A DNA stretch of 64,000 nt. Source: Dehalococcoidia bacterium (lineage in GTDB: Bacteria; Chloroflexota; Dehalococcoidia; Lucifugimonadales; UBA3495). Below the pieces are notes generated by a model. The model had not been told where the DNA came from. It saw only the letters and a program-made list of their open reading frames with translations, and made no database searches. The stretch spans positions 1,041,603 through 1,105,602 of the forward strand of contig OZ244879.1 of NCBI GenBank assembly GCA_965221295.1, given 5' to 3'. A program made the position numbers and the translations under genes. Of the stretch, positions 1 through 64,000 are shown one piece after another (position 1 is the first letter of the stretch; every line of letters begins with the position of its first letter).

Positions 1-1053
1 GTACAGACGGATGGAATTCTGCACCCGTTCGGTGGGTACGGTTCCGCCCAGGTTTGGCTCCATGATAACGCCGGTCAACCCCAGTTGGTCGCGGATTTCG
101 ATGAGGCGTTGGGCGACTTGCTCTGGGGAACCGTAGGCGACTCGGTCGGCCAGCAGGTCATCGTAGGTGGTGTTGAGGAGCTGCTCGGCTCGCTCCCGGC
201 GTTCGGCCGAGGCGTTCTCGCCCTCTGCTTGCACCGTCCGTATGTAGGTATCAGCGGTGCGACGGAAGGCGCGCATGGTGCTTTCTTCGGTGTCGGCGCG
301 GACCTGGTCCATCGACTCTGCGACGTAGATGGGCATACGCACGTAGGCATCGTCTACGTCGTGGCCGTGTTCCCGGGCGGCGGCTCGGTAGCTTTCCAGG
401 TTGTCGGACACCTGATTGAGGCCCTGTCCGCGAACGCCGGTCACCAACGGGAAGCCCAATTGCCCGACGATGCCAAAAGTGTCGATGGAATTGGCGGCGA
501 TTCGGATGGGAGGATGGGGTTGCTGGTACGGGCGCGGCGTCACCACCACGTCGTCCATATTGTAGTAGTGGCCGTGATGGTCGAAACGGTAGTTGTTCCA
601 GGCCTTCAGAATGATCTCAAGGGCCTCGGTAAAGCGTTGCCGGCTCTCGTCGTAGGGCACGTCGTAGCCCTGGTAGGAGCGCGGGAAGCTGCTGCGTCCG
701 ATGCCGAAATCCAGCCGGCCTTGGGTAATGTTGTCCACCGTGGCGGCTTCTTCGGCGAGCCGGATCGGATGGGACAGCGGCAGCACGCTGACGCCGGTTC
801 CCACGCGGACCCGCTCAGTGCGGGCTCCAATGATCCCTGCCATCAGCAGGGGAACCGATGAGACCGAAGGAATGCCGGCGCCGCCGGGGTCGGTAGGAGT
901 CCGCGGCGCGGCGAAGTGGCGTTCGGCGAGCCAGACGCCATCGATGCCGGTTTCGTCAGCCAGCCTTGCCATGTCAAAGGCTTCGGCGAAGGCTTCATCC
1001 TGGGTGCGGCCCTCTCGGTAGTCGCATTCCATTACCAAACCGACGTGCTGCAT
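1..1053 (-). CDS. LLM-class (luciferase-like) flavin/F420-dependent oxidoreductase, C-terminus outside window
   Basis: Absent from ORF track because there is no stop in the window. Hand translation of minus strand from ATG 1053-1051 (AGGAGG at 1066-1061): MQHVGLVMECDYREGRTQDEAFAEAFDMARLADETGIDGVWLAERHF...TQGRLDFGIGRSSFPRSYQGYDV... Frame stays open to base 1. LLM-like N-terminus and GRLxxGxG segment. Confidence 0.8.
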   Translation of the reverse strand, partial: MQHVGLVMECDYREGRTQDEAFAEAFDMARLADETGIDGVWLAERHFAAPRTPTDPGGAGIPSVSSVPLLMAGIIGARTERVRVGTGVSVLPLSHPIRLAEEAATVDNITQGRLDFGIGRSSFPRSYQGYDVPYDESRQRFTEALEIILKAWNNYRFDHHGHYYNMDDVVVTPRPYQQPHPPIRIAANSIDTFGIVGQLGFPLVTGVRGQGLNQVSDNLESYRAAAREHGHDVDDAYVRMPIYVAESMDQVRADTEESTMRAFRRTADTYIRTVQAEGENASAERRERAEQLLNTTYDDLLADRVAYGSPEQVAQRLIEIRDQLGLTGVIMEPNLGGTVPTERVQNSIRLY

Positions 1054-1149
1054 ATTGGTCCCTCCTGGCGGTTCGTTGAAGCGGCGAATGGATGGTTGCT
1101 GGCGATGACTGGAGGTTGGTTTTGACTGGTCTCTAGCTATCGTTGGTCG

Positions 1150-1350
1150 TTAGCTATCGATGTAGGTATTGGGCGCCGTCAGAAACTTGGTGCGGCACTC
1201 CAAGCTACAGAAATAATACCACTCGCCGTTGTAGAAGCTGCGGGTTCCGGCGTTGGGGTCCACCTCGTTGGCGCCGTGCATGGTTTGGCCGGTGGTGGCC
1301 CTGGCGCTGTTTTCGTTGATTTCGATTTTGCAAACGGGATCAACGGGCAT
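1150..1350 (-). CDS. YHS/TRASH-domain small metal-binding protein
   Basis: 66 aa. DPVCKIEI...YNGEWYYFCSLECRTKF fits the YHS domain pattern. ATG preceded by GAGGAG. Confidence 0.75.
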   Translation of the reverse strand: MPVDPVCKIEINENSARATTGQTMHGANEVDPNAGTRSFYNGEWYYFCSLECRTKFLTAPNTYIDS

Positions 1351-1390
1351 GGTTGGTCTCCTCAGGTGATGGGATGGTAGCGAGTCGCGT

Positions 1391-2566
1391 TCAGCCGACT
1401 GGTTGCAGGTTCATACCCAGGCGCACTTGGCCGGGTTGGTCGAGCAAGGACCGAGCGACGCGGGCCCGGTGCTCGAAGCTGGTGCCCATGCGCATGGTCC
1501 AAGCGGTTACCCGGCGATACCAGAGGTGCAGGTCGAACTCCATCATGAAGCCGATTCCGCCGTGGATTTGCTGGGAGGAGCGCACGGTGGCCTGGCATTT
1601 GTCGTTGGTAAAGGCCTTGGCTTGAGATACTTCCACACCGAAGGGGAGGCCGGCATCGAGTTTCCATAAGGCTTCGTAGGTGAGCAGCTGGGCGCCGTCC
1701 ACCCAGACGATCATGTCGGTGCAGAGGTGCTGAATCGACTGGAATCCGGCGAGAGGACGGCCAAAGGCGACTCGATTCTTGGCGTAGTCGATGGCCATCT
1801 CAGCGTCCTTGCGAGCCGCGCCGATAATCTGCGCGCAGAGCAAGGCCGTTCCCACGTCGAGCAGGTCGGAGGTTGCAGGCCAGCCGTGGTTGATCTCGCC
1901 GATGACGTTGGCGAGAGGCACGCGAACGCCATCCAACGAGAGTTTGCTTTGGGAATCTTTGGCCAGGGTGGTCAGCCTGGATTCGGAAATGCCGGCGCTG
2001 TTGGTGGGCACGATGGCGAGGGTGACGCCGGCGTGATGGTCGCTGGGGGGAGCGGTGCGCACCGCCATGACCATGAGTTCGGCGGCGGAGAAATTGTCAA
2101 CAAAATTTTTTACGCCATTGATGACGAGGCTATCGCCGTCCACCTGGGCCTGGCACTGAATGGCGTCGGGACGAAGGCGAGGGTCCTGCTCCTGGACGGC
2201 CCAGGTCATGATGAGATCGCCGCGGGCTACTCGGGGCAAAATGGATTGCTGTTGGTCTGCGGAGCCGTGGCGGGCCACTGCAAGCGCGGCGGTGGCGGAG
2301 CTGTGGAACGGCACTGGGGCGATGGCGCGCCCGCACTCTTCAAGAATGAGACCGAGGTAGGTAACGGGTAGGCCGCCACCGCCGTAGGACTCGGGGAGGG
2401 AAATTCCGAACCATCCGAGGGCTGCCATTTGGTTCCAGAGGTCGACCGAGTAGCCGAGTTCGTCCTGCTCGATGGCCCTGGCCAAGCTGGGTGGGGATTC
2501 GACGTCGAGGAATTCCCGGGCCGCGTTTTTGACCATCAATTCTTCTTCGCTGGGTAGTACGTTCAT
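1391..2566 (-). CDS. acyl-CoA dehydrogenase family protein
   Basis: 391 aa. ACAD-like throughout (WFGISLPESYGGGGL, AFGRPLAGFQSIQH, QQIHGGIGFMMEFDLHLWYRR). ATG with GAGG upstream. Confidence 0.85.
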   Translation of the reverse strand: MNVLPSEEELMVKNAAREFLDVESPPSLARAIEQDELGYSVDLWNQMAALGWFGISLPESYGGGGLPVTYLGLILEECGRAIAPVPFHSSATAALAVARHGSADQQQSILPRVARGDLIMTWAVQEQDPRLRPDAIQCQAQVDGDSLVINGVKNFVDNFSAAELMVMAVRTAPPSDHHAGVTLAIVPTNSAGISESRLTTLAKDSQSKLSLDGVRVPLANVIGEINHGWPATSDLLDVGTALLCAQIIGAARKDAEMAIDYAKNRVAFGRPLAGFQSIQHLCTDMIVWVDGAQLLTYEALWKLDAGLPFGVEVSQAKAFTNDKCQATVRSSQQIHGGIGFMMEFDLHLWYRRVTAWTMRMGTSFEHRARVARSLLDQPGQVRLGMNLQPVG

Positions 2567-2617
2567 CGTGCCTCAGTGTTTGGTTCGGACGGATGGGCGC
2601 CGGGCGTTGGGTAGCGC

Positions 2618-3820
2618 TTACACCCGGGGCATGCCCAGGCCGCGGCGGGCCACTTGGTCGCGCATCACCTGGACGCTGCCGTGGTTGATGCCGCTTTGGA
2701 AGGCGCCCATGAGGTTGTGGGCGAACACGCCGCTTTCCACCGCGTCTTCGGAGCCATTCAACAGTTGTCCGTAGGGTCCGAGGATCTGGGCGATGGTTTC
2801 GGTGGTGCGGACGCCGTGTTCAGGGGCGAAGACCTTCTCCGCGGAGCCTTCGTAGGTGAAGACGCCGTCGTTTTCGACGATGGACATGCTTCGCATGGTC
2901 ATCAAGCGGCACACTTGGCCTTCGATCCACATGTCGGCCAGGCGGTCGCGGACGGTGGGGTCGTCGCGCATGGCGTAACCCTCAACGTCGTTGTCCTTCA
3001 CCCAGTTCACGATGTCTTCGTCGCGCTGGATGGAGATTAGGTAGCGGGAGGCGCCGACGCGGTCGAGGTTGAGACCCATGGCGCCGACGTACCAGCCCTG
3101 GTTTTCCTCACCCAACATGCAGGAGGCGGGGACGCGGACGTTTTCGAAGAAGGTTTCGTTGGTTCGAGCGTCGCCGTAGGTGGTGCCCAGGGGCGCCGGC
3201 GGGTTGTTTTGGATGGTCCACAGGGGGCGGACGGTGATGCCGGGCGTGTCCATGGGGATGAGGAAGATGCTGATGCCGCGGTGCCTGGGAGCGTCTGGAT
3301 CGGTGCGGGCCATCAGGTAGATGTGGGTGGCGTAATGGGCGGCGGTGGTGTACATCTTCTGGCCGTTGATGACGTACTCGTCGCCGTCGCGGACAGCGCG
3401 GCACTGGAGTCCGGCGAGGTCGGCGCCGGCCTGGGGTTCGGTGAATCCCAAGGCGAAGGAGATTTCGCCACGGATGATGCCGGGCAGGAACTCGCGTTTT
3501 TGTTCCTCGGTGCCGGCGGCCAGGATGGCGGGGGCTCCGGAACCGGCGCCGCCGACGGTGATGCCGGCGCGGGCGAATTCCTCTTCGACGATGTACTGGT
3601 CGATGCGGCTTCCGTCCTGTCCGCCGTATTCACTGGGCCAGGAAATGCCGATCCAGCCGCGTTCGGCGATTTCCTTGTACAGCTCGCGAGTCTTGGGGCC
3701 GCGGCGGCGGACGCCAGTGTCCTCCAGTTCCGCTACGATCTCCGGGGTCACGTTGTTTGCGATGAATTGCTGGACCTCGGCGCGGAGGGCTTCCTGTTCC
3801 GGGGTGAATGCGAATTCCAT
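2618..3820 (-). CDS. acyl-CoA dehydrogenase family protein
   Basis: 400 aa. GWIGISWPSEYGGQDGS and TEPQAGADLAGLQCRAVRDGDEYVINGQKMYTT are typical ACAD N-terminal and middle domains. AAGGTGG site before the ATG. Confidence 0.85.
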   Translation of the reverse strand: MEFAFTPEQEALRAEVQQFIANNVTPEIVAELEDTGVRRRGPKTRELYKEIAERGWIGISWPSEYGGQDGSRIDQYIVEEEFARAGITVGGAGSGAPAILAAGTEEQKREFLPGIIRGEISFALGFTEPQAGADLAGLQCRAVRDGDEYVINGQKMYTTAAHYATHIYLMARTDPDAPRHRGISIFLIPMDTPGITVRPLWTIQNNPPAPLGTTYGDARTNETFFENVRVPASCMLGEENQGWYVGAMGLNLDRVGASRYLISIQRDEDIVNWVKDNDVEGYAMRDDPTVRDRLADMWIEGQVCRLMTMRSMSIVENDGVFTYEGSAEKVFAPEHGVRTTETIAQILGPYGQLLNGSEDAVESGVFAHNLMGAFQSGINHGSVQVMRDQVARRGLGMPRV

Positions 3821-3870
3821 AACCAGGCCACCTTACCAACAGGGTTGCAATCTGATGCGTTTGGTCAGCA

Positions 3871-3899
3871 ATTATAGCGGCTTGCTCCCACGCTGTCAT
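3871..3899 (-). promoter_or_regulatory. putative sigma70-type promoter for the acyl-CoA dehydrogenase pair
   Basis: Minus strand reads ATGACA-(17 nt)-TATAAT (plus-strand tgtcat 3894-3899, attata 3871-3876), about 50 nt upstream of the ATG at 3820. The -35 hexamer is the AATGACAG core of a solitary inverted repeat fragment. Confidence 0.55.
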
Positions 3900-4499
3900 T
3901 TCGCGGCTGGCATCGCTGGAGAGGGCGGGGTGGCTGAGGGTGGTGGCGGGCGGCCGTTGGTTGTGGTCGTCGAGATTGCCACGGCCTTCGGCCTCGCAAT
4001 GACAGTTGGGGAGTGGGCCTCGCGATGACAGGTGAAGAGTGGGCCTCGCGATGACAGGTGAAGAGTGGGCCTCGCAATGGCGGTTGGGGAGGGGCTGCGC
4101 AGTGACAGGAGAGGGCGGGGTGGCTGAGGGTGGTGGCCGGCGGCCGTTGGTTGTGGTCGTCGAGATTGCCGCGGCCTTCGGCCTCGCAATGACAGGTGGG
4201 GGGACGGGCGGCCGTTGGTGGTGGCGGGCGGCCGTTGGTTGTGGTCGCCGAGATTGCCACGGCCTTCGGCCTCGCAATGACAGGTGGGGGGCGCCTCGCG
4301 ATGACAGGTGGGGAGTGGGCCTCGCGATGGCGGTTGGGGAGTGGGCTTCGCAATGACAGGTGGGGGGCGCCTCGCGATGACAGGTGGGGAGTGGGCCTCG
4401 CGATGGCGGTTGGGGAGTGGGCTTCGCAATGACAGGTGGGGAGTGGGCTTCGCAGTGACAGGTGGGGGTGGGCGGTGGGTTCGGGTGGCGGTTGGTTGG
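3890..4499 (+). repeat. intergenic hairpin-repeat array 1 (three type-A hairpins plus ~26-nt G-rich submodules)
   Basis: GAGATTGCCRCGGCCTTCGGCCTCGCAATGACAG starts at 3972, 4162 and 4250. GAGTGGGCCTCGCGATGACAGGTGAA-type 26-nt units lie in tandem (starts 4011, 4037, 4063; again 4290-4460). The array fills the gap between the amidase stop (4500) and the ACAD promoter. Confidence 0.95.
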
Positions 4500-5933
4500 T
4501 TAGAGGGGTGGGGGCAGGCGTTGGCGCCATGGGGTGGCTTGCTCGTAGGCGTAGGCGGCGCGCAGGACGTTGGCTTCGCCGAGGTGCGACCCGGCGATTT
4601 GCAGGGCCAGCGGCAAACCGCCCTCGCCTTCGTCGGTAAAACCGCACGGGACGCTGAGCGCCGGACAACCGCTGAGGCTGTACAGTCCGCGGAAGCTGCC
4701 CTCCCGCAGCGCGGCGGCGGCCATCTCCTTGCTGTCGATCACGGTGGGCTCGTCGGCGAGGAGACCGGCCGGGCTGGTTGAGGTGGGTTGCAGCAGCAGG
4801 TCCACCCCGCGGAACGCCTCAATGACCTGGCGGCGGACCAGGGCGCGCAACTTCAACGCCTTGTAATAGACCTGCCCTGGAATCAGGTTGCCCACCGCGA
4901 ACGCGACCCTGGTATTAGGGTGATAGTCTTCGAAGCGTTCCCGCAGCCACTCGGGGTTGAGGCTCACCCGCTCGGTACTGGTGATGGCGCGGACGATGGC
5001 GCCGGTGGAAGGCGCCATGGGCAGGCTGACAGGCGTTATTTCGGCGCCCAACTCGCGGAACACTTCGATGGCGGCCCGCGTGGCATCGCGGCTGCGGTCG
5101 TCCAAGCGGAGGCCGTGTCCTCCCATCAGTTCTTGCACCACGCCGATACGCATTCCGGCGACGCCGGCGTCGATGCCGTCCAGGTAATCTGGCACGGGCT
5201 CGCGGCGGCTGTAACGGTCTTTGGGATCATGGCCGGCGATGACGCCCAAAGTGAGGGCGCAGTCGGCGACGGTGCGGGAGATGGGGCCGATGGTGTCGGT
5301 GGACCAGCTGGCGCCGTCCACGCCGGCTCGGCTCACCCGGCCCCAGGTGGGTCGGATCCCCACCAGCCCGGAATTGGCGGCGGGTCCGCGAATCGAACCG
5401 CCGGTATCCTCGCCCAGGGAGGTGGCGCAGAGGAACCCGGCGGTGGCTGACCCGCTACCCGTGCTGGAGGTTCCGGGGTTGCGGGCAGTGTCCCACGGAT
5501 TTCGCGCCGGGCCGAACCAACTGCTGACGGGATCGCCCAGGGCGAATTCGCTCATGTTGGTCTTGCCGATGATGACTGCGCCGGCGTGTTTCAGTTTGGC
5601 AACCACGGTTGCATCCTGATGGGGCACGAAGTCGGCGCGAATCTTGGAGGCGTCGGTGGTGCGGACGCCGGCGGTGTGGATCTGGTCCTTGACGCCAACT
5701 GGAACGCCGTGCAAGGGGCCGCGGAAATTGCCGGCGAGGGCCTCGGCCTCCAATTGTTTCGCGTCGGCGCGGGCTTGGTCAGCGCAGACGGTGATGTAGG
5801 CGTTGAGCTTGTGGCCCACCGCGTCGATGCGTTGCAGGTAGGCGTCCACCGCTTCGACCGGGGATACTTGGCGTGAACGGATAGCGGCGGCCAGCTCTGA
5901 GGCGGACAGGAAGGGGATGTCTGCGGGAATCAT
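4500..5933 (-). CDS. amidase-signature family hydrolase (GatA/AtzE-like)
   Basis: 477 aa. PVGVKDQIHTAG, then the Gly/Ser-rich signature GTSSTGSGSATAGF...GEDTGGSIRGPAANSGLVGIRPTWGRVS. Its ATG overlaps the stop of the upstream small ORF (ATGA at 5930-5933). Confidence 0.85.
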   Translation of the reverse strand: MIPADIPFLSASELAAAIRSRQVSPVEAVDAYLQRIDAVGHKLNAYITVCADQARADAKQLEAEALAGNFRGPLHGVPVGVKDQIHTAGVRTTDASKIRADFVPHQDATVVAKLKHAGAVIIGKTNMSEFALGDPVSSWFGPARNPWDTARNPGTSSTGSGSATAGFLCATSLGEDTGGSIRGPAANSGLVGIRPTWGRVSRAGVDGASWSTDTIGPISRTVADCALTLGVIAGHDPKDRYSRREPVPDYLDGIDAGVAGMRIGVVQELMGGHGLRLDDRSRDATRAAIEVFRELGAEITPVSLPMAPSTGAIVRAITSTERVSLNPEWLRERFEDYHPNTRVAFAVGNLIPGQVYYKALKLRALVRRQVIEAFRGVDLLLQPTSTSPAGLLADEPTVIDSKEMAAAALREGSFRGLYSLSGCPALSVPCGFTDEGEGGLPLALQIAGSHLGEANVLRAAYAYEQATPWRQRLPPPL

Positions 5934-6127
5934 TCTGCCACCTCCAGGTCGGCTGGCTGTACCACGGCGACGTATTCTTCCAAACTGAAGCCCGGTGGAT
6001 CGATGGCCGCGATCTCTTCCAGCATGGCGTTGAGGCTGTGGGCTACCTGGGTCAATTCCGGTTCTGAAAGCGTCAATCCCACCGCTTTGGCCAGGGCCTG
6101 GATTTCGTCGTTGTTCAAATCTGCCAT
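5930..6127 (-). CDS. small GatC/AtzG-like putative amidase partner (hypothetical)
   Basis: 66 aa from ATG 6127 (GAGGT about 8 nt upstream; the ORF track extends to 6190): MADLNNDEIQALAKAVGLTLSEPELTQVAHSLNAMLEEIAAI... Its size and 4-nt overlap with the amidase resemble GatC/AtzG-type partners. Confidence 0.6.
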   Translation of the reverse strand: MADLNNDEIQALAKAVGLTLSEPELTQVAHSLNAMLEEIAAIDPPGFSLEEYVAVVQPADLEVAE

Positions 6128-6249
6128 GGGTTTACCTCGATGTTGCAGTTGATGCTTGGGCATTGTCTCGCGAGCGGTCGTTTTCCGCAATGCGCGGTTG
6201 CGAAGTGGAGTAGGCGATTAGGCGGGCGGCGGTTCAGTGGCGGCTCCGG

Positions 6250-7278
6250 GAGGACGTTCGCCCAGGCGTGGAGATTGCCACGGCCTTCGGCCTCGCAATG
6301 ACAGGTGGGGGTATGGATGGCCTCGCGATGGCGGTTGGGGAGGTGGCGCGTGGCCGTTGGTTGTGGTCGTCGAGATTGCCACGGCCTACGGCCTCGCAAT
6401 GACAGTTGGGGGTATGGCCTCGCGATGGCGGTTGGGGCAGGGGGCGCGTGGCCGTTGGTTGTGGTCGTCGAGATTGCCACGGCCTACGGCCTCGCAATGA
6501 CAGGTGGGGGTACGGCCTCGCAATAGCGGTTGGGGCAGGGGGCGCGTGGCCGTTGGTTGTGGTCGTCGAGATTGCCACGGCCTTCGGCCTCGCAATGACA
6601 GTTGGGGGTATGGCCTTGCAATAGCGGTTGGGGAGGTGGCGCGTGGCCGTTGGTTGTGGTCGTCGAGATTGCCACGGCCTTCGGCCTCGCAATGACAGTT
6701 GGGGGTATGGCCTCGCGATGGCGGTTGGGGAGATGGCGCGTGGCCGTTGGTTGTGGTCGTCGAGATTGCCACGGCCTTCGGCCTCGCAATGACAGTTGGG
6801 GGTATGGCCTTGCAATAGCGGTTGGGGAGGTGGCGCGTGGCCGTTGGTTGTGGTCGTCGAGATTGCCACGGCCTTCGGCCTCGCAATGACAGGTGGGGGT
6901 ATGGCCTCGCGATGGCGGTTGGGGAGGTGGCGCGTGGCCGTTGGTTGCGGTCGTCGAGATTGCCACGGCCTTCGGCCTCGCAATGACAGGTGGGGGTATG
7001 GCCTTGCGATGACAGTTGGGGAGATCGCCTCGCGATGGCGGTTGGGGAGGTGGCGCGTGGCCGTTGGTTGCGGTCGTCGAGATTGCCACGGCCTTCGGCC
7101 TCGCAATGACAGGTGGGGGTATGGCCTCGCGATGGCGGTTGGGGAGGTGGCGCGTGGCCGTTGGTTGTGGTCGTCGAGATTGCCACGGCCTTCGGCCTCG
7201 CAATGACAGGTGGGGGTATGGCCTCGCGATGGCGGTTGGGGCAGGGGGCGCCGCGATGATGGTTGGGTGGCGGGCGCA
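6250..7278 (+). repeat. intergenic hairpin-repeat array 2: ten tandem copies of a ~97-98 bp unit
   Basis: Type-A hairpin starts at 6271, 6372, 6470, 6568, 6665, 6762, 6859, 6956, 7079 and 7176 (spacing 97-101 bp, one of 123 bp). Unit = TGTGGTCGTCGAGATTGCCACGGCCTNCGGCCTCGCAATGACAGKTGGGGGTATGGCCTCGCGATGGCGGTTGGGGNGGNGGCGCGTGGCCGTTGGT. The array ends 1-2 nt before the pmbA stop. Confidence 0.95.
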
Positions 7279-7279
7279 T

Positions 7280-8614
7280 CTAAATGGTTTGGCCGGTGAA
7301 GCGCCAGTTGGTCAGCTTAGCCGCCGGGGCGTGAATGGCTACGCCGGCCTCGTTTAGGTTGAGCTGAGGGGAGTTGGACAAGGCTTCGCAGCCGGCCAGC
7401 GCCTCCACGTAACTCTGGGTGAAACGCAGGTTCTTCACGGGAGTGGTCAGTTCGCCGTTTTCGATCAGGAACGTTCCGTCGCGGGTCATGCCGGTCATGA
7501 CGCAACCGCGATTGTGCGCCAAACGGGTGTAGTAGAACCGAGTAATGTAGATGCCGCGGCGCACCGAGGCGATCAGTTGCTCGGTGGTCAAGTCGCCAGG
7601 GCTCAGGAACAGGTTGGTTGCGGTGGGCCCGCCGGTGGCGCCGCGCTGGTGTCCGGTGGAAACCGCGCCGACTTTGGCGGCGGTATAGCTGTTGTGGACC
7701 GGCCCCAGCGCCACGCCGTCTTTGACGATATCCACTCTACTTCTGGGGACGCCCTCGGCGTCGAAGGGCGCCGGCCAGCCGCCGGGGTCCAGGCCGTCGT
7801 CGCGGATGTTCACGGATGGATTCATGGCGGCCTGCCCTTGAACGTCGCGCATCCAACTGCGGCCGTCCTGAACCATGTGGGCGCCCATGCCGTAGAAACT
7901 GAGGGCCTCCAGAAGGTCATGCACGGCGTAGCGCTCCAGCACCACGGGATATTCGCCTAGGTCAAAAGGTTGAGGATTTTGTCCGCGGGCAGCCTTGTCG
8001 ATGGCCTCGTCGGCCAGGGCTTCGGGGTCGATGGCGTCCATGCGCCACCCGCCGCCTTTGGACCAGCCCGCCGAATCTTGGGCGCGGGCGGTGATGAGCA
8101 GGCCGGCGAGGGAGCCGACGTGATAGGCGTCGGCTCCCCGGGTGCTGACCACGGCAACTTCGATGGCGCCGGTGCGATAGAATCCGGCCGCGTCCATGGA
8201 GCGGACGGCGGCTTTACCGCACACCATGCCGACCACGGCGGCCCGCCGGTGGGCGTCGCAGGAAGCCGTCGCGGAGTCGTACGCCGCCACGGACGGAGCC
8301 GGCGATGGTTCGACCAGGCCCGGGAAATCGGGGTCTTCCGGCATCAGCCTGGCGAATTCGGCGGCCTGTTGCATCGCATCGGCCAGACCCTCGGAGGACA
8401 GGTTGTTGGTGACGGCCCGTCCCTGCCGCAGGCCAGTGGCCACCCTGATGTGGGCCACGGCGTCCTGATGGGCCACGTTCTGGTGGATGCGATTGTTGGC
8501 GAAACGTGTCAGCGCCTGATCCGTAACCGACAGATAGATGTCGGCGTCGGAGCCCGGCGGGCAATGGCGGAGGGCTTCAAGCAGCCGCGGGCGGATTTGC
8601 TCCTGGCCCAGCAT
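7280..8614 (-). CDS. pmbA: TldD/PmbA-family metallopeptidase, PmbA-like subunit
   Basis: ORF track gives 7280..8737. I prefer ATG 8614 (MLGQEQIRPRLLEAL...), 6 nt after the tldD stop, because the longer form overlaps tldD. TldD/PmbA-like C-terminal segments (GMTRDGTFLIENGEL, KNLRFTQS). Confidence 0.8.
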   Translation of the reverse strand: MLGQEQIRPRLLEALRHCPPGSDADIYLSVTDQALTRFANNRIHQNVAHQDAVAHIRVATGLRQGRAVTNNLSSEGLADAMQQAAEFARLMPEDPDFPGLVEPSPAPSVAAYDSATASCDAHRRAAVVGMVCGKAAVRSMDAAGFYRTGAIEVAVVSTRGADAYHVGSLAGLLITARAQDSAGWSKGGGWRMDAIDPEALADEAIDKAARGQNPQPFDLGEYPVVLERYAVHDLLEALSFYGMGAHMVQDGRSWMRDVQGQAAMNPSVNIRDDGLDPGGWPAPFDAEGVPRSRVDIVKDGVALGPVHNSYTAAKVGAVSTGHQRGATGGPTATNLFLSPGDLTTEQLIASVRRGIYITRFYYTRLAHNRGCVMTGMTRDGTFLIENGELTTPVKNLRFTQSYVEALAGCEALSNSPQLNLNEAGVAIHAPAAKLTNWRFTGQTI

Positions 8615-8619
8615 GGCGT

Positions 8620-10092
8620 CTAGCGCATCATGCCGACGCGGACGTTGCGGAAGCGAGCCGGGCTGGCGCCGTGGCTGGTGTGGGCGATCTGCCCAGGTTG
8701 GCCCTTGCCGCAGCGCGGAGTGCCCCACATGCGCCATTGATCAGGCCCGCACACGGCGTCGCAGCTGCGCCAGAATTCCGGCGTGATGCCGGTGTAGGTG
8801 GTGTTGCGGAACAGGCGACCCAATTTGCCGTTCTTGATCTCGCGTCCGACCTCAGCGCCGAACTGAAAATTATAACGGCGATCATCGATGGACCAGGAGC
8901 GGTTGGTCTCCAGGTAGATGCCGTCGTCGGTGTCGGCGATCAGATCGTCCAGTTGCCACTCTCCCGGCTGCAGGCTCACGTTGGTCATGCGGATCAAGGG
9001 GATGCGGTTCCAGGAGGACGCCCGCATACAACCGTTGGACGGCAGGCCGAGGCGGGTAGCGGACTCACGGGACATGAGGTAGCCCACGAAGCGACCTTCG
9101 CGGATGATGTCGGTTGACTGGGCGGGGAGGCCTTCATCGTCCCAACCGAAAGAGCCCAACCCGGTGGGGCTGACGCTGTCGGCCGTGATGTTCACGTGGT
9201 GTGAACCGTACTGGAAGTTGTTGAGCAAGTCGGGGGTCAGGAAGGAAGCGCCGGCGAAGGCGGCTTCGTCGCCCAGCGCGCGGTCCAGTTCGACGGCGTG
9301 GCCGCACGATTCGTGGATCTGCAACGCCAGTTGGCTGCTGTCGATGATCAAGTCGGTGGCGATGTCAACGGGGCAAGGGTCGGCGGTGAGCAGTTCCGCC
9401 GCTTCTTCGGCGATTCGGCGGGCGTTGCCGACGAGGTCCATGGCGGTGACAAATTCCCATCCGGCGCAGCCCTGCTGGCGTCCGTGGGATTGAGGATAAG
9501 AACGGCGTTGCGTTTCACCGTTGCCGACCGCGGTGGCCTGCACGCCGCCGCCGGCTTCGTAGATGGTCTGGCTGACCAGCGCGCCTTCGGTGTTGGCGAA
9601 AGCGCGCTCTTCGCGGATGAAGATCAAGTTGCCCATTCGGGCGCTGACCTGGGGGATTGAAGCCATCTCGGAGTCGGCGGCGATTAGGAGCGCCAGCTTA
9701 TCCTCCAGGGCCACGGTGAACGGGTCGATGGCGATGGGTGTCGCGTAGCTGCCGCGGGAGGTCACGGGCGGGCCGAGCAACTGGCCGGCGGCGGCGCCAG
9801 AACCGTTGTGTCTCGCGGAGGCGCGAGCGATACGCACGGCTTGGCCGGCGGCCTGGTCGGCGGCGGCGTTGGTCAACTCGCGAGTGGAGGCAAACCCCCA
9901 GGCGCCGTTGAACAGAGCGCGGACGCCCAACCCAACGGACTCATCGCCGGTCATGGTTTCAACCACGCCGTTGCGAACCACGATGCGCTGCTCCCGGTTG
10001 GAGATCAGGCGGGCGTCGGCGTATTCGGCGCCGCGTCGCCGGGCGGTGTCCAGGGCGGAAGCGATGATGGCGTCCATGGTCGCCGGCTCCAT
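8620..10092 (-). CDS. tldD: TldD-family metallopeptidase
   Basis: 490 aa. HExxxH-type site HESCGHAVELD. N-terminus ALDTARRRGAEYADARL and the overall sequence are TldD-like. Confidence 0.85.
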   Translation of the reverse strand: MEPATMDAIIASALDTARRRGAEYADARLISNREQRIVVRNGVVETMTGDESVGLGVRALFNGAWGFASTRELTNAAADQAAGQAVRIARASARHNGSGAAAGQLLGPPVTSRGSYATPIAIDPFTVALEDKLALLIAADSEMASIPQVSARMGNLIFIREERAFANTEGALVSQTIYEAGGGVQATAVGNGETQRRSYPQSHGRQQGCAGWEFVTAMDLVGNARRIAEEAAELLTADPCPVDIATDLIIDSSQLALQIHESCGHAVELDRALGDEAAFAGASFLTPDLLNNFQYGSHHVNITADSVSPTGLGSFGWDDEGLPAQSTDIIREGRFVGYLMSRESATRLGLPSNGCMRASSWNRIPLIRMTNVSLQPGEWQLDDLIADTDDGIYLETNRSWSIDDRRYNFQFGAEVGREIKNGKLGRLFRNTTYTGITPEFWRSCDAVCGPDQWRMWGTPRCGKGQPGQIAHTSHGASPARFRNVRVGMMR

Positions 10093-10214
10093 GGGTGGGT
10101 GATTGGACTAGGAAAGTCAGGCGTACGGAACGGGAGCCGGGCTCACGGTGGTGGCGGCTCCGGGATTGCGGAGGCCAGCTTTGCGCGGTTAGCGCTGGGC
10201 TAGACCGGGCTGGG

Positions 10215-10775
10215 CTAGACCGGTAGGAAGGGCTCGTCGGACGGTGGGGGCAACTGTTCGAAGGCGTTGATGTTGAACGCCAGGACTGAGTAGTAGCCCA
10301 TCAGGTTGGTCAGCTCGACCAGGCCGCGTCGGCCGAACTGGGCGAGGGCGGCGTCGAAGGTGGCCTGGGATACACGGCGGGTGCGGAAGAACTCGCGGCC
10401 GTAGTTGATGACGGCGGATTCGGCGGCTGATATGGGTGGCAGGTCTTGCCGGTCGCGCAGGTTATCCACCAGGGCGTCGCTGAGACCGGCGCGGCGACCG
10501 GCGGCGGCGTGGGCGTGCCAGATGAACTGGCAGTCGAGCTCGCGAGCGGTGGTCAGCATCGCCAATTCCTGGATATTGTCGGGAAGGGACGACCCGTCGG
10601 CGCGAAGATAGGCGCGCAGGATTTCGCCACGCTGGGCGATTTCGGGCACGTGAAGTTGGACGGCAACCGGCCCCATTTCGGGGACGACGTTGTTGCGGGA
10701 TGACATGATGGCATCGAAGGCGGCTACCTGCTCCTGTGGTACGGAGTCTCTACTGGCGGTTGGCAAGCGGGGCAT
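10215..10775 (-). CDS. carboxymuconolactone decarboxylase (AhpD-like) family protein
   Basis: 186 aa. ELAMLTTARELDCQFIWHAHAAAGRRAGLSDALV is typical of the CMD family. Confidence 0.8.
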   Translation of the reverse strand: MPRLPTASRDSVPQEQVAAFDAIMSSRNNVVPEMGPVAVQLHVPEIAQRGEILRAYLRADGSSLPDNIQELAMLTTARELDCQFIWHAHAAAGRRAGLSDALVDNLRDRQDLPPISAAESAVINYGREFFRTRRVSQATFDAALAQFGRRGLVELTNLMGYYSVLAFNINAFEQLPPPSDEPFLPV

Positions 10776-10840
10776 GTCGCGTTCTCCTGAGGTGGTGGTT
10801 CAAGGGCCGGGCCAGACCGAAGCGTAGGTTCGCCGGGCCG

Positions 10841-11851
10841 TTACTGGCAGTTGGGGATGACCTCTTCGCCGAAGAGTTGGATGGCCTCCATGATGCGCTC
10901 GTGGGGCGGCCCGCCGGAGTGGGCGTGGCGCAGACGCAGGAGGAAGTAGTCGGCGCCGGTGGCCTCGCGCCAGCGATGGAATTCGTCCACGACCGCTTGC
11001 GGCTCCCCAAGGATCAGGCGATCCGGGCCGAGGTTGTCGATGTTAATTTGGGATTCTTCGGTGTAGCGGCGGAATTCGTTGAGGCCGTTGCGCCAGTAGT
11101 ACTTGTAGGCGTCGATCACCTCTGGGCCGTACACCCGTTCCGCTTCGTCGCGGGTTGGGGCGACCCAGGCGTCGCGCATCAGGCAAGTTACGGGCTGGCG
11201 TCCCGACTCCTGCGCGGCGTTTTGGTAGGCATGGGTCAGGGCGATGGTATTTTCGAGGTCTGTGCTGGGCCCGGCGACGAAACCGTCCGCGATGCGACCG
11301 GCGCGGCGGGCGCCGGGGATGCGGCTGGCGCCGATCCACAGTGGAGGCGAAGGGTCGGAGTAGGGCTTGGGAGTGATGGCGATGTCTTCCAGGTTGAAAT
11401 GCTCGCCGGAGAAGTTGAATCGCTCACCTGACCAGCATTGGCGAATGATTTCGATTTCTTCTTCAAACCGGCTGAGCCTCTGCTCGATGGGGATTTCAAA
11501 AGTGCGAAAGTCCACCGGTTGGTACCCCAGGCCCACGCCGAGGATGAACCGTCCTCTGGAAACCAGGTCCAGGGTGATTACGTCTTCCGCCAGATGCACT
11601 GGGTGGTGCAGTGGCAGCAGGATGACAGAGGTGCCCAGGTTCAGCGTGGTGGTCTGGGCGGCCACGGCGGCGGAGACGATCAACGGCGAAGGCAGGAAGC
11701 CATCCTTATCCTGGTGGTGCTCTCCGAAGAAGCAAGAATCAAAGCCGACGGACTCCGCGAGCTTCGCTTCGGCCACGACCTCATCGATGCGGGCCGCCAG
11801 ATTCTCGCCGGCGGGAGGGTCTGCGATGGAACTGTAGATGCCAAACTTCAT
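10841..11851 (-). CDS. LLM-class F420/flavin-dependent oxidoreductase
   Basis: ORF track gives 10841..11875. ATG 11851 (MKFGIYSS...) has an AGGTGAG site. GFDSCFFGEHH and ILGVGLGYQPVDF are LLM hallmarks. Confidence 0.85.
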   Translation of the reverse strand: MKFGIYSSIADPPAGENLAARIDEVVAEAKLAESVGFDSCFFGEHHQDKDGFLPSPLIVSAAVAAQTTTLNLGTSVILLPLHHPVHLAEDVITLDLVSRGRFILGVGLGYQPVDFRTFEIPIEQRLSRFEEEIEIIRQCWSGERFNFSGEHFNLEDIAITPKPYSDPSPPLWIGASRIPGARRAGRIADGFVAGPSTDLENTIALTHAYQNAAQESGRQPVTCLMRDAWVAPTRDEAERVYGPEVIDAYKYYWRNGLNEFRRYTEESQINIDNLGPDRLILGEPQAVVDEFHRWREATGADYFLLRLRHAHSGGPPHERIMEAIQLFGEEVIPNCQ

Positions 11852-11887
11852 GAACTCACCTGAAAATGAACTCACTTGACAAAGGAC

Positions 11888-12841
11888 TCACTTGAAATGA
11901 GACAACACCCGGTTGGAGAACATCTCCATTTGGCGGAAGTAGTCGTCGGTATCTCCGGCCAAAAAGCCAAAGACGAACTCGCGTACGCCGGCGTCGATGC
12001 GTTCTTGGATGGCGCCGATGCAGTCTTCGGCATTGCCGGCGACACAGAGGGCCCGGGCGATGTCCTCGGCGCTGCGTTCGGGCGTTACGTAGCGCTGGCC
12101 GACATGGGCGATGGCGGTGGCCATGGCGCGGTCTGGGTTGTCATCGATGGCGATGGGTTGATTCAAACCCCAGTTGAAACCGGTCAAATCGCGTCCGGAG
12201 TGTTCGGCCATATCGCGGACGCTGGCGTTGGACCTACGGATGCGATTGACGGTGAAAAGGTAGGGATACCAGCCGTCGCCGGCGATGGCCGCCCGTCGAA
12301 CGGCGGCGTCGCTACGTCCGGCGACCCAGATCGGCGGGTAGGGCCGCTGGATCGGTTTGGGCAGCAGGGTAACGTCGTCAAAATTGAAGAAACGCCCGTG
12401 GTGGGTGACGTTCTCGGCCGTCCACAGGTCTTTCATAACCCGCAGCATCTCGTCGGTGCGGCGACCCCGGGTGTTCACCGGGATTTCCAGGGCGTCGAAT
12501 TCGGCCTGCGTGTCGCGCTGGCCACTGATGCCGATGCCGAAGTCAAGGCGCCCGTCCGAGATCAGGTCGAGGATGGACACCATCTTCGCCAGCATCACCG
12601 GGTGATACAGCGGAGCGATGACGATGCCGGTGAGTACGCGAATCTTGGAGGTTGCGCCGGCGGCGGCGGCCATAGCGGGAATTCCCATCATGGTAGGGCG
12701 AGGCGGGTTGCCGTCCATGATGTGCTCGCCAACGGTTACCCGGTCGAAACCCAGGTCTTCCGCGCGTCGGGCGAATTCGGCGACGTTCCAGTAATCGTCG
12801 ACGGTGAGATTGCAACCGAAAGTTATAGCGCCTTCAGGCAT
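11888..12841 (-). CDS. LLM-class F420-dependent oxidoreductase
   Basis: 317 aa. GFDRVTVGEHI and RLDFGIGISGQ. AGAGGAA site before the ATG. Confidence 0.85.
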   Translation of the reverse strand: MPEGAITFGCNLTVDDYWNVAEFARRAEDLGFDRVTVGEHIMDGNPPRPTMMGIPAMAAAAGATSKIRVLTGIVIAPLYHPVMLAKMVSILDLISDGRLDFGIGISGQRDTQAEFDALEIPVNTRGRRTDEMLRVMKDLWTAENVTHHGRFFNFDDVTLLPKPIQRPYPPIWVAGRSDAAVRRAAIAGDGWYPYLFTVNRIRRSNASVRDMAEHSGRDLTGFNWGLNQPIAIDDNPDRAMATAIAHVGQRYVTPERSAEDIARALCVAGNAEDCIGAIQERIDAGVREFVFGFLAGDTDDYFRQMEMFSNRVLSHFK

Positions 12842-12856
12842 ATTGGGGTTCCTCTT

Positions 12857-12910
12857 GTGGGGATATTGCGCGTTGTGGGGATATTGCAGGTTGTGGGGTT
12901 ATTGCGCCAG
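12857..12910. repeat. 18-nt tandem repeat x3 spanning the redoxin gene stop
   Basis: gtggggatattgcgcgtt / gtggggatattgcaggtt / gtggggttattgcgccag at 12857, 12875 and 12893. The third copy contains the last codons and stop (12899-12901) of the TlpA-like gene. Confidence 0.9.
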
Positions 12911-13615
12911 CATCTCGTCGGTGATTTCAGCCAACTTTTCGCCGTTCAAAACGCCTTGCCATTTGCGGTGCAGGCTGCCGTCTGGGTTGACGAAGAAGGT
13001 AGCGGGCAGACCCAACACACCCAACTCCCGGACGACGTTGGCGTCTTCGGTATAGCCGGCGGGGTAGGTCACCGATAGGTCGTTGAGCAACTTGACAGCG
13101 TCGTCTTGGGAGCCCAAGCTGAAGAAAGGCCCGAGATCCACGCCCAGGACCAGCGTCCGGCCCGCGTACTCGTCGGCGAAGCTTTGAAATTCGGGCATTT
13201 CCGCACGGCAAGGCGGGCACAAACCTGCCCAGAAATTCAGTACGATTGGCTGTCCCCGCATGTCAGAAAGCGCTAGGGTCTGCCCTCCGACCACATCCTG
13301 CCCCTGGTAGAAATGGATCGAAAAGTCATAAACGGCGTCCGCCCTGGGCTCTGGGTCCGGCGAAGCGGCGGGATCGGCGCCACAGGCTCCGGCCAACAGC
13401 GCCAAAGTCAGGATGGAAATTGCCGCGAGCCAGACCTTGCCAGGCGAGTTGTTCCAAATTTCGACGAAAGATTTCACCGCGCTGCTCAACTTGAGCAGAT
13501 TAGCATAGGCGCCGGGGTTTGTTAAGCGGAGCGAGTCCCGACGGGGTTCTGCGAAATCCCCCACGACGCGATCCGTCAGGCGAGCCAGGATCAAACATGG
13601 CCGAAATTTCACCAA
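12899..13615 (-). CDS. TlpA-family thiol:disulfide oxidoreductase (redoxin), probable lipoprotein
   Basis: CPPC active site (WAGLCPPCRAEMPEF). Lipobox-like LTLALLAGAC. The coordinates are the maximal ORF (TTG 13615). The true start is probably internal (GTG 13564, TTG 13489 or GTG 13477), because the long form overlaps the divergent AI-2E gene start. Confidence 0.7.
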   Translation of the reverse strand: MVKFRPCLILARLTDRVVGDFAEPRRDSLRLTNPGAYANLLKLSSAVKSFVEIWNNSPGKVWLAAISILTLALLAGACGADPAASPDPEPRADAVYDFSIHFYQGQDVVGGQTLALSDMRGQPIVLNFWAGLCPPCRAEMPEFQSFADEYAGRTLVLGVDLGPFFSLGSQDDAVKLLNDLSVTYPAGYTEDANVVRELGVLGLPATFFVNPDGSLHRKWQGVLNGEKLAEITDEMLAQ

Positions 13616-14718
13616 AAACCGGACGCCGCCTCAAACTGATGTTGTCGGCGCTGTTCGCGGTTGCTCTGGTTGTGGCGATTTGGCAACTGCTCAGCATCCT
13701 GCTGCCGTTTTTGCTCAGCGCGGTGGTGGCCTACCTGCTGCTGCCGCTGGTTCGGTTGATTGACCGGGTTCCGTTGGCGAGGAAATGGCCTCACGCGGCG
13801 CGGGCGGCATCGGCCGGATTAGCGACGCTGCTGGTGATTCTGGCGGTGGCCGCATCGCTGGGGTTGGGCGTGTTCCGCCTGGTGGATGGTTCGATTACGC
13901 TGGCGGAACGGGCCCCTGGAATATTGGCTGAGGGGCGGGCCGTTTGGGAGGAGCTGCAGCGCCTGTACCTAAACCGCGTACCCGAGAACATCCGGGAACT
14001 GGTGGATCCCAGGCTGGGAGAGATGCGCGCGGAACTGTTCAAGGCTGGAATCGCGGCGCTGCAAAGGACTTCGCGAGTGGCGCAAAGCGGGATTTCGCAG
14101 GTGGTGAGTCTGGCGGCGTCGCCGATAATTCTGTTCTACCTTTTGTACCAACCGGCAACGCTGGGCAGCGGAGTGAAGCGATTGCTTCCCGGCCCGCTGC
14201 GGGAAGACCTTTGGGAAATTGGGCGGCTGGCCGGTGAATCCGTCGGGGCATACATTCGGATGCAGTTATTGCTGGGAGCGCTAGTGGGGGTTGTGGTAGG
14301 CGCCACGCTCCTGGCGTTGGGCATTCCGCTGGCGTTGCCGCTCGCCATCCTGGCGGCGCTGGCCGAATTGATTCCCATTGTTGGGCCGGCCATATTCATC
14401 GCGCTGGCTGGACTGGTGGTCGGGTTGATCGATTGGACCAAGCTGCCCTACCTGCTTGGAATATATCTGGTGGCGCAGATCCTTATGAACACCTTGATCG
14501 CGCCCCGGATGCAGGGCCAGGCGCTGGGATTGCATCCGCTGGCGTTAATCCTAGTGCTAGCCGTATTCGGGCTGTTCTTCGGATTTTTGGGCGCCTTGGT
14601 GGCGGCGCCGCTCACGGCGGCTGGGTATAGGGCGTTGACCTACGTGCGCGAGGAATGGGCGTCGGCGGGACTGGAATGGGCCGACGAACACCGGAGCGAG
14701 GCGGCGGAATCTGAGTAA
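13597..14718 (+). CDS. AI-2E family transporter (PerM/UPF0118-like membrane protein)
   Basis: ORF track starts at 13519. ATG 13597 (MAEISPKTGRR...) has an AGGA site. Multi-TM protein with AI-2E-like segments (LLPFLLSAVVAYLL, IPIVGPAIFIALAGL). Confidence 0.8.
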   Translation: MAEISPKTGRRLKLMLSALFAVALVVAIWQLLSILLPFLLSAVVAYLLLPLVRLIDRVPLARKWPHAARAASAGLATLLVILAVAASLGLGVFRLVDGSITLAERAPGILAEGRAVWEELQRLYLNRVPENIRELVDPRLGEMRAELFKAGIAALQRTSRVAQSGISQVVSLAASPIILFYLLYQPATLGSGVKRLLPGPLREDLWEIGRLAGESVGAYIRMQLLLGALVGVVVGATLLALGIPLALPLAILAALAELIPIVGPAIFIALAGLVVGLIDWTKLPYLLGIYLVAQILMNTLIAPRMQGQALGLHPLALILVLAVFGLFFGFLGALVAAPLTAAGYRALTYVREEWASAGLEWADEHRSEAAESE

Positions 14719-14783
14719 CCGGGAATTTGAAAGACCCGGAATCCGAGTGACCGGGAATCCGAGCAATTGGGAATCCGAATAAC
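14704..14783 (+). repeat. 16-nt tandem repeat x5 starting inside the last codons of the AI-2E gene
   Basis: gcggaatctgagtaac / cgggaatttgaaagac / ccggaatccgagtgac / cgggaatccgagcaat / tgggaatccgaataac at 14704, 14720, 14736, 14752 and 14768. The first unit holds the TAA stop (14716-14718). Confidence 0.9.
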
Positions 14784-14891
14784 CGAGGGACGCCAGACGT
14801 CGGATCGCCGGCGCGTAGTTTATTCGATTGGCGTGGTGTACAATCGGGACGAATACGGACGCCGCGCTTGCCGTCATGATGGGAGATTTTG

Positions 14892-16193
14892 ATGCGTATC
14901 CTGCTGATAGCCACCAATCGTCACAATCGGGTAATGAGCCGGATGCGGGCCCAGCCTATCCCCATCGGTTTGGCCTACGTCGCCGGGCATCTCGACCGAT
15001 CCCGCCACGAGGTCAAGTTGGTGGACTTGATGTTCGCCAGCGAGAATTATCTGGATGAGATTGAGGAAACGACCCGTGAATTTCGCCCGGAGTTGGTCGG
15101 AATCTCGATACGCAACCTCAGCAATCACAGCTACATAGATCCACAGTGGCAACTGCCCATCACCAGGGGGGTCATCGAGCGCATACGCGGGGTTTCGGAC
15201 GCGACGATAGTTTGCGGGGGCCCGGCGTTCAGCATCATGCCGGAGCGGGTGTTTGAATACGTGCAGCCCGACTTCGGTTTGGCCGGCGACGCGGGCGAGA
15301 GCTTCGCTGACCTGGCGAACCGCATTGAAATTGGGGAACCTGACTACCGGGGAATGACCGGCCTGTTGTACCGAGAAGACGGCCAATTGGTGTACAACGG
15401 CATGCGTTGTTCTTCCGATTTCGTCAGCCGGCCCAGCCTGGACGACCTGGACATGTCCAAGTACGCCCGGGCGGGTTTCGGCGTCAGCGTGCTGACCAAG
15501 CTGGGAGGATTCTACTATCCCACCTCGGCCGACGACATCAGGACGCCGGAAGGCGCGTGGCGGGTGATCCGCCCAATTGAAGAGGTGGTAGAGGAGGTGT
15601 CGGAGGTGACGCAACGATACGGTCTCAAGAAGATATTCTTCGTGGACAACTGCTTCAACGTGCCGCTGGAGCACGCCAAGGAGCTGTGCAACGCCCTGAT
15701 GGAAGCCGAGGTAAAGGTGCGGTGGAACACGTGCCTGGCGCCCTACGCTTGCGACGCCGAATTGATCGGGTTGATGAAACAAGCGGGTTGCGGCCTGGTG
15801 ATGATGGGCGGAACGCGCGGCGGCGACCCGCACGAAGGAGACAACGACACCTCCCGTTACGCGGCGCTCAAGGAGACCACCGAACTGTGCGAAGCGGGGG
15901 ATCTGCACTACACCATTTCGCAGCAATTTGGCGAGCCGGGCGAAACCCGTCAAACGGTGGAGAACAAGTTGGAATTTTTGCGGGGATTGAAGCCGTCGCT
16001 GGCCAACCTGCGCGTTGGAGTCAGCGTCATGCCCGGCACAGACGTGGCGGCGCGGTGTCTTGAAGAGGGAATCATCAAGGACGAATCGGAGTTGATCGCC
16101 CCCACCTTCTACATGGAAGAGGAAGTGCGACCGTGGTTGGTTGACTATCTGCGGGAGCAGGTGGACGCGAACCCGCGGTGGAACCTGATGTAG
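14892..16193 (+). CDS. B12-binding-domain / radical-SAM-like protein lacking the CxxxCxxC cluster motif
   Basis: ORF track gives 14889 (TTG). ATG 14892 follows GGGAG. N-terminal Rossmann-like B12-binding region (RILLIATNRH...PIGLAYVAGHL...ELVGISIRN). Radical-SAM-core-like strand WRVIRPIEEVVEEV...KKIFFVDNCFN. There is no CxxxCxxC anywhere. Confidence 0.75.
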   Translation: MRILLIATNRHNRVMSRMRAQPIPIGLAYVAGHLDRSRHEVKLVDLMFASENYLDEIEETTREFRPELVGISIRNLSNHSYIDPQWQLPITRGVIERIRGVSDATIVCGGPAFSIMPERVFEYVQPDFGLAGDAGESFADLANRIEIGEPDYRGMTGLLYREDGQLVYNGMRCSSDFVSRPSLDDLDMSKYARAGFGVSVLTKLGGFYYPTSADDIRTPEGAWRVIRPIEEVVEEVSEVTQRYGLKKIFFVDNCFNVPLEHAKELCNALMEAEVKVRWNTCLAPYACDAELIGLMKQAGCGLVMMGGTRGGDPHEGDNDTSRYAALKETTELCEAGDLHYTISQQFGEPGETRQTVENKLEFLRGLKPSLANLRVGVSVMPGTDVAARCLEEGIIKDESELIAPTFYMEEEVRPWLVDYLREQVDANPRWNLM

Positions 16194-16250
16194 AAAGCTG
16201 ACGACGAGCCCCATCTGCGTTCCCGGCGTTCGAGGTTTGTGGAGGTCATT

Positions 16251-16415
16251 ATGACCGGTATATTTGCGGGTATAATCGTGATGGTCTTTGCCGCCATCAT
16301 GTATCCCTTCTGGCCGGACTCGGCCTTCTTGGGGAATCTTTGGTCAAGCTTGGTCATGGGCGGTGTTGGGATTTTTACCGTCCTCATCGGTGCTTGGTGG
16401 AATTCCCTGGAATAG
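16251..16415 (+). CDS. small hypothetical membrane protein (54 aa)
   Basis: Below the ORF-track size cutoff. GGAGG at 16241 then the ATG: MTGIFAGIIVMVFAAIMYPFWPDSAFLGNLWSSLVMGGVGIFTVLIGAWWNSLE. Two hydrophobic helices. Confidence 0.45.
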   Translation: MTGIFAGIIVMVFAAIMYPFWPDSAFLGNLWSSLVMGGVGIFTVLIGAWWNSLE

Positions 16416-16422
16416 GAGCAAG

Positions 16423-16761
16423 ATGAACCGTCAACGGATATACCTGCTCTTGGTAGGAACGATTTTGACGGCGTGTTTTCTCGGCGCCGCCGCGATTCTG
16501 ACCCTGATTCGCTATGCTGACGTGGCGGCTGGCGGCTTGGGATTGGCAATGGCCATCTTCGGAGTTTGGGCCTCCGCCAGAGGCATGGCCTGCCTTACGG
16601 GTCTTGAAAAGCTTCCAAATGAGCAACACGACGCTGCCTACCGAACGCAACTGGAAACCGCTTACCGTTACCGCAACGCCGGGATCGCTGTGGGCATAAC
16701 CGGATCTGGTTTGCTGGTGTTCTCGTGGCAGACTTTCTTGGGCCGTTTCATTAACATGTGA
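16423..16761 (+). CDS. hypothetical membrane protein (112 aa)
   Basis: ATG 16423 (MNRQRIYLLLVGTILTACFLGAAAIL...), in frame within track ORF 16288..16761 and preceded by AGGAG. 3 hydrophobic segments. Confidence 0.55.
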   Translation: MNRQRIYLLLVGTILTACFLGAAAILTLIRYADVAAGGLGLAMAIFGVWASARGMACLTGLEKLPNEQHDAAYRTQLETAYRYRNAGIAVGITGSGLLVFSWQTFLGRFINM

Positions 16762-16794
16762 CGGTCCGGGCCTTTGTCGAATAGGAGAGAGAAG

Positions 16795-18243
16795 ATGACG
16801 CTGTCCCAGCATCCGCAGCTTGGAACCAACCGAATCACGTTGGCGGACGACGCGACCGCTCGCATCGCCCACCTGCTGCGTCGGGCCGGCTTTGGGGCCA
16901 CCCGGGCCGAGATCGACCGGGCGGCAGCTCAAGGCTACGAAGCCACGGTGGAGGAACTGCTGCACCCGGAATTGCAACCCGATCTGGAAATCGAAGACCT
17001 CATCCGCCGCTACCACACCGACCAGAACAGTTTGATGTTGCTGGAAAGCAGCCAAGGCTATTGGCTTTACCGCATCATCAACACCCGCCGGCCGCTGGAA
17101 GAAAAGATGGCCATGTTCTGGCATGGCCTGTTCGCCACCGCTTACGGGAAGCTTAACCACGCCAAGGCGGTGGTCAACCAAACCCATACCTTCCGCAGGC
17201 ACGGTTTGGGACGGTTCTCCAACATCCTGCTGGAACTATCCCGGGATCCGGCCATGATCTTCTGGCTGGACAACAAGGATAACCACAAGGACGCGCCCAA
17301 CGAGAACTACGGGCGTGAACTCCTAGAACTTTTCTCCATGGGGATCGGCAACTACACCGAGGATGACGTGAAAGCGGCCGCCCGATCCTTCACCGGCTGG
17401 ACCATCGAAAACGCGGAATACATGAGCATTCGGGCCAGCCGCGATTCGTTCTGGCCCTACGGTCGCATCGACTGGCAATTCCGGTACCGGGATGATGACC
17501 ACGACGCAACCGAAAAGACCTTCCTAGGTCATACTGGCGCGTTCAACGGGCAGGAAATCATTGACATCATCGTGCGGCAGCCGGCCACCGCACATTACAT
17601 TGCGGGAAAGCTCTATAACTTTTTCGTTTCCGACCGGCCCGACGAGGCCGCCACCGGCGCCCTGGCCGACGAGTTCATGCGCACCGGGGGCGACATTCGC
17701 GCCGTAATGCGTCGACTCTTTCACTCAGACTTCTTCTTGGAGGAATCCGCGCGGCTGGCTCGGGTCAAGAGCCCGGCGGAATTGGTGGGAGGCACCGCGC
17801 GTCTGGCGGGCAGCCACCGCACGCCGGAATGGACAATCGTGAACCTGGCCATGGATGTCAACTTCATGGGCCAGGAAATCTTGAATCCACCCACCGTGGA
17901 AGGCTGGCACACTGGCATGGAGTGGATTGACACCGGCAACTTGGTGGAGCGGATCAACGCCGCCGGCGCCGAGATGCGGGACCTAACGCGCCCAGGGGTG
18001 TCAGCAATCGTTGAACGGGTTCAATCGGGCAATGATGTCTTGTCGCCCCGCCAGCTGGCTGAGGCTTGTCTCGACGCAGTTGGCATGTTCGAGGTTTCGG
18101 AGACGACGCTGGACAGCCTTACGCAAATGGCGGCGCCGTGGGGAGAGATTCGCTTTGATCGGGACGATGCCGCCTGCTCGCGGGGGCGCATCGTCGAAAT
18201 GTTGCAGCTCATCGTCGCATCCCGCGAATACCAACTGGCATGA
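16795..18243 (+). CDS. DUF1800 domain-containing protein
   Basis: ATG 16795 follows AGGAGAGAGAAG (track start 16774). HLLRRAGFGATRAEIDRAAAQGYEATVEELL and KMAMFWHGLFAT are typical DUF1800 segments. Confidence 0.75.
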   Translation: MTLSQHPQLGTNRITLADDATARIAHLLRRAGFGATRAEIDRAAAQGYEATVEELLHPELQPDLEIEDLIRRYHTDQNSLMLLESSQGYWLYRIINTRRPLEEKMAMFWHGLFATAYGKLNHAKAVVNQTHTFRRHGLGRFSNILLELSRDPAMIFWLDNKDNHKDAPNENYGRELLELFSMGIGNYTEDDVKAAARSFTGWTIENAEYMSIRASRDSFWPYGRIDWQFRYRDDDHDATEKTFLGHTGAFNGQEIIDIIVRQPATAHYIAGKLYNFFVSDRPDEAATGALADEFMRTGGDIRAVMRRLFHSDFFLEESARLARVKSPAELVGGTARLAGSHRTPEWTIVNLAMDVNFMGQEILNPPTVEGWHTGMEWIDTGNLVERINAAGAEMRDLTRPGVSAIVERVQSGNDVLSPRQLAEACLDAVGMFEVSETTLDSLTQMAAPWGEIRFDRDDAACSRGRIVEMLQLIVASREYQLA

Positions 18244-19268
18244 CTACGACAGCATCAACCAACACCTTCGAGTACAGCCACACGGTGGGTTTTCTGGCCT
18301 ACCGGGGCCGAGGGTTCATCCACCCCGTAGCCCTTGCCCTGGGGGAGGGCGGCGTCATGTACGTGCTGAACCGGGGCGGGCCGGAGTCTGCGGGGCGCTT
18401 GGATCACAAGAGGGTGTGCGTGTGCACCGTTGACGAAGGATACATCGGCGAATGGGGAACCGGCGGCGTCGAGGATGGACAGTTTTGGTGGCCCAGTGGC
18501 ATCGCTCGGACTGAGGACGGTCAGATCTTCGTTACCGACGAGGCGCTGCAGCGCGTCAACGTATTTGATTCGGAAGGCAACTTCCAACGCAAATGGGGAG
18601 AAGCCGGCGACGCTCCGGGCCATTTCAACCGCCCGGCAGCCATAGCGACCGCGCCCGACGGTTCCCTTTTGGTCAGCGACGGACTGAACCATCGTATTCA
18701 ACGATTCACCACCGACGGGGATTATCTGGGCGGCTGGGGCGAGTTTGGCGCGCAGGCTGGACAATTCAACACGCCGTGGGGCGTGGCTTGCGACGCCGCG
18801 GGCAACGTCTGGGTCGCCGACTGGCGCAACGACCGGGTCCAGGCTTTTACCGCGGAAGGACGATTCGTGGGGCAGTGGGGAACGAGCGGCAACGGCAGCG
18901 GTCAACTGCATCGACCGGCGTCGGTGGCTGTGGACGCGGAAGGATACATCTACGTCGCTGATTGGGGCAACGAGCGGGCGGTGATATTTGGCCCCGATGG
19001 TGGGGTGGCCGCGATTCTCACTGGAGACGCTACCGTTTCGACTTGGGCCGCCGACTACCTGGCCGCCAACCCAGACGAATCCGCGGCCCGCGCCGCCGCC
19101 GACCTGTCGCCAACGGTGAACCCCTGGCGAGACCAACATCGGGAAGCATCCGCAGGAATCGAAGCGCGGTTCTGGGGGCCGACGTCAATCGCGGTGGATG
19201 ATGAAGGACGCATCTACGTGGTGGACTCTTGCCGCCACCGGGTGCAGGTGTATCAGAAGGCGGTTTGA
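18240..19268 (+). CDS. NHL-repeat six-bladed beta-propeller protein
   Basis: 342 aa. Repeated G(Q/H)FxxPxG(I/V)Axxxx G...V(A/T)Dxxnxr(V/I)Q(V/A/R)F units. Its ATG overlaps the DUF1800 stop (ATGA). Confidence 0.8.
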   Translation: MTTTASTNTFEYSHTVGFLAYRGRGFIHPVALALGEGGVMYVLNRGGPESAGRLDHKRVCVCTVDEGYIGEWGTGGVEDGQFWWPSGIARTEDGQIFVTDEALQRVNVFDSEGNFQRKWGEAGDAPGHFNRPAAIATAPDGSLLVSDGLNHRIQRFTTDGDYLGGWGEFGAQAGQFNTPWGVACDAAGNVWVADWRNDRVQAFTAEGRFVGQWGTSGNGSGQLHRPASVAVDAEGYIYVADWGNERAVIFGPDGGVAAILTGDATVSTWAADYLAANPDESAARAAADLSPTVNPWRDQHREASAGIEARFWGPTSIAVDDEGRIYVVDSCRHRVQVYQKAV

Positions 19269-19284
19269 CGGTGGTTGGCGCCGG

Positions 19285-20212
19285 ATCGGGATTGCCGCGT
19301 CGCTGTCGCCGCTCGCGGTGGCAGTTGGGGGCGTCTCGTGGTGACAAAAGGGGCGCGGGCGGCCGTTGGTTGTGGTCGACGAGATTGCCACGGCCTTCGG
19401 CCTCGCAATGACAGTCGAGGGGTCGCCTCGCAATGACCGTTGGGGGCGCCTGGCAATGACCGTTGGGGGCGCCTGGCAATGACCGTTGGGGGGCGCACGG
19501 CGGCGCCGGGAGGGGGCTGGCGTTGGGGCAGTGGTAGGCGCGGCGATGGATGTAGGTGGTGGCGCGTGGCGGTTGGTAGTGGTCGACGAGATTGCCACGG
19601 CCTTCGGCCTCGCAATGACAGTTGGGGGGCGCCTCGCAATGACCGTTGGGGGCGCCTGGCAATGACAGTTGGGGGGCGCACGGCGGCGCCGGGAGGGGGC
19701 TGGCGTTGGGGTAGCGTTAGGCGCGGCGATGGATGTAGGTGGTGGCGCGTGGCGGTTGGTAGTGGTCGACGAGATTGCCACGGCCTCCGGCCTCGCAATG
19801 ACAGTTGGGGAGGGGCCTCGCGGTGACAGTTCGGAGGGGCCTCGCGGTGACAGTTCGGAGGGGCCTCGCGGTGACAGTTCGGAGGGGCCTCGCGGTGACA
19901 GTTCGGAGGGGCCTCGCGGTGACAGTTCGGCAGGGCCTCGCGGTGACAGTTCGGAGGGGCCTCGCGGTGACAGTTCGGAGGGGCCTCGCGGTGACAGTTC
20001 GGAGGGGCCTCGCGGTGACAGTTCGGAGGGGCCTCGCGGTGACAGTTCGGAGGGGCCTCGCGGTGACAGTTCGGAGGGGCCTCGCGGTGACAGTTCGGAG
20101 GGGCCTCGCGGTGACAGTTCGGCAGGGCCTCGCGGTGACAGTTCGGCAGGGCCTCGCGGTGACAGTTCGGCAGGGCCTCGCAATGGCGGTTGGGGGCGCC
20201 TGGCAATGACAG
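19285..20212 (+). repeat. intergenic hairpin-repeat array 3 (type C and type A hairpins, a 183-bp duplication and a 24-bp microarray)
   Basis: Type-C-like GGGATTGCCGCGTCGCTGTCGCCGCTCGCGGTGGCAG at 19289. Type-A hairpins at 19381, 19588 and 19771 (the last two 183 bp apart inside a duplicated block). The array fills the convergent gap between the NHL gene stop (19268) and the CMD stop (20222). Confidence 0.95.
19812..20185 (+). repeat. 24-bp tandem repeat, about 15.5 near-identical copies
   Basis: Unit GGGGCCTCGCGGTGACAGTTCGGA. Two unit types (..TTCGGAGGGGCC.. and ..TTCGGCAGGGCC..) occur in the order 5,1,7,3. The unit is an amplified form of the 3'-arm submodule of the hairpin family. Confidence 0.95.
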
Positions 20213-20221
20213 ATGCGCCGG

Positions 20222-20788
20222 TTAGCCTGGTATCCGCTGCAGCAGAGGGTCTGTACGGTTGGGAGGCAGGTCGGTCTCGAAGGTGTTGATGACCATGGCG
20301 AGCATGGTGTAATTGCCGAGCACGAGGGTCAGTTCGATGGTTCCCTGCTGACCGAAAATCTCCAGGGCGCTCTGGTAACCGCCGCGGCTCACCTGGTGGT
20401 TCCGCAGGATTTCGCGTCCGAGATTGATGACGGCGGATTCATCGGGCGCCAGATTGGGCAGCGGTTTGCCATCGCGCAACGCGTCGACCACGGAGGCGGG
20501 GACGCCGGCGTCACGGGCCGATGCGGCGTGAGCGTTCCAGATGTGCTGGCAATCCATTTCGCGGGCGGCTACCAGCATCGCCAATTCCGCGGCCTTCATG
20601 GGCAGGCTGGATTGGTTGCGGAGATACTGGTTCAAGGCCGTGGCGTGTTTGCTGGCCTCTGGGACGTGGGTCAACACCGACCCTGGACCATAGGGAGGCA
20701 CCGCTGCGCCATTCTGTGTAATCTCGTCGAAGGCGGCCTCTTGCCCTGCCGGGGTGGTTGCACGGGATGCTAGCGGTAGTCGCGCCAT
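20222..20788 (-). CDS. carboxymuconolactone decarboxylase (AhpD-like) family protein
   Basis: Track ORF runs to 20821. ATG 20788 (MARLPLASR...) has a GGAGA site. ELAMLVAAREMDCQHIWNAHAASARDAG. Paralog of 10215..10775. Confidence 0.8.
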   Translation of the reverse strand: MARLPLASRATTPAGQEAAFDEITQNGAAVPPYGPGSVLTHVPEASKHATALNQYLRNQSSLPMKAAELAMLVAAREMDCQHIWNAHAASARDAGVPASVVDALRDGKPLPNLAPDESAVINLGREILRNHQVSRGGYQSALEIFGQQGTIELTLVLGNYTMLAMVINTFETDLPPNRTDPLLQRIPG

Positions 20789-20966
20789 GTTGATTCTCCG
20801 ATGGGTGGGTCGATGGCGCAAGGAGTTGCGCCCGGTTGCCGGTTGTGTTTGGGTGGCGGTTGCGAAAGGATCGGAGCTACGCTAATACCATATCGGCCGG
20901 CGTTGGACAGGCTGAGGCGGCGTCGCCATCCACCGGCCACAAGGTGGGAGCGGTTGCTACGACCGG

Positions 20967-21716
20967 TTAGCGATACGGTTGCTTGCCGGTTTTTTCCTCG
21001 AACAGCTTCCAGGTGTTGTCGTTGAAGGGGTAGTATTTGCCGGGGGAGCATTGCTCGATTTCGAGTTGGGCCTTGATAACGCCCTCGACCTCTTCCCGCT
21101 GGTGGGCGATGTTGATGACTTCCTGGGCGGCGCTGGCGGGAACGACCACCACGCCATCGTCATCGCCCACGATGGCGTCGCCGGGACGCACCAAAACGCC
21201 GCCGCATTGAATACAGTCGTTGACTTGCCAGGGCCAGAATTCGGCGGGGCCCTGCTTGGCGGTGGCGTTGGCGGCGTACACCGGGAACCCGTATTCCTTG
21301 AGCGTGTTGGTGTCCCGCACCGCGCCATCGGTAACCAGGCCACCGACGCCGCGTTGGTAGAGGCGGAAAAACTTGATGTCGCCCCCGATGCTGCTGAACG
21401 GCCAACGCATGGCGTCGATCACCAGAACCTCGCCCGGGCCGCACAACTCGAACGCCACGTATTCCGCCGACGCTTCGGCCTTGGGTTTGTCGGCGGCAAG
21501 GTCGGGCCGGTGTGGAACGAACCGCAGCGTAACGGCGCGACCGGCCATGCTCTGGCCCGGCTGGAGTGGTTTGGCTCCTTCGATCATGCTCATTGGCCAA
21601 CCCATAACCCACAGTCCGTCAATCAACGTTTGGGTGGGGATGGACTTGAGGGTCGCCAGGGTTTCGTCGGTGACGAACGGGCTGGATTCAGACTGATTGG
21701 ATCGGGAGGTGGACAT
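20967..21716 (-). CDS. RraA-family protein (RraA / 4-hydroxy-4-methyl-2-oxoglutarate aldolase-like)
   Basis: Track ORF to 21965 would overlap proX. ATG 21716 gives MSTSRSNQ... RraA-like GGDIKFFRLYQRGVGGLVTDGAVRD and VRPGDAIVGDDDGVVVVP. Confidence 0.75.
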   Translation of the reverse strand: MSTSRSNQSESSPFVTDETLATLKSIPTQTLIDGLWVMGWPMSMIEGAKPLQPGQSMAGRAVTLRFVPHRPDLAADKPKAEASAEYVAFELCGPGEVLVIDAMRWPFSSIGGDIKFFRLYQRGVGGLVTDGAVRDTNTLKEYGFPVYAANATAKQGPAEFWPWQVNDCIQCGGVLVRPGDAIVGDDDGVVVVPASAAQEVINIAHQREEVEGVIKAQLEIEQCSPGKYYPFNDNTWKLFEEKTGKQPYR

Positions 21717-21786
21717 TGGGGGAAGGGTCCTTTGGAGGAAGGTTCCATATGGGTCGCGATAGCCGTTGAGGCGTCCGCATTGTAGC

Positions 21787-21820
21787 AGAAAAGGAGGCGC
21801 CCCCCGGAAGGAGGGCGCCT
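21787..21820 (-). terminator. putative intrinsic terminator downstream of proX
   Basis: 8-bp GC stem AGGCGCCC (21795-21802) / GGGCGCCT (21813-21820) with a 10-nt loop. On the minus strand it is followed by CCTTTTCTGC. It lies about 30 nt after the proX stop. Confidence 0.5.
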
Positions 21821-21847
21821 GTGGCAAAGCCGAAAAGGCTCGATGGG

Positions 21848-23053
21848 TTACCCGGTGGGCCAACCTTCCGCTTCTTCGCCGGCGGTGAGGGCGGCCTGGA
21901 TGCTGGCGGCAGCATCGGAGGTTACCCAGGCGCTCCAGACATCGGCGTTGTTGTTGAGCCACCACATGGCGGTGGCGTTGACGTCGGCGTCAGGATTGTC
22001 GCCCTGCCATCGCACCACGGACTTGTAGATGTTGATGTTGAAGTCCCAGTTGCGCAGCATTTCGACAACGTCGGGGGCGCGACCGGGCAGGTCGGGGTTG
22101 ACGGCGATGAGAATGGTGGCGTCCTCGTAGGCGCAGGCCTTGGTGGTAAACCAGCACTGGTCGCTGTAGGCCGGTTCCTCCAGGCGCACCAGGTCCAACT
22201 TGAGAGCGGGGTCGTTGGTTCCCCACTGGTAGCCTAGCCATGGCTCGCCGCGTTCGTAGGCGCCGTACAGGTCGGCGTTGAGGGCGGCGCCGTCGCCGGG
22301 GTTGATGATTTCCACGTGGTCGGAGAGGCCGTAACCTTCGACCTGGGCGGCGTTCACGGTTTCACAGGCCCAGCCGATGATGCAGGACACCAGGCGAGCC
22401 TTGTCGCCGGTTTCGGCGGTGGTGAAGAGGTCCTTGTACTGCTGATCTTTCAGGTCCTCAACACTGTCGAGGTCTGGATACTCCTCTTGAAGGTAGGCTG
22501 GGATCACGAAAGCGGACTGCCAATCCTTGCCGAGGCTCTGGCCGACGGAGAGGACGGCGCCCTCTTCGCGAGCGGCGTTCCAAGCTTCATCCTGGTTTGG
22601 AAGCCAGATTTCCATGGTGACGTGGGTATCGCCATTCTGCAGGCCCTGGAACAGGGGCAGCGTGGCGCCGAACTTGACCTCGGTGGGGTATCCGTACCCC
22701 TTCTCCACGATGTATTGAGCGATGCGGTTCTGGAGCAACGCGCTGGACCAGTTGAGGTCGCCGAAGATGATGGCGTCTTTCGGTCCTTCGGGGGCCATCA
22801 CTTCGACTTCGCGGATGACCTCGACCTCTTTGACGACTTCTTTTTCGACTTCGACTTCCTTGACGACCTCAACTTCCTTGACGACCTCGACCGGCTTTTC
22901 AACCTCGACGACTCTTTCCACCTCAACCTGCTCGGTCACGACGCGGGTGACTTCGACGGTTTGCGGCGCCGCTGGCGAACATGCGACGACGGCAACCGCC
23001 GTCAGGATCGCCATTACCATGGTCAGGGCCAGTAGTCTGTGTTTCTTGAACAA
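21848..23053 (-). CDS. proX: glycine betaine/proline-betaine ABC transporter substrate-binding lipoprotein
   Basis: TTG 23053 with GGAGG 8 nt upstream gives MFKKHRLLALTMVMAILTAVAVVAC, a lipoprotein-type signal (track start 23077). OpuAC/ProX-like domain (GDLNWSSALLQNRIAQYIVEKGYGYP, IWLPNQDEAW). A V/E/K-rich linker follows the signal. Confidence 0.8.
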   Translation of the reverse strand: MFKKHRLLALTMVMAILTAVAVVACSPAAPQTVEVTRVVTEQVEVERVVEVEKPVEVVKEVEVVKEVEVEKEVVKEVEVIREVEVMAPEGPKDAIIFGDLNWSSALLQNRIAQYIVEKGYGYPTEVKFGATLPLFQGLQNGDTHVTMEIWLPNQDEAWNAAREEGAVLSVGQSLGKDWQSAFVIPAYLQEEYPDLDSVEDLKDQQYKDLFTTAETGDKARLVSCIIGWACETVNAAQVEGYGLSDHVEIINPGDGAALNADLYGAYERGEPWLGYQWGTNDPALKLDLVRLEEPAYSDQCWFTTKACAYEDATILIAVNPDLPGRAPDVVEMLRNWDFNINIYKSVVRWQGDNPDADVNATAMWWLNNNADVWSAWVTSDAAASIQAALTAGEEAEGWPTG

Positions 23054-23116
23054 AACGATTTCCTCCATCTGGGTCAAATTGCCGGGGGTCCCGGTGCAGC
23101 ATCTGGATGGTTGAAC

Positions 23117-23145
23117 ATTATCAACTCTGTGATAATCGTTGTCAA
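23117..23145 (-). promoter_or_regulatory. near-consensus sigma70 promoter in front of proX
   Basis: Minus strand TTGACA (plus 23140-23145) - 17 nt - GATAAT (plus 23117-23122). It lies in an AT-rich island between proW and proX. Confidence 0.6.
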
Positions 23146-23282
23146 ATTGAGCGTTTCGGCAAGAAATACATTACATAAGGGATGTATTTCGTACCGGGTC
23201 GCCTTTGGTCGACCGTACTTGGCGCGGAATTGCCTAGCGAGGTTCGAGCGGAACGCTGGATTCGAGAGCTGCCCAAGTCGGG

Positions 23283-24371
23283 TCAGTTGCCGGCGCTAAG
23301 CGCTTCCTGGCGACCGCGAGCCACCGCCTGGGTGAGCCGGTCGATGACAATCGCCATGAACACGATGGCCAAACCGGCGATGACGCCGTTGCCGACCTCG
23401 TTCTTTTGGATCGCCCGGAGCACGTTGTCGCCGAGCCCTCCGGCGGCGACCATGCTGGCGATGGTCACCATTGCCAGGGCCATCATGGTGGTTTGGTTGA
23501 TGCCGGCCATGATGGTGGGCAGCGCCATGGGGATTTGAACTTTGGCCAGCAATTGCAGCGGCGAGGCGCCGAAGGATCGGGCGGCTTCGACGGTTTCCGG
23601 GGACACCTGTCGGATGCCCAGATTGGTCAGGCGGATGACCGGCGGAACGGCGTAGATGATGGTGGCGAAGATGCCGGCCGGTTTGCCGAGTCCGAAGAAC
23701 AGGATGCCCGGAATCAGGTACACGAAGCTGGGCATGGTCTGCATTCCGTCCAAGATGGGTTTCATGATGTTGTCTGCGGTGTGGTTGCGCGCGCCCAACA
23801 CGCCCAACGGCAAGCCAATGCCAACCGACAACGCGACTGCCACCACCATCAGGGCAATGGTATCGACGGTAGGCTCCCACAATCCCATGAAACCGATGAA
23901 GAGGAAGGCGAAGCCGGTGAAAGCCATCAGGGGCCACCGTCCCACGGCGAAAGCCGCCAGCGCCAGGGCCAAAACCACCGCGGGCCAGGGCAGCCACTTC
24001 AGCCCGTCCTCGATGTAGTTCAGCGCGTAGGTGATGCCGTCCTTGATGCCCTGGAATAGCCACCGCCCGTTGTTGGTCAGCCACCTGGTGGCCGTGTCGA
24101 TGGCGCTGCCGGTTACGTCGCGCAGCGATTTAGGAAAGCTGGTTGACCCGTCGCTGGAAGGGACGTGGGCAACGGTGGTGGGGTAATCCATGTTGGGTCC
24201 CCAGACCAGCAGGCTGATCACCAATACGATGAGAACCGCGGCCACTCCGGCAGCCCACCAATAGAGCGTCGGGAGGCTGGCCAGGAAGGCGCGAACGGTT
24301 TGCCCATTGCTTCTGGGCTCTACCGACGGGGTCAAGCTGGCGTCGGCTCGTTCTCCGGTGATTGCTGCCAT
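23283..24371 (-). CDS. proW: glycine betaine/proline ABC transporter permease
   Basis: 362 aa, multi-TM. ABC permease segment SFGASPLQLLAKVQIPMALPTIMAGINQT. AAGGAG before the ATG. Confidence 0.85.
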   Translation of the reverse strand: MAAITGERADASLTPSVEPRSNGQTVRAFLASLPTLYWWAAGVAAVLIVLVISLLVWGPNMDYPTTVAHVPSSDGSTSFPKSLRDVTGSAIDTATRWLTNNGRWLFQGIKDGITYALNYIEDGLKWLPWPAVVLALALAAFAVGRWPLMAFTGFAFLFIGFMGLWEPTVDTIALMVVAVALSVGIGLPLGVLGARNHTADNIMKPILDGMQTMPSFVYLIPGILFFGLGKPAGIFATIIYAVPPVIRLTNLGIRQVSPETVEAARSFGASPLQLLAKVQIPMALPTIMAGINQTTMMALAMVTIASMVAAGGLGDNVLRAIQKNEVGNGVIAGLAIVFMAIVIDRLTQAVARGRQEALSAGN

Positions 24372-24477
24372 AAGTGTCTCCTTGGGGTGGAGTCCAGACT
24401 ACAGAGGGCCCAAAAAGCTGGGCAGACGGGCTGGCGCCAACGGCCGGCTGTAAACTGCCTCGCTTTCGGCCGGGGCG

Positions 24478-25782
24478 TTATTCCCCGGCCAGCGCGGCGT
24501 TCTCGGCGGCGTTGGCTTCGTAGTCGGTGTTGGGAGAGGAGGTTTCGGCGATGGCCTCGGCTAGGGCGCTGCGATGGACTTCGCCGACCAGCACGTTAGT
24601 CTCGTCGCAGCAAGGTATGGGGAAATCGCTGCCCATGGCCATGGGGATCAGTTCGTCGAAGGTGGTGTTCGGCGAGACCGCGGGATATTCGCGGTCAACG
24701 TACTCCCAAGCCTCGTCGATTCGCCTGACCCCGGCGCGGAGCGCCCGTTCGGCGTTGGTGATGGAGAGCATACCGATGTAGCGCTCCTGCATGTCTACGA
24801 CCCAAGCGGCGTCGCCGTCGCTGCTGCCGATGGTATGTAGGGCGGCCCGTGGACCTTGGCGCCCCATGATGGTTGCCTTGGGGGGAGCCATCACCTTGCT
24901 GGCGGTGAGCACGCTTTCCAAGCGCACGTCTTGGGTGAAGTCGCCCACGTATTCGTCCTCTGGCCGGAGCACGATGTCTTCTGGAGAACCGATTTGGGCC
25001 ACCTGAGCATCGTGCATGATGGCGATGCGGTCGCCGAGCTTCAGCGCTTCATTGAGGTCGTGGGTGATGAAAACGATGGTTTTTTGCAGTTCGGTTTGGA
25101 GCCTCAGCAATTCATCCTGCATCTGCCGTCGGATCAACGGGTCCAGTCCGCTGAAGGGTTCGTCCATGAGCAGGATGTCGGTATCCACGGCCAGGGCGCG
25201 GGCTAGGCCGACACGCTGCTGCATGCCGCCGGAAAGCTGGCGGGGGTACGCATCCTCCCAGCCGGCGAGGCCCACCAAATCCAGCACGTCTTTGGTTCGA
25301 GCGAACCGCTCCGACTTTCCGACGCCCTGGACTTCCAAGCCCCAGCTGGCGTTCTCCAACACGGTACGGTGTGGTTGCAGACCGTAGTGCTGGAAGACCA
25401 TGGCGATCTTTTCCCGGCGAAATTCCATCAGCTCCCGGTCGGACATGTCGGTAACGCGATGGCCGTCAATGACGATGTCGCCGGCGGTGGGTTCGATGAG
25501 GCGGATCAGGCACCTGACCATGGTGGACTTGCCGCTCCCGGAAAGCCCCATAATGACGAAAGTTTCGCCACGGTTCACCGTGAACGAAACATCCTGAAGC
25601 CCGACCACGTTGCCGAATTCGTTCTGGAAGAAGGACTTGTGCTCTCCGGCGTACTGCGGATCCAAGACGCGCTCCGGGTTTTTGCCGAACACCTTCCAGA
25701 CGGAATTCACCTGGATGAAGGGTGGACCGTCGGCGGCGTCGGCGAAGGATGGGGCGCTCGTCATGGTTTGGTCGGATGCCAT
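24478..25782 (-). CDS. proV: glycine betaine/L-proline ABC transporter ATP-binding protein with C-terminal CBS-like region
   Basis: 434 aa. Walker [10 protein letters not shown], signature LSGGMQQRV, Walker [10 protein letters not shown]. About 150-aa regulatory tail as in ProV/OpuAA. Confidence 0.85.
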
Positions 25783-25984
25783 ATTATCGTTCCGCGGCGT
25801 GTTTGGCCGGCGTCAAAAATCAGTCCCTGCAATACCAACGTAGGCCAGGCGACGAGGGTTTGTCAACCCCGGCGGCGTATGGGGGAAGCCGGCCCGGAGA
25901 GGCTTGCAACTCCGGTGGGAAACGCATGGGCATTTTTCGGCGGGAGAAGCATGGGCATTCGCCGGGTCAGCAAAAAGCGGCACG

Positions 25985-27580
25985 CTACGCCTCGTAAACA
26001 GTCTTGCCGCCCAGTATGGTGCGCTCCACCGGGATGTCCTTGATGGAGAAGGGGTCGATGGCGGTGGGATCCTGGCTCAGGGCCACCAGATCGGCCAGTT
26101 TGCCCACTTGGATACTGCCCTTCAGGTTCTCCTCGAAACCCGCGTAAGCGCCGTTCAGGGTGTAGATGCGTAGGGCGTCCTCGACTGATATGCGCTGATT
26201 CACGCCCCACTCTCGGCCTTCGCTGTCGGTGCGGGTGACGCAGCTCTGGATGCCCATGAGCGGCTCAAACGGGCCTGGGGGATAATCCGTGGCGCCGGTT
26301 GAGACCACGCCGTAGTCCATGAAGGACCGTTGGGCGAACATCCACTGTAGGCGATCTTCGCCGTAGAACCGCATCTTCTCGCCGTGGTAGTAAACGTAGG
26401 TGCAGAAGGGCGTGGCCACGGTTCCGAGGCGGTTCATGCGGGTAAGCAGATCGGGGTTGACCAGAGTGCAATGTTCCACCCGATGCCGGGGGTCCGGACG
26501 TGGGTCAGCCTGCTGGGCGGCGGCGTAGGCGTTGAGAACCAGGTCGATGGTGGAATCGCCGTTGGCATGGATGCAAACCTGGAACCCGGAGGCGTGCATT
26601 TCCATGACGTTTTCCATGATCTCGTCGGCCGTCATGGTGAGGATTCCGTGGTCGCAGCAGCTGTCGACGTAAGGTTCGGACAGGTAGGCGGTGCGCGAGG
26701 CGATGGCGCCATCGGCAACCATCTTGATCCCACCGATGCGCAGACGGTCGTCGCCCATGCCGGCGCGAATCCCGGCGTCCCGCAACGCTGGGAAATAGCG
26801 ATGCCACATCAAGGCGTAAACCCGCAGGCTGAGGTCGCCGGCGTCCCGTCCCTCCTGGTAGGTGACCAATTCGTAGTCGGTTACCCGGGCGTCGTGGACG
26901 CTGGTGAGGCCGGCGCGGTTCAGCATATCGCAGATGACGCGCAGACCCTGGCGGCGAGTTTCAGCCGATTCGACGGGCAGCTGATTTTCACGTAGGTCAT
27001 CGGCGGCGCGTTCGTAGATCACGCCGTCGAGCCGGCCGGTATCGGGATTGCGACCCAGGCGACCGCCGGGCGGGTCGGGAGATTCGTCGTTGTAGCCGGC
27101 GCGTTCCAAGGCGAGCGTGTTGCCGAAGTACACGTGGCCGGCGCGGTGGGCGACCAGGATGGGATGATCGAGGCTAACGGCGTCGAGGTCCTCCCGGCGC
27201 AGGAATCGGTTCTCCGCGGTCTTGGTGTCGTCGAACTTGAAACCCTGAACCCACTGGCCGGCGGGAGTGGTCGCGAGGCGTTCGCGAAGCGCCGCCTGAA
27301 TGTCACCGATGGTTGGTAGTGAACAATCCGCGGCCATGACGTGTCGCGTGCCGCTGCTGAGCACGTGGATATGCGCGTCGATGAATCCGGGCAACACGGT
27401 CTTGCCAGCGAGGTCAAGGATTTTGGTGTTGGGGCCGATGAGCGTTTCGACATCGGAATCGCTGCCCACCCCGATGAATCTGCCGTCGCGCATGGCGATG
27501 GCGCTGGCCCGCGGCAGCGACGGATCCATGGTGATGACGTTGGCGCGGCGGATAACGGTGTCGGCGTGGTAGGCGGCCAT
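25985..27580 (-). CDS. amidohydrolase family (Amidohydro_3-like) metal-dependent hydrolase
   Basis: 531 aa. VLPGFIDAHIHV (HxH metal site) and C-terminal GSIQVGKLADLVAL, typical of this family. AGGAG before the ATG. Confidence 0.8.
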   Translation of the reverse strand: MAAYHADTVIRRANVITMDPSLPRASAIAMRDGRFIGVGSDSDVETLIGPNTKILDLAGKTVLPGFIDAHIHVLSSGTRHVMAADCSLPTIGDIQAALRERLATTPAGQWVQGFKFDDTKTAENRFLRREDLDAVSLDHPILVAHRAGHVYFGNTLALERAGYNDESPDPPGGRLGRNPDTGRLDGVIYERAADDLRENQLPVESAETRRQGLRVICDMLNRAGLTSVHDARVTDYELVTYQEGRDAGDLSLRVYALMWHRYFPALRDAGIRAGMGDDRLRIGGIKMVADGAIASRTAYLSEPYVDSCCDHGILTMTADEIMENVMEMHASGFQVCIHANGDSTIDLVLNAYAAAQQADPRPDPRHRVEHCTLVNPDLLTRMNRLGTVATPFCTYVYYHGEKMRFYGEDRLQWMFAQRSFMDYGVVSTGATDYPPGPFEPLMGIQSCVTRTDSEGREWGVNQRISVEDALRIYTLNGAYAGFEENLKGSIQVGKLADLVALSQDPTAIDPFSIKDIPVERTILGGKTVYEA

Positions 27581-27913
27581 TTTAGAACTCCTGCGATCAG
27601 ACGTTGGACCGTGTCGTGGTGTGGAAGCTGGGGAGGGACGGAGCGCCGCTCAGCCCGGCTCGAGCCGGCGAGGGTTCGTCGGAGGCGAGGTTGAGGGAAA
27701 GCAGCCGTCCCATGGAGCGATTGCGGGCGCATAGGGCGGGTTGGTTCCGTGAGGCGCCATCCGGCGAACGATCTTGGAACGGGCGGCGCGCCCTGGGAAC
27801 GGCCGCCGCCGCTTGGGGATAGGTAGGCGCCCTGGAAACGGCCGGCGTTCCAACGTCAGCGGGGTTGGACGTAGCGCCATCGCGGTTGACGGAGGGAGCG
27901 GTGGAGGGCGTCG

Positions 27914-28666
27914 TCACTTCGCCGTGTAACCGCCGTCGATGACCAACTCGCTGCCGGTCATGAACGACGACTCGTCGGAGGCCAGGAAAAGGGCGCCATA
28001 AGATATGTCCTCGGTAGAGCCGACCCGTCCCAGCGGGATTTGGCTCAATCGCTCCTGGATTTCGGCCTCGGTTTGATTGACCAGCCCGCCGCGCCGCATG
28101 TCGGTGTCCACGGCGCCGGGATGAATGGAATTGGCGCGGATGTTTTCGGCGGCGTACTGGATGGCGGTGGACTTGGTGAACAGGCGCACGGCGCCCTTGG
28201 TGGCGATGTAGGCGGGTGGCCCGATGGATACGAGCCCGCTGATGGACGAGATGTTGACGATGCTGCCGCCGCCGGCGCGTCGCATGGCGGGGATCACAGC
28301 TTTCGTGCCAAGGAAGACGCCCTTGGCGTTGATGTCCATGATGTGGTCCCAATCTGCTACGGAGGTTTCCTCGATGTCCTTGCGGAGCACGATGGCGGCG
28401 TTGTTCACGAGGACATCCACCTTGCCGAACCGCTCTTCGGCGACGCTGACGGCGCGTTGCCAATCGTAAGCGCTGGCGACATCCAGATGGAGGTAGATGG
28501 CCTGGCCGCCCAGTTCGCGGATTTCGGCTTCGACCTGCAGACCGAGATCGTCGAGCACGTCGCCGATGACCACGCTGGCGCCCTCTTGGGCGAACATTTT
28601 GGCTTCGGTGGCGCCCTGACCGCGGGCCCCGCCGGTGATGATAGCGACCTTGCCTTGGAGCCTCAT
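27914..28666 (-). CDS. SDR-family oxidoreductase
   Basis: 250 aa. TGxxxGxG (ITGGARGQG), NNAA, YxxxK (YIATKGAV). AAGGAGG before the ATG. Confidence 0.85.
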   Translation of the reverse strand: MRLQGKVAIITGGARGQGATEAKMFAQEGASVVIGDVLDDLGLQVEAEIRELGGQAIYLHLDVASAYDWQRAVSVAEERFGKVDVLVNNAAIVLRKDIEETSVADWDHIMDINAKGVFLGTKAVIPAMRRAGGGSIVNISSISGLVSIGPPAYIATKGAVRLFTKSTAIQYAAENIRANSIHPGAVDTDMRRGGLVNQTEAEIQERLSQIPLGRVGSTEDISYGALFLASDESSFMTGSELVIDGGYTAK

Positions 28667-29067
28667 GGCGCAGCCTCCTTTTCCTTGGCGGTATCAGCAA
28701 GATCCTCGGCAGTTTGCGCGAGGTCCGCGTCGTCGGCATGGTATAGCACTCGGAACCACCATGATAATGCAGCGCAAGAGAACGACAAACAGAAGAGCAA
28801 CGCGGACACGAGGGCGCCGATTGGACTGAATGAATCGGGTGGTTCAACATCCCCTGCCTGGGGCATAGTGGGCGTTTTGCCGTCCGCTTGACGGTCCAAA
28901 GCCTGCTCGGCAGGCGCAGTGGGTTCAAGCCATGGGTAGAAAACCTGGTCCATCGCAAAAGTGAAGGTAAGGGTGGCGACGGCCAAACTAATGCCGAGCC
29001 AAAACCGGCACCAACTTAGATTGCGTTCGTAAGACCGCTGTAGCCGAGTCGCCTCACTTCCGGGCAT
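28663..29067 (-). CDS. hypothetical membrane protein
   Basis: 134 aa with two hydrophobic segments. Its stop overlaps the SDR start (ATGA). No family recognised. Confidence 0.5.
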   Translation of the reverse strand: MPGSEATRLQRSYERNLSWCRFWLGISLAVATLTFTFAMDQVFYPWLEPTAPAEQALDRQADGKTPTMPQAGDVEPPDSFSPIGALVSALLFCLSFSCAALSWWFRVLYHADDADLAQTAEDLADTAKEKEAAP

Positions 29068-29293
29068 TTTTGCCTCTGGGGTCGTTGCGGAAGGAAAGCA
29101 TCAAGAACGTGAGTCCGCCTCCGACCACCCAGTAGAGAATGGCCACGCCGTACACAGTCAAAAACACGACAATATCATTGTCTCTGGCGTCGCTCTTATA
29201 AACCGCGTTAGCCAATTCGGTCCAGCCCCACGTGCCCAAAGCGATGAAACACGCTAAAAAAAGGAGTATGATGCCAATCCGGGTACGGCTCAT
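29054..29293 (-). CDS. hypothetical small membrane protein
   Basis: ATG 29293 (MSRTRIGIILLFLACFIALGTWGW...) with GGGAGG 6 nt upstream (track start 29308 is a TTG). Two TM segments. Locally lower GC. Confidence 0.55.
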   Translation of the reverse strand: MSRTRIGIILLFLACFIALGTWGWTELANAVYKSDARDNDIVVFLTVYGVAILYWVVGGGLTFLMLSFRNDPRGKNARK

Positions 29294-29364
29294 GTTGGCC
29301 TCCCTCAATGGTTCAACTGGCGTGAACCGGCTGCCTGATTAGGATTATACGCTGGCGCCGGAGT

Positions 29365-30300
29365 TCACGCCAAATTCGCGAGCGCCCGCTCGGCGAATTC
29401 GGGGCGCACGATGCGTTCGTAGGGGTGGGCGCCTTGAACCAGGCCGCCGGCGATCAGGGCGTCTCGCATCCGGTCGAATCCTTCGCGTCTGATAGTGGGG
29501 TCGGATGCCCACACTCCAGCCGACTGGTACCGGGCTACGCCCTCGGTCAAGAGGCCCCGGTCGTATTCGGGAAACACGCCGGCGATGCGCTCCGCCACCG
29601 CCTCGGCCGGGCTGTCGGCGACCCAGCGCTGGGCCTTAGCGTAGCCGTTGACGAACCGTTGCGCGGTGTCTGGGTTATTCTCCAAGTAGTCGGGCGTAAC
29701 CGCGATGCTGCTGTAGCACACGTAACCGCTCTCTTTGCCCAGGGTTGCCGCCAGGTGTCCCGCGCCTTCAGCGATCAGCTGACCGGCAAAGGGATATGGA
29801 ACCTGAAGGTAGTCTGCGTCGCCGTTGCGGAAGCGGCTCAGCATCTCCGGAGCGGTCAGACCGCCCATGAGCTTCACGCTGGCCGGGTCCACGCCGTGCC
29901 AGCGCATGGCGGCCTGCAACGTGGTGTACGGAACTGGAGTGAAGCCTACGGGGATCAGCGTGGCGCCGGCGAGATCCGCCCACGTCCAGCCATCGGTGGG
30001 ACGCTTGGATAGGAGGAAGAAACCGTCGCGCTGGTTGATTTCGGCGATGTGCAGCGGCGGCGCGTCGCTGCCGGCGTCCAGATCCATGAAACTGCGACTG
30101 ATGCCGCTCTGGGTCATGTCGATTTCGCCAGCCTTGAGCAGGTCGGTACTGGTTTGGCCGGGAGGGACGTGATCGAAGTCGATGTCCAGACCCTGGTCGG
30201 AGAGGAATCCACCCTCCACAGCGACGTAGATGGTCGTGTAGAACATGTTGCGGAAGGCAACCCGCAACCGGATGCGGTTTGAATTGACTGGTGATGTCAT
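29365..30300 (-). CDS. NMT1/THI5-like (SsuA-type) substrate-binding protein
   Basis: 311 aa. Periplasmic-binding-fold-like sequence (LKAGEIDMTQSGISRS, IPVGFTPVPYTTLQAAMRWHGVDP). No obvious signal peptide. Confidence 0.65.
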   Translation of the reverse strand: MTSPVNSNRIRLRVAFRNMFYTTIYVAVEGGFLSDQGLDIDFDHVPPGQTSTDLLKAGEIDMTQSGISRSFMDLDAGSDAPPLHIAEINQRDGFFLLSKRPTDGWTWADLAGATLIPVGFTPVPYTTLQAAMRWHGVDPASVKLMGGLTAPEMLSRFRNGDADYLQVPYPFAGQLIAEGAGHLAATLGKESGYVCYSSIAVTPDYLENNPDTAQRFVNGYAKAQRWVADSPAEAVAERIAGVFPEYDRGLLTEGVARYQSAGVWASDPTIRREGFDRMRDALIAGGLVQGAHPYERIVRPEFAERALANLA

Positions 30301-30324
30301 GGCATGATCTCCGTGATGGGTTGG

Positions 30325-32295
30325 CTAGGCGGCGACGGGCAATCGGAAGTCGCCGTTGGTCAGCGCCACGCCATCGTCGTAGATGCACTCCACGGCGCCG
30401 CCTTCGTATTGTTCCCAGTATAGCTGGGCGTAGAGGCCGCCCAGGGCCAGCAGTTCGAGATGGTTGCCGCGCTCTACGATGCGGCCATGGTCCACCACGA
30501 AAATCACATCCGCCGCGAGAATCGTGGACAGGCGATGGGCGATGGCGATGGTGGTGCGCCCCTGCATCAACGGCCTGAGAGCCGATTGAACGAAGCGCTC
30601 GCTGGTGGTGTCCAGCGCGGAAGTAGCCTCGTCCAGGATCAAGAGCCGGGGTTGGTGCAGGATGACGCGGGCGATGGACAGGCGCTGACGCTCTCCGCCG
30701 GAAAGGCGGAATCCGCGTTCTCCCACCACGGTATCGTAGCCGTCGGGGAATTGCAGGATACGTTCGTGGACGTATGCCGCTTGCGCCGCCGCGTGGATTT
30801 CAGATTCGGTGGCCTGGGGGTTGCCGTAGATCAGGTTCTCTCGGATGGATGCGTGGAACAGGTAGCTTTCCTGGGACACGTAGCCAATCATTGCGGCCAG
30901 GCTAGCCAGTTTGATGCGCCGAACATCAACATCATCGATGGAAACAACGCCTTCGGTAACGTCGTACAGGCGGGGGATCAGGTAGGAAATCGTGGTTTTG
31001 CCGGCGCCGCTGGGTCCGACCAAAGCGGCCAGTTGACCCGGTTTGACTTGGAAGGTGACGCCGTCCAGGGCCCAGGCGCGGGCGTCGTGGTCGGGATGGG
31101 CGCTGCGGGATTCGCCGGCGAGGGTGGTTTGTTGGTAATTCACTCGCTGGTAGTTTACGCGCACGTCCTGGAATCGCACTGCGCCGCGGGCCTGTTGGGC
31201 GGGCATGTCCACGGCGTCGGGAGCGTCCACGATCTCAGGGCGGATGTCCAGGTAAGCGAAGATGCGCTCGAACAGAGCCAGGGACGATTGCAACTCCACC
31301 GCCGTGCGCAGCAGGGCGCTGATGGGAAAATACAGACGGGTTTGCAGCGTGGTAAAGGCTACGATGGCGCCGGCGGTCACGCCTCCCGAGCCGAAGGAAC
31401 CGTAGAGAAGGTAGCCGGCGAGAACGTAAATCACCACTGGACTGAGCGAAAAGAAAATCTGGATGCCGGCCCAGATGGCTTGACCGGTCATTTCGCGGCG
31501 GATTTCCAGGTCGGAAAGGCGCACGTTCTGGCGCCGGAATCGCTCGATTTCGCGGTTCTGGGCGCCGAACAAGCGGGTCAGCATGACGCCGGACACCGAC
31601 AGAGTTTCCTGGGTGATGGCCGTCATCTCCGCCGTGGATTCCTGCACCAGCGACGACATGGCGCGGCGACGCTTGCCGACCCAGTAGCTGAACACCGCGA
31701 ACACTGGCGTAACTCCCACCGCCACCAGCGTCAACTCCCAGGACAGAACGAGCATGGCGATGAGGGTGCTGATGAGAATAACGACGTTGGACAGAATGTT
31801 GCTGACCGTGCCCGTCACCACCAGCCGGATGCCGGCCACGTCGTTGGCCACCCGGCTCTGGATTTCGCCGGTGTGGGAATCGGTGAAGAAACCCAAGGAC
31901 AGGGATTGGAGGTGGGAATAAAGACGATCCCGCAGGTCTCGCATCACCCGCTGACCCACCTGTTGGGTGAGCCAGGTCTGCAATACTCCCAGACTCCCGG
32001 TTACGACGACAACGGCGCCCATGATTGCGGCGATGGTCCAGACCAGGCGCAGGTTCGGCCCGCCCTCAACGAACAGCCCGGAGTCGAACATCGTTTGAAT
32101 CAACACCGGGTTGACCACCCCCAGGCCGGCGGTGACCACGATCAGGATGCCGATAGCCGCAACCCGCAGCCCGTAGGGTCGAAAGGCGCCGGCGATGCGG
32201 CGGTTCAGGTTGGGAACCCGATGACTGGGACGACGCCCACTGCTGGCCACCGTTCTGCGCGGGCCATTGGGTATGTTTTCCCTCACCGGACGCAT
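30325..32295 (-). CDS. ABC transporter permease/ATP-binding fusion protein (MsbA-like exporter)
   Basis: 656 aa. Six-TM N-domain, Walker A GPSGAGKTT, signature LSGGERQRLSIA, Walker B LLILDEATSALD. Confidence 0.85.
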   Translation of the reverse strand: MRPVRENIPNGPRRTVASSGRRPSHRVPNLNRRIAGAFRPYGLRVAAIGILIVVTAGLGVVNPVLIQTMFDSGLFVEGGPNLRLVWTIAAIMGAVVVVTGSLGVLQTWLTQQVGQRVMRDLRDRLYSHLQSLSLGFFTDSHTGEIQSRVANDVAGIRLVVTGTVSNILSNVVILISTLIAMLVLSWELTLVAVGVTPVFAVFSYWVGKRRRAMSSLVQESTAEMTAITQETLSVSGVMLTRLFGAQNREIERFRRQNVRLSDLEIRREMTGQAIWAGIQIFFSLSPVVIYVLAGYLLYGSFGSGGVTAGAIVAFTTLQTRLYFPISALLRTAVELQSSLALFERIFAYLDIRPEIVDAPDAVDMPAQQARGAVRFQDVRVNYQRVNYQQTTLAGESRSAHPDHDARAWALDGVTFQVKPGQLAALVGPSGAGKTTISYLIPRLYDVTEGVVSIDDVDVRRIKLASLAAMIGYVSQESYLFHASIRENLIYGNPQATESEIHAAAQAAYVHERILQFPDGYDTVVGERGFRLSGGERQRLSIARVILHQPRLLILDEATSALDTTSERFVQSALRPLMQGRTTIAIAHRLSTILAADVIFVVDHGRIVERGNHLELLALGGLYAQLYWEQYEGGAVECIYDDGVALTNGDFRLPVAA

Positions 32296-32332
32296 GGGAT
32301 GTTCTGGGCCGTTGTCGCGAAGCCGAAGCGGG

Positions 32333-33217
32333 TTATCCGGTGGCTTCTTTCAGGCGCCGTATGGCGTCGATGTGGGCATCAGGCGAGGCGGCGCCCCTTA
32401 GCCCGGCGGCGATGTGCGTGGCTCCGATCACCTCCCAGGATTTGAGCTCGGTGAGCCAGTCTTCGGGGTTGTTGTCTGCGGTGATGGTGACGCGACCCTC
32501 GAAGCCGATTTCCGACGGGTCGCGGCCGACAGCTTCGGCCTGGGCGCGGATGCGGGCCAGGATGGCCTGGCCGCCGGCGTCCGGCGCGAACATGGGGAAG
32601 TAGCCGTCGGCCAGGCGGCCGATGCGTCGAATGGCGGCGTTGGGCGGTGTGGGAGCGTTGCCGCGGCCGGCGCCGATCCAAATGGGGATGGGGCGCTGCT
32701 CCGGCAACGGGTTGATGCCGGCGTGGGTGATGTCGTGATACTTGCCGTGGAAGTCAACCACGTCTTGAGTCCACAGCTGCCGGAGAACCGCGATTTGCTC
32801 GTCGCAGCGGCTGCCACGGGTGGCGAAATCCACGCCCAGGGCTTCGTACTCTACCGAGTTCCAGCCAACGCCGATACCCAGACGCAGGCGCCCGCCGGAT
32901 AGCAGGTCCACTTCGGCGGCCTGTTTGGCGACCAACGCCGTTTGGCGCTGGGGCAGGATCAGGATGCCGGTGGTCAGGCCGATACGCTTGGTCACGGCAG
33001 CAAGGTACGCCATTAGGGTGAACGGCTCGTGGATGTAGGATTCGTGGGTGTAGGGAAACTGGGGCACCTCGGGATGCTTCTCCGGCACCGCGCCCAGCAC
33101 GTGGTCAAGAATGCGGACGTGGGAATAACCCAGATCTTCCGCGGCCTGGATGTAATCTCGCAACGCTCCGAAGTCGTCGCCGATTTCGACAATGGGAACC
33201 GAAACGCCAATTTCCAT
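32333..33217 (-). CDS. LLM-class F420-dependent oxidoreductase
   Basis: Track ORF to 33490 runs into repeat array 4. ATG 33217 (MEIGVSVPIVEIGDDFGALRDY...) has a GGGAGG site. DLGYSHVRILDHVLG and RLRLGIGVGWNSVEY. Confidence 0.85.
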   Translation of the reverse strand: MEIGVSVPIVEIGDDFGALRDYIQAAEDLGYSHVRILDHVLGAVPEKHPEVPQFPYTHESYIHEPFTLMAYLAAVTKRIGLTTGILILPQRQTALVAKQAAEVDLLSGGRLRLGIGVGWNSVEYEALGVDFATRGSRCDEQIAVLRQLWTQDVVDFHGKYHDITHAGINPLPEQRPIPIWIGAGRGNAPTPPNAAIRRIGRLADGYFPMFAPDAGGQAILARIRAQAEAVGRDPSEIGFEGRVTITADNNPEDWLTELKSWEVIGATHIAAGLRGAASPDAHIDAIRRLKEATG

Positions 33218-33319
33218 GAAAGAACCTCCCGGGCGAAAAGAAAGCGGCGCCGCCGCCAGGATAGTGGCTGGGGTCATTATAACGGGGCGCCGAGAATCGC
33301 GGGGGCGGCGTCGCCGCAT

Positions 33320-33528
33320 GGGATGGCGGCCGTTCGTTGCGTCGGACGGGATTGCCGCGCTGCGCTCGCAATGACAGAAAAAAGGCTCGCAATGACAGGA
33401 CGTTGAAATGACGGAACGTGGTGGCGGCGTCGGCCCATTGGCTGGGGGCCGTTCGTTGTGTGGGCCGAGATTGCCGCGCTTCGCTCGCAATGACAGGACG
33501 TTGGGGGGCCTCGCGATGAAATGTCACA
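33320..33528 (+). repeat. intergenic hairpin-repeat array 4 (two type-B hairpins)
   Basis: GGGATTGCCGCGCTGCGCTCGCAATGACAG at 33348 and GAGATTGCCGCGCTTCGCTCGCAATGACAG at 33467 (119 bp apart), each followed by GGCTCGCAATGACAGG / GGCCTCGCGATGAAATG submodules. Confidence 0.9.
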
Positions 33529-33588
33529 TCGGTGTGGTTTAGGAAGGGAGATCTCGCCAAACGGGTAGGGGTGCGCCGATGCGATTGG

Positions 33589-33617
33589 TTGCCGCGCTGT
33601 TGGGGCCAAACTATAAT
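33589..33617 (+). promoter_or_regulatory. putative sigma70 promoter of ilvD
   Basis: TTGCCG (33589-33594) - 17 nt - TATAAT (33612-33617), about 55 nt upstream of the ilvD start. The -35 lies in ATTGGTTGCCGCGCTG, which resembles the 5' arm of the type-B hairpin. Confidence 0.55.
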
Positions 33618-33672
33618 CTTACGACGCTAGCGATTGATACCGGCGGCCACGCCGCCTGTTGAGGAGGCCGTT

Positions 33673-35367
33673 TTGACTACTACGATACAGAGCCCGAAGG
33701 CGCTGTTGAAGCACCGCAGCCGTGAGATTACCGAAGGCGCGGAACGGGCGCCGGCCAGGGCCATGCTGATGGCCATGGGCCTGACTGCGGAGGATCTGGA
33801 GAAGCCCTTCGTGGCCGTGGCCAACCTCGCCAGCGACGTGACGCCTTGCAACGTGCACCTGAGCCGCATCGCCAGCGCGGTGAAAGACGGCATTCGACAC
33901 GGCGAGGGGACGCCCTTTGAATTTGGCACCATAACCGTCAGCGACGGCATTTCAATGGGCACCGAGGGGATGAAGGCGTCGCTGGTCAGTCGCGAAGTCA
34001 TCGCCGACTCCATCGAGACCGTAGCCTTCGGAGAGCGGATGGATGGCCTGGTGACCGTGGCCGGCTGCGACAAAAACATGCCCGGCTGCATGATGGCCAT
34101 TGCCCGGCTCAACATCCCCAGCGTCTTCGTGTACGGTGGCAGCATCATGCCGGGTCGTTTTGAGGGCCGGGACGTGAACATCCAGGACGTTTTCGAGGCG
34201 GTGGGCGCGTATGCCGCCGGCCGGATGACCCGGGAGCAACTGACGGAGCTGGAGTGCAACGCCTGCCCGGGCGAGGGTTCGTGCGCTGGGATGTTCACCG
34301 CCAACACCATGTCCACCGCCATCGAGGTGATGGGCCTGTCGCTGCCGGGCGACGCCTCGCTGACGGCGGTGGATCCCAACAAGAACGACGAAGCCAGGCG
34401 CGCCGGCGAAGCGGTGATGCGAATGCTGGAAGAGGGCATTCGCCCGCGCGACATCCTCACTCGACGCGCCTTCGAGAACGCCATCACCGTGGTGGTGGCC
34501 ATGGGCGGTTCCACCAACGCGGTGCTGCACCTGATGGCGATTGCCCGCGAGGCCGAAGTGGATCTAACCCTGGAGGACTTCGACCGAATCAGCCGCAACA
34601 CGCCATACATTGCTGACCTGAAGCCGGGCGGTCAATACGTCATGGCCGACCTAAGTCGCTACGGCGGAGTGGCGCTGATCGGCAAACGCCTGCTGGACGC
34701 TGGCCTGCTGCATGGAGACGAGAGGTCCGTCAACGGCAAGACGCTAGCGGAGAACATCAACGAGGCCAGCATCGTGGACGACCAGCCGGTGATCTATACG
34801 ACCGCGGCCCCGCGCAGTCCCACCGGCGGCCTGGCCATCCTGCGCGGCAATCTCGCGCCAGATGGAGCCGTGATCAAAGTCGCAGGGCACCAGGAGAAGG
34901 TGTACGAAGGACCGGCTCGGGTCTTCGATCAGGAGGAGCCGGCGTTCCAGGCCATCCAGCGCGGCGAGATCAAGCCCGGCGACATCGTGATCATCCGCTA
35001 CGAAGGACCCAAGGGTGGCCCCGGAATGCGGGAGATGCTGGCGGTGACGGGGGCGCTCATCGGGCAGGGCCTGGGCGACTCGGTGGCCTTGGTCACTGAC
35101 GGCCGGTTCTCCGGGGCTTCTCACGGGCCGATGGTGGGGCACGTGGCGCCCGAGGCCATGGATGGCGGACCCATTGGATTGCTGCGGGAGGGCGACATCG
35201 TTACGTTGGACATCCCCGGCCGGCGCATCGACGCTCGCATCAGCGAGGAAGAGATGACCGACCGTCGCGCCGCCTGGCGTCCCATGGAGCCGAAATACAC
35301 CACCGGAGTGCTGGCCAAGTACGCCAAGCTGGTGTCCTCGGCGGCCGAGGGCGCGGTGACGCGGTAG
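33673..35367 (+). CDS. ilvD: dihydroxy-acid dehydratase
   Basis: Track start 33634 is a TTG without an RBS. The in-frame TTG 33673 follows GAGGAGG (33661-33667). [31 protein letters not shown] and [12 protein letters not shown] are IlvD hallmarks. Confidence 0.9.
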
Positions 35368-35499
35368 CGAGGGGCGCCGCAAACTAGGGAAGGGCGGCGC
35401 GGCGCATTGGTCATCGGCATCGCCATCGCCGCGCTGACGCCCCCATTCTTGCAATGGTCGATTGGTGGACAAATAACTGGTGGACAATAGGGGTAACTG

Positions 35500-36309
35500 A
35501 TGACCAGTCCCGATAATCGCGTCCTGATGGAACGCTCCGGCGCGTTGGCGGTGATTCGTCTGAACCGGCCGGAGGCGCGCAATGCCCTGTCCCCGGAGAT
35601 GATCACCGAACTGGCGCAGGCATTGAACGCGACCCGCGCCGGGGACGTTCGCGCCGTGATGCTAACTGGGACGGGCGGGGCGTTTTGCGCTGGCGCGGAC
35701 GTGAGGGACTTCACGGCGCAACTCGAAGAGGGCGGCGCCGAAAGTCTGTCGTCGCATCTTCGCAACCTGGCGGACGCGCTGCACAACGATGTCGTAATGG
35801 CCATACGCAAGCTGGACAAACCGGTGGTTGCGGCGGTGAACGGCGTGGCGGCCGGCGCCGGCTTCAGCCTGGCCCTGGCGTGCGATCTGAGAGTCGCCTC
35901 GGCAGACGCCCGGTTCCTTTTGGCCTACGCCAACATCGGATGCACGGCGGATGGCGGTTCAACCTACATGCTGCCGCGCATCGTTGGCCAGGGCCGCGCC
36001 ATGGAAATTTATCTCGCCAGACAGCCCATCGGTGCGCAGTACGCCTTGGAGCTGGGGTTGGTCAGTCAGGTATTCGACGCAACCCAATTTGAGCGGCACG
36101 CCATGGAGACAGTTGACCGTCTGGCGCAGGGACCCACCCGGGCCTACGGGCGGGTGAAGGCGTTATTCGATGGCAGCTGGGACGCCGACCTGGCGGCCCA
36201 ACTAGCCGCCGAAACCGACGCCATCGCCGACATTGGATTGACCGGAGATTTCCAGGAAGGGATACGGGCCTTCGCGCAGAAACGGCAAGCGTGGTTCCAG
36301 GGGCGTTAG
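35500..36309 (+). CDS. enoyl-CoA hydratase/isomerase family protein
   Basis: 269 aa. LTGTGGAFCAGADVRDF and AAVNGVAAGAGFSLALACDLRVAS. Confidence 0.85.
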   Translation: MTSPDNRVLMERSGALAVIRLNRPEARNALSPEMITELAQALNATRAGDVRAVMLTGTGGAFCAGADVRDFTAQLEEGGAESLSSHLRNLADALHNDVVMAIRKLDKPVVAAVNGVAAGAGFSLALACDLRVASADARFLLAYANIGCTADGGSTYMLPRIVGQGRAMEIYLARQPIGAQYALELGLVSQVFDATQFERHAMETVDRLAQGPTRAYGRVKALFDGSWDADLAAQLAAETDAIADIGLTGDFQEGIRAFAQKRQAWFQGR

Positions 36310-36348
36310 CTCGACGTCAATGGAGTCCGCGCCGGCTGGGTTGATAGC

Positions 36349-36624
36349 TTGGAGAGAGGATTGGCGCGGCTCCGGCGGGGTTGGAAGGGCTGGTTGGCGG
36401 CGCGCCGGTGGTGGTGTTTAGCGCTGGCTGTTGGCGTCGTTTGCTTTCGCATCCTGGCCGGCGCCGTGGAGAGTTGGCTGTTCGCCCCAGCGCTTGGGGA
36501 CAACGCCTGGTGGACGGCGGCGGTCGCGCTCGCCAGCGTGGCGATGTGCGCGCTAGCGGCCATCACCATAGTTGCGTTTGTCCAGTACGGCCGAATCTAC
36601 AACCGCAGGATCCCCACGGAGTGA
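36349..36624 (+). CDS. hypothetical membrane protein
   Basis: 91 aa, TTG start, two hydrophobic helices. No family recognised; a weak call. Confidence 0.35.
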   Translation: MERGLARLRRGWKGWLAARRWWCLALAVGVVCFRILAGAVESWLFAPALGDNAWWTAAVALASVAMCALAAITIVAFVQYGRIYNRRIPTE

Positions 36625-36802
36625 TCGCGCGGCGATGGCGTCGCTCCATGCCGCGTTTGCGGTGGAGAGCGCACAGCAGACTGGCGCTGCCGCGCCAAAG
36701 AACGCCTAGTGGGAAACGGCCGCGCTTGCCGGCCGGGGTAGGCTTGCCTATACTGGCGGCGAAGAGGTGCTTGACGAACGTTGTTGACCGTTGCGAGTAG
36801 GC

Positions 36803-37240
36803 ATGAACATGAAGATCAAGATTGCATTGATGGCCGTTGTCGCCGCCGCGCTGCTGATTGGGCTGGCGTGCACGGCTGAAACCGACTCGCAATGTCCCGA
36901 GGGGACGGATCCCTTCACCGAGTTCAATATGTACTTCGGGCGGGAAAAGGGCGACGGTTCCACCGTATCGGAGGACGAGTGGCGAGATTTTCTCGCCGAC
37001 ACGGTGGCCCCCCGATTCCCCGATGGATTCACGTCCTTGGACGCTCGGGGCCAGTGGTTTGACGCCGAAAACAACCGGCTGTACCGAGAATCCACCAAGC
37101 TGCTGAATGTTTTGGCGCCCAGCGGCGCCGGCGATGCCAGCGCCCAAGCAATCCGCGAGATCTCCGACGCCTATAAAGAACGATTCGACCAGCAGGCGGT
37201 ATTTCTAACCACCCTGCCGGCGTGCGCCGGGTTGCATTGA
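36803..37240 (+). CDS. DUF3574-like lipoprotein
   Basis: MNMKIKIALMAVVAAALLIGLAC signal/lipobox. FNMYFGREKGDGSTVSEDEWRDFLADTVAPRFPDGFTSLDARGQW matches my recollection of DUF3574. Confidence 0.65.
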   Translation: MNMKIKIALMAVVAAALLIGLACTAETDSQCPEGTDPFTEFNMYFGREKGDGSTVSEDEWRDFLADTVAPRFPDGFTSLDARGQWFDAENNRLYRESTKLLNVLAPSGAGDASAQAIREISDAYKERFDQQAVFLTTLPACAGLH

Positions 37241-37325
37241 CGGAGATCTCGTCAGGCCGCCCCGTCCCTAGTGAGGGCCCCGGCTGCGAGGCTCCCATTG
37301 CGAGGCGCTCACGGAGGCGCCTGGG

Positions 37326-38219
37326 ATGACGGACGGATCCATGCGCAAACAGGCATTCATAGGCGTTGGAACAATGGGCAGCGTGATGGCGGGTTGCCTG
37401 CTGGACGCCGGAGTTGACCTGACGATTCACGACATCAGGCGAGAGTCTGCGGAACCGTTGTTGGATAGAGGCGCCCGTTGGGCCAACAGCGCTGAGGAAG
37501 CGGCGGCGGATTGCGCGATGCTTTGGGTTTCGCTGCCCGGTCCGGCGCAGGTTGAATCCGTCCTGTTGGGCGACGAGGGCGGCGTGATCGGAGCCATGCC
37601 CCGGGGAGCGACGTTGGTGGACACCACCACCAACGACCCGGACCTGGCGCGGCGCGTGGCCAAGACCTGCTGGGACCGGGGCATCGCAATGTTGGACGCG
37701 CCGGTGAGCGGACGTCCGCCCACGATGACGATGATGGCGGGCGGAGAGCTTGATGCCGTCGAACGGGCCAGGCCGTACCTGGAAGTCGTGGCGGCGCAGG
37801 TGTTTCACGTAGGCCCGGCAGGTACGGGGTGCGTGGCCAAGCTGGCCACCCAGTACATGGGCTACACGAACCTGATCGCCGCCATCGAGGGAATGCTCAT
37901 CGCGCGGTTGGGCGGCGTTGACCCTGAAGTTCTAGCGGAGATAGCGCCAGTCAGCGCGGGAGCCAGCCGGGCGTTCAATGCCATTCCCAACAGCGTGCTG
38001 AATCGATCGTTCTCCGCGGGCGGGACGCTGGACATAGTCGCGAAGGACGTAGCGTTGGCGTGCGAGTTGGCGAAACGGTTGGAAGCGCCCTCTGCGACCG
38101 GCGAAGTAGCCAACGCGCTGTACCGGCAAGCCCAGGAAGCGGGCTGGGGCAACGAAGGATACCCGGTGGTGGCGCGCATCCTGGAGGGGTTGGCTGGCGC
38201 TGAGTTGAAGGCTTCGTGA
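37326..38219 (+). CDS. NAD(P)-dependent oxidoreductase, 3-hydroxyisobutyrate dehydrogenase family
   Basis: 297 aa. FIGVGTMGSVMA dinucleotide fold. VDTTTNDP...LDAPVSG typical of the HIBADH/6PGDH-NAD family. Confidence 0.8.
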   Translation: MTDGSMRKQAFIGVGTMGSVMAGCLLDAGVDLTIHDIRRESAEPLLDRGARWANSAEEAAADCAMLWVSLPGPAQVESVLLGDEGGVIGAMPRGATLVDTTTNDPDLARRVAKTCWDRGIAMLDAPVSGRPPTMTMMAGGELDAVERARPYLEVVAAQVFHVGPAGTGCVAKLATQYMGYTNLIAAIEGMLIARLGGVDPEVLAEIAPVSAGASRAFNAIPNSVLNRSFSAGGTLDIVAKDVALACELAKRLEAPSATGEVANALYRQAQEAGWGNEGYPVVARILEGLAGAELKAS

Positions 38220-38283
38220 CACCGGCGGCGGCTGAGGGGTTGTGATACCATTTTGGCGGGCAATTCGCTCCCGGAGGGAGGAC

Positions 38284-39666
38284 ATGGCTACTACGATGCA
38301 ACCCGGCGCTTACAGTGGATTGGTTGACCAGGACAACGGCATGGTCAGCCGAGAGATTTTCGTCAATCCCGACATCTACGCTGAAGAACAGGAGCGGGTC
38401 TTCACGAGGGCCTGGCTGTTCGTCGGCCACGAAAGCCAGATTGCCAAACCGGGCGACTTCTTCGTCTCCTCCATGGGCGAGGAGTCGGTGATTCTGTGCC
38501 GAGACCGTGAGGGTGAGATCCACGTATTCCTCAACTCGTGCATGCATCGTGGCATGAAGGTATGTCGCTACGACGAGGGCAACACCCCCATCTTCACCTG
38601 CCCTTACCACGGATGGAGTTTCGCCACGGACGGCGCGCTGGTTGGCGTGCCTTTCTACAAGGACGCCTACCATGAGGAATTGGACAAGTCCCAGTGGGGG
38701 TTGATCCGCGTTCCCAAGATGGTCAACTACAAGGGCGGCATCTGGGCGACCTGGGACGAGAACGCGCCCGATTTTCTGGAATACATCGGTGAATTCCGGA
38801 CCTACCTGGACATCCTGTTCGACGGGTGGGATGGATCCGAGGGCGGCACGGAGGTGATCGGCGGCGTGGAAAAATGGCTGGTGCCCAGCAACTGGAAGTT
38901 TCCCGCTGAAAACTTCATCGGCGACCGTTACCATAACATCAGCCATCGCTCGGTAGACCTGGTGGGCATCGGGCCATCGGGCCAGGGTCGCCGGGACACC
39001 CGGGAGCGGGACGGCGCGCGCGCCTTGGACATCTCCTTCCCGGAACGAGGGCACGGCACCATCGTGTTCCTGAGAGGCGCGGACGCGCAACCGATACCGT
39101 CATATCAGAACGATCCGGTCATCGCCGACTACTTCACCCAGTGTGAAATCGCCCGCAAGGAACGGCAGGGGCAACTGTGGCGCATCCTGGGCGGGCCGGG
39201 CACGATCTTTCCCAACATGTCGTATCTGCCGCGACAGCCGCGCAGCATCGCGGTATGGCATCCCAGGGGTCCTGACCAGACCGAGGTTTGGCGTTGGTTC
39301 CTGGTGGACAGCGCCGCTCCGCCGGAGGTGAAGGAGTTCTTGAGGCAGTACTACATCCGGTACTCGGGTCCCAGCGGGTTGACCGAGCAGGACGACATGG
39401 AGAACTGGAACTACGCCCACGCCGCCAGCCGCGGCGCGATGGCGCGCCGGCGTCCCTACAACTACCAGATGGGCATGGGATACGCAGTGACGGATTTTGA
39501 GGATGGCGGCCTGCGCATCCCTGGAACCGTACTGGACGTGACCAAGGCGCGCGCCGGCGAGCAGAACCAACGGGGGTTCTACAGTCGTTGGGCCGATTTC
39601 ATGGCGGCAAGGGACTGGGACGAACTGGCCGGCTGGCGGGCCAACGGCAATGGCGCCGGTTGCTAG
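38284..39666 (+). CDS. aromatic ring-hydroxylating dioxygenase alpha subunit (Rieske 2Fe-2S)
   Basis: ATG 38284 after GGAGGGAGG (track start 38242). Rieske CMHRG...CPYHGW. Mononuclear iron site DRYHNISHRS. Confidence 0.85.
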   Translation: MATTMQPGAYSGLVDQDNGMVSREIFVNPDIYAEEQERVFTRAWLFVGHESQIAKPGDFFVSSMGEESVILCRDREGEIHVFLNSCMHRGMKVCRYDEGNTPIFTCPYHGWSFATDGALVGVPFYKDAYHEELDKSQWGLIRVPKMVNYKGGIWATWDENAPDFLEYIGEFRTYLDILFDGWDGSEGGTEVIGGVEKWLVPSNWKFPAENFIGDRYHNISHRSVDLVGIGPSGQGRRDTRERDGARALDISFPERGHGTIVFLRGADAQPIPSYQNDPVIADYFTQCEIARKERQGQLWRILGGPGTIFPNMSYLPRQPRSIAVWHPRGPDQTEVWRWFLVDSAAPPEVKEFLRQYYIRYSGPSGLTEQDDMENWNYAHAASRGAMARRRPYNYQMGMGYAVTDFEDGGLRIPGTVLDVTKARAGEQNQRGFYSRWADFMAARDWDELAGWRANGNGAGC

Positions 39667-39674
39667 GTGGCGCG

Positions 39675-40220
39675 ATGGCAGTTGCGAATGACCCGCTGGC
39701 GATGCTGTTGCTGAAGCAGGACGTGGAAGCGTTTTTGTATCACGAGGCGAACCTGCTCGACGACCGGCGGTACGAGGAGTGGCTGGAACTGCTGGCCGAT
39801 GACGTGCGCTATTGGGCGCCCATGCGCCGCAACGTGAAATTCGGCGAGTTGGAGCGGGAATACACGCGAGAGGGTCAGGACATCAACTGGTTCGACGAGG
39901 GCAAGGATACCCTGACCCGGCGGGTTCAGCAGATTCTCACCGGGGTGCACTGGGCCGAGGAGCCGTTGTCTCGCATATCGCACCTGGTGACCAACGTTGA
40001 GATCGTGGAGGCTGCGCCCAGCGTCTCCGAGGCCTCCGAGGTCGCGCTACGCTGCCGTTTCATCATCTACCGGAATCGCGTTGCCACCGAGACGGACATC
40101 CTGGTGGGGCGACGGGAGGATCGGCTGCGACGGGTCGCAGACGGCTGGCGCATTGCGCAACGCCACGTGTTCTTGGACCAAAACGTGCTGCTGGCCAAGA
40201 ACCTGACCTTCTTCTTTTAA
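39675..40220 (+). CDS. aromatic ring-hydroxylating dioxygenase beta subunit (NTF2/SnoaL-like)
   Basis: ATG 39675, 9 nt after the alpha-subunit stop (track start 39588 overlaps alpha). FLYHEANLLDDRRYEEWLELLADDVRYWAPMR. Confidence 0.8.
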   Translation: MAVANDPLAMLLLKQDVEAFLYHEANLLDDRRYEEWLELLADDVRYWAPMRRNVKFGELEREYTREGQDINWFDEGKDTLTRRVQQILTGVHWAEEPLSRISHLVTNVEIVEAAPSVSEASEVALRCRFIIYRNRVATETDILVGRREDRLRRVADGWRIAQRHVFLDQNVLLAKNLTFFF

Positions 40221-40261
40221 TGACTGCCCGGCCGGCATTGGTTCCGCTCGCTGGGGTTGTT

Positions 40262-40745
40262 GGAACGGAAGCGGCGGCGGGATTGCCGCGCTTCGCTCGC
40301 AATGACAGAAAAAAAGAGGCTCGCAATGACAGGGACAAACAGGTTCGCAATGACAGAGATGATGGGGCTCGGAATGAGAGAGATCATTGGGCTCGCGCTG
40401 CGGTTCGGGTTTGCAGTCGGGCGGCCGTTGGTCGCGCTCGACGGGATTGCCGCGCTTCGCTCGCAATGACAGGGCCAAAACGGATCTCAATGAGAGAGAC
40501 GATTGGGATCGCGCTGCGGTTCGGGCTTGCAGTCGGGCGGCCGTTGGTTGCGCTCGACGGGATTGCCGCGCTTCGCTCGCAATGACAGAAAAAAAATGAA
40601 GCTCGCAATGACAGAAAACATGAAGCTCGCAATGACAGAAAAAAGAGGCTCGCAATGACAGGGACAAACAGGTTCGCAATGACAGAGTATCAGAGATCGC
40701 AATGATAGAGGATTAGAGATCGCAATGACAGAGATAATGAGGATG
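40262..40745 (+). repeat. intergenic hairpin-repeat array 5 (three type-B hairpins plus purine-rich TCGCAATGACAG submodules)
   Basis: GGGATTGCCGCGCTTCGCTCGCAATGACAG at 40279, 40443 and 40559. Eight or more (G)CTCGCAATGACAG(A/G) submodules lie about 24-26 nt apart, especially at 40590-40740. Confidence 0.95.
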
Positions 40746-40776
40746 GCAACGGCAGGAGGTCGAATAGGGGTGGATC

Positions 40777-40980
40777 ATGGCCGACATCGTTAACCTGTTT
40801 GAAGTTGAGCCCGGCCAGAAGGTGCGGCTGCACAGCGACGCCACCGCCGAGGTCGTGTCCAACCCCAGGGATGGCGTGTGGTTGTTCGTGCGGTACCTGA
40901 CCAATTCGGATGATCCCAGCGTGGTGGGCGAAGAAGACATGGTTTTCGCGCAGGACGTGGTGGAACTGCTGACTGACTGA
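40777..40980 (+). CDS. hypothetical small protein (67 aa)
   Basis: ATG preceded by AGGGGTGG. Acidic, non-repetitive sequence. No family recognised. Confidence 0.5.
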   Translation: MADIVNLFEVEPGQKVRLHSDATAEVVSNPRDGVWLFVRYLTNSDDPSVVGEEDMVFAQDVVELLTD

Positions 40981-40985
40981 ACGCA

Positions 40986-41225
40986 ATGGTTTTGTCTGCT
41001 CATGAGACCGGGGAATATTCGGCGCCGGACCCCGACGAGCTGCTGGCGGCGCTGAGGGCAGGATACCGGGCCATTGACGATGGCTACGGATTCTACGCGG
41101 GATTCAACGGCTGGCTGGAATCGCTGGGCTACACGCGCCGGGACGACGTGGCCTGCACCTGCCCGGACCATGGCCATCGTGGGCATTTGCCCGAATGCCG
41201 TTGGGTCCGGGATACTGGGAATTAG
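40986..41225 (+). CDS. hypothetical small protein with Cys/His cluster (79 aa)
   Basis: Starts 5 nt after the previous stop. CTCPDHGHRGHLPEC near the C-terminus. No family recognised. Confidence 0.45.
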   Translation: MVLSAHETGEYSAPDPDELLAALRAGYRAIDDGYGFYAGFNGWLESLGYTRRDDVACTCPDHGHRGHLPECRWVRDTGN

Positions 41226-41243
41226 GCAATCGGGAGGCGCCCT

Positions 41244-41843
41244 ATGTCGTTTCCCATAGGCTGGTTGCAGCCGGACGCGGTTCTCCTGACCAAGATCATC
41301 GCCACCTTGGTGGCGGTCGTCATCTATGCGGTGGTTCGGGTGGTGAGAAACCGGGCGATTGACCGAATCGCGGGCGCCCGCAACCTTCATCCGCCACGGG
41401 TGGCGGAAATGCGGAGGGTGGTTGGCATAATCAGCGTGATTGTGCTGGTTGGCGTGTTGGCTCTGACCTGGAGCGTCCAATTCAGCAGCCTGGTCATCGC
41501 GTCTGGAGCGATTGTGGCCGCGATAGGCGTGGCGTTCTTCGCGCAATGGTCCATCTTGAGCAACGTGACCACCAGCATCATCATGTTTTGGCGGTTTCCC
41601 ATCCACGTCGGCGACCGTGTGGGACTGGTGAGCGACCGCAATTTCTCCGGCGTGGTGCGTGAACTGACTCCGTTTTTCATAGTGTTGACCGACGAAAACG
41701 GCAATACGGTCACGATTCCCAACGCATTGTCGTTACAGCAAATGTTCATCGTCTATGACCACGCGACGCCCGAGCGGATCAAAGAGCTAGAACAGCAGGA
41801 ACAAGATGAGGAGCGACCTGGCGATGTCTCAGCGAATGGTTGA
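41244..41843 (+). CDS. small mechanosensitive ion channel (MscS) family protein
   Basis: 199 aa. GGGAGG before the ATG. Three TM segments, then FAQWSILSNVTTSIIMFWRFPIHVGDRVGLV and a beta-domain. Confidence 0.8.
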   Translation: MSFPIGWLQPDAVLLTKIIATLVAVVIYAVVRVVRNRAIDRIAGARNLHPPRVAEMRRVVGIISVIVLVGVLALTWSVQFSSLVIASGAIVAAIGVAFFAQWSILSNVTTSIIMFWRFPIHVGDRVGLVSDRNFSGVVRELTPFFIVLTDENGNTVTIPNALSLQQMFIVYDHATPERIKELEQQEQDEERPGDVSANG

Positions 41844-42633
41844 TTTGATGGAAACCGTGTGGCGGTCGATTGACGCTCTATGCGCCAACTTTACCGAGGA
41901 GCAGTGGGCGACCCCCACGGAATGCCCCGGCTGGGCGGTGCAGGATCAGGTATCTCACCTGGTGGGCAGCGAATGCCGCCTGCTGGGCCGGCCCGCGCCT
42001 GAGCATGAGCCGTCGGACACTGCGCACGTGCGCAACGAAGTGGGCCAGAACAACGAGGTATTGGTGGACTACCGCCGCCGATTCAGCGGAGCGCAGGTTC
42101 TTGCGGAGTTTCGGGAGGTCACCGGGGAGCGCCTGGCCAGGCTGCGCGCCATGACGGAGCAGGACTTCGCCGCGGAAACCGACAACCCGTTGGGTCGAGG
42201 GCCGTACACCGACCTGCTGGCGATTCGCATCTACGACGCGTGGGTGCACGAGCAGGACATGCGCCGGGCGTTGAGAATCCCGGGTCACCTGAGCGGGCCG
42301 GTGGCCCAACATGCCTACGGCCGCACAGAAATGGCGATGCCTTTTGTGGTAGGTCGCAAAGTGCGACCGGACGACGGAACGTCGGTGGTGTTTGATGTGG
42401 CCGGCGACGTGGGCGGAACGATTGCTCTCACCATGGATGGCGGGCGCGCCCACCGTATTGAACCTGCGCCAGAGGCTCCGACGGTGCGGCTCACCATGGA
42501 TTTGGAGTCATTCAACGCTCTGGGCACGGGTCGGTGGACCGCGGAACAGGCATTGGCTCGCGCATCGGTGGCGATTGCCGGCGACCAGGCCTTGGGAGAG
42601 CGGATATTGGGCGAGATGAACTTCATGATCTGA
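41824..42633 (+). CDS. DinB/MDMPI-like (maleylpyruvate isomerase N-terminal domain, TIGR03083-like) protein
   Basis: DALCANFTEEQWATPTECPGWAVQDQVSHLVG. Start uncertain (41806, 41824, 41836 or 41848). Confidence 0.7.
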   Translation: MSQRMVDLMETVWRSIDALCANFTEEQWATPTECPGWAVQDQVSHLVGSECRLLGRPAPEHEPSDTAHVRNEVGQNNEVLVDYRRRFSGAQVLAEFREVTGERLARLRAMTEQDFAAETDNPLGRGPYTDLLAIRIYDAWVHEQDMRRALRIPGHLSGPVAQHAYGRTEMAMPFVVGRKVRPDDGTSVVFDVAGDVGGTIALTMDGGRAHRIEPAPEAPTVRLTMDLESFNALGTGRWTAEQALARASVAIAGDQALGERILGEMNFMI

Positions 42634-42729
42634 GGTGTAGGGCTGGCCCAGTGGCAACGGGCGCCGGCATCGCCGTTTCCGCGGGGGCTGGGATGGAAGG
42701 CAGTGGCGCGGCGAGCGGGCAGCCGGGGC

Positions 42730-43250
42730 GTGGGGCCGTTGGTTGTGGTCGGCGGGATTGCCGCGCTGCGCTCGCAATGACAGTCAAAGGGTGGTGACGC
42801 CTCTCCCAATTGTCATTGCGAGGAGCGACAGCGACGCGGGAATCCCGATGCCTAGGCGAGTGTGCGTGAGGCCATTGGTTGTGGTCGACGGGATTGCCAC
42901 GGCCTTCGGCCTCGCAATGACAGGGGCAGGGAGGCGCTGGCAATGACGGCAACTGTCATTGCGAGGAGCGACAGCGACGCGGGAATCCCGATGTCTGGGC
43001 GAATGGGCGTTAGTTGCGGTCGTCGAGATTGCCACGGCCTTCGGCCTCGCAATGACAGGGGCAGGGAGGCGCTGGCAATGACGGCAACTGTCATTGCGAG
43101 GAGCGACAGCGACGCGGGAATCCCGATGTCTGGGCGAATGGGCGTTAGTTGCGGTCGTCGAGATTGCCGCGGCCTTCGGCCTCGCAATGACAGGGGCAGG
43201 GAGGCGCTGGCAATGACGGGAAAGGGGCGGGGGCGCGATGACAGGCGCGG
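42730..43250. repeat. intergenic hairpin-repeat array 6 (135-bp composite unit: inverted type C plus forward type A)
   Basis: Type B at 42754. Inverted type C (CTGTCATTGCGAGGAGCGACAGCGACGCGGGAATCCC) at 42811, 42953 and 43088. Type A at 42890, 43025 and 43160 (135-bp period). Confidence 0.95.
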
Positions 43251-43268
43251 GGCGTGACGCGCTAATCG

Positions 43269-43357
43269 GTCACCACTGGACGTACATGGGCATGACTCCG
43301 AGAACTGAAGAATCATGCCCCGTACGACAGTCACCACTGGACGTACATGGGCATGAC
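43269..43357. repeat. perfect 28-nt direct repeat duplicating the 3' end of dnaN
   Basis: GTCACCACTGGACGTACATGGGCATGAC at 43269-43296 and 43330-43357. The second copy holds the dnaN stop and last 8 codons. An 8-bp inverted repeat GGGCATGA/TCATGCCC (43288-43295 / 43313-43320) lies between them. Confidence 0.9.
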
Positions 43358-44497
43358 CACGTGGACGTAACGGTCGGAGTCGGCGGGTCGAAAAACGCCG
43401 GGGCTGGATGAATTGGTCACTTCCAGGGCCACCTTGCCGCGACCGAGCACGTTCACGACGTCGATGAGGTACCGTGCGTTGAAGGCGATTTTGGCGTCCT
43501 CGCCCTCCAACTGGTCGATGTCCAGTTCGTCCGAATTGTCGCCGACCTCCTCAGAGCGGGCGGATACCTTCAGTTGGCCGCCTTCGCCAGACTCTTGGGG
43601 CGTCATTTCCAGACGAACGATGTTGCTGCCATCGCGGGCGAACACCGCGGCCGACTGGGTGGCGCGCTTGAGATCGTCCAGTTCCATAACGGCGCGAGTC
43701 TCGTACCGCTCTGGGATCAGCTGGTCGTAGTTGGGGAAGGTTCCCTGGAGCAGTTGGGATACCACTTCCACGTGCTCCAGTTTGAACATGACCTGCCCCT
43801 TTTCGGGGGACAAGGTGACCTGAACCGGAGCGCTCTGCTCGGAAGCCAGGCGCTGTATCTCCTGCATGGTGCGTGCCGGCACGATCACCTTGAGCGCGTC
43901 GGCGACGGGTTCGGAGAGCTGGCCGGTGTAAACGGCCAGGCGGAAACCGTCGGCGGCGGCCATAACCACGTTGGATTCTTCCAGCTTGAGTTCGACGCCG
44001 GTGAGCACCGGGCGGGATTCGTCGGACGCTGCGGAAAAGGCGACCAAGCCGATGCCCTGGCGCAGCATTGAAGGGTCGATATTAGTGGCAACGCCCGATT
44101 CGACCTCGGGGATTGGCGGGAAATCGTCTGCGGAGGCGCCGTTGATGTGGGTGCGGGAGCGACCGCACGAGATGTGCAAGACGCTGGCGCCGCCGCTGCT
44201 GCTGGACTCTTCGGCGTCTGGGCCACGGAGATCGAGATCGATGCGGTCGGCGGGTAGGGAGTTCACCAAATCGGCCACGAGCCGGTGGGGCACGGTGATG
44301 GCCCCCTCTTCCTCGATCATGGCGCCGATCCAGGTGGTGATGGCGATCTCCAGGTTGGTTGCCGACAGCCGCAGCATTCCCTGGTGGCTGCTCAGCAATA
44401 CATTCTGGGTTATCGGCAGGGTGGAGCGTGTGGCCACCGCGCGACCCACGACACCCAGGCCGCGAGCCAGATTTTCCTGAAGGCAAGACAGTTTCAT
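43331..44497 (-). CDS. dnaN: DNA polymerase III beta subunit (sliding clamp)
   Basis: ATG 44497 gives MKLSCLQENLARGLGVVGRAVATRSTLPITQNVLL, a typical clamp N-terminus (track start 44548). 388 aa with three-domain length. Confidence 0.9.
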   Translation of the reverse strand: MKLSCLQENLARGLGVVGRAVATRSTLPITQNVLLSSHQGMLRLSATNLEIAITTWIGAMIEEEGAITVPHRLVADLVNSLPADRIDLDLRGPDAEESSSSGGASVLHISCGRSRTHINGASADDFPPIPEVESGVATNIDPSMLRQGIGLVAFSAASDESRPVLTGVELKLEESNVVMAAADGFRLAVYTGQLSEPVADALKVIVPARTMQEIQRLASEQSAPVQVTLSPEKGQVMFKLEHVEVVSQLLQGTFPNYDQLIPERYETRAVMELDDLKRATQSAAVFARDGSNIVRLEMTPQESGEGGQLKVSARSEEVGDNSDELDIDQLEGEDAKIAFNARYLIDVVNVLGRGKVALEVTNSSSPGVFRPADSDRYVHVVMPMYVQW

Positions 44498-44859
44498 TTT
44501 TGACGATCCCGGCGCAATTTGACCCAATTTGCGTGTTCTGCGCGCCAAGTTAGTCGGCCCGAATAGCGGGCCATCGCCGGCGGTGCGGAGCGGTGCGACG
44601 CTTCGACGAACGCCGGAACCGATACTACGGCCTATGAACCGCCGCCCCCTGCCGATGGTGACAAAGTATGAACGCGAGAACCTGTGTAAGTGGCAGGGAT
44701 TATAGCACGGGCCGGGATTGCCGGCGCGGGCCCGCGGCGACGCGCCCCCGGGATGGCCCGTGGCGTGGGAGCGCGCCGCCGGGGAACGTTAAGCGCGGAT
44801 CAGGGAATGCCGCGCGGTGGCTGGCGAGATGGCGCGTGCGCGGAAAGCGCCTGTGAATC

Positions 44860-45335
44860 GCGGCCCGTCGTTCGGCCAGGCGTCGGGATTGCCACGGCCT
44901 GCGACCTCGCAATGACAGTTGGAAGGGGGGTTCGCGATGGCGGTGGGGGAAGGGGGCCTAGCTGCTGCTCTGGATCGTCGTTCGCCCAGGCGTCGAGATT
45001 GCCGCGGCCTGCGGCCTCGCAATGACAGTTGGCGGGGGTTTCGCGATGACAGTGGGGGAGGGGGCCTCGCCGTGGCAGAGGGAAGTGGTTTCGCGATGGC
45101 GAAGGGAGAGGGCACAGCTGCTGCTCTGGATCGTCGTTCGCCCAGGCGTCGAGATTGCCGCGGCCTGCGGCCTCGCAATGACAGTTGGAGGGGGTTTCGC
45201 CGTGGCAGAGGGAGGGGGCACAGCAACGGGTCCGGCCCGTCGTTCGCCCAGGCGTCGGGATTGCCACGGCCTGCGGCCTCGCAATGACAGTGGGGGGGGC
45301 TTCGAAATGGCGGTGGGGGAGGGGGCACGATGGTG
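44860..45335 (+). repeat. intergenic hairpin-repeat array 7 (four type-A hairpins with TGC loops)
   Basis: G(G/A)GATTGCC(A/G)CGGCCTGCG(G/A)CCTCGCAATGACAG at 44885, 44995, 45151 and 45257 (spacing 110, 156, 106 bp). Each is preceded by CGTCGTTCG(G/C)CCAGGCGTC and followed by G-rich GGTTTCGCGATGGCGG-type submodules. Confidence 0.95.
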
Positions 45336-45531
45336 TTGGTGGTCGGCGCCTGGGTGTGTGAGAAGCAGAACGCCGCTGGGAATTGCAGATGGCGGTCCTG
45401 TCGGATGCGCCGGTGTACGACTTGGTGGCGACCCTCTGCGCTACGAGCGGACGGGAATTCACCGGGCAATATGTAGGAGAATCTGGCGTTGCTGGGGCGG
45501 TTTCAAATTTATGGGTGATTATGGCGTTACT

Positions 45532-45725
45532 GGCGCGGTTTCAACCGTTCAACCACTCGCGCTAACCGGATGCGTGATGACCGCAGGGACAGATGGGGCG
45601 GTTTCAACCGTTCAACGTCTCACGCTAACTGGATGCGTGATGACCGCGGGGACAGATGGGGCGGTTTCAACCGTTCAACCACCCACGCTAACCGGATGCG
45701 TGATGACCGCAGGGACAGATGGGGT
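45532..45725 (+). repeat. 63-bp tandem repeat x3 (plus a partial copy near 45494) upstream of alaX
   Basis: Unit GCGGTTTCAACCGTTCAACNNCNCACGCTAACYGGATGCGTGATGACCGCRGGGACAGATGGG. Copies are in register at 45536, 45599 and 45662. Unrelated to the hairpin family. Confidence 0.9.
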
Positions 45726-45752
45726 AACAGATGGTGTAGCGGAGGCGACGGT

Positions 45753-45761
45753 TGGTATAAT
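45753..45761 (+). promoter_or_regulatory. putative extended -10 promoter element (TGGTATAAT) for alaX
   Basis: TGnTATAAT at 45753-45761, about 47 nt upstream of the ATG at 45809. No good -35. Confidence 0.45.
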
Positions 45762-45808
45762 GCCGGAGCCGGTTACCCAGATGAACCAGGCGATTCGGAG
45801 AGACGTAC

Positions 45809-46537
45809 ATGACGGAATTGCTGTTTTTGAACGATGCGTACCTGTCGACGTTCGACGCGGTGGTAGCTGGCGTCGCGGACGATGGCGGAGTGGAGTTGGA
45901 CCGAACGGCATTTTACATCGGCGGCGGCGGCCAACCGTGCGACATCGGAGCGCTGCGGGATGAGGCCAGCGGCGCCGAGTACGCGGTAACCAAAGTGGGC
46001 CGGGCCGGGCAATCGATTCTGCATACCATCGAGGGCGACGCGAAACCGAAGCCTGGAACGGCGTTGCGTGGAGAAATCGACTGGCAGCGGCGCTACCTGC
46101 TGATGCGTACTCATACGGCGTTGCACATCCTGTGCGGTGTGGTGTGGCGCGACTATGGCGCCCTGGTTACCGGCGGGGACATGCGACCGGGCGCGGCGCG
46201 GATGGACTTCGAGCTGGAGAACATGTCCACGGAGTTCGCTGAAGAGGTGGAAGCTCGCATCAACGAGGAGGTGGCGCAGGGTCGGGAGATCGGAGTCGGG
46301 TTCATGAACCGTCAGGAAGCCGACGCTCACCCTGACTTGATACGCACCAAGATCAACCTGCTGCCGGCGTCCATCGCGGAGGTGCGCACCATCGACATAT
46401 CTGGGCTTGACCTGCAGGCGGATGGCGGCACGCACGTGCGCAACACCAGCGAGGTGGGCCGCATCAACGTGGTGGGCCATGAGAGCAAGGGCCGGATCAA
46501 CAAGCGCTTGCGCATCGCCCTGGCCGATGCGGCCTGA
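45809..46537 (+). CDS. alaX: alanyl-tRNA editing protein (AlaX-type, AlaRS second additional domain)
   Basis: 242 aa. MRTHTALHILCGVV (HxxxH) and GGTHVRNTSEVG. Confidence 0.8.
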   Translation: MTELLFLNDAYLSTFDAVVAGVADDGGVELDRTAFYIGGGGQPCDIGALRDEASGAEYAVTKVGRAGQSILHTIEGDAKPKPGTALRGEIDWQRRYLLMRTHTALHILCGVVWRDYGALVTGGDMRPGAARMDFELENMSTEFAEEVEARINEEVAQGREIGVGFMNRQEADAHPDLIRTKINLLPASIAEVRTIDISGLDLQADGGTHVRNTSEVGRINVVGHESKGRINKRLRIALADAA

Positions 46538-46550
46538 CCGGAAAACGGGC

Positions 46551-47060
46551 ATGGAATCGTCGTGCATCAGCGGCTCGCCGGCCGCCCAGCATCGGTTGGC
46601 CCACGCCTACCGGGCGGCGCGTCAATTTGACGAGGCAATCCGGTGGTTTGAAATTGCCGTAACGGGAATCAAGGAAATGTACGGCGTCAGCCATCCGGAG
46701 ACTTTGCGATTCGCCAGCAGCCTGGCCAACTGTCACTACGCGGCCGGCCACACCGATTGCGCCATCCGAATGTTCCGGGAATTGATGGAGGCGCGGTGGT
46801 TGGCTCTGGGCGAGGATCACCCGGACACGTTGCGCAGCCGGGGCAGCTTGGCCAACGCCCTGCTCTCAGCGGGCCGCGTCCGCGAAGCGGAGGAGTTGCA
46901 CCGGAGGAACGCCGCGGACCGCGAGGAGACGCTGGGCCCGGATCATCCTGCCACGGCGGCGAGCCGCAGGAACCTGGGCCGAGCGGTGGCGGCGGCCGGT
47001 ACGAGACACTCCGACGGGCGGCCGGAATTTTCAGGGCCGGAATTTTCAGGGCCGGAATGA
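46551..47060 (+). CDS. tetratricopeptide repeat protein
   Basis: ATG 46551 (MESSCISG...), 14 nt after the alaX stop (track start 46407 overlaps alaX). TPR_10/12-like repeats with HPDTL/HPETL turns. C-terminal PEFSG x2.5 from a 15-nt tandem repeat. Confidence 0.7.
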   Translation: MESSCISGSPAAQHRLAHAYRAARQFDEAIRWFEIAVTGIKEMYGVSHPETLRFASSLANCHYAAGHTDCAIRMFRELMEARWLALGEDHPDTLRSRGSLANALLSAGRVREAEELHRRNAADREETLGPDHPATAASRRNLGRAVAAAGTRHSDGRPEFSGPEFSGPE

Positions 47061-47319
47061 CCGTTGGGAATCCGCGCCGGAGACCATGGCCCGGTTGCGG
47101 TTTAGTTTTTTGTATGAATCGTCGTCACTTCGGGAGTTTGGAGTTCCGCGCTGGCCAAGGCGGTAGAGGGCGACTAGGAATGCGGAAAGAAGGACGAGGC
47201 GCCCGGGCCATGGGTTGCCTGCGAAACGGGCGTCCCGAACGAAGGGTTTCCCGGATGAGTGACCAGCAGGAGGCTCGGAGCCCGGGAATGGCTGCTCGGC
47301 GAAAGGATTTTCCGGAAAC

Positions 47320-49926
47320 GTGATGATTAAGTCCATGGCGACCAACTGGCGGCTTGGAGTTGCCAGGTGGATGGGTGAACGCATCGGGTGGCAGCCGCGT
47401 TTTGGTTGGCCGGACGCGTCGTTCGCGCCGTTCGGGCTGATCGCGCTGGTGGCGGCCGCGATGCGGCTGTGGGAACTGGACGGGCGGGTGATGCACTATG
47501 ACGAGGCGATTCACCTGCACTACGCCTGGAAGTTGGCCAACGGCGTGGAGTATGCGCATTCCCCGTGGATGCACGGTCCCTTCCAAATTGAGCTGGTGGC
47601 CATACTGCTCAAGTGGTTGGGGGATACGGACTTCGTGGCGAGGTTGCCGTATGCGCTCTTTGGCGTCGCGCTGGTGGCCCTGCCCTACTTCCTGCGTCGT
47701 CAAATGGGAGACAAAGGCGCGATTTGCGCCGCGTTGATAATGGCCTTTTCGCCAACGCTGTTGTATTTCAGCCGGTTTGGACGGAACGATATCCTGATGG
47801 CGGTATGGGCCACGCTGCTGCTGATCTTTCTGTGGAGATACCACGAAAACAGCAAACGCCCGCATTTGCTCGGAGCGGCGGCGGTTACAGCGTTGATGCT
47901 GGCGTCCAAAGAGACGGCGTATTTCGTGATACTCTTCATGGGGTTGGCCGCTCTTGGCCTCGGCTGGCGCCAGGTGTGGGCGGTGGCGAGACGTCAAGCG
48001 GCGTTGGCCGACCTGCGTGGCGCCGCTGGGTTCTTCGTGTTGCTGGCGACGCTGACGTTGCCGCAAGCGGCGGCGGCGATTTCCGTGGTTCAGGGCCCGT
48101 TGGGTCTGACGCTGGCGGCGACGGATTCCGGGTCCACTGGAGAAACCGGCGCGCCAGTATGGGAGGCCCCGTTCGCGTCTTTGCCAATTTGGGAGCCGCC
48201 CGTTTTGATGCACTTCATCGCGCTGCTGGCGTCGCTGGCGGCGCTGGTGGCGGTGGCGCGATGGGTGTGGAAGGTCAGGAACGTTCTGGACCTTGCGGTA
48301 GTGTCGGCGGCGGGCGTGAGCGCCGTTGCGGCGGTGGCGGTGGTGACGCTGGGGCCGGCGCAGGGCCTGCTGCCCGAATTGGGAACGACGGCAAGGTATC
48401 TGGATTGCGCGATTGGCGCCGCGCTGATGGCGGTCGGGTTGGCGATACCCCGGTGGTTGTCGGAGGAACTGCGGAGCTGGCGCCGGATCGCGGTTCTCCT
48501 GGGGGCGCCGGCGATACTGACCTGGCTGTGGCTGGTGGCGTTCGGCGACGGGTTGAGTTTGATGGCGCAAATGCTGCCGGCCGCGGCTCCGGCGGCGGAG
48601 TTGGAAGCAGGCACGATCGCGGTGAACTACCTGGTTCCCGCGTTGACGCTGCTGCTGCTGGTGGTGGTGGGTGGAGTCGTGGGGGCGCTCTGGGGCGGGG
48701 GCGTCTGGATAGTGTGCGCCGGTTTGTTCTATGTCATTTGGGGGACGCTCTACACGACGTTCTTCACCAACTGGCCGGGTGTGTTCACCGGCGGATGGCA
48801 GAGCCTGGGCTACTGGCTGGCGCAGCAGGAAGTGGCCCGGGGCAACCAGCCCTGGTACTACTACCTGGTGGGGATGACGGTTTACGAGGCGTTGGCGCTG
48901 GTCTTTGGGCTGGCCGCGGTGGTGTGGCTGATACGGAGGCGAGAGCCCTTTGGCGTGGTACTGGCCGCGTGGGTGATAGCGACCATGGCCATCTACACGA
49001 TAGCGGCGGAGAAGATGCCCTGGCTGTTGGTAAACATTACGGTTCCGTTGGCGCTGGCGGCCGGAATGTTGCTTGGCAATCTGATGGATGGCATACGCTG
49101 GCCGTTGCAGGTTGCGGAGCGCTGGCGTACCGGCCTGCTGTTGGCCCTGTCGCCGGTTTGGATTCTGACGGCGGTATGGATCGTTTGGCTTTTGGCCCGG
49201 GGCGGAGCGGGGTACCTGCCAGCATGGTTGACGGCGATGATTCTATTACCCATGGCGGTGGGCATCGCGTGGTTGGTGAGGGTTCAACCCAACGGTGGCC
49301 GGCTGATGGCGTTGGGCGTCGCCGGGTTGCTGTTGATCTTCGGTACGGTGGCGGCCATGCGGGCGGCGTACACCTACGACGACTCCAACGTCGAGATCCT
49401 GGCCTACGCCCAGGGGTCTGCTGACTTGGTGGAGTCGTATGCGGCGTTGAAGGAGGAAGCCTGGGCCGGGGAAGGAGCGTCCGCCAGGGTCGAGGTGGAC
49501 TACGACATGTGGTATCCGTTCCAGTGGTACGTGCGGCAGGAGACGGAGGCAGGGACTTTGCGGTTCGACCGATTCTGCGCCGCTGGGTCGGACGGCGGGT
49601 CGGACAGTTGCAAGAAGGTGGGCGAGGACACTGGCCCGGTGGCCTACTTGACGGAGAAGTCCCACGCCGTGGAGGAACAAGACGCCGGCGACTACCGCAG
49701 GGAAGGCCCGATGCGGAACCTGCTGTGGTATCCTGAAACCTACCGACGTCCGGAGGAAGCCCGCACTGAAACCGCCATGTGGCGTCAGTTGACTGCGGAC
49801 GTTGAATTCTTCACGGATAGCGCGGTCAGTCGTGAGAAATGGCAACAGGCCATCGAGTATATTGTGGCCCGGCGGCAGGACAGCGACTGGTACACGGCGG
49901 AATACTATCAATACTTCCGGAGATAG
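47320..49926 (+). CDS. large polytopic GT-C-like membrane protein (TIGR03663/Agl23-like, PMT/ArnT-related)
   Basis: 868 aa with many TM helices. N-terminal RVMHYDEAIHLHYAW...SPWMHGPFQ (DE and HGP motifs that I recall as hallmarks of TIGR03663). QPWYYYLVG. Start is GTG 47320 or ATG 47323. Confidence 0.75.
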   Translation: MMIKSMATNWRLGVARWMGERIGWQPRFGWPDASFAPFGLIALVAAAMRLWELDGRVMHYDEAIHLHYAWKLANGVEYAHSPWMHGPFQIELVAILLKWLGDTDFVARLPYALFGVALVALPYFLRRQMGDKGAICAALIMAFSPTLLYFSRFGRNDILMAVWATLLLIFLWRYHENSKRPHLLGAAAVTALMLASKETAYFVILFMGLAALGLGWRQVWAVARRQAALADLRGAAGFFVLLATLTLPQAAAAISVVQGPLGLTLAATDSGSTGETGAPVWEAPFASLPIWEPPVLMHFIALLASLAALVAVARWVWKVRNVLDLAVVSAAGVSAVAAVAVVTLGPAQGLLPELGTTARYLDCAIGAALMAVGLAIPRWLSEELRSWRRIAVLLGAPAILTWLWLVAFGDGLSLMAQMLPAAAPAAELEAGTIAVNYLVPALTLLLLVVVGGVVGALWGGGVWIVCAGLFYVIWGTLYTTFFTNWPGVFTGGWQSLGYWLAQQEVARGNQPWYYYLVGMTVYEALALVFGLAAVVWLIRRREPFGVVLAAWVIATMAIYTIAAEKMPWLLVNITVPLALAAGMLLGNLMDGIRWPLQVAERWRTGLLLALSPVWILTAVWIVWLLARGGAGYLPAWLTAMILLPMAVGIAWLVRVQPNGGRLMALGVAGLLLIFGTVAAMRAAYTYDDSNVEILAYAQGSADLVESYAALKEEAWAGEGASARVEVDYDMWYPFQWYVRQETEAGTLRFDRFCAAGSDGGSDSCKKVGEDTGPVAYLTEKSHAVEEQDAGDYRREGPMRNLLWYPETYRRPEEARTETAMWRQLTADVEFFTDSAVSREKWQQAIEYIVARRQDSDWYTAEYYQYFRR

Positions 49927-50256
49927 GGGTAGCGATGAAGGCGGTTGAAAAGTGACTGCCGCCGCGGAGCTGGCGGAAGTGGGGAAGGCTTCCTCTGGAA
50001 GGCGAGCGCCGATTGCCCAGTGGCTGGATCAGCCGGCGGTTAGACGGAAGGGTCGCCGCCGTCGGATGCAACCAGGGCGCCCAGGGATAACTGCCCGGAA
50101 CTCCAGGCAACTGGCAGGCGGATCGCCTGTTGGAGTTGGGGCAATGCCTCTCACACCGGTTTGTGTCGATCGCCGGGGCGGGTGTGCTCCGCAGACGCGG
50201 CCACTTGCTGGGTCTGCGGCTCCCACTGGAACGCGCGGGTCTTGGTTTCGCGGCGC

Positions 50257-51483
50257 ATGTCCGGCGGGATGGTCCGGTTGGCAACGGCAATGACCTATTT
50301 TTTGGGCAACTGGCGCTTTTGGGCCGGCGTACTGGTCAGCGTCGTTACGCTGGCCGTGTTGGTGTTGCTGGTTGACCGCCGGGAGCTGTGGGAGGCGCTG
50401 CGCGCCGCCAACTATCTGTACCTGGCTCCGGCCATCGCGTTGTATTTTGTGGGGCAGTGGTTTCGGGCGTTGCGGTGGCAGTATTTGCTGTCCCCCATTG
50501 CGCGAATCTCGACCTGGCGACTGTATCCGGTGATCATCATCGGGTACATGGCGAACAACGTGCTGCCGGCGCGGCTGGGCGAACTGGTCCGAGCGGTGTA
50601 CCTGTCGCGAAGGGAGCGGGCGGTGAGCGTGCCGGCGTCTATTGCCACGCTGAGCGTGGAACGGCTGTACGATGGCTTGACCCTGCTGACGATGGGTGCG
50701 GTAGCCGCGCCGGTTCTGCTGGCGGCCGGGTTGTTCAACGAGGCGAGTCTGGCCTACCGCTCCACGGCTGTAGTTTTGGTGGTTGGCGTCCTGATGAGTT
50801 TTGTGGCGGCGCTGGTGATACTGACGGCGCTGGCGTGCAGCCGGCGGACGCTGAACGGCGCCCTCGCCCTGACGGGTTTGCTGCCGGCCCGCTTCCGCGC
50901 CATGGCCGGGGACATCATCGTCAGCTTCGTCGAAGGGCTGGGGACCCTGAACTCTCCGGCGAAGCACGCCGCGCTGTTTGCCGGATCATTGCCGATATGG
51001 TTGGCGGAGGCGGGGGTTTACCTGATCGTCGCGTACTCCTTCAATTTGGACGCCTATTTCGCCTCATTTTGGTATCTGGCGCTGGCTATTTTGTTGGTTA
51101 CGGTGACATCCAACTTGATTACGGCGATTCCCGCGTCGATTGGGGGCATAGGGGCCTTTGAGATAGTGGCGCAGCAGACCCTGGTGGGATTGTCCGTGGG
51201 TGGAGCGACGGCGGCGTCGTACTCGGTGGCGGTTCACCTGCTGGCGCTTTGGTTGCCGGTGAACTTGGCGGGATTGGGAGTGGCTTTGTGGCAAAACGTT
51301 TCGCTGGGCGGACTGGCGCGAATGCCCGATGGCGGAGACGCGGTCGATCCATCGACGGTTGATCCATCGACGGTCGGTCCATCGCCGGCTGACGAGACTC
51401 AGCGCTCCAACGAAGCAGGACAGGAGCCGGCCGGATCGCGGCGCGAAGTGGCCAACCCCGCCGCCGGAGCCGCGCAGGATTGA
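50257..51483 (+). CDS. flippase-like / lysylphosphatidylglycerol-synthase TM-region family (UPF0104) membrane protein
   Basis: YFVGQWFRALRWQYLL and GYMANNVLPARLGELVRAVYL. Start uncertain (50161, 50257, 50269 or 50290). C-terminal tail DPSTVDPSTVGPS comes from a 15-nt repeat. Confidence 0.7.
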   Translation: MSGGMVRLATAMTYFLGNWRFWAGVLVSVVTLAVLVLLVDRRELWEALRAANYLYLAPAIALYFVGQWFRALRWQYLLSPIARISTWRLYPVIIIGYMANNVLPARLGELVRAVYLSRRERAVSVPASIATLSVERLYDGLTLLTMGAVAAPVLLAAGLFNEASLAYRSTAVVLVVGVLMSFVAALVILTALACSRRTLNGALALTGLLPARFRAMAGDIIVSFVEGLGTLNSPAKHAALFAGSLPIWLAEAGVYLIVAYSFNLDAYFASFWYLALAILLVTVTSNLITAIPASIGGIGAFEIVAQQTLVGLSVGGATAASYSVAVHLLALWLPVNLAGLGVALWQNVSLGGLARMPDGGDAVDPSTVDPSTVGPSPADETQRSNEAGQEPAGSRREVANPAAGAAQD

Positions 51484-51490
51484 CGGCGCC

Positions 51491-52810
51491 ATGAGAGTAG
51501 GGATCATCGGCGGAGGAGCAGCCGGGCTAGCCGCGGCCTACGAACTGACCAAGCAGGGACACTTTGCGGAAGTGTTCGAGGCGGCTCCATTCCTGGGGGG
51601 TCAAGCCTCCACCTTCGAGGTTGGCGGCGGCCAGCTGGAACGAGGTTATCATCACCTGTTCGTCAGCGATACCGACATGGTGGAGTTGATTGAGGAACTT
51701 GGCTTGGGCGAGTCCATGGAGTGGCTGGAATCCAAGGTCGGATTGTTTCACGGCGGGCGGATCTGGGACTTCGCGACGCCGATGGATCTGCTGAAGTTCT
51801 CGCCTCTGCCGTTCACCCAGCGCATCAGGCTGGGATTGTGGACGTTCTTCTTGCAGAAGGCGCGCGATTGGAAGAAGTATGAACACATTACCGCGGTGGA
51901 ATGGACGCGGCGACACATGGGGGACGCGGCCTACCGTGTGATCTGGGAGCCGATGCTACGTGGGAAGTTCGGCGACCATTACGACAAGATCAGCATGACG
52001 TGGCTATGGGGCAAGATTTACCTCCGGGTGGCATCGCGGAAGGGAATGCAGAAGGAGCGGCTGGGGTACCCGATGTGCAGTTTCGGACGGGTCTTCGACC
52101 TGTGCGGCGAGCGCGTAGTCGAGCAGGGCGGCAAGGTGCACGTTGGCGTTGGGGTTCAGCGGGTGAACGTCCGGGAAGGCCGTGCGGTGGGACTAACCGC
52201 CGGGACGCGCGGCGGCGAGGCAAAGGACTACGAGTACGACGCGGTGATCGCCACCACGCCTTCGTATGTATTCACGCGTTTGGTTCCCGAACTATCAGAT
52301 GAATACCGAGCGATATTGGAATCTGCCCAGTACCTTTCCGCAACGCTGATGATACTGGTCCTCGACCGGCCGCTAACGTCCAAATACTGGTTGAACGTTG
52401 CGGACCGCTCCCTGCCCTTCGTGGGCGTGATCGAGCACACCAACATGATCGATCGCAACCTGTACGGCGGCCATCACATCGTGTACCTGACCAACTACCC
52501 GGACCGCGATAGCGATCTATACCGCAAGGAACCGGAGGAATTGCTGGAGGAGTTTGCTCCCCACCTGCGGAAATTGAACCCCGACTTCACCCGCGACTGG
52601 ATCGTGGAGTACCACCACCACCGGGTGGACGGCGCGCAGCCGATCATAGGCGTCAACTACAGCGAGCGGATACCGGACCACCGGACGCCGGTGGAGTCGC
52701 TGTACCTGGCGAACACGACGCAGATCTACCCGGAAGACCGGGGGACGAACTACTCGGTGCGGATGGGGCGACAAGTGGCGCGGATGGCGCTGGAGGACGG
52801 CGGAGCCTGA
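51491..52810 (+). CDS. NAD(P)/FAD-dependent oxidoreductase (amine oxidase / desaturase-like)
   Basis: ATG 51491 (MRVGIIGGGAAGLAAAYEL, GxGxxG), 8 nt after the previous stop (track start 51329 overlaps it). Confidence 0.75.
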   Translation: MRVGIIGGGAAGLAAAYELTKQGHFAEVFEAAPFLGGQASTFEVGGGQLERGYHHLFVSDTDMVELIEELGLGESMEWLESKVGLFHGGRIWDFATPMDLLKFSPLPFTQRIRLGLWTFFLQKARDWKKYEHITAVEWTRRHMGDAAYRVIWEPMLRGKFGDHYDKISMTWLWGKIYLRVASRKGMQKERLGYPMCSFGRVFDLCGERVVEQGGKVHVGVGVQRVNVREGRAVGLTAGTRGGEAKDYEYDAVIATTPSYVFTRLVPELSDEYRAILESAQYLSATLMILVLDRPLTSKYWLNVADRSLPFVGVIEHTNMIDRNLYGGHHIVYLTNYPDRDSDLYRKEPEELLEEFAPHLRKLNPDFTRDWIVEYHHHRVDGAQPIIGVNYSERIPDHRTPVESLYLANTTQIYPEDRGTNYSVRMGRQVARMALEDGGA

Positions 52811-53059
52811 CCCGCCATCTAGAATGCCTGCGACAGAGGCGGAGGGTACAGACCGGGCAACTTGGCGCTGGCGCACACCCGCCCCAAGATTGACGGCGCC
52901 ATCCAACCGCACGCTATGAAATCAGATAATGCCAACGTTCCCGCCGTCGAGTTCGCCAGCAGAGGCAATTTTCGACGCAAGGGGGCAGCCCCTATGATGC
53001 ATGTTGGGTAGATTTTTAGTATAATCACAACATCCTGTGGCCCGCTTTGTTAGATTATC

Positions 53060-53737
53060 TTGCCCACCATCGCCGTATTGGCCGCCCAGCGCAATGGCCG
53101 ACACCCCGACCCAGGGATCCGCGCGGTTGAGGCGGCCGGAGGAAACGCGCGCGCCGCGACCGCATCGTCGGGCGCGGGGTTTTTTGCCGAGGCCGGGGGA
53201 CTGCTGATTTCGGACGCTGGCCTGGGAGCTGACGGCGCAGACGCCGGCGCGCTGGCGCTGCTGGAGGCGGCCCTGGAGATGGACCTGCCCACGTTGTTGA
53301 CCGGCCGCGGAATGCATCTGCTCAATGTCTGCTTCGGTGGAGATCCGCCATCGGCCAACTCAGCGAGAGTTGGCGACGGTGGGTGTGCCGCCGACGTTGC
53401 GGTCAATGCCGGCGGCAAGCCGCCGCGGCGTCAGATCTACCTTTCGCCCGGGTCCAAGATGGCGGCCATCATCGGCGGCGCGGGCATGTTCCGTATGGAT
53501 AGCGAGGCTTGGGCCTGCCGCAGGGCGCTCAAGGAGGCGCAAAGGGCGGAACGGTTGATGTCCATAGCCTATCAGTTGGACGACGGCGTGATCGAAGGTC
53601 TGGAAAGCAAAGAACATAGTTGGGTTATCGGAGTGCAATTTTTGCCGGAACTCTCTGAGCGCGTTCCGGCCAGCTTTAACAGCCTGTTTCTGGGGCTGGT
53701 TGAAAGGGCGGACGAATTTTGCCGCCACAGGAGATAA
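53060..53737 (+). CDS. class-I glutamine amidotransferase (peptidase C26)-like protein lacking the catalytic Cys and His
   Basis: 225 aa, TTG start, no clear RBS. LPTLLTGRGMHLLNVCFGG aligns by eye to PvLGICRGmQlLNValGG, with Gly in place of the nucleophile Cys. VIGVQFLPE aligns to lGVQWHPE, with Leu in place of His. Confidence 0.55.
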   Translation: MPTIAVLAAQRNGRHPDPGIRAVEAAGGNARAATASSGAGFFAEAGGLLISDAGLGADGADAGALALLEAALEMDLPTLLTGRGMHLLNVCFGGDPPSANSARVGDGGCAADVAVNAGGKPPRRQIYLSPGSKMAAIIGGAGMFRMDSEAWACRRALKEAQRAERLMSIAYQLDDGVIEGLESKEHSWVIGVQFLPELSERVPASFNSLFLGLVERADEFCRHRR

Positions 53738-53743
53738 CGGAAC

Positions 53744-56470
53744 ATGACCACAGCCCCTCCACCGCAAACCGGCGGCGACTTCAGCCCGCGTCCGATTCAG
53801 GACGAAATGCGGGAGTCCTACCTTTCCTACGCGATGTCGGTGATCGTTTCCCGGGCGCTGCCCGACGTTCGGGATGGATTGAAACCGGTGCAGCGGCGCA
53901 TTCTCTACGCCATGCACGACATGGGGATTCGTCCGGGCAGCCAGTACCGGAAGAGCGCGCGCATTGTGGGCGAGGTGTTGGGCAAGTTCCATCCCCATGG
54001 CGATGGGTCGGTGTACGACGCGCTGGTGCGCATGGCGCAACCCTTCACCATGCGGGCGCCGCTGATTGACGGCCAGGGCAACTTCGGCAGCATTGACGGG
54101 GATCCGCCGGCGGCGATGCGATATACGGAGGCGCGCCTCACCGCCATCGCCGATGAGATGCTGGCCGACATCGACCAGCAGACGGTGGACTTCGCCGACA
54201 ACTTCGATGACTCGATCAGGGAACCGCAGGTGCTGCCGTCGAGGATGCCGAACCTGCTGGTGAACGGGTCTTCAGGCATTGCCGTTGGCATGGCCACCAA
54301 CATGCCGCCGCACAACCTGGCGGAAATTTGCGACGCAGTTTGTTACGTGATTGACCACCCGAATTGCGACGTTGACCAATTGATGGAAATCGTGCCCGGC
54401 CCGGACTTCCCGACGGCCGGTCGCATCCGTGGGGTTTCCGGCATTCGCGACATGTACGCCACCGGACGGGGGCGGGTGGTGATGGAGTCCGTCACCGAAA
54501 TCGAGGAAATGCGCAACAATCGGCAGCGCATCGTGGTGAGCGAACTGCCGTTCCAGGTGAACAAGGCGAACCTGGTGGAAAAGATCGCGGGGCTGGTGCG
54601 TGACAAAACGTTGGTGGGCATCAGCGACATACGCGATGAATCCGACCGGCGAGGCATCCGCGTGGTGATCGAGCTGTCGCGGAACGCCCAGGCCACCGTC
54701 ATCCTCAACAACTTGTTCAAGAGAACCGCCTTGCGTCAGTCATTCAACGCCATCATGCTGGCGCTGGTGGATGGACAACCGCAGGAGTTGTCGCTGAAGG
54801 ACCTGATCCGCAACTTCATCCTGCACCGGGAAGAGGTGATTCGACGGCGGACCGAGTATCAGCTGGGCCGAGCGCGGGACCGGGCCCACATTGTGGAGGG
54901 TCTGCTCAAGGCGCTGGACGCCATCGACGCCATCATTGAAACGATTCGCAACAGCCAGGACGTAGAGGCGGCGCGGAACAACTTAGTGCAGGACTTCGAC
55001 CTCACCGAGATACAGGCGCAGGCCATCTTGGACATGCAACTGCGACGGTTGGCGGCGTTGGAGCGTCAGCGGTTGGACGAGGAATACAACGATCTGCTGG
55101 CGACCATCGCCGAGCTGGAAGACCTGCTGGGGAACCCGCAGAAGATCCGCAACGAAATCAAACGGGAGACCCGAGAAGCCAAGCGCAAGCACTCCAACCC
55201 TCGGCGGACGGTGATCCTTGCTGAAGAGCTGCAAGAGCAGTCCATCGAGCAGTTCATCGTGCAGGAGGACGTGGTAGTCACGTTGAGCCAGCGTGGTTAC
55301 ATCAAGCGGGTGCCTATCAACACATATCGCAACCAGCGCCGCGGCGGCAAGGGCGTGCGGGGCGCCAACAACCGCGAAGATGACGCGGTGATGCAGATCG
55401 CGGTGGTCAATACCCACGACCAACTGCTCTTCTTCACCAATAAGGGACGGGTTTACCCGCTCAACGTCTATGAGACGCCGAACGATGCCGGGCGCACAGC
55501 TCGGGGGACACTGCTGGTGAACCTGATTCCGCTGCAACCCAACGAGCAGGTGCAAACGATGCTGCCAGCCAGCAGGGACGAATACAGTCACCTGTACGTC
55601 TTCGCCACGCGCAACGGTCGGGTGAACGCCCTGCGCCCTGGCCAACTGCAGAACTTGAGAAAATCTGGCCTGATTGCCATGAAGATCCAGGACGGCGACG
55701 AGTTGATCGCCGTTCGACCAGTGGCGGGCGACGCGTCCATCGTGCTGGTGACTGAGCAAGGGCAGGCGTTGTTGTGTCCGGTCAACAGCATACCGGAGCG
55801 CAACCGGAATGCCTCTGGCGTGATTGGCATGAGATTCAAGGACGAATACGGCGGCCGAGACCGGGTTGTGGCGATGGACGTGGTGAACAATGCAGAGGAC
55901 GAGTTTCTGCTGGTGGTTAGCGAAAAGGGCTATGGCAAAGCGACTCCCCTGTACAACAGCAAGGGAGAGGCCGTGTATCGCGAAACCAACCGGGGCGGTA
56001 TGGGCGTCAAGACGTTTGCCGTGGACCAGGGCGACAAACCCACCGGCCCGGTGGTGGACGCCAAGGTGGTTAACTCGGCCGAAATGAACGAGGAGGAGGG
56101 CCACGAAGTCTTCATCATCTCGGCGCAAGGCCAGGTGGTCAGGATAAATTTGGCCGAGGTCAAGGTGGTCAACACGCGCCAGACCAAGGGCGTGATCATA
56201 TGGCGTGAACGGGGCGGCGACGACAGCGTGGTGTCCATCTACTGCTTCCGCGCCAACGACTACAGCCAGGATGATCCCACCCGCCAGAATGGCGCGGCGC
56301 CCGCCGGTTCAGCTCTGGCTGAGGCCGAGGTTGTGGCGGCGGTGGCCGACAGTCAGTACGAGGACGAAGAATCTGAAGCAGACCAGGCAGAAATGCCGGA
56401 TGACGCTGACGATGATGGGGACGACGAACAACCCGACGCGCCGTTGAACGGCCAGGGATCACTGCTGTAG
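53744..56470 (+). CDS. gyrA: DNA gyrase subunit A
   Basis: 908 aa. [32 protein letters not shown], active-site [10 protein letters not shown], six-bladed C-terminal domain, acidic tail. Confidence 0.95.
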
Positions 56471-56552
56471 CGCCGCCTCTGAAGTCTGGGGCGGATCAGA
56501 TTTCTGCCCCCGGCGCAGACCAGCCCGAAATGCGGGCGCAGGACGACGACCG

Positions 56553-57233
56553 ATGAAACTACTGATGGTGCACGGTTCGGGCCAGAACGAACTGACCTAC
56601 CACTACCAGACGGCGGCCTTTGCGGAAGCCGACGCGGTGAATTTGCCGGGGCATCCCGATGGCGAACCGAGAGACAGCATCGGCGGGTACGTAGACTGGC
56701 TCCGCGAATACGCGACTGGCAGGGGGTATCCGCCCTTCGTGTTGTTCGGACACTCGATGGGCGGGGCGATCGCCCTGGACTATGCGCTGCGATTTCCCGG
56801 GGATCTGGCCGGATTGGTTTTGATCGGGACCGGAGCGCGGCTGCGGGTGCACCCCTACTATCTGAACCGATGCCTGGACGAATCCCAGTGGAGGGCAGAG
56901 GCTCCGGGATATTACGAGGCAATCAATCGAGAGATGGCGCCCCAACTGACCGCTAGGGCGTTACAGTCTGGGCCGATGGTGGAGCACAACGACCTGTCGT
57001 GTTGCGACAAATTCGACGTCATGGATCGGGTCAAGGAAATCGGCGTCCCGAGCCTGGTGGTGGTCGGCGCCGACGACGTGATGACTCCGGTGCGTTACGC
57101 GGAATACCTGGGCCGGGAATTGCCGGACGCCGAAGTGGTGGTTGTACCCAATTCCGGCCATTTCGTAACGCTCGAGCAGCCGGATCAGGTCAACGCGGCG
57201 GTGGCGCGGTTTTTGGAACGGCTGGGCAGGTGA
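56553..57233 (+). CDS. alpha/beta-fold hydrolase
   Basis: 226 aa. MKLLMVHGSG, nucleophile elbow GHSMGG, C-terminal GHF. Confidence 0.8.
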   Translation: MKLLMVHGSGQNELTYHYQTAAFAEADAVNLPGHPDGEPRDSIGGYVDWLREYATGRGYPPFVLFGHSMGGAIALDYALRFPGDLAGLVLIGTGARLRVHPYYLNRCLDESQWRAEAPGYYEAINREMAPQLTARALQSGPMVEHNDLSCCDKFDVMDRVKEIGVPSLVVVGADDVMTPVRYAEYLGRELPDAEVVVVPNSGHFVTLEQPDQVNAAVARFLERLGR

Positions 57234-57359
57234 CCGGGCGGGCGTCCGGTCTGGGCGATGAGTCGTTTCGAGATGCGGTTTCGCCTCCGTGATCGCGAGA
57301 AGCAACGGGGAGCGGGCAACACCGCGTCGATGCGAACGCCCGGCAAAGGAGCGGAGCCA

Positions 57360-58215
57360 AGGGTCGTTAGTTGTGGTCAACGAGATTGCCGCGCTACGCT
57401 CGCAATGACAGGAAGAGGGGGCTCGCAATGGCAGTGAGGGGGCGCAGCGATGGCTGGGTGAGGGCAAATGGTCGTTAGTTGCGGTCAACGGGATTGCCGC
57501 GCTGCGCTCGCAATGACAGGAAGAGGGCCAGGAGAGAGGAAGGGCCTACGCAGCGCCTCCCTCGACTGTCATTGCGAGGCCGGAGGCCGTGGCAATCTCG
57601 ACGCCTGGGCGAACGGCCGCTGGGCGGCGATGCCGAACGGCAGTCCGCTGCGAACAACGGGATTGCCGCGCTACGCTCGCAATGACAGGAAGAGGGCCAG
57701 GACACAGGCAGGGCCTACGCAGCGCCTCCCTCGACTGTCATTGCGAGGCCGGAGGCCGTGGCAATCTCGACGCTTGGGCGAACGGCCGCTGGGCGGCGAT
57801 GCCGAACGGCCGTCCGCTGCGAACAACGGGATTGCCGCGCTACGCTCGCAATGACAGGGAGAGGGCCAGGACACAGGAAGGGCCTACGCAGCGCCTCCCT
57901 CGACTGTCATTGCGAGGCCGGAGGCCGTGGCAATCTCGACGCCTGGGCGAACGGCCGCTGGGCGGCGATGCCGAACGGCAGTCCGCTGTGATCAACGAGA
58001 TTGCCGCGCTTCGCTCGCAATGACAGTAGAGAGGAGCTCGCAATGGTAGTAAGAGGGCGGTCGCAATGACAGTAGAGAGGGGCTCGCAATGGTAGTAAGA
58101 GGGCGGTCGCAATGACAGTAGAGAGGGGCTCGCAATGGTAGTAAGCGGGCGCTGGGGATGGCAGGGTGGGGACGGTCGCAATGACTGGAATGAGCGCCGG
58201 CGATGGTAGGGTGAA
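57360..58215. repeat. intergenic hairpin-repeat array 8 (169-bp composite unit: forward type B plus inverted type A; 52-nt tail units)
   Basis: Type B at 57382, 57490, 57659, 57828 and 57997. Inverted type A (CTGTCATTGCGAGGCCGGAGGCCGTGGCAATCTCGAC) at 57566, 57735 and 57904 (169-bp period). 58020-58160 holds about 2.7 copies of a 52-nt double submodule. Confidence 0.95.
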
Positions 58216-58278
58216 GGCGCGCGTGGCGACCACTTGCGCCGGCGCGGTTATTTTTGTAGCGTAACGGCGACTTAGCTC

Positions 58279-60501
58279 ATGAACCGGCAAAATTACGCAC
58301 CCGACGCGCATCGGCTGGTGGCATCGCTGCCGGCAATTTACGCCGGGCGCCCCGACGCCCAGGGGTTGCCGGTGGCTCGCCGCGTGGCGAGGATCGCCGC
58401 GGATTTGCTGTTGACCGAACCAGAAGCGGAGCCGGCCGTGGTGAACGTGGCCGCATTGTTCCATCTGGCTGGTGGCGGCGACCACTCTGATCAGGCCGAG
58501 ACGTCCGCCGCCATTGCCGCCGCCTGGTTGAGGGGAGCTGGCGCCCCGGAATCCTTTGTGGCGGCGACGCGTTGCGCCATATTGGGCGCTTGGGGTTACG
58601 GCGAAACCGACGCAAACGGCAAACTGGTGTGGCACGCGGTCCAACTGGATCTCACCAGCGTGGAGAGGCACTCCGATTACCATAGGGACACTCCGGCGGA
58701 GCCCAGAGCCAGGGGCAGCTACCTGTTCGCCTACCGGGAGGAATGCCTGACGCCGTGCCTTGGATTGCGCGACCTGCTGACGATGCCGGCGGCGAGAACG
58801 ATGTATGAAGAGCGGATGCCGCGACTGGCGGCGTGGTTGGACGAACAGGATCCGGCTTTGGTTCCCGCCGATTGGCGCCGCCTGTCGCAAGTGGCGGATG
58901 TATCCCGCGGCGTGACGCGCTTGCTGGACGGTGAAGACCCGGAGCAGGTGCGCTCCGAGATGCCGCTGGGCGGGTTGCCATACGTCGAGTATCGAGGCAA
59001 GCAGCGCGCCATCATCGCCCGAAGCCACGAGCGGATTTTGGAGTTGACGCACGAACGTATCGAAGCGTCGCGCAACGTGGCGGCGGAAAAATACCTGGAG
59101 AGCGACACCATCCACAAGCCGGCGGTGGAGGAGAACCTGTTCGTGCAGGCGCGCCGCCAGGCCCGGCGGTTGGGCTTGGCGGCGTCCACGGCGGAGGACA
59201 TCGCCCGGCTGCTGTTGTCCAACGCCAGGGAGGTTCAGGAACGCACGCTCAACGACATCGCGCAGCGCTTGAGCCGTTTGCACGGTCGGATCCTGGACGC
59301 CGACTCTCCGGAGACGCGCACCGAAGAAGCGGACATCGCCATCCCATCGCTGGTGGTGCGAACCGGCGACCAGCCGCTGGCCCGCGAGAATGAATTGATC
59401 AAGGAGTTGCGTGTAACGGGGCTCAATGAAGCCTACCCGGAACAGCGTGAGCGGTTCGCCCAATGGTTCCAGGAACCGCATCCCTACATCTTGACCGGCC
59501 AGATCGTGGGCAGTCGAGACGCGGATCTGTTCATGCAGGCCCTGACGGATGGCCAGCGGTGTCGAGTGGTTGTCACCATGTTGGCGGACGGGCCGACCCA
59601 TCTGGGGCACGGCGCGGTCGGCAAGTTACTGGCGTTCTTCCAATCGCGGGGAGCGGAAGTGTCGCTGGGGTTCCGGGAGGTTGGGGTTCCCCGAACGGAG
59701 GCAAGGCGCAACGTCGCGGAGCGGTTGCTGAGCCTGGCGGCCGACGGTCTCGACCTGGCGCGGGTGGACGCGTACCTGCAGCCGGACCGGCGCGACGTGG
59801 TGGAAACCGCTTTTCAGCTGGGCGAAGCGACGCCGCTCAGCGTCCTCAACTCCGCGTTGGGACTGCGATTGAACAGCAGCGCCACCGAGACGTTTTTGCC
59901 GCTGCTTCGGCTGGCCGACATGCTGAACGTTCAGCAGCCGGAGATGGGAGGGCCGTGTCGCACACTGGTAATCGACAGCATCGGGGGCGACGTGTACGTG
60001 CGCATGGCGCGCAACATCGCCGAACGGTTTGGGTTCTTCAAGCCCTCGGCGTTGTACCTGCGGATGATGCGGAGCTTGACTACCTACGACGATCCGTCCA
60101 CGGGCAGCGCCGTGGAAGTGATGACCAATGAGGTGCCGCAAGGCCGCGTCGCCTATGGGGACGCCACCGAGGACATCCGGCGGCGCATTGCGCGGGCGTA
60201 CACCGGAGGTCGGAAGACGCTTGAAGAGCAGCGCAACTTGGGCGGCAACCCCGACCCTCGGGTTTGCAGCGTGTCCAGCCTCCATGCCTTCCACTGCGCG
60301 CCGGATGCCGAAACGTATGCCGAGTTGCAGCGGCGATGCCGGGCTGGGCAGCTACTGTGCGGCGAGTGCAAGTCCGACGCCGCGGACAAACTGCTAGAAT
60401 ACCTCCGCCAGCATCGAGAGTTGCGAGAACGGCTACCGGCGACCGTGGTGGAACGCGCCGGGGCATTGGCGGGAATTTCCAAAGGCGAAGAACCGGAATG
60501 A
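58279..60501 (+). CDS. tryptophanyl-tRNA-synthetase-like paralog with ~400-aa N-terminal extension (function unknown)
   Basis: 740 aa. Residues ~403-720 align by eye with the trpS product next door: ILTG, THLGH (HIGH), LLRLADML vs ISQAADIL, IGGDV vs VGEDQ, ARNIAERFG vs TRNVARRFN. The KMSKS position reads VMTNE. Cys cluster C663-x9-C673-x13-C687-x6-C694-x2-C697. Confidence 0.8.
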   Translation: MNRQNYAPDAHRLVASLPAIYAGRPDAQGLPVARRVARIAADLLLTEPEAEPAVVNVAALFHLAGGGDHSDQAETSAAIAAAWLRGAGAPESFVAATRCAILGAWGYGETDANGKLVWHAVQLDLTSVERHSDYHRDTPAEPRARGSYLFAYREECLTPCLGLRDLLTMPAARTMYEERMPRLAAWLDEQDPALVPADWRRLSQVADVSRGVTRLLDGEDPEQVRSEMPLGGLPYVEYRGKQRAIIARSHERILELTHERIEASRNVAAEKYLESDTIHKPAVEENLFVQARRQARRLGLAASTAEDIARLLLSNAREVQERTLNDIAQRLSRLHGRILDADSPETRTEEADIAIPSLVVRTGDQPLARENELIKELRVTGLNEAYPEQRERFAQWFQEPHPYILTGQIVGSRDADLFMQALTDGQRCRVVVTMLADGPTHLGHGAVGKLLAFFQSRGAEVSLGFREVGVPRTEARRNVAERLLSLAADGLDLARVDAYLQPDRRDVVETAFQLGEATPLSVLNSALGLRLNSSATETFLPLLRLADMLNVQQPEMGGPCRTLVIDSIGGDVYVRMARNIAERFGFFKPSALYLRMMRSLTTYDDPSTGSAVEVMTNEVPQGRVAYGDATEDIRRRIARAYTGGRKTLEEQRNLGGNPDPRVCSVSSLHAFHCAPDAETYAELQRRCRAGQLLCGECKSDAADKLLEYLRQHRELRERLPATVVERAGALAGISKGEEPE

Positions 60502-60612
60502 AGGAGCAGTTCCTGAATCGGAGCGGAACGCCAATGTGGACACGCCGGGTTGCGTAGCCGAGCTCGGGCCCGCCGGCGGGCGTCCCAACCAAGACCAGGA
60601 GACCGAAAGGCA

Positions 60613-61629
60613 ATGGCTGATCAGCAAAGAATTCTCACGGGTATGCGCCCCACCGGGCAACTGCACCTGGGCCACTATCTGGGGGCGTTGGAGAACTGGA
60701 TCCAGATGGAGCACGAATACGAGTGCTTTTTCCTGATCGCGGATTACCAGGCGATGGGAGACCACCTGGACGACATTGGCCTGATCCGTCGTTCGGTGAT
60801 TGAAGTGGCCAGCGACTGGCTGGCGGTTGGGTTGGATCCAGAAAAGTCGTCCTTTGTGATTCAAAGTTACGTGCCGGAACACGCCGAATTGGCAATGTAC
60901 TTTTCGATGCTGATGCCACTGAATCAGCACCAGAAGAATCCCACGTTGCGGGCGGAAACCGCGCAACTGGAAGCGGAGCGGCAGTCCATTTCGTTGGGTT
61001 TCTTCAACTATCCAATCAGCCAGGCCGCCGACATCCTGCTGCCCAAGGCGCACCTGGTTCCGGTGGGCGAGGACCAGGTGCCGCACATCGAGTACACGCG
61101 AAACGTGGCGAGGCGATTCAACCGTCTGTACGGCGAGGTATTTCCGATTCCCCGGGCGCGGGTGGGCCGAGTGCCCAGGCTGGTGGGAACCGACGGTCAG
61201 GCCAAGATGAGCAAGAGCCTCAACAACACCATATACTTAGCCGACGACCCGCAAACCGTGGCCAGCCGGGTGCAGCGCATGGTAACCGACATTACGGGCG
61301 AGAACCCGCGCCTACGCGCCACTGATCCCGGCGTGGTGGAATACAACCCAGCGTTCTTGTACCACGATGCCTTCAACGACAACCAAGATGAGGTGGCGGA
61401 GCTCAAAGAACGCTACACCGCTGGCGCGGTCAGCGACCGAGAGGTAAAAGAACGGTTGACCGAAGCGATCAACCGCTTCTTGGAACCCATTCGGGAGCGG
61501 CGGGCATGGTACGAAAAGCGTCCTGACTACGTGCGGGACGTACTGCTGTCCGGCACGAAACGGGAACGCGCCATCGCCCAACAGACAATGTCGGACGTTA
61601 GGGAAGCCATGCAGGTGGTGTACACCTGA
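60613..61629 (+). CDS. trpS: tryptophan--tRNA ligase
   Basis: ATG 60613 (MADQQRILTGMRPTGQLHLGHYLG; track start 60550). HIGH motif HLGH, KMSKS present (GQAKMSKSLNN). Confidence 0.9.
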   Translation: MADQQRILTGMRPTGQLHLGHYLGALENWIQMEHEYECFFLIADYQAMGDHLDDIGLIRRSVIEVASDWLAVGLDPEKSSFVIQSYVPEHAELAMYFSMLMPLNQHQKNPTLRAETAQLEAERQSISLGFFNYPISQAADILLPKAHLVPVGEDQVPHIEYTRNVARRFNRLYGEVFPIPRARVGRVPRLVGTDGQAKMSKSLNNTIYLADDPQTVASRVQRMVTDITGENPRLRATDPGVVEYNPAFLYHDAFNDNQDEVAELKERYTAGAVSDREVKERLTEAINRFLEPIRERRAWYEKRPDYVRDVLLSGTKRERAIAQQTMSDVREAMQVVYT

Positions 61630-62098
61630 GCCGAAGATGGACATGACCTGCCCTCGATAAAACGCCAATGGACCCCAACGCTGGAACTTTGCCCACGACA
61701 TCGCTGGCGCTCGAGATGTTCTAGGCAGGTGGTCATGCGGGAGCTTTCCGGGTCGGACGGCGCCCAAGATCGGGAACCTGCAAGGCCAGACCAGCGCCTG
61801 GCCATTCCCGCTTGAAAACCCGGTTATGGGCGTAGCTGCGACCTGGCGACCACATGGCAGTTGGGTAATGAACGCATCACATTTGGATCATGACCGCCTC
61901 GGTGTGATGGTGGACGAGGCCCAGGAATGGGCCTGGACGCCAACCCCGCGAGCGCGCTGAGGATCGCGGCGTTGGGGCGGATTCTGGGCAGCATTGGCGA
62001 ATCGGGCAGGCGATACTGCCCAGCTTCTGCTCCAGACGTTTTGCGGGCGGGCCGGTCGCTGATGGTGTACACTTGAATCGGCAGTTTGGAAATTTGGA

Positions 62099-63187
62099 TT
62101 GAGCGACGCGATGGCGACCGAGGAAATCACCACCTTCGAGGATCTGGTTGGTCTGCTGGAACGCAACCCTGAGTATCGGGAGAGATTGCACCGGATCATG
62201 TTGGACGATGAATTCCTGCAGCTGCCAACGCAGGTCCGCATGTTGCTGGAGACGGCGCAGTCGCAAACCGTCCTCCTGCAGACCGTAGCGCGTACTCAAG
62301 AAGAGCACGGCCGGACGTTGGCGCAGCATTCGCGCACGTTGGAAGAGCATACGGTTACACTGGCGCAACATTCGCGCACGTTGGAAGAGCATACGGTTAC
62401 ACTGGCGCAACATTCGCGCACGTTGGAAGAGCATACGGTTACGCTGGCGCAGCATTCGCTCACGCTGCAGGATCTCACGTTGACGTTGGCGCAGCATTCG
62501 CGCACGTTGGAAGAGCATACGGTCATATTGGCGCAGCATTCGCGGACCCTGGAGCAGCACACGCTGACACTGGCGCAACATACGGGTACTTTAGACGAGC
62601 ACACGCTGACGCTGGCGGAACACTCGCGCATTTTGGCGGAGCATACCGTCAAGCTGGATGACCACGGCCGCAAGTTGGACCGACACGAGAACCAGTTGTC
62701 GCGGCTGTTGGGCGATGAAGCGGAGCGGAGGTTCCGTCGGAACGCTCCGGCATGTTTCAGCCGACTGCTGCGGCGGATCCGCGTTACAGACCGGTTCGCG
62801 CTGGCGGACCTGGCCGACGATGCGGTGGACGCAGGGGTACTTACCGAAGGAGAACAATGTTCGCTGTTGGCGCTGGACCTGGCTATTCACGGTTTGGACC
62901 GCGAAAACCGGCGTCCCAAGCGCCTGGCGATCGAAGTGTCGTCGGGTATCGGAGAGAGCGACATCATGCGGGCATCTGATCGGTCTCGGCTGTTGGAGAA
63001 GCTGACCGGGGATCCGGTGGTACCCGTGGTGGCGGGATACTCCATAGCGTCGGCGTATCGCCAGTTGGCCGAGGACAAAGGCGTTGAGGTGACCGTGGTA
63101 GCGCCGCCGGACGCCGGGGAACCCGAGGAGGAGAATGACCAATCGGCCGCCGAAGTAGTTGCCGAGGGTCAAGTCACGGGCTTCTGA
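62099..63187 (+). CDS. His-rich heptad-repeat coiled-coil protein with C-terminal PD-(D/E)XK-like domain (DUF3782/DUF1626-like, hypothetical)
   Basis: 362 aa (start TTG 62099 or ATG 62111). 19 consecutive LxxHxxT heptads. C-terminal LALDLAIHGLD...RLAIEVSSGIGESDIMRA...VVPVVAGYSI...KGVEV resembles the D...E-x-K/S nuclease core of archaeal/thermophile PD-(D/E)XK proteins fused to coiled coils. Confidence 0.7.
   Translation: MSDAMATEEITTFEDLVGLLERNPEYRERLHRIMLDDEFLQLPTQVRMLLETAQSQTVLLQTVARTQEEHGRTLAQHSRTLEEHTVTLAQHSRTLEEHTVTLAQHSRTLEEHTVTLAQHSLTLQDLTLTLAQHSRTLEEHTVILAQHSRTLEQHTLTLAQHTGTLDEHTLTLAEHSRILAEHTVKLDDHGRKLDRHENQLSRLLGDEAERRFRRNAPACFSRLLRRIRVTDRFALADLADDAVDAGVLTEGEQCSLLALDLAIHGLDRENRRPKRLAIEVSSGIGESDIMRASDRSRLLEKLTGDPVVPVVAGYSIASAYRQLAEDKGVEVTVVAPPDAGEPEEENDQSAAEVVAEGQVTGF
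62318..62654 (+). repeat. in-frame 42-bp (two-heptad) tandem repeat, about 8 copies, inside the coiled-coil gene
   Basis: (C/T)TGGCGCA(G/A)CATTCGCGCACGTTGGAAGAGCATACGGTTACA units start at 62318, 62360, 62402, 62444, 62486, 62528, 62570 and 62612. The first three are almost identical at the DNA level. Confidence 0.9.
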
Positions 63188-63232
63188 TGCAGACGTTAGA
63201 ATTCTGAGCCGTTACCAACCGGAGGGAACATC

Positions 63233-64000
63233 ATGGCAGGCAACCCGCGGGACAAGTATTGCATCGTCGGTGTCGGGGAGACGGAATACAGCCGAGCCTC
63301 GGGCCGCACCACCCGGGCCCTGGGCGCCGAGGCCATCCGCAACGCGATGAACGACGCGGGGTTGACTCCCGACCAGGTGGACGGGATGCTGAGCTACCAC
63401 GGCGGCGACTCCACGCCGTCCACGTCGATCCAATACGACCTGGGAATCCGCCCGAACTTCTACATGGACTGTTCCGGTGGCGGTTCTTCGACCGAGGCGC
63501 TGGTGGGCCTGGCGATTGGGGCGATAGAAGCGGGAATGTGCGACGTGGTGGCGATATACCGTTCAATGAACGGCTATTCCAACGTCCGCATTGGCGGGAC
63601 GGGCGCCCGGGCGTCGGCCCCCATCAGCGGGTTGGACTTGATGAAGCGGCCCTACGGTCTGATCAGCGCCGTCCAGCAATTCGCCTACACCTTCACCAGG
63701 CACATGGCAGAGTATGGCGTGAAAAGCGAGGATTTGGCAGCGATCAAGGCGGCCCATTCTAACCACGCCTCCAACAACCCCAAGGCATTGATGAAGCACC
63801 GCGTGACCGTGGACGACGTGATGAACTCACGCTGGATCATACGTCCGGTGGCGCACCTGCTGGATTGCTGCCTGGAAACCGACAACGCCACGTGCGTCAT
63901 CGTAACGTCAGCCGAGCGCGCCAGGGATCTCAAGCACAAACCCATCTACATCAAGGCGGTGCAGGGTCGTGGCACCAAGCCCGGGGGCGATTTCCACTAC
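63233..64000 (+). CDS. thiolase-like protein (SCP-x / lipid-transfer-type acetyl-CoA acetyltransferase family), C-terminus outside window
   Basis: Not in the ORF track (no stop in window). GGAGGG at 63221 then ATG 63233: MAGNPRDKYCIVGVGETEYSRASGRTTRALGAEAIRNAMNDAGLTPDQVDGML...LLDCCLETDNATCVIVTSAERARDL... Frame open to 64000. Confidence 0.8.
   Translation, partial: MAGNPRDKYCIVGVGETEYSRASGRTTRALGAEAIRNAMNDAGLTPDQVDGMLSYHGGDSTPSTSIQYDLGIRPNFYMDCSGGGSSTEALVGLAIGAIEAGMCDVVAIYRSMNGYSNVRIGGTGARASAPISGLDLMKRPYGLISAVQQFAYTFTRHMAEYGVKSEDLAAIKAAHSNHASNNPKALMKHRVTVDDVMNSRWIIRPVAHLLDCCLETDNATCVIVTSAERARDLKHKPIYIKAVQGRGTKPGGDFHY

Follow-up and report, generated by a model that had tools for sequence, protein, structure and literature searches.

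A hairpin repeat family in eight intergenic arrays of a Dehalococcoidia bacterium, probably of the CGTC/TGTC-tagged REP superfamily

We have analysed a 64,000-nucleotide stretch of DNA from a Dehalococcoidia bacterium (the window), in which eight intergenic regions are all built from one hairpin family and together occupy 5,113 bp, or 7.99% of the window. These arrays are probably REP/BIME-type non-coding repeats, all from a single family within the CGTC/TGTC-tagged REP superfamily, and the window is a very dense case of an already known repeat class. An earlier, sequence-only reading had delimited the eight regions, put them at about 5 kb or 8% of the window, and described three hairpin versions with a 3′-arm submodule. 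Its observation is confirmed on each of these points and its interpretation is partly supported. The density, which it had judged to exceed a typical REP/BIME pattern, does lie far beyond an ordinary REP/BIME load.

Eight arrays and their hairpin

The core 12-mer TCGCAATGACAG occurs 51 times in the window (46 on the + strand, 5 on the − strand), against 0.00 expected from 100 shuffles. A regular-expression inventory gives 41 full hairpins (35 +, 6 −), namely 26 of type A, 11 of type B and 4 of type C, and none in the window outside the eight regions; the arrays also host about 65 solo units of 3′ arm plus tag, all on the + strand. A covariance model built from foreign sequences only matches 40 of the window hairpins at E <= 5.6e-5, and nothing elsewhere in the window. 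The arrays and example parts are as follows.

R1, 3890–4499, + strand: three A hairpins (3972–4005, 4162–4195, 4250–4283) and 11 solo 3′-arm-plus-tag units with a 26-nt period
R2, 6250–7278, + strand: ten A hairpins in about ten tandem 97-nt units
R3, 19285–20212, + strand: one degenerate C-like hairpin and three A hairpins in 183-nt units, then a minisatellite
R4, 33320–33528, + strand: two B hairpins (33348–33377, 33467–33496) and one solo unit, between divergent genes
R5, 40262–40745, + strand: three B hairpins (116-nt unit) and eight solo 3′-arm-plus-tag units with an A-rich 24-nt period
R6, 42730–43250, both orientations: one B(+) hairpin, then three 135-nt composite units, downstream of dnaN
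R7, 44860–45335, + strand: four A hairpins, unit of about 106 nt, with a second version of the 5′ module (..CGTCGTTCGCCCAGGCGTC)
R8, 57360–58215, both orientations: five B(+) and three A(−) hairpins, 169-nt units, tag-inward inverted doublets
Hairpin A example, 3972–4005, + strand: GAG ATTGC CAC GGCC TTC GGCC TC GCAAT GACAG
Hairpin B example, 40443–40472, + strand: GGGATTGCCGCGCTTCGCTCGCAATGACAG, with a short apical stem
Hairpin C example, 42953–42989, − strand: GGGATTCCCGCGTCGCTGTCGCTCCTCGCAATGACAG
5′ module example in R2, 6348–6371, + strand: GCGTGGCCGTTGGTTGTGGTCGTC, a degenerate inverted half-copy of the hairpin core

Tandem repeats finder (TRF) reports array periods of 24, 26, 46, 76, 88, 97, 106, 116, 135, 169 and 183, which are hierarchical, with tandem units 91–97% matching. 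Among the unit lengths proposed earlier 24, 26, 135, 169 and 183 are recovered, with 97 in place of ~98; a unit of 52 is unreported by TRF, though it equals 2 x 26. The arrays are modular, as had been claimed, but most of this comes from a few local units that were duplicated hierarchically in tandem, not from a shuffling of parts. Besides tandem duplication there are the degenerate inverted half-copy (the 5′ module) and the inverted doublets.

The R2 unit consists of a 5′ module, a hairpin, a spacer and one solo 3′ arm, and at period 97 it is present in 7.7 copies with 94% matches (TRF). The 5′ module pairs with the hairpin core through G·T wobbles on the top strand only, which folds at −23.1 kcal/mol (z −3.4) against −16.4 kcal/mol (z −1.9) for the bottom strand. 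The minisatellite of R3 (19789–20181) reiterates the 3′ arm plus tag as a 24-nt unit (16.3 copies, 97% matches), and the 3′ portion of R8 carries the solo 3′ arm as a 46-nt repeat, three times over. Each composite unit of R6 is an inverted doublet, C(−) plus A(+), that folds into one long hairpin (−29.8 kcal/mol, z −3.2), and the R8 doublet folds at −35.2 kcal/mol (z −4.6). A lone hairpin is weak as single-stranded DNA, at −5 to −6 kcal/mol with z about −1; this thermodynamic weakness counts against the explanation that we favour below.

That arrays adjoin stop codons, as first noted from the sequence, holds. R1, flanked by two − strand genes, ends at 4499 and an amidase stop codon lies at 4500; R2 ends at 7278, 1–2 nt from the stop codon of a TldD-like gene (7280); R3, between convergent genes, starts 17 nt past one stop codon and ends 9 nt short of another. 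R5 lies downstream of the gene for a ring-hydroxylating dioxygenase beta subunit, R7 within a 1.26-kb gap upstream of dnaN, and R8 between two + strand genes, downstream of gyrA.

On the bottom strand the unit is an imperfect palindrome, 5′-C TGTC ATTGC GAG (variable palindrome) CGYG GCAAT CYC. Its conserved foot has four elements: the YGTC tag, which stays unpaired, a stem of 5 bp that always opens with A,T, an asymmetric internal loop, and a tail of 3 nt. Hairpin A, for example, runs in the order tail, 5-bp foot, 3x2 internal loop, apical stem-loop, foot and tag (CTGTC on the other strand), and hairpin C has the 5′ arm ATTCC, like canonical CGTC REPs. The tag GACAG is found in 39 of the 41 window hairpins. 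When the scan is made tag-free, ...CTCGCAAT is followed by G (73%), A (76%) and C (75%) and then by a purine, which implies both CGTC and TGTC tags. The retrieval patterns fix the sequence of the foot, so that its conservation is supported by the sheer number of hits and otherwise only at positions left free in the pattern, where CG follows GATTGCNN in 94–96% and R stands at position −1 in 96%.

The apical stem-loop is hypervariable and covarying, its sequence being free to change while pairing holds. Five of the six pairs in the apical helix have changed on both sides, double changes fill 43 cells against 17.6 ± 2.7 in shuffles (none of 500 reaches 43), and 90.9% of cells are paired, against 30–48% with the partners slid.

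A conserved foot with a variable terminal structure recalls integron attC sites. This likeness is a functional analogy only, and takes in a folded single strand, a conserved basal stem, unpaired bases and uniform orientation within arrays; the 28–37 nt repeat length also recalls CRISPR repeats. However, that the arrays are attC sites (CALIN) or a degenerate CRISPR array is scarcely credible. The core of attC sites is AAC/GTT, whereas the arms here are ATTGC/GCAAT; what would be 'spacers' are repeated in turn, the units are not separated by ORF cassettes, and the window holds no intI or cas. With neither the attC core nor cassettes nor an integrase, the repeats are not members of that class.

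Probable placement among CGTC/TGTC-tagged REPs

The element had not at first been placed in a named family. Judged by its sequence, the ATTGCGAG family is placeable: its architecture is the one that defines the CGTC/TGTC-tagged REP superfamily published by Di Nocera, De Gregorio & Rocco (2013; PMC3733652), to which Neisseria dRS3 (CGTC-1) and Rickettsia RPE-4/RPE-6 belong. The bottom strand of the element reads C-TGTC-ATTGCGAG...GCAAT-CYC, and we base the placement on the unpaired YGTC tag at one end, the A,T stem start, the 3-nt tail at the other end and the lack of a linked transposase. In published CGTC REPs the tag may be 'changed to TGTC' as a variant, A/T occupy stem positions 1–2, and a 3-nt tail, intragenic copies and the lack of a transposase are described (PMC3733652). 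Both groups also form inverted dimers, occur in distant phyla and have in-frame copies within genes, repair genes (uvrA and DNA ligase, for example) in particular. Furthermore, canonical CGTC REPs (CGTC ATTCCCGC GAAA GCGGGAAT CCAG) co-occur in two related genomes (L246 and L247), and a bridging form (TGTC ATTGCGGGC TACG ACCCGCAAT CCAC) is present in locus L160.

The match to a catalogued family reaches only the superfamily level. The ATTGCGAG family itself has no Rfam match, even at E <= 10, and was not found in the REP papers and supplements searched; for example, the stem string ATTGCG is missing from PMC3733652 and its supplements. The four published families have one contiguous 8–9-bp stem with a 4–5-nt loop. 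In the ATTGCGAG family, by contrast, the foot is limited to 5 bp; above it come a 3x2 internal loop that is fixed and an apical stem of 2–8 bp that is hypervariable. The tail is CCA there and CYC here, and clusters or head-to-tail arrays, which dominate the window, are rare or negligible there (PMC3733652). The differing stem and loop layout and the dominance of arrays both count against the superfamily placement.

The arrays also resemble E. coli-type REP/BIME sequences and Pseudomonas REPINs. These too are 20–40 nt imperfect palindromes with a 5′ tetranucleotide, extragenic and in high copy number, arranged in alternating-orientation mosaics whose inverted doublets fold as one long hairpin, with tandem reiteration and strain-specific expansions. 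Unlike these GTAG-tagged, RAYT-associated elements, the ATTGCGAG family has a tag other than GT[AG]G and no RAYT found nearby. REPs are usually species specific (PMC6006769), whereas the ATTGCGAG foot is common to many phyla.

Recent expansion and movement of copies

The R2 and R8 arrays are missing from relatives at 88–93% protein identity, which hold 0–1 hairpin per 13–23 kb. The site of R8 has 83–195 bp instead (L247, L246) and that of R2 about 44 bp (L329, L330). Overall, 72 kb of these relatives hold 2 hairpins, whereas 64 kb of this genome hold 40, and its array density is about 20 times that of the closest relatives. From the missing R2 and R8 and the few hairpins in relatives we conclude that the arrays are recent, mostly tandem expansions. 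No empty/filled pair was found at >93% identity, so that neither a target site nor insertion junctions are defined.

Could the arrays be plain minisatellites, produced by slippage of low-complexity G-rich sequence, or assembly artefacts, with no mobile or recognised element involved? Most copies are indeed tandem, with 91–97% unit identity and hierarchical periods, and the length of R2 comes from one assembly, since a contig of a second assembly stops just before it. However, two contigs of that assembly match the window at 99.94% and 99.84% and reproduce the lengths of R1 and R8 to the base (R1 is identical in L328, R8 of equal length in L428), which speaks against the artefact that had been considered at the outset. 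In addition, the hairpin is borne by nine separate loci of this genome, the model from other organisms alone matches 40 window copies, and the foot recurs far beyond this lineage. The minisatellite or artefact reading is largely refuted, and we give it very little credence.

The same foot is found in about 15 phylum-level groups, in plasmids of cultured isolates and in phages, the last with portal, terminase and capsid genes. Copies come and go between related genomes and phages, including as in-frame insertions in genes. For example, an insertion of about 46 nt in L091 is missing from three related phages, and an in-frame inverted doublet in the portal gene of L098 and L030 is missing from L060 and L067. 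Further in-frame copies, in both orientations, lie in genes for UvrA, DNA ligase, a PD-(D/E)XK protein, terminase and portal proteins; those in portal, terminase, UvrA and ligase add 10–25 residues in loops. Rickettsia palindromic elements (RPE) likewise sit in frame inside intact genes, as selfish DNA; their sequence family and host range differ, and the window copies are all intergenic.

We suggest that new copies would be seeded by a trans-acting activity, encoded away from the repeats, which would recognise the foot when the DNA is single-stranded or extruded. The load would then have been inflated about 20-fold in this lineage, for the most part as slippage or unequal exchange duplicated pieces locally in tandem, namely whole units, inverted doublets and a sub-unit made of the 3′ half of the hairpin, the tag and a spacer of about 10 nt. 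We infer this mobilising activity, as well as any host function.

The seeding activity would not be of the RAYT type tested. The link to a RAYT, suggested in the sequence-only reading, would make the hairpins REPINs: a RAYT or IS200/IS605-type Y1 (HUH) transposase, with its gene elsewhere in the genome, would move them at replication forks via single-stranded DNA. The REP-like layout of tag plus imperfect hairpin and the inverted doublets that form long hairpins (R6, R8, L098, L154) would suit this. IS200/IS605 elements show strand bias, which is resembled by the arrays of this genome (nine of nine have the same strand on the G-rich strand) and by viral contigs (82 v 17). Nevertheless, we consider it unlikely. 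The tag is YGTC rather than GT[AG]G, and strand bias is missing in single-copy genome loci (47 v 38), so that a replication-linked single-stranded DNA mechanism is not established. As the sequence-only reading had it, no transposase, integrase or cas gene is found among the approximately 50 predicted genes of the window (Pfam scan). A search for Y1 transposases across the window and 245 hairpin loci (1.8 million residues of six-frame translation) found none, and no neighbouring gene family recurs more than three times in 150. Conversely, in an adjacency test that covered one Y1 subfamily, no hairpin was present in 271 kb around 80 loci of the commonest environmental RayT-type protein. CGTC REPs are reported never to flank tyrosine transposase genes (PMC3733652).

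Orientation, transcripts and open reading frames

Another possibility is that the hairpins act as RNA, whether as 3′-UTR stabilisers, attenuators or terminators or as a structured RNA outside the known classes, and that selection on transcripts maintains them. The arrays fill 3′ intergenic space at gene ends, the apical helix covaries, and E. coli REPs have documented effects on the 3′ ends of RNA (PMC3733652 discussion; also established knowledge). However, we find this improbable. The hairpins are oriented without regard to the transcription around them: R8 is sense, R1 and R2 run antisense to their genes, and across genome loci the hairpin is on the coding strand in 40 and opposed in 45. 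Pairs of G·U type are nearly missing from the stems (577 Watson-Crick pairs against 16 wobble-type, 16/593), no T-tract or terminator-like site lies inside R5–R8, and Rfam yields nothing. In-frame gene copies occur in both orientations, and close relatives do without the arrays. By analogy with REP/BIME, in which gene-end hairpins can influence 3′-end RNA stability, supercoiling or recombination, the repeats probably have host effects of that kind or, as selfish DNA, none.

The arrays also generate spurious reading frames, which the sequence-only reading had expected annotation pipelines to call. Some 38 ORFs of 100 aa or more overlap them, and the public annotation of the second assembly calls ORFs inside R1 and over-extends a neighbouring gene.

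Arrays of a hairpin repeat in the window

The sequence-only reading had described repeats assembled from the same parts in eight intergenic regions, and they are present in all eight as described:

R1, 3890-4499, array between tandem genes on the - strand
R2, 6250-7278, array between tandem genes on the - strand
R3, 19285-20212, array between convergent genes
R4, 33320-33528, array between divergent genes
R5, 40262-40745, array between convergent genes
R6, 42730-43250, array between convergent genes
R7, 44860-45335, array
R8, 57360-58215, array between tandem genes on the + strand

Their summed length of 5,113 bp is 8.0% of the window. As had been claimed, the arrays accept any arrangement of neighbouring genes and tend to end near stop codons, several of them directly abutting one.

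The core of the element is a hairpin with a foot formed by the arms ATTGC and GCAAT, which every window copy has, and with the 3' tag GACAG (CTGTC on the other strand), which is found in 39 of 41 hairpins. These 41 full hairpins (35 on the + strand, 6 on the -) are the product of a regular-expression inventory of the whole window, which located none outside R1-R8. The three versions proposed earlier are represented by 26 (A), 11 (B) and 4 (C) copies. In addition there are about 65 solo units, consisting of the 3' arm and tag without the 5' arm, every one within an array and on the + strand. The 12-mer TCGCAATGACAG alone occurs 51 times (46 +, 5 -), against 0.00 expected from shuffled sequences. 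A covariance model built only from the sequences of other organisms recovers 40 window hairpins at E <= 5.6e-5, and matches nothing else in the window.

The full unit exceeds the hairpin, as nearly every copy is preceded by a 5' module of 20-24 nt that comes in two versions, GGCCGTTGGTTGTGGTCGTC or CGTCGTTCGCCCAGGCGTC. Half of the hairpin core is repeated in this module, inverted and degenerate, and on the top strand the module can pair with the core by means of G.T wobbles. The predicted fold of a 97-nt unit from R2 is accordingly stronger on the top strand (-23.1 kcal/mol, z -3.4) than on the bottom (-16.4 kcal/mol, z -1.9), while that of a lone hairpin is weak (-5 to -6 kcal/mol, z about -1). 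In the hairpin itself, the 5-bp foot is followed by a 3x2 internal loop, above which a 2-8-bp apical stem closes a loop of 3-8 nt.

Tandem Repeats Finder reports array periods of 24, 26, 46, 76, 88, 97, 106, 116, 135, 169 and 183, with 74-97% matches. Head-to-tail arrays prevail, and inverted doublets, i.e. two hairpins in opposite orientation, are confined to R6 and R8; the 135-nt unit of R6 and the 169-nt unit of R8 are such doublets, each predicted to fold into one long hairpin (-29.8 kcal/mol, z -3.2, and -35.2 kcal/mol, z -4.6, respectively). The short sub-units of 24-26 nt invariably start with the 3' half of the local apical stem and span the tag and about 10 nt more. They match the version of the adjoining hairpin (GGCCTCGCAAT in A arrays, GCTCGCAAT in B arrays) and are therefore local duplications. 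A single B-type hairpin in a syntenic locus of a relative (L246 21469-21530) is likewise followed by a two-copy duplication of the 3' arm and tag (TCGCAATGACATA...), therefore this reiteration of the 3' half is not peculiar to the window genome.

Known kinds of hairpin or repeat were considered as explanations. A CRISPR array is rejected, as the spacers repeat together with the units and there are no cas genes among the window genes. Intrinsic terminators are rejected too: R5-R8 contain no terminator-like site, and downstream of the hairpins come GACAG and spacers rich in purines.

The surrounding genes are of ordinary metabolic and housekeeping content. A Pfam scan of about 50 predicted window genes identified, among others, luciferase-like monooxygenases, acyl-CoA dehydrogenases, an amidase, TldD/PmbA, ABC transporters, dnaN, gyrA and tRNA synthetases, and none was a transposase, integrase or cas gene, in agreement with the earlier reading. 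The long spurious ORFs which that reading expected are also there: about 38 reading frames of 100 aa or more overlap an array, and their comparison with Pfam gives sub-threshold noise only, with no credible match. A direct case of the mis-annotation predicted from them is found in the public gene calls of L328, a second-assembly contig that matches the window. Its positions 1672-4811 (window ~1390-4530, reversed) carry ORFs of 221 and 63 aa within R1, and its acyl-CoA dehydrogenase is extended to 575 aa, compared with 400 aa in the window.

Distribution, conservation and family assignment

The family is very widespread. The search pattern GATTGC-N6-30-CTCGCAATGACAG produced at least 120 matches in each of two collections. 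Among the matches listed, the IMG/VR contigs range in GC content from 0.33 to 0.71, and the titles of the one-genome-per-species contigs name about 15 phylum-level groups: Pseudomonadota, Desulfobacterota, Chloroflexota, Bacillota, Cyanobacteriota, Bacteroidota, Patescibacteria, Nitrospirota, Planctomycetota, Ignavibacteriota, Spirochaetota, Gemmatimonadota, Verrucomicrobiota, Elusimicrobiota and Moduliflexus. Plasmids of Methylosinus, Methylocystis, Calothrix, Aulosira and Halomonas have it too, without annotation. Cultured carriers include Methylosinus trichosporium OB3b, Calothrix and Hymenobacter.

The ATTGC/GCAAT foot of the foreign copies is fixed by the search pattern; conservation is therefore best judged at the positions that the pattern leaves free. 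Among the matches listed, GATTGC is followed by YWCG (CG in 94-96%), and on the top strand the flank has a purine at position -1 in 96% and G at position -2 in 55-64%. In a scan that left the tag open, ...CTCGCAAT (...GCAAT) is followed by G in 73%, A in 76% and C in 75%, and next by a purine. The other strand thus carries a YGTC tag, in both its CGTC and TGTC forms.

The inner part, on the other hand, is hypervariable, with 221 distinct sequences that are mostly perfect small palindromes. For the unselected 17-nt class of inner parts, five of the six apical pairs have changed on both sides. In this class there are 43 double-change cells, compared with 17.6 +/- 2.7 after shuffling, a value reached in 0 of 500 shuffles, and 90.9% of cells are paired, compared with 30-48% when the partners are slid. 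The stem pairs are almost purely Watson-Crick (577, with 5 G.T and 11 A.C), which fits a constraint at the level of DNA better than one at the level of RNA. A test for wobble-pair asymmetry, which could reveal the folding strand, showed no asymmetry.

The sequence-only reading could not place the element in a named family; a placement has now been found at the level of a superfamily. Read on the bottom strand, the element is C-TGTC|ATTGC-GAG-[variable]-CGYG-GCAAT|CYC. The CGTC-tagged REP superfamily was defined by Di Nocera et al. 2013 (PMC3733652) by an unpaired terminal CGTC, with variants TGTC and CCTC, at one end of a palindrome, complementary A and T at stem positions 1 and 2 and a 3-nt tail with the consensus CCA. 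Its members include Neisseria dRS3 and Rickettsia RPE-4/6, they lack an associated transposase, and their dimers are mostly inverted, clusters and head-to-tail pairs being rare (PMC3733652). The window element conforms in its tag (CTGTC on the other strand, 39/41), in the A,T start of its stem and in having no linked transposase, whereas its conserved tail is C-Y-C instead of CCA. The pairs across foreign loci are more often inverted (91) than head-to-tail (55), and those of the window are mostly head-to-tail. The stem differs: each of the four published CGTC families has an uninterrupted 8-9-bp stem closed by a 4-5-nt loop (PMC3733652), in contrast to the 5-bp foot, internal loop and apical stem described here. 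The authors themselves noted that bulged members may have been missed by their search (PMC3733652).

Other forms connect the two. A canonical member, CGTC ATTCCCGC GAAA GCGGGAAT CCAG, is found in the closest relatives (L246 22018 and 22245, L247 15594, all on the - strand). The form TGTC ATTGCGGGC TACG ACCCGCAAT CCAC in L160 132-1276, a foreign locus from a Eubacteriales MAG, has a perfect stem and bridges canonical CGTC REPs and the window family. Both forms begin their stem with AT as well, and window version C has the arm ATTCC, as in canonical members.

Neither PMC3733652 with its supplements nor the REP table in Quentin et al. 2018 contains the ATTGCG stem or the typical spurious peptides. 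A full-text search with DNA strings and typical peptides gave either nothing or primer papers that have no relation to the element. Rfam has no match in the whole window at gathering thresholds, and a permissive scan of R6 (E <= 10) gave only chance miRNA matches with E of 4-9. Since the ATTGCG stem is absent from those papers and supplements and Rfam has no match, we file the element under the known CGTC/TGTC-tagged REP superfamily, as a new family that had not been catalogued before.

Recent expansion and insertion sites

The window organism belongs to the Chloroflexota (Dehalococcoidia-like), and its GyrA and amidase are 93% and 88% identical to proteins on the 3-4.5-Mb chromosomes of relatives. 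In syntenic relatives the position of R8 holds 83-195 bp and that of R2 about 44 bp instead of an array; across 72 kb from relatives the covariance model detects 2 hairpins, against 40 in the 64-kb window. Two contigs of a second assembly, of 83 kb and 27 kb, are 99.94% and 99.84% identical to the window where they match it, and the lengths of R1 and R8 do not differ. The amidase on the independent 83-kb contig is 100% identical, and one of the contigs stops just before R2. A ninth array, of five hairpins, is found 4-5 kb to the left of the window (L328 10397-10984); it has the strand of the other eight and is flanked by genes for an MFS transporter and an AhpC-like protein. The 6.5 kb to the right of the window has no hairpins. 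The arrays are an unusually dense and recent expansion, extreme but ordinary in kind and REP/BIME-like.

Individual insertions can be seen in phages and in genes. Compared with three related phages, the phage locus L091 has a clean hairpin insertion of about 46 nt between the ribosome-binding site and the start codon. In the SPP1-type portal gene of phage loci L098 and L030 an inverted doublet is inserted in frame, leaving the 505-aa ORF intact; the protein with the insert reads ...LYGN-EIATPSARNDSPFVSLRGAAHRSNL-VKVTELW, and that without it, from L060, ...LYGV-AITKKAAT-ITELW. UvrA holds a further inverted doublet in frame, and other genes with in-frame copies encode an ATP-dependent DNA ligase, the large subunit of a terminase, a PD-(D/E)XK protein and additional portals. 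Intact genes with in-frame inserts are:

L154 1761-4490, UvrA
L166 1184-3091, DNA ligase
L146 1656-4484, intact gene at a foreign locus
L071 3531-5333, phage terminase
L098, L030, L039 and L057, phage portals

These hairpins or inverted doublets add 10-40 residues to DNA-repair or phage-packaging genes, and three portal genes have different inserts in the same loop. The copies in repair genes echo the published superfamily, in which in-frame intragenic copies often lie in repair genes (PMC3733652).

A DDE-type MITE is not the favoured reading: no target-site duplication is visible at L091 or L098, although the empty sites compared are only ~80% identical. No pairs of filled and empty sites with more than 93% identity were found. 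An integron attC reading was considered and rejected.

Possible mobilisation and wider significance

One candidate for the mobiliser was a RAYT. Searches with phmmer and hmmsearch found no Y1/HUH transposase (Y1_Tnp) in 1.8 million six-frame residues from the window and 245 hairpin loci. A COG1943-type consensus was confirmed as PF01797, and its relatives are named RayT by JGI; 80 metagenome loci (271 kb) encoding the commonest environmental RayT-type protein contain no hairpin. We therefore reject a RAYT mobiliser for the COG1943-type subfamily. The family also differs from GTAG REP/REPIN-RAYT systems, with their GT[AG]G guide, because its foot has YGTC on one strand and GRG on the opposite one, and the repeat-flanked RAYT gene of the GTAG REPtron is not seen in the window, the 245 hairpin loci or the 80 RAYT-type loci. 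COG1943-type RayT Y1 genes (L248-L327) are very common in metagenomes, often on contigs of 1-3 kb.

No other linked gene emerged. Pfam matches for 150 ORFs flanking genomic hairpins are unrelated housekeeping genes with no family enriched, and BLAST clustering of the neighbours in viral contigs yields nothing but phage structural genes, from phage groups that were sampled repeatedly. The missing mobiliser agrees with the literature on CGTC repeats (PMC3733652).

The strand with the tag at its 3' end is the + strand in nine of nine arrays of the window genome, and the + strand is G-rich in every 2-kb bin. We infer that it is the leading-strand sequence, i.e. the lagging-strand template; the direction of replication is itself deduced, as the window has no DnaA-box cluster, including near dnaN, and no change of skew sign. 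There is also no dnaA beside dnaN. Viral contigs show the same association with the G-rich strand when coding DNA alone is counted (82 v 17). However, single-copy genome loci show no significant bias with respect to GC skew (47 v 38), and with respect to genes they are oriented at random (40 v 45). A single-strand mechanism linked to replication is therefore no more than a possibility.

We propose that an unlinked trans-acting factor might recognise the foot on extruded or single-stranded DNA and seed new sites. What is observed here is a conserved foot with a covarying but free apical stem, copies gained or lost between relatives and no linked gene. Slippage or unequal exchange could then enlarge the arrays in more than one register, by repeating the whole unit, the inverted doublet, or the 3' half with the tag; the tandem units are near-identical and absent from relatives. 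Any effects on the host would be REP/BIME-like or absent.

A bolder hypothesis, which we consider less likely than not, is that the YGTC-tagged 'ATTGCGAG' hairpin is an active, horizontally travelling non-autonomous element whose invariant foot is recognised by a widespread non-RAYT enzyme. We know of no mobilising enzyme for CGTC-type REPs, including Neisseria dRS3 and the Rickettsia RPEs, since their definition in 2013. If the hypothesis were true, such an enzyme could also explain dRS3/RPE-type CGTC repeats, and the ~20-fold burst relative to relatives of 88-93% identity, with the recent phage portal and terminase insertions, would provide a comparative route to it. A burst genome, near-empty close relatives and phages with fresh insertions make a tractable comparative system for the question of how such repeats spread.

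For curators, the family lengthens real genes in public annotations, breaks assemblies and yields recurrent spurious peptides (...EIASLRSQ*, ...DCFASLAMT..., ...VIASEAKQS...). A family this widespread that lacks an Rfam model would repay one, as it would improve the annotation of MAGs and phage contigs.

The window contains two other tandem repeats. A 63-nt repeat (45531-45724, 3.1 copies, 91% matches) adjoins R7 in the 1.26-kb gap between dnaN (43331-44548, -) and an AlaX-like gene (45809-46537, +), and the end of its unit, ..GATGACCGCAGGGACAGATGGGG, bears a faint resemblance to the tag region. A 42-nt repeat (62319-62646, 7.8 copies) lies in an ORF of 362 aa without a Pfam match (62099-63187), where it encodes a 14-residue protein repeat that is kept in the second assembly.

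Follow-up and report, generated by a model that had tools for sequence, protein, structure and literature searches.

The gene at 58279–60501 (+ strand) of the window, by which we mean the whole 64,000-nt stretch of Dehalococcoidia DNA analysed here, encodes a 740-aa protein in which an HD-like module, an AroQ chorismate-mutase-like domain and a pseudo-tryptophanyl-tRNA synthetase (pseudo-TrpRS) module are joined. This three-module architecture is solid, being based on Pfam, NCBIfam and PDB matches and on structure models compared with Foldseek, and no published description of such a fusion was found in the literature. The combination suggests that tRNA-Trp status and the metabolism of aromatic amino acids are linked in a way not described before. 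We tentatively propose that a pseudo-synthetase sensing tRNA-Trp (or Trp) may be coupled to the chorismate-mutase module at the branch point between Trp and Phe/Tyr, a reading that is possible rather than probable.

Homologues of the protein number 147 (64–79% identical, about 735–790 aa) and come from 53 GTDB species, all Dehalococcoidia, with complete long-read chromosomes among them. The carriers are marine Dehalococcoidia of the SAR202 type, an abundant marine lineage. Conservation is given below as counts among 117 full-length members (clusters; the total exceeds 117). The dN/dS ratio of the whole fusion gene is ~0.15; by module it is 0.034 for AroQ, 0.13–0.17 for the TrpRS-like part and 0.20 for the HD-like part, compared with 0.042 for trpS and 0.041 for gyrA, so that AroQ is the part under the tightest constraint, on a par with these two genes. 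Across loci, the paralog is 61–79% identical versus 83–93% for trpS, i.e. it evolves faster overall.

Residues 1–232 (58279–58974, +) have an HD-superfamily fold, YpgQ-like and with a degenerate metal site, as judged from profiles, an AF2 model (pLDDT 88.9) and Foldseek. The profile of this module (A2) matched the HD hydrolases 3dto and 3djb in PDB (E about 6e-5), and Foldseek matched the model to 2pq7 (TM 0.73) and to YpgQ 5dqw (TM 0.68). With the YpgQ-type HD pyrophosphohydrolases (5dqw, 2pq7, 3dto and 3djb) it shares the all-helical HD fold (TM 0.68–0.73) and the helix pattern around 'AALxH' and 'LD', but two of the four metal ligands are lost: Ala33 (110/117) occupies the place of the first His and the HD dyad position reads H62-L63 (L63 in 112/117), with D124 and H131 retained. 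Since the first His is replaced by Ala33 and the Asp of the dyad by Leu63, metal-dependent hydrolase activity seems unlikely. Pfam HD (PF01966) did not match the window's module, and the sole scorer in the family was a fragment, P0153 (22 bits). The sequence-only reading recognised no family in the N-terminal 400 aa, where the HD-like fold and the AroQ domain are in fact located; its suggestion that a stretch there recalls an HD domain yet lacks the HD dyad is borne out by the profile matches to 3dto and 3djb and by the Foldseek fold.

The AroQ (type II) chorismate-mutase-like three-helix domain, which had gone unseen although it is the most constrained segment, lies at residues 236–340 (58984–59298, +). 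In the window copy, Pfam CM_2 (PF01817) gave E=7.7e-6 and 26.5 bits, just under the cut-off of 27, and it matched all 40 of the 40 family members tested at E<=1e-3 (best 2.2e-8); in the relatives P0148, P0150 and P0155 the scores (36.6, 34.9 and 46.6 bits) are over the cut-off. The AroQ profile (A4) matched 5ts9 (1.7e-7) and 1ecm (9.4e-6, with an ungapped alignment) in PDB. Modelled as a monomer, the segment has a pLDDT below 50; the model helices (236–272, 280–297 and 302–339) reproduce the three-helix topology with a long H1, and we take the EcCM helix boundaries to agree with them at an offset of 232. Residues R243, R260, K271, E284 and Q320, each present in 117/117 members, correspond to EcCM R11', R28, K39, E52 and Q88, and the same five persist in relatives down to ~30% identity, whereas the positions of EcCM D48, R51 and S84 are K280, V283 and A316 (again 117/117 each).

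Five of the seven polar active-site residues (R11', R28, K39, D48, R51, E52 and Q88) that have been described as conserved in all CM_2 domains (PMC5526877) are kept, D48 and R51 being changed. With these two replacements (D48 to K280 and R51 to V283), the AroQ module could catalyse poorly or differently, or might be a sensor instead; AroQ domains fused to DAHP synthase serve as regulatory or catalytic modules (PMC5526877). Like the chorismate mutases of the E. coli P- and T-proteins and the N-terminal CM_2 domains of the B. subtilis, Listeria and Geobacillus DAHP synthases, which act as catalysts or as chorismate/prephenate sensors, the domain is an N-terminal three-helix AroQ with R11', R28, K39, E52 and Q88 kept and a linker to a bigger dimeric enzyme. 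Unlike them, it has K/V at the D48/R51 equivalents, and its partner is a synthetase-like protein, not a shikimate-pathway enzyme. The linker here is acidic (ADSPETRTEEADI, residues 341–353, 59299–59337, +), nearly invariant and of low pLDDT. K280 and R317 are extra invariants of the fusion AroQ; the closest stand-alone relative, P0155, encoded immediately upstream of EPSP synthase, has R317 only. The gene for another relative, P0151, adjoins MqnA-type and chorismate-lyase-type genes.

The C-terminal half was claimed to be a TrpRS relative, and this kinship is far beyond chance: residues 354–720 matched 3a04 in PDB (E=7e-34) and NCBIfam PRK12285.1-2 (E=6.5e-51), and Foldseek aligned the model with 3a04 (E=4e-17, TM 0.74). 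When aligned with human, archaeal and fusion proteins, residues 354–400 (59338–59478, +; dN/dS 0.058) prove to be the beta-hairpin and helix with which archaeal/eukaryotic-type TrpRS begins at its N-terminus, and PDB alignments, the multiple alignment and family counts identify residues 401–639 (59479–60195, +; dN/dS 0.13–0.17) as a Rossmann-fold TrpRS-type catalytic domain whose chemistry is eroded. The module is an archaeal-type xenolog and did not arise by duplication of the bacterial trpS next to it, to which it is 23% identical (33 bits); in the tree it is sister to A. pernix-like Fe-S TrpRS, and the fusion clade is monophyletic with support of 100/100. The neighbouring TrpRS was consequently the wrong reference for the by-eye alignment of the sequence-only reading, its 'ILTG' match is coincidental, and the '~25-aa insertion' ahead of HIGH is, in the multiple alignment, the ordinary N-terminal region of archaeal/eukaryotic-type TrpRS. 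The NCBIfam TrpRS equivalog cut-offs were not reached (best 173 bits vs 451; TIGR00233, 82 vs 176.75), whereas P0151 scores 191 on TIGR00233, over its cut-off. Homologues are annotated by JGI as tryptophanyl-tRNA synthetase.

Loss of chemistry was judged by comparison with true TrpRS enzymes from its own Fe-S subclass, using the known roles of the Trp- and ATP-contacting residues, including the alpha-amino contacts hE199 and hQ284 (PMC2831299). This comparison shows that the residues predicted to contact the backbone of the amino acid, the ribose of ATP and the phosphates are lost, in line with the degraded class-I chemistry originally noticed. The HxGH motif is THLGH at 59596–59610, as had been read; it is intact in the window copy but not family-wide, H441 being found in 117/117 and H444 in 98/117 members, with the second His replaced in 19/117. 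The DxE loop is replaced by GFREVGV (59668–59688), where the hE199 equivalent is L, S or G and the loop length varies by ~30 residues among members, and R544 (59908–59910; 114/117) substitutes for the alpha-amino-binding Gln (hQ284). SIGGDVY (59977–59997) stands in place of GxDQD, the ribose-binding motif that reads GxDQ or AIDQ, so that IGGDV was correctly placed at GEDQ; hD312 has become G569 in 115/117 and hQ313 G570 in 117/117. VMTNE (60118–60132) stands where archaeal/eukaryotic enzymes have a KMSKS-type loop of the form KMSSS or KMSAS, which agrees in position and reading with the reported loss of KMSKS, with hK349 changed to V614 in 111/117 and hS351 and hS352 to T616 and N617. The replaced motifs are themselves invariant (GGDV in 117/117 and MTN in at least 115/117). 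Since the alpha-amino contacts are gone, binding of Trp by this module is doubtful.

The retention of all the anticodon contacts alongside this loss of Trp/ATP contacts escaped the sequence-only reading. Contacts of hTrpRS with tRNA-Trp, comprising anticodon and acceptor-arm residues and the conserved Lys hK431, have been described (PMC1538984). By mapping, the hTrpRS loop that wraps the CCA anticodon corresponds to residues 640–652 (AYTGGRKTLEEQR, 60196–60234, +), conserved in at least 115/117 members, with T642, G644, R645 and Q651 as equivalents of hTrpRS S378, G380, R381 and H387. The counterparts of hT427 and hG428 are C694 and G695, and that of hK431, which contacts C35, is K698 (116/117). 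All eight anticodon-contact positions (T642, G644, R645, Q651, L693, C694, G695 and K698) are as in genuine enzymes of the subclass, each kept in at least 105/117 members, and the acceptor-arm contact R578 (hR321) is found in 117/117. The discriminator-reading positions R369, E372 and E376 are altered, and with this helix changed the acceptor end may no longer bind.

A [4Fe-4S]-type motif, C663-x23-C687-x6-C694-x2-C697 followed by K698, occupies residues 663–698 (60265–60372, +) in the anticodon-binding domain. The cysteine positions had been read correctly, and their spacing fits the motif C-x(21-24)-C-x6-C-x2-C of TmTrpRS, in whose model the cluster lies at C34 (PMC2954223). The four cysteines are conserved in at least 116/117 members and occur also in 3a04, P0156, P0157 and P0160; the extra C673 noted earlier is present in the window copy but is not conserved (A in 82/117). 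Comparison thus shows the predicted CCA-reading residues, the acceptor-arm Arg and the four cluster cysteines to be retained. The fusion shares with archaeal-type Fe-S TrpRS (A. pernix 3a04) the fold (TM 0.74), the N-terminal beta-hairpin, HxGH, the anticodon loop A-x-T-G-G-R...Q-R and C-G-x-C-K, and with both 3a04 and T. maritima TrpRS (2g36) the C-x(21-24)-C-x6-C-x2-C motif. It differs from the archaeal-type enzymes in having replacements at four elements (the DxE loop, the Gln that binds the alpha-amino group, GxDQ and KMSSS), in its ~350 extra N-terminal residues (HD-like and AroQ), in coexisting with a bacterial trpS and in scoring far under the NCBIfam TrpRS cut-offs.

The downstream gene (60613–61629, +; 338 aa) is, as was thought, a canonical bacterial-type trpS without the Cys cluster: it scores 298 bits on TIGR00233 (cut-off 176.75), carries HLGH, GEDQ and KMSKS, and has one Cys. 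The distance of 111 nt from the stop codon of the paralog was likewise confirmed, and the linkage of the pair proved stable, the fusion gene being directly upstream of trpS in 52 of the 53 species loci, ~10 of which have a different upstream context; trpS also adjoins the distant relatives P0141 and P0148. A 19-codon remnant of a small membrane-protein ORF (MKEQFLNRSGTPMWTRRVA and a stop codon; 60498–60557, +) follows the paralog, its ATG overlapping the paralog stop (ATGA). In 18 related loci, the full small membrane-protein ORF and a second small ORF lie between the two genes; across loci the spacer measures 2 to about 900 nt and often holds two small ORFs. The leader from a conserved -10-like motif to the ATG is not conserved. 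Rfam gave no match at E<=1 in 56400–62200, hence no T-box or known cis-regulatory RNA, and at gathering scores in 10 related loci it gave only two unrelated tRNA genes, both in locus L028. Aromatic-pathway genes are absent within roughly 20 kb around the fusion gene.

In the reading that we propose, the TrpRS-like module would no longer charge tRNA and would instead bind tRNA-Trp, and perhaps Trp or a related ligand as well, as a sensor on the model of the HisRS-like modules of HisZ and GCN2. The AroQ module would be the output, most likely still binding chorismate and making prephenate, since it is the most constrained part of the protein, and tRNA-Trp status would decide how much chorismate enters the Trp branch and how much the Phe/Tyr branch. 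Because AroQ and TrpRS are both obligate dimers, one two-fold dimer could couple the two modules, a tentative idea given the low confidence with which the AroQ segment is modelled as a monomer (pLDDT below 50). The HD-like module, rich in invariant arginines, may be an accessory domain binding a nucleotide or the RNA backbone, and co-transcription with trpS would tie the dose of the sensor to the enzyme that charges its ligand. GCN2 carries a HisRS-like sensing domain. HisZ, a HisRS paralog, is a precedent for a regulatory pseudo-synthetase (PMC9437257). Like HisZ, which serves ATP-phosphoribosyltransferase as its regulatory subunit, and like the HisRS-like part of GCN2, the module appears to be an aaRS copy without charging chemistry, its catalytic residues lost and purifying selection maintained; in those two systems a ligand- or tRNA-sensing module controls an activity tied to the same amino acid. 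The analogy is functional and not one of homology: HisRS is class II and TrpRS class I, the partners are HisG and a kinase instead of an AroQ domain, and HisZ, a subunit of its own, has no anticodon-binding domain, whereas the sensor of the fusion would act in cis, with both the anticodon contacts and the Fe-S site kept.

The non-translational role already suggested by the sequence-only reading is the most likely one, but the direction of control could be the opposite. AroQ would then sense chorismate or prephenate, as do the N-terminal CM_2 domains of type I-beta DAHP synthases, and the pseudo-TrpRS would be the effector: bound to tRNA-Trp, to the genuine TrpRS or to a tRNA-like element in the operon mRNA, it would tune trpS expression or tRNA-Trp availability to the state of the aromatic pathway. 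This appears rather unlikely. It would suit the changed D48 and R51 equivalents, the intact anticodon-binding surface, the very stable trpS linkage in a tightly packed operon, and the basal relative P0151, in which AroQ on an apparently active TrpRS resembles a regulatory domain on an enzyme; moreover, regulation can be the main task of an AroQ domain even when its polar residues are intact (PMC5526877). However, no Rfam element lies near the gene pair (E<=1 in the window; gathering scores in 10 loci, apart from the tRNAs of L028), the spacer is anywhere between 2 and about 900 nt long and often holds two small ORFs, and the leader between the -10-like motif and the ATG is unconserved. Furthermore, a dN/dS of 0.034, a constraint like that of gyrA or trpS, would be unusual for a pure sensor domain, and a heterodimer of archaeal-type and bacterial-type TrpRS is improbable at 23% identity.

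A tRNA-dependent enzyme, in which the dead synthetase docks tRNA-Trp or Trp-tRNA-Trp and AroQ uses chorismate or prephenate on the tRNA or the esterified Trp, for example in a modification at the anticodon beside the Fe-S cluster, is very unlikely. Prephenate is a co-substrate for wobble-uridine modification via CmoA and the TrhP pathway. The pocket looks remodelled and not just decayed, R544 (114/117), G569-G570 and M615-T616-N617 being near-invariant; the anticodon and acceptor-arm contacts are kept, and the cluster lies at C34 in the TmTrpRS model (PMC2954223). Nevertheless, tRNA-Trp has C34 and not U34, a cluster with four Cys ligands leaves no open iron site for catalysis, Pfam and NCBIfam scans of the fusion found no SAM-binding or transferase domain, and AroQ acting on RNA or an aminoacyl ester has no known precedent. 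An active auxiliary TrpRS with unusual motifs, specific for stress, an antibiotic or a tRNA variant, is more improbable still. Its fold and tRNA contacts are intact, HxGH is largely kept (H441 117/117, H444 98/117) and homologues bear the JGI label, but the remaining Trp/ATP contacts (E199, Q284, D312, Q313, K349 and two serines) are all replaced, the DxE loop differs by ~30 residues among members, the NCBIfam scores are far under the cut-offs (173 vs 451; 82 vs 176.75), and a canonical trpS under strong selection adjoins (52/53 loci). Known auxiliary TrpRS retain their motifs (PMC9437257), and the 'resistance' and auxiliary readings offered earlier do not fit because those enzymes keep catalytic motifs: TrpRS II of Deinococcus and the indolmycin-resistant TrpRS of Streptomyces, although also second TrpRS-family genes in their genomes, are bacterial-type, active and unfused, with HIGH and KMSKS kept. 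The degraded motifs and the faster change of the paralog (61–79% identity, compared with 83–93% for trpS) might finally suggest a frameshift-joined gene pair or a pseudogene drifting after duplication, for which the probability is negligible. This reading is refuted by the comparative data: the frame and length are the same in more than 117 clusters from 53 species, including complete long-read chromosomes, so that the frameshift envisaged at the outset is ruled out, every module is under purifying selection (dN/dS 0.03–0.20), and the 'degenerate' motifs are invariant (GGDV 117/117, MTN at least 115/117).

Pseudo-synthetase sensors are few (HisZ and GCN2), yet instructive on how cells read amino-acid and tRNA status. 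In the present family the Trp/ATP chemistry is selectively lost and the anticodon contacts are fully kept, in union with a type of branch-point enzyme, and it could reveal tRNA status acting directly on an enzyme of metabolism, with no part played by ribosomes, alarmones or transcription factors. A more specific version of the sensor proposal, GCN2-like logic wired into metabolism, would have the dead Fe-S TrpRS read tRNA-Trp charging and the AroQ dimer gate the chorismate branch point, with redox or nucleotide inputs from the cluster at the anticodon pocket and from the dead HD module; in this full form it is speculative and, in our estimate, unlikely. If true, the protein would have no predecessor, either as a tRNA-controlled metabolic enzyme of such kind or as a TrpRS-like protein outside translation; a 2022 review lists none of the latter (PMC9437257). 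What the [4Fe-4S] cluster does in some TrpRS has lacked an explanation since 2010; since the ligands of the cluster are kept here after catalysis was lost, it can be argued to serve tRNA binding or sensing and not aminoacylation chemistry. Basal two-domain relatives, which are rare, keep DxE, GxDQ and [KR]MSS[SG], and these intact-motif forms together with the three-domain dead-motif forms provide a natural series for the passage from aaRS to regulator.

The TrpRS paralog upstream of trpS is an uninterrupted reading frame of 740 codons (58279–60501, plus strand), as the sequence-only reading had claimed, and the motifs THLGH (59596–59610), VMTNE (60118–60132) and IGGDV (inside 59977–59997), as well as cysteines 663, 673, 687, 694 and 697, lie where that reading placed them. 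A search of 5.8 billion proteins returned 147 homologues (645–789 aa, 64–79% identity), and when each GTDB species was represented by a single genome, 53 loci were found, several on complete chromosomes, with Dehalococcoidia, Chloroflexota or SAR202 named in every record title. Since a common frame of 735–790 aa is present in the 147 clusters and 53 species, an origin by frameshift or mis-assembly was ruled out. The homologues are named either 'hypothetical protein' or 'tryptophanyl-tRNA synthetase' in databases, and we think that the latter name is wrong. An antisense open frame of 567 codons (57907–59610, minus strand) is rich in arginine and proline, of the type produced by high G+C; we do not think that it is a gene, and we assign the dN/dS and homologue signal to the plus-strand frame.

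Three modules were found in this protein, instead of the proposed fusion of TrpRS with 400 residues of unknown type. Residues 1–232 have no Pfam match; their profile matched the HD-family hydrolases 3dto and 3djb among solved structures (E about 6e-5), and a structure model of the segment (pLDDT 88.9) superposes on 2pq7 (TM 0.73) and YpgQ 5dqw (TM 0.68). In the HMMER alignment, Ala33 replaces the first metal-binding His and the HD dyad reads H62-L63, indicating that the half-suspected HD-like segment does fold like HD proteins but has a disrupted metal site. D124 and H131 of this module are invariant.

Residues 236–340 gave a borderline match to Pfam CM_2 (chorismate mutase type II, AroQ; 26.5 bits, cut-off 27, E=7.7e-6). 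CM_2 was matched by 40/40 sampled family members (best 2.2e-8), distant relatives exceeded the cut-off, and a profile of the AroQ segment matched solved chorismate mutases (5ts9, 1.7e-7; E. coli 1ecm, 9.4e-6); the family profile was required, as a PDB search with the single sequence of residues 201–400 gave no chorismate mutase match. The alignment to 1ecm is without gaps and supplies the equivalences to the E. coli enzyme (EcCM), the polar active-site reference set of AroQ chorismate mutases being that defined in PMC5526877. R243, R260, K271, E284 and Q320, equivalent to EcCM R11', R28, K39, E52 and Q88, are each conserved in 117/117 aligned full-length members, and K280, V283 and A316 occupy the positions of EcCM D48, R51 and S84, respectively. 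In the AF2 monomer, the AroQ segment and the inter-domain contacts had no usable geometry (pLDDT below 50, pTM 0.48).

Residues 354–720 correspond to an archaeal/eukaryotic-type TrpRS, N-terminal beta-hairpin included (3a04, E=7e-34; Foldseek TM 0.74; NCBIfam PRK12285.1-2, E=6.5e-51), with all NCBIfam scores far below the equivalog cut-offs. Tandem duplication of the neighbouring trpS was ruled out, since comparison of the module with the neighbour yields only 33 bits (23% identity) but comparison with P0157, a stand-alone archaeal-type enzyme, yields 135 bits, and the tree concurs. The 'ILTG' match and '25-aa insertion' of the sequence-only reading were artefacts of aligning to the wrong TrpRS type. 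The module was therefore aligned with genuine enzymes of the same Fe-S subclass (3a04, P0156, P0157 and P0160) and with human TrpRS (identical to 2quh_A residues 83–471; residues prefixed h), onto which the published human contacts (PMC2831299, PMC1538984) were mapped.

The contacts for chemistry have been lost selectively and those for tRNA kept. The alpha-amino salt bridge residue hE199 is replaced by L, S or G within a loop whose length differs by ~30 residues among members, hQ284 (alpha-amino) by R544 (114/117), hD312 and hQ313 of AIDQ by G569 and G570, hK349 of KMSAS by V614, and the two serines of the KMSAS loop by T616 and N617. These replaced contacts are the ones conserved in the genuine Fe-S subclass, and the only catalytic-motif residues to survive are H441, M615 and, mostly, H444 (98/117). 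The replacements are themselves invariant (GGDV in 117/117, MTN in at least 115/117). Judging loss of the Trp pocket by the P. horikoshii/human residues Y159, Q194 and R162 was uninformative, because these positions already diverge in genuine enzymes of the A. pernix-like subclass. The homologues P0112 and P0141 carry insertions of 25–30 residues exactly at the site of the DxE[KA][FY] substrate-binding loop (paralog residues about 468–470), from which the former active site seems free to vary in this region.

At the anticodon-contact positions (T642, G644, R645, Q651, L693, C694, G695 and K698), all 8 residues are identical to those of the genuine subclass and each is kept in at least 105/117 members; K698 corresponds to hK431, a lysine described as invariant throughout the TrpRS (PMC1538984). 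The acceptor-arm contact hR321 is retained as R578 (117/117), and every fusion protein carries R369, E372 and E376 in place of the discriminator-reading hD99, hK102 and hR106. Four cysteines of the cluster noted earlier fit the [4Fe-4S] TrpRS motif C-x(21-24)-C-x6-C-x2-C (PMC2954223) and are kept in at least 116/117 members, whereas the extra C673 is not conserved.

No module of the paralog is decaying. For 213 genome pairs whose dS was below 1, dN/dS was 0.20 for the HD-like module, 0.034 for the AroQ module, 0.058 for the linker and hairpin and 0.13–0.17 for the TrpRS-like module, with 0.042 for trpS and 0.041 for gyrA. The AroQ module is thus under strong constraint, at the level of essential genes. 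Column identity is about 95% at residues 241–400, versus 70–78% elsewhere in the paralog.

Only 18 proteins were found when 1.84 billion representatives were searched exhaustively by HMMER with the N-terminal 400 aa as the query. Among the wider relatives, P0151 (536 aa) and P0152 (547 aa) consist of AroQ and TrpRS without the HD module and retain DxE, GxDQ/GxDH and RMSSS/KMSSG, P0151 scoring above the TIGR00233 cut-off. Both are singletons on short contigs, and remain so, since a further homology search, for which a profile was built from the distant fusions, gave no matches other than P0151 and ordinary archaeal TrpRS. A distance tree groups the fusion proteins in one clade (100/100), with the two-domain forms at its base, and places this clade within the archaeal/eukaryotic-type TrpRS, closest to the A. 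pernix-like Fe-S enzymes (59/100). This placement and the motifs kept in the basal forms suggest that AroQ is likely to have joined an active Fe-S TrpRS, the HD module being gained and the chemistry lost later, in a lineage with a bacterial trpS. P0151 (locus L055, 2114–3459) is flanked, convergently, by genes of the Rv2949c-like (chorismate pyruvate-lyase) and VitK2_biosynth (MqnA-type, futalosine pathway) families, both of which use chorismate. P0155, a stand-alone chorismate mutase of 120 aa (46.6 bits), is encoded directly upstream of EPSP synthase.

The paralog is also linked to trpS. In the window, the gene that starts 111 nt after the paralog is a canonical bacterial-type trpS (60613–61629; TIGR00233 298 bits, cut-off 176.75) with HLGH, GEDQ and KMSKS and a single Cys. 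trpS directly follows the paralog in 52/53 loci, about 10 of which lack the upstream gyrA/hydrolase genes; the one locus without trpS within 6 kb downstream (L043) also encodes the most divergent member (61% identity). The three-domain distant relatives P0148 (~39% identity) and P0141 (~50%) are likewise followed by a gene of the class-I W/Y synthetase family (337–338 aa), that beside P0148 scoring 251 bits with TIGR00233. At 18 loci, the interval that separates the paralog from trpS contains two conserved short ORFs with hydrophobic products and gaps of 1–2 nt (e.g. L014, 8223–8571; 53 and 61 aa), and the packing of these genes is operon-like. The first (~53 aa) has 'MKEFFLNHICTTPPYTVASCEYQY' and a hydrophobic segment resembling a single transmembrane helix, and the second (~61 aa) has two such segments; neither matched a Pfam family. 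The window retains only a 19-codon remnant (60498–60557), overlapping the paralog stop codon.

We tentatively favour a model in which a pseudo-synthetase binding tRNA-Trp regulates an AroQ module for which chorismate is still the substrate. The TrpRS-like module would bind tRNA-Trp, and perhaps also Trp or another ligand in the remodelled pocket, and through its effect on AroQ the status of tRNA-Trp could be linked to the branch point between Trp and Phe/Tyr. GCN2 offers one analogue of such a pseudo-synthetase role. Another, documented, is HisZ (PMC9437257). We rate aaRS-derived sensor modules as a known kind and the architecture as new: full-text literature searches found no CM-TrpRS fusion and no TrpRS-like non-translational protein, nor does the 2022 review (PMC9437257) list the latter.

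In the main rival reading the two modules swap roles, AroQ serving as a sensor of chorismate or prephenate. Such sensors are documented in DAHP synthase fusions (PMC5526877), and the equivalents of EcCM D48 and R51 are changed here; we consider the reversal rather unlikely. That the protein is a tRNA-dependent enzyme appears improbable. An active auxiliary TrpRS, which would have to work with the replaced alpha-amino, AIDQ and KMSAS contacts, is very improbable, and an artefact, given the frame shared across clusters and species, is scarcely conceivable.

Upstream of the paralog, a box, TTGCTGGTAT[TCG]ATG, lies ~45 nt before the start codon in nearly all loci (L002–L054; e.g. L014, about 5940), whatever the upstream gene, and reads as an extended -10 promoter. 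A search for a conserved structured leader or tRNA mimic in the upstream alignment found this box only, the leader and spacer being variable. No Rfam RNA (T-box, attenuator or other) was found at E<=1 in the window region or at gathering scores in 10 related loci, and the window contains no tRNA gene as a candidate private tRNA-Trp. A simple promoter scan of the window gave nothing, and terminator-like sites were at chance level. The box has no match upstream of the window paralog, the sole window match within 2 mismatches (16264) being at chance level. There, the alpha/beta-hydrolase gene and the paralog are separated by a spacer of roughly 1 kb that is occupied by two tandem arrays (57486–58151), one with a 169-bp unit (3.2 copies, 95% match) and one with a 23/46-bp unit (5.4 and 3.0 copies). 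Since this spacer is about 65–150 nt in most related loci (longer in three), the arrays resemble an insertion confined to this genome; the insertion has moved or eroded the conserved -10-like box. Downstream of trpS, an ORF of 362 aa (62099–63187, plus strand) without a significant Pfam match contains a run of near-identical 14-residue repeats (HSRTLEEHTVTLAQ...); about half of the related loci have a partial homologue after trpS.
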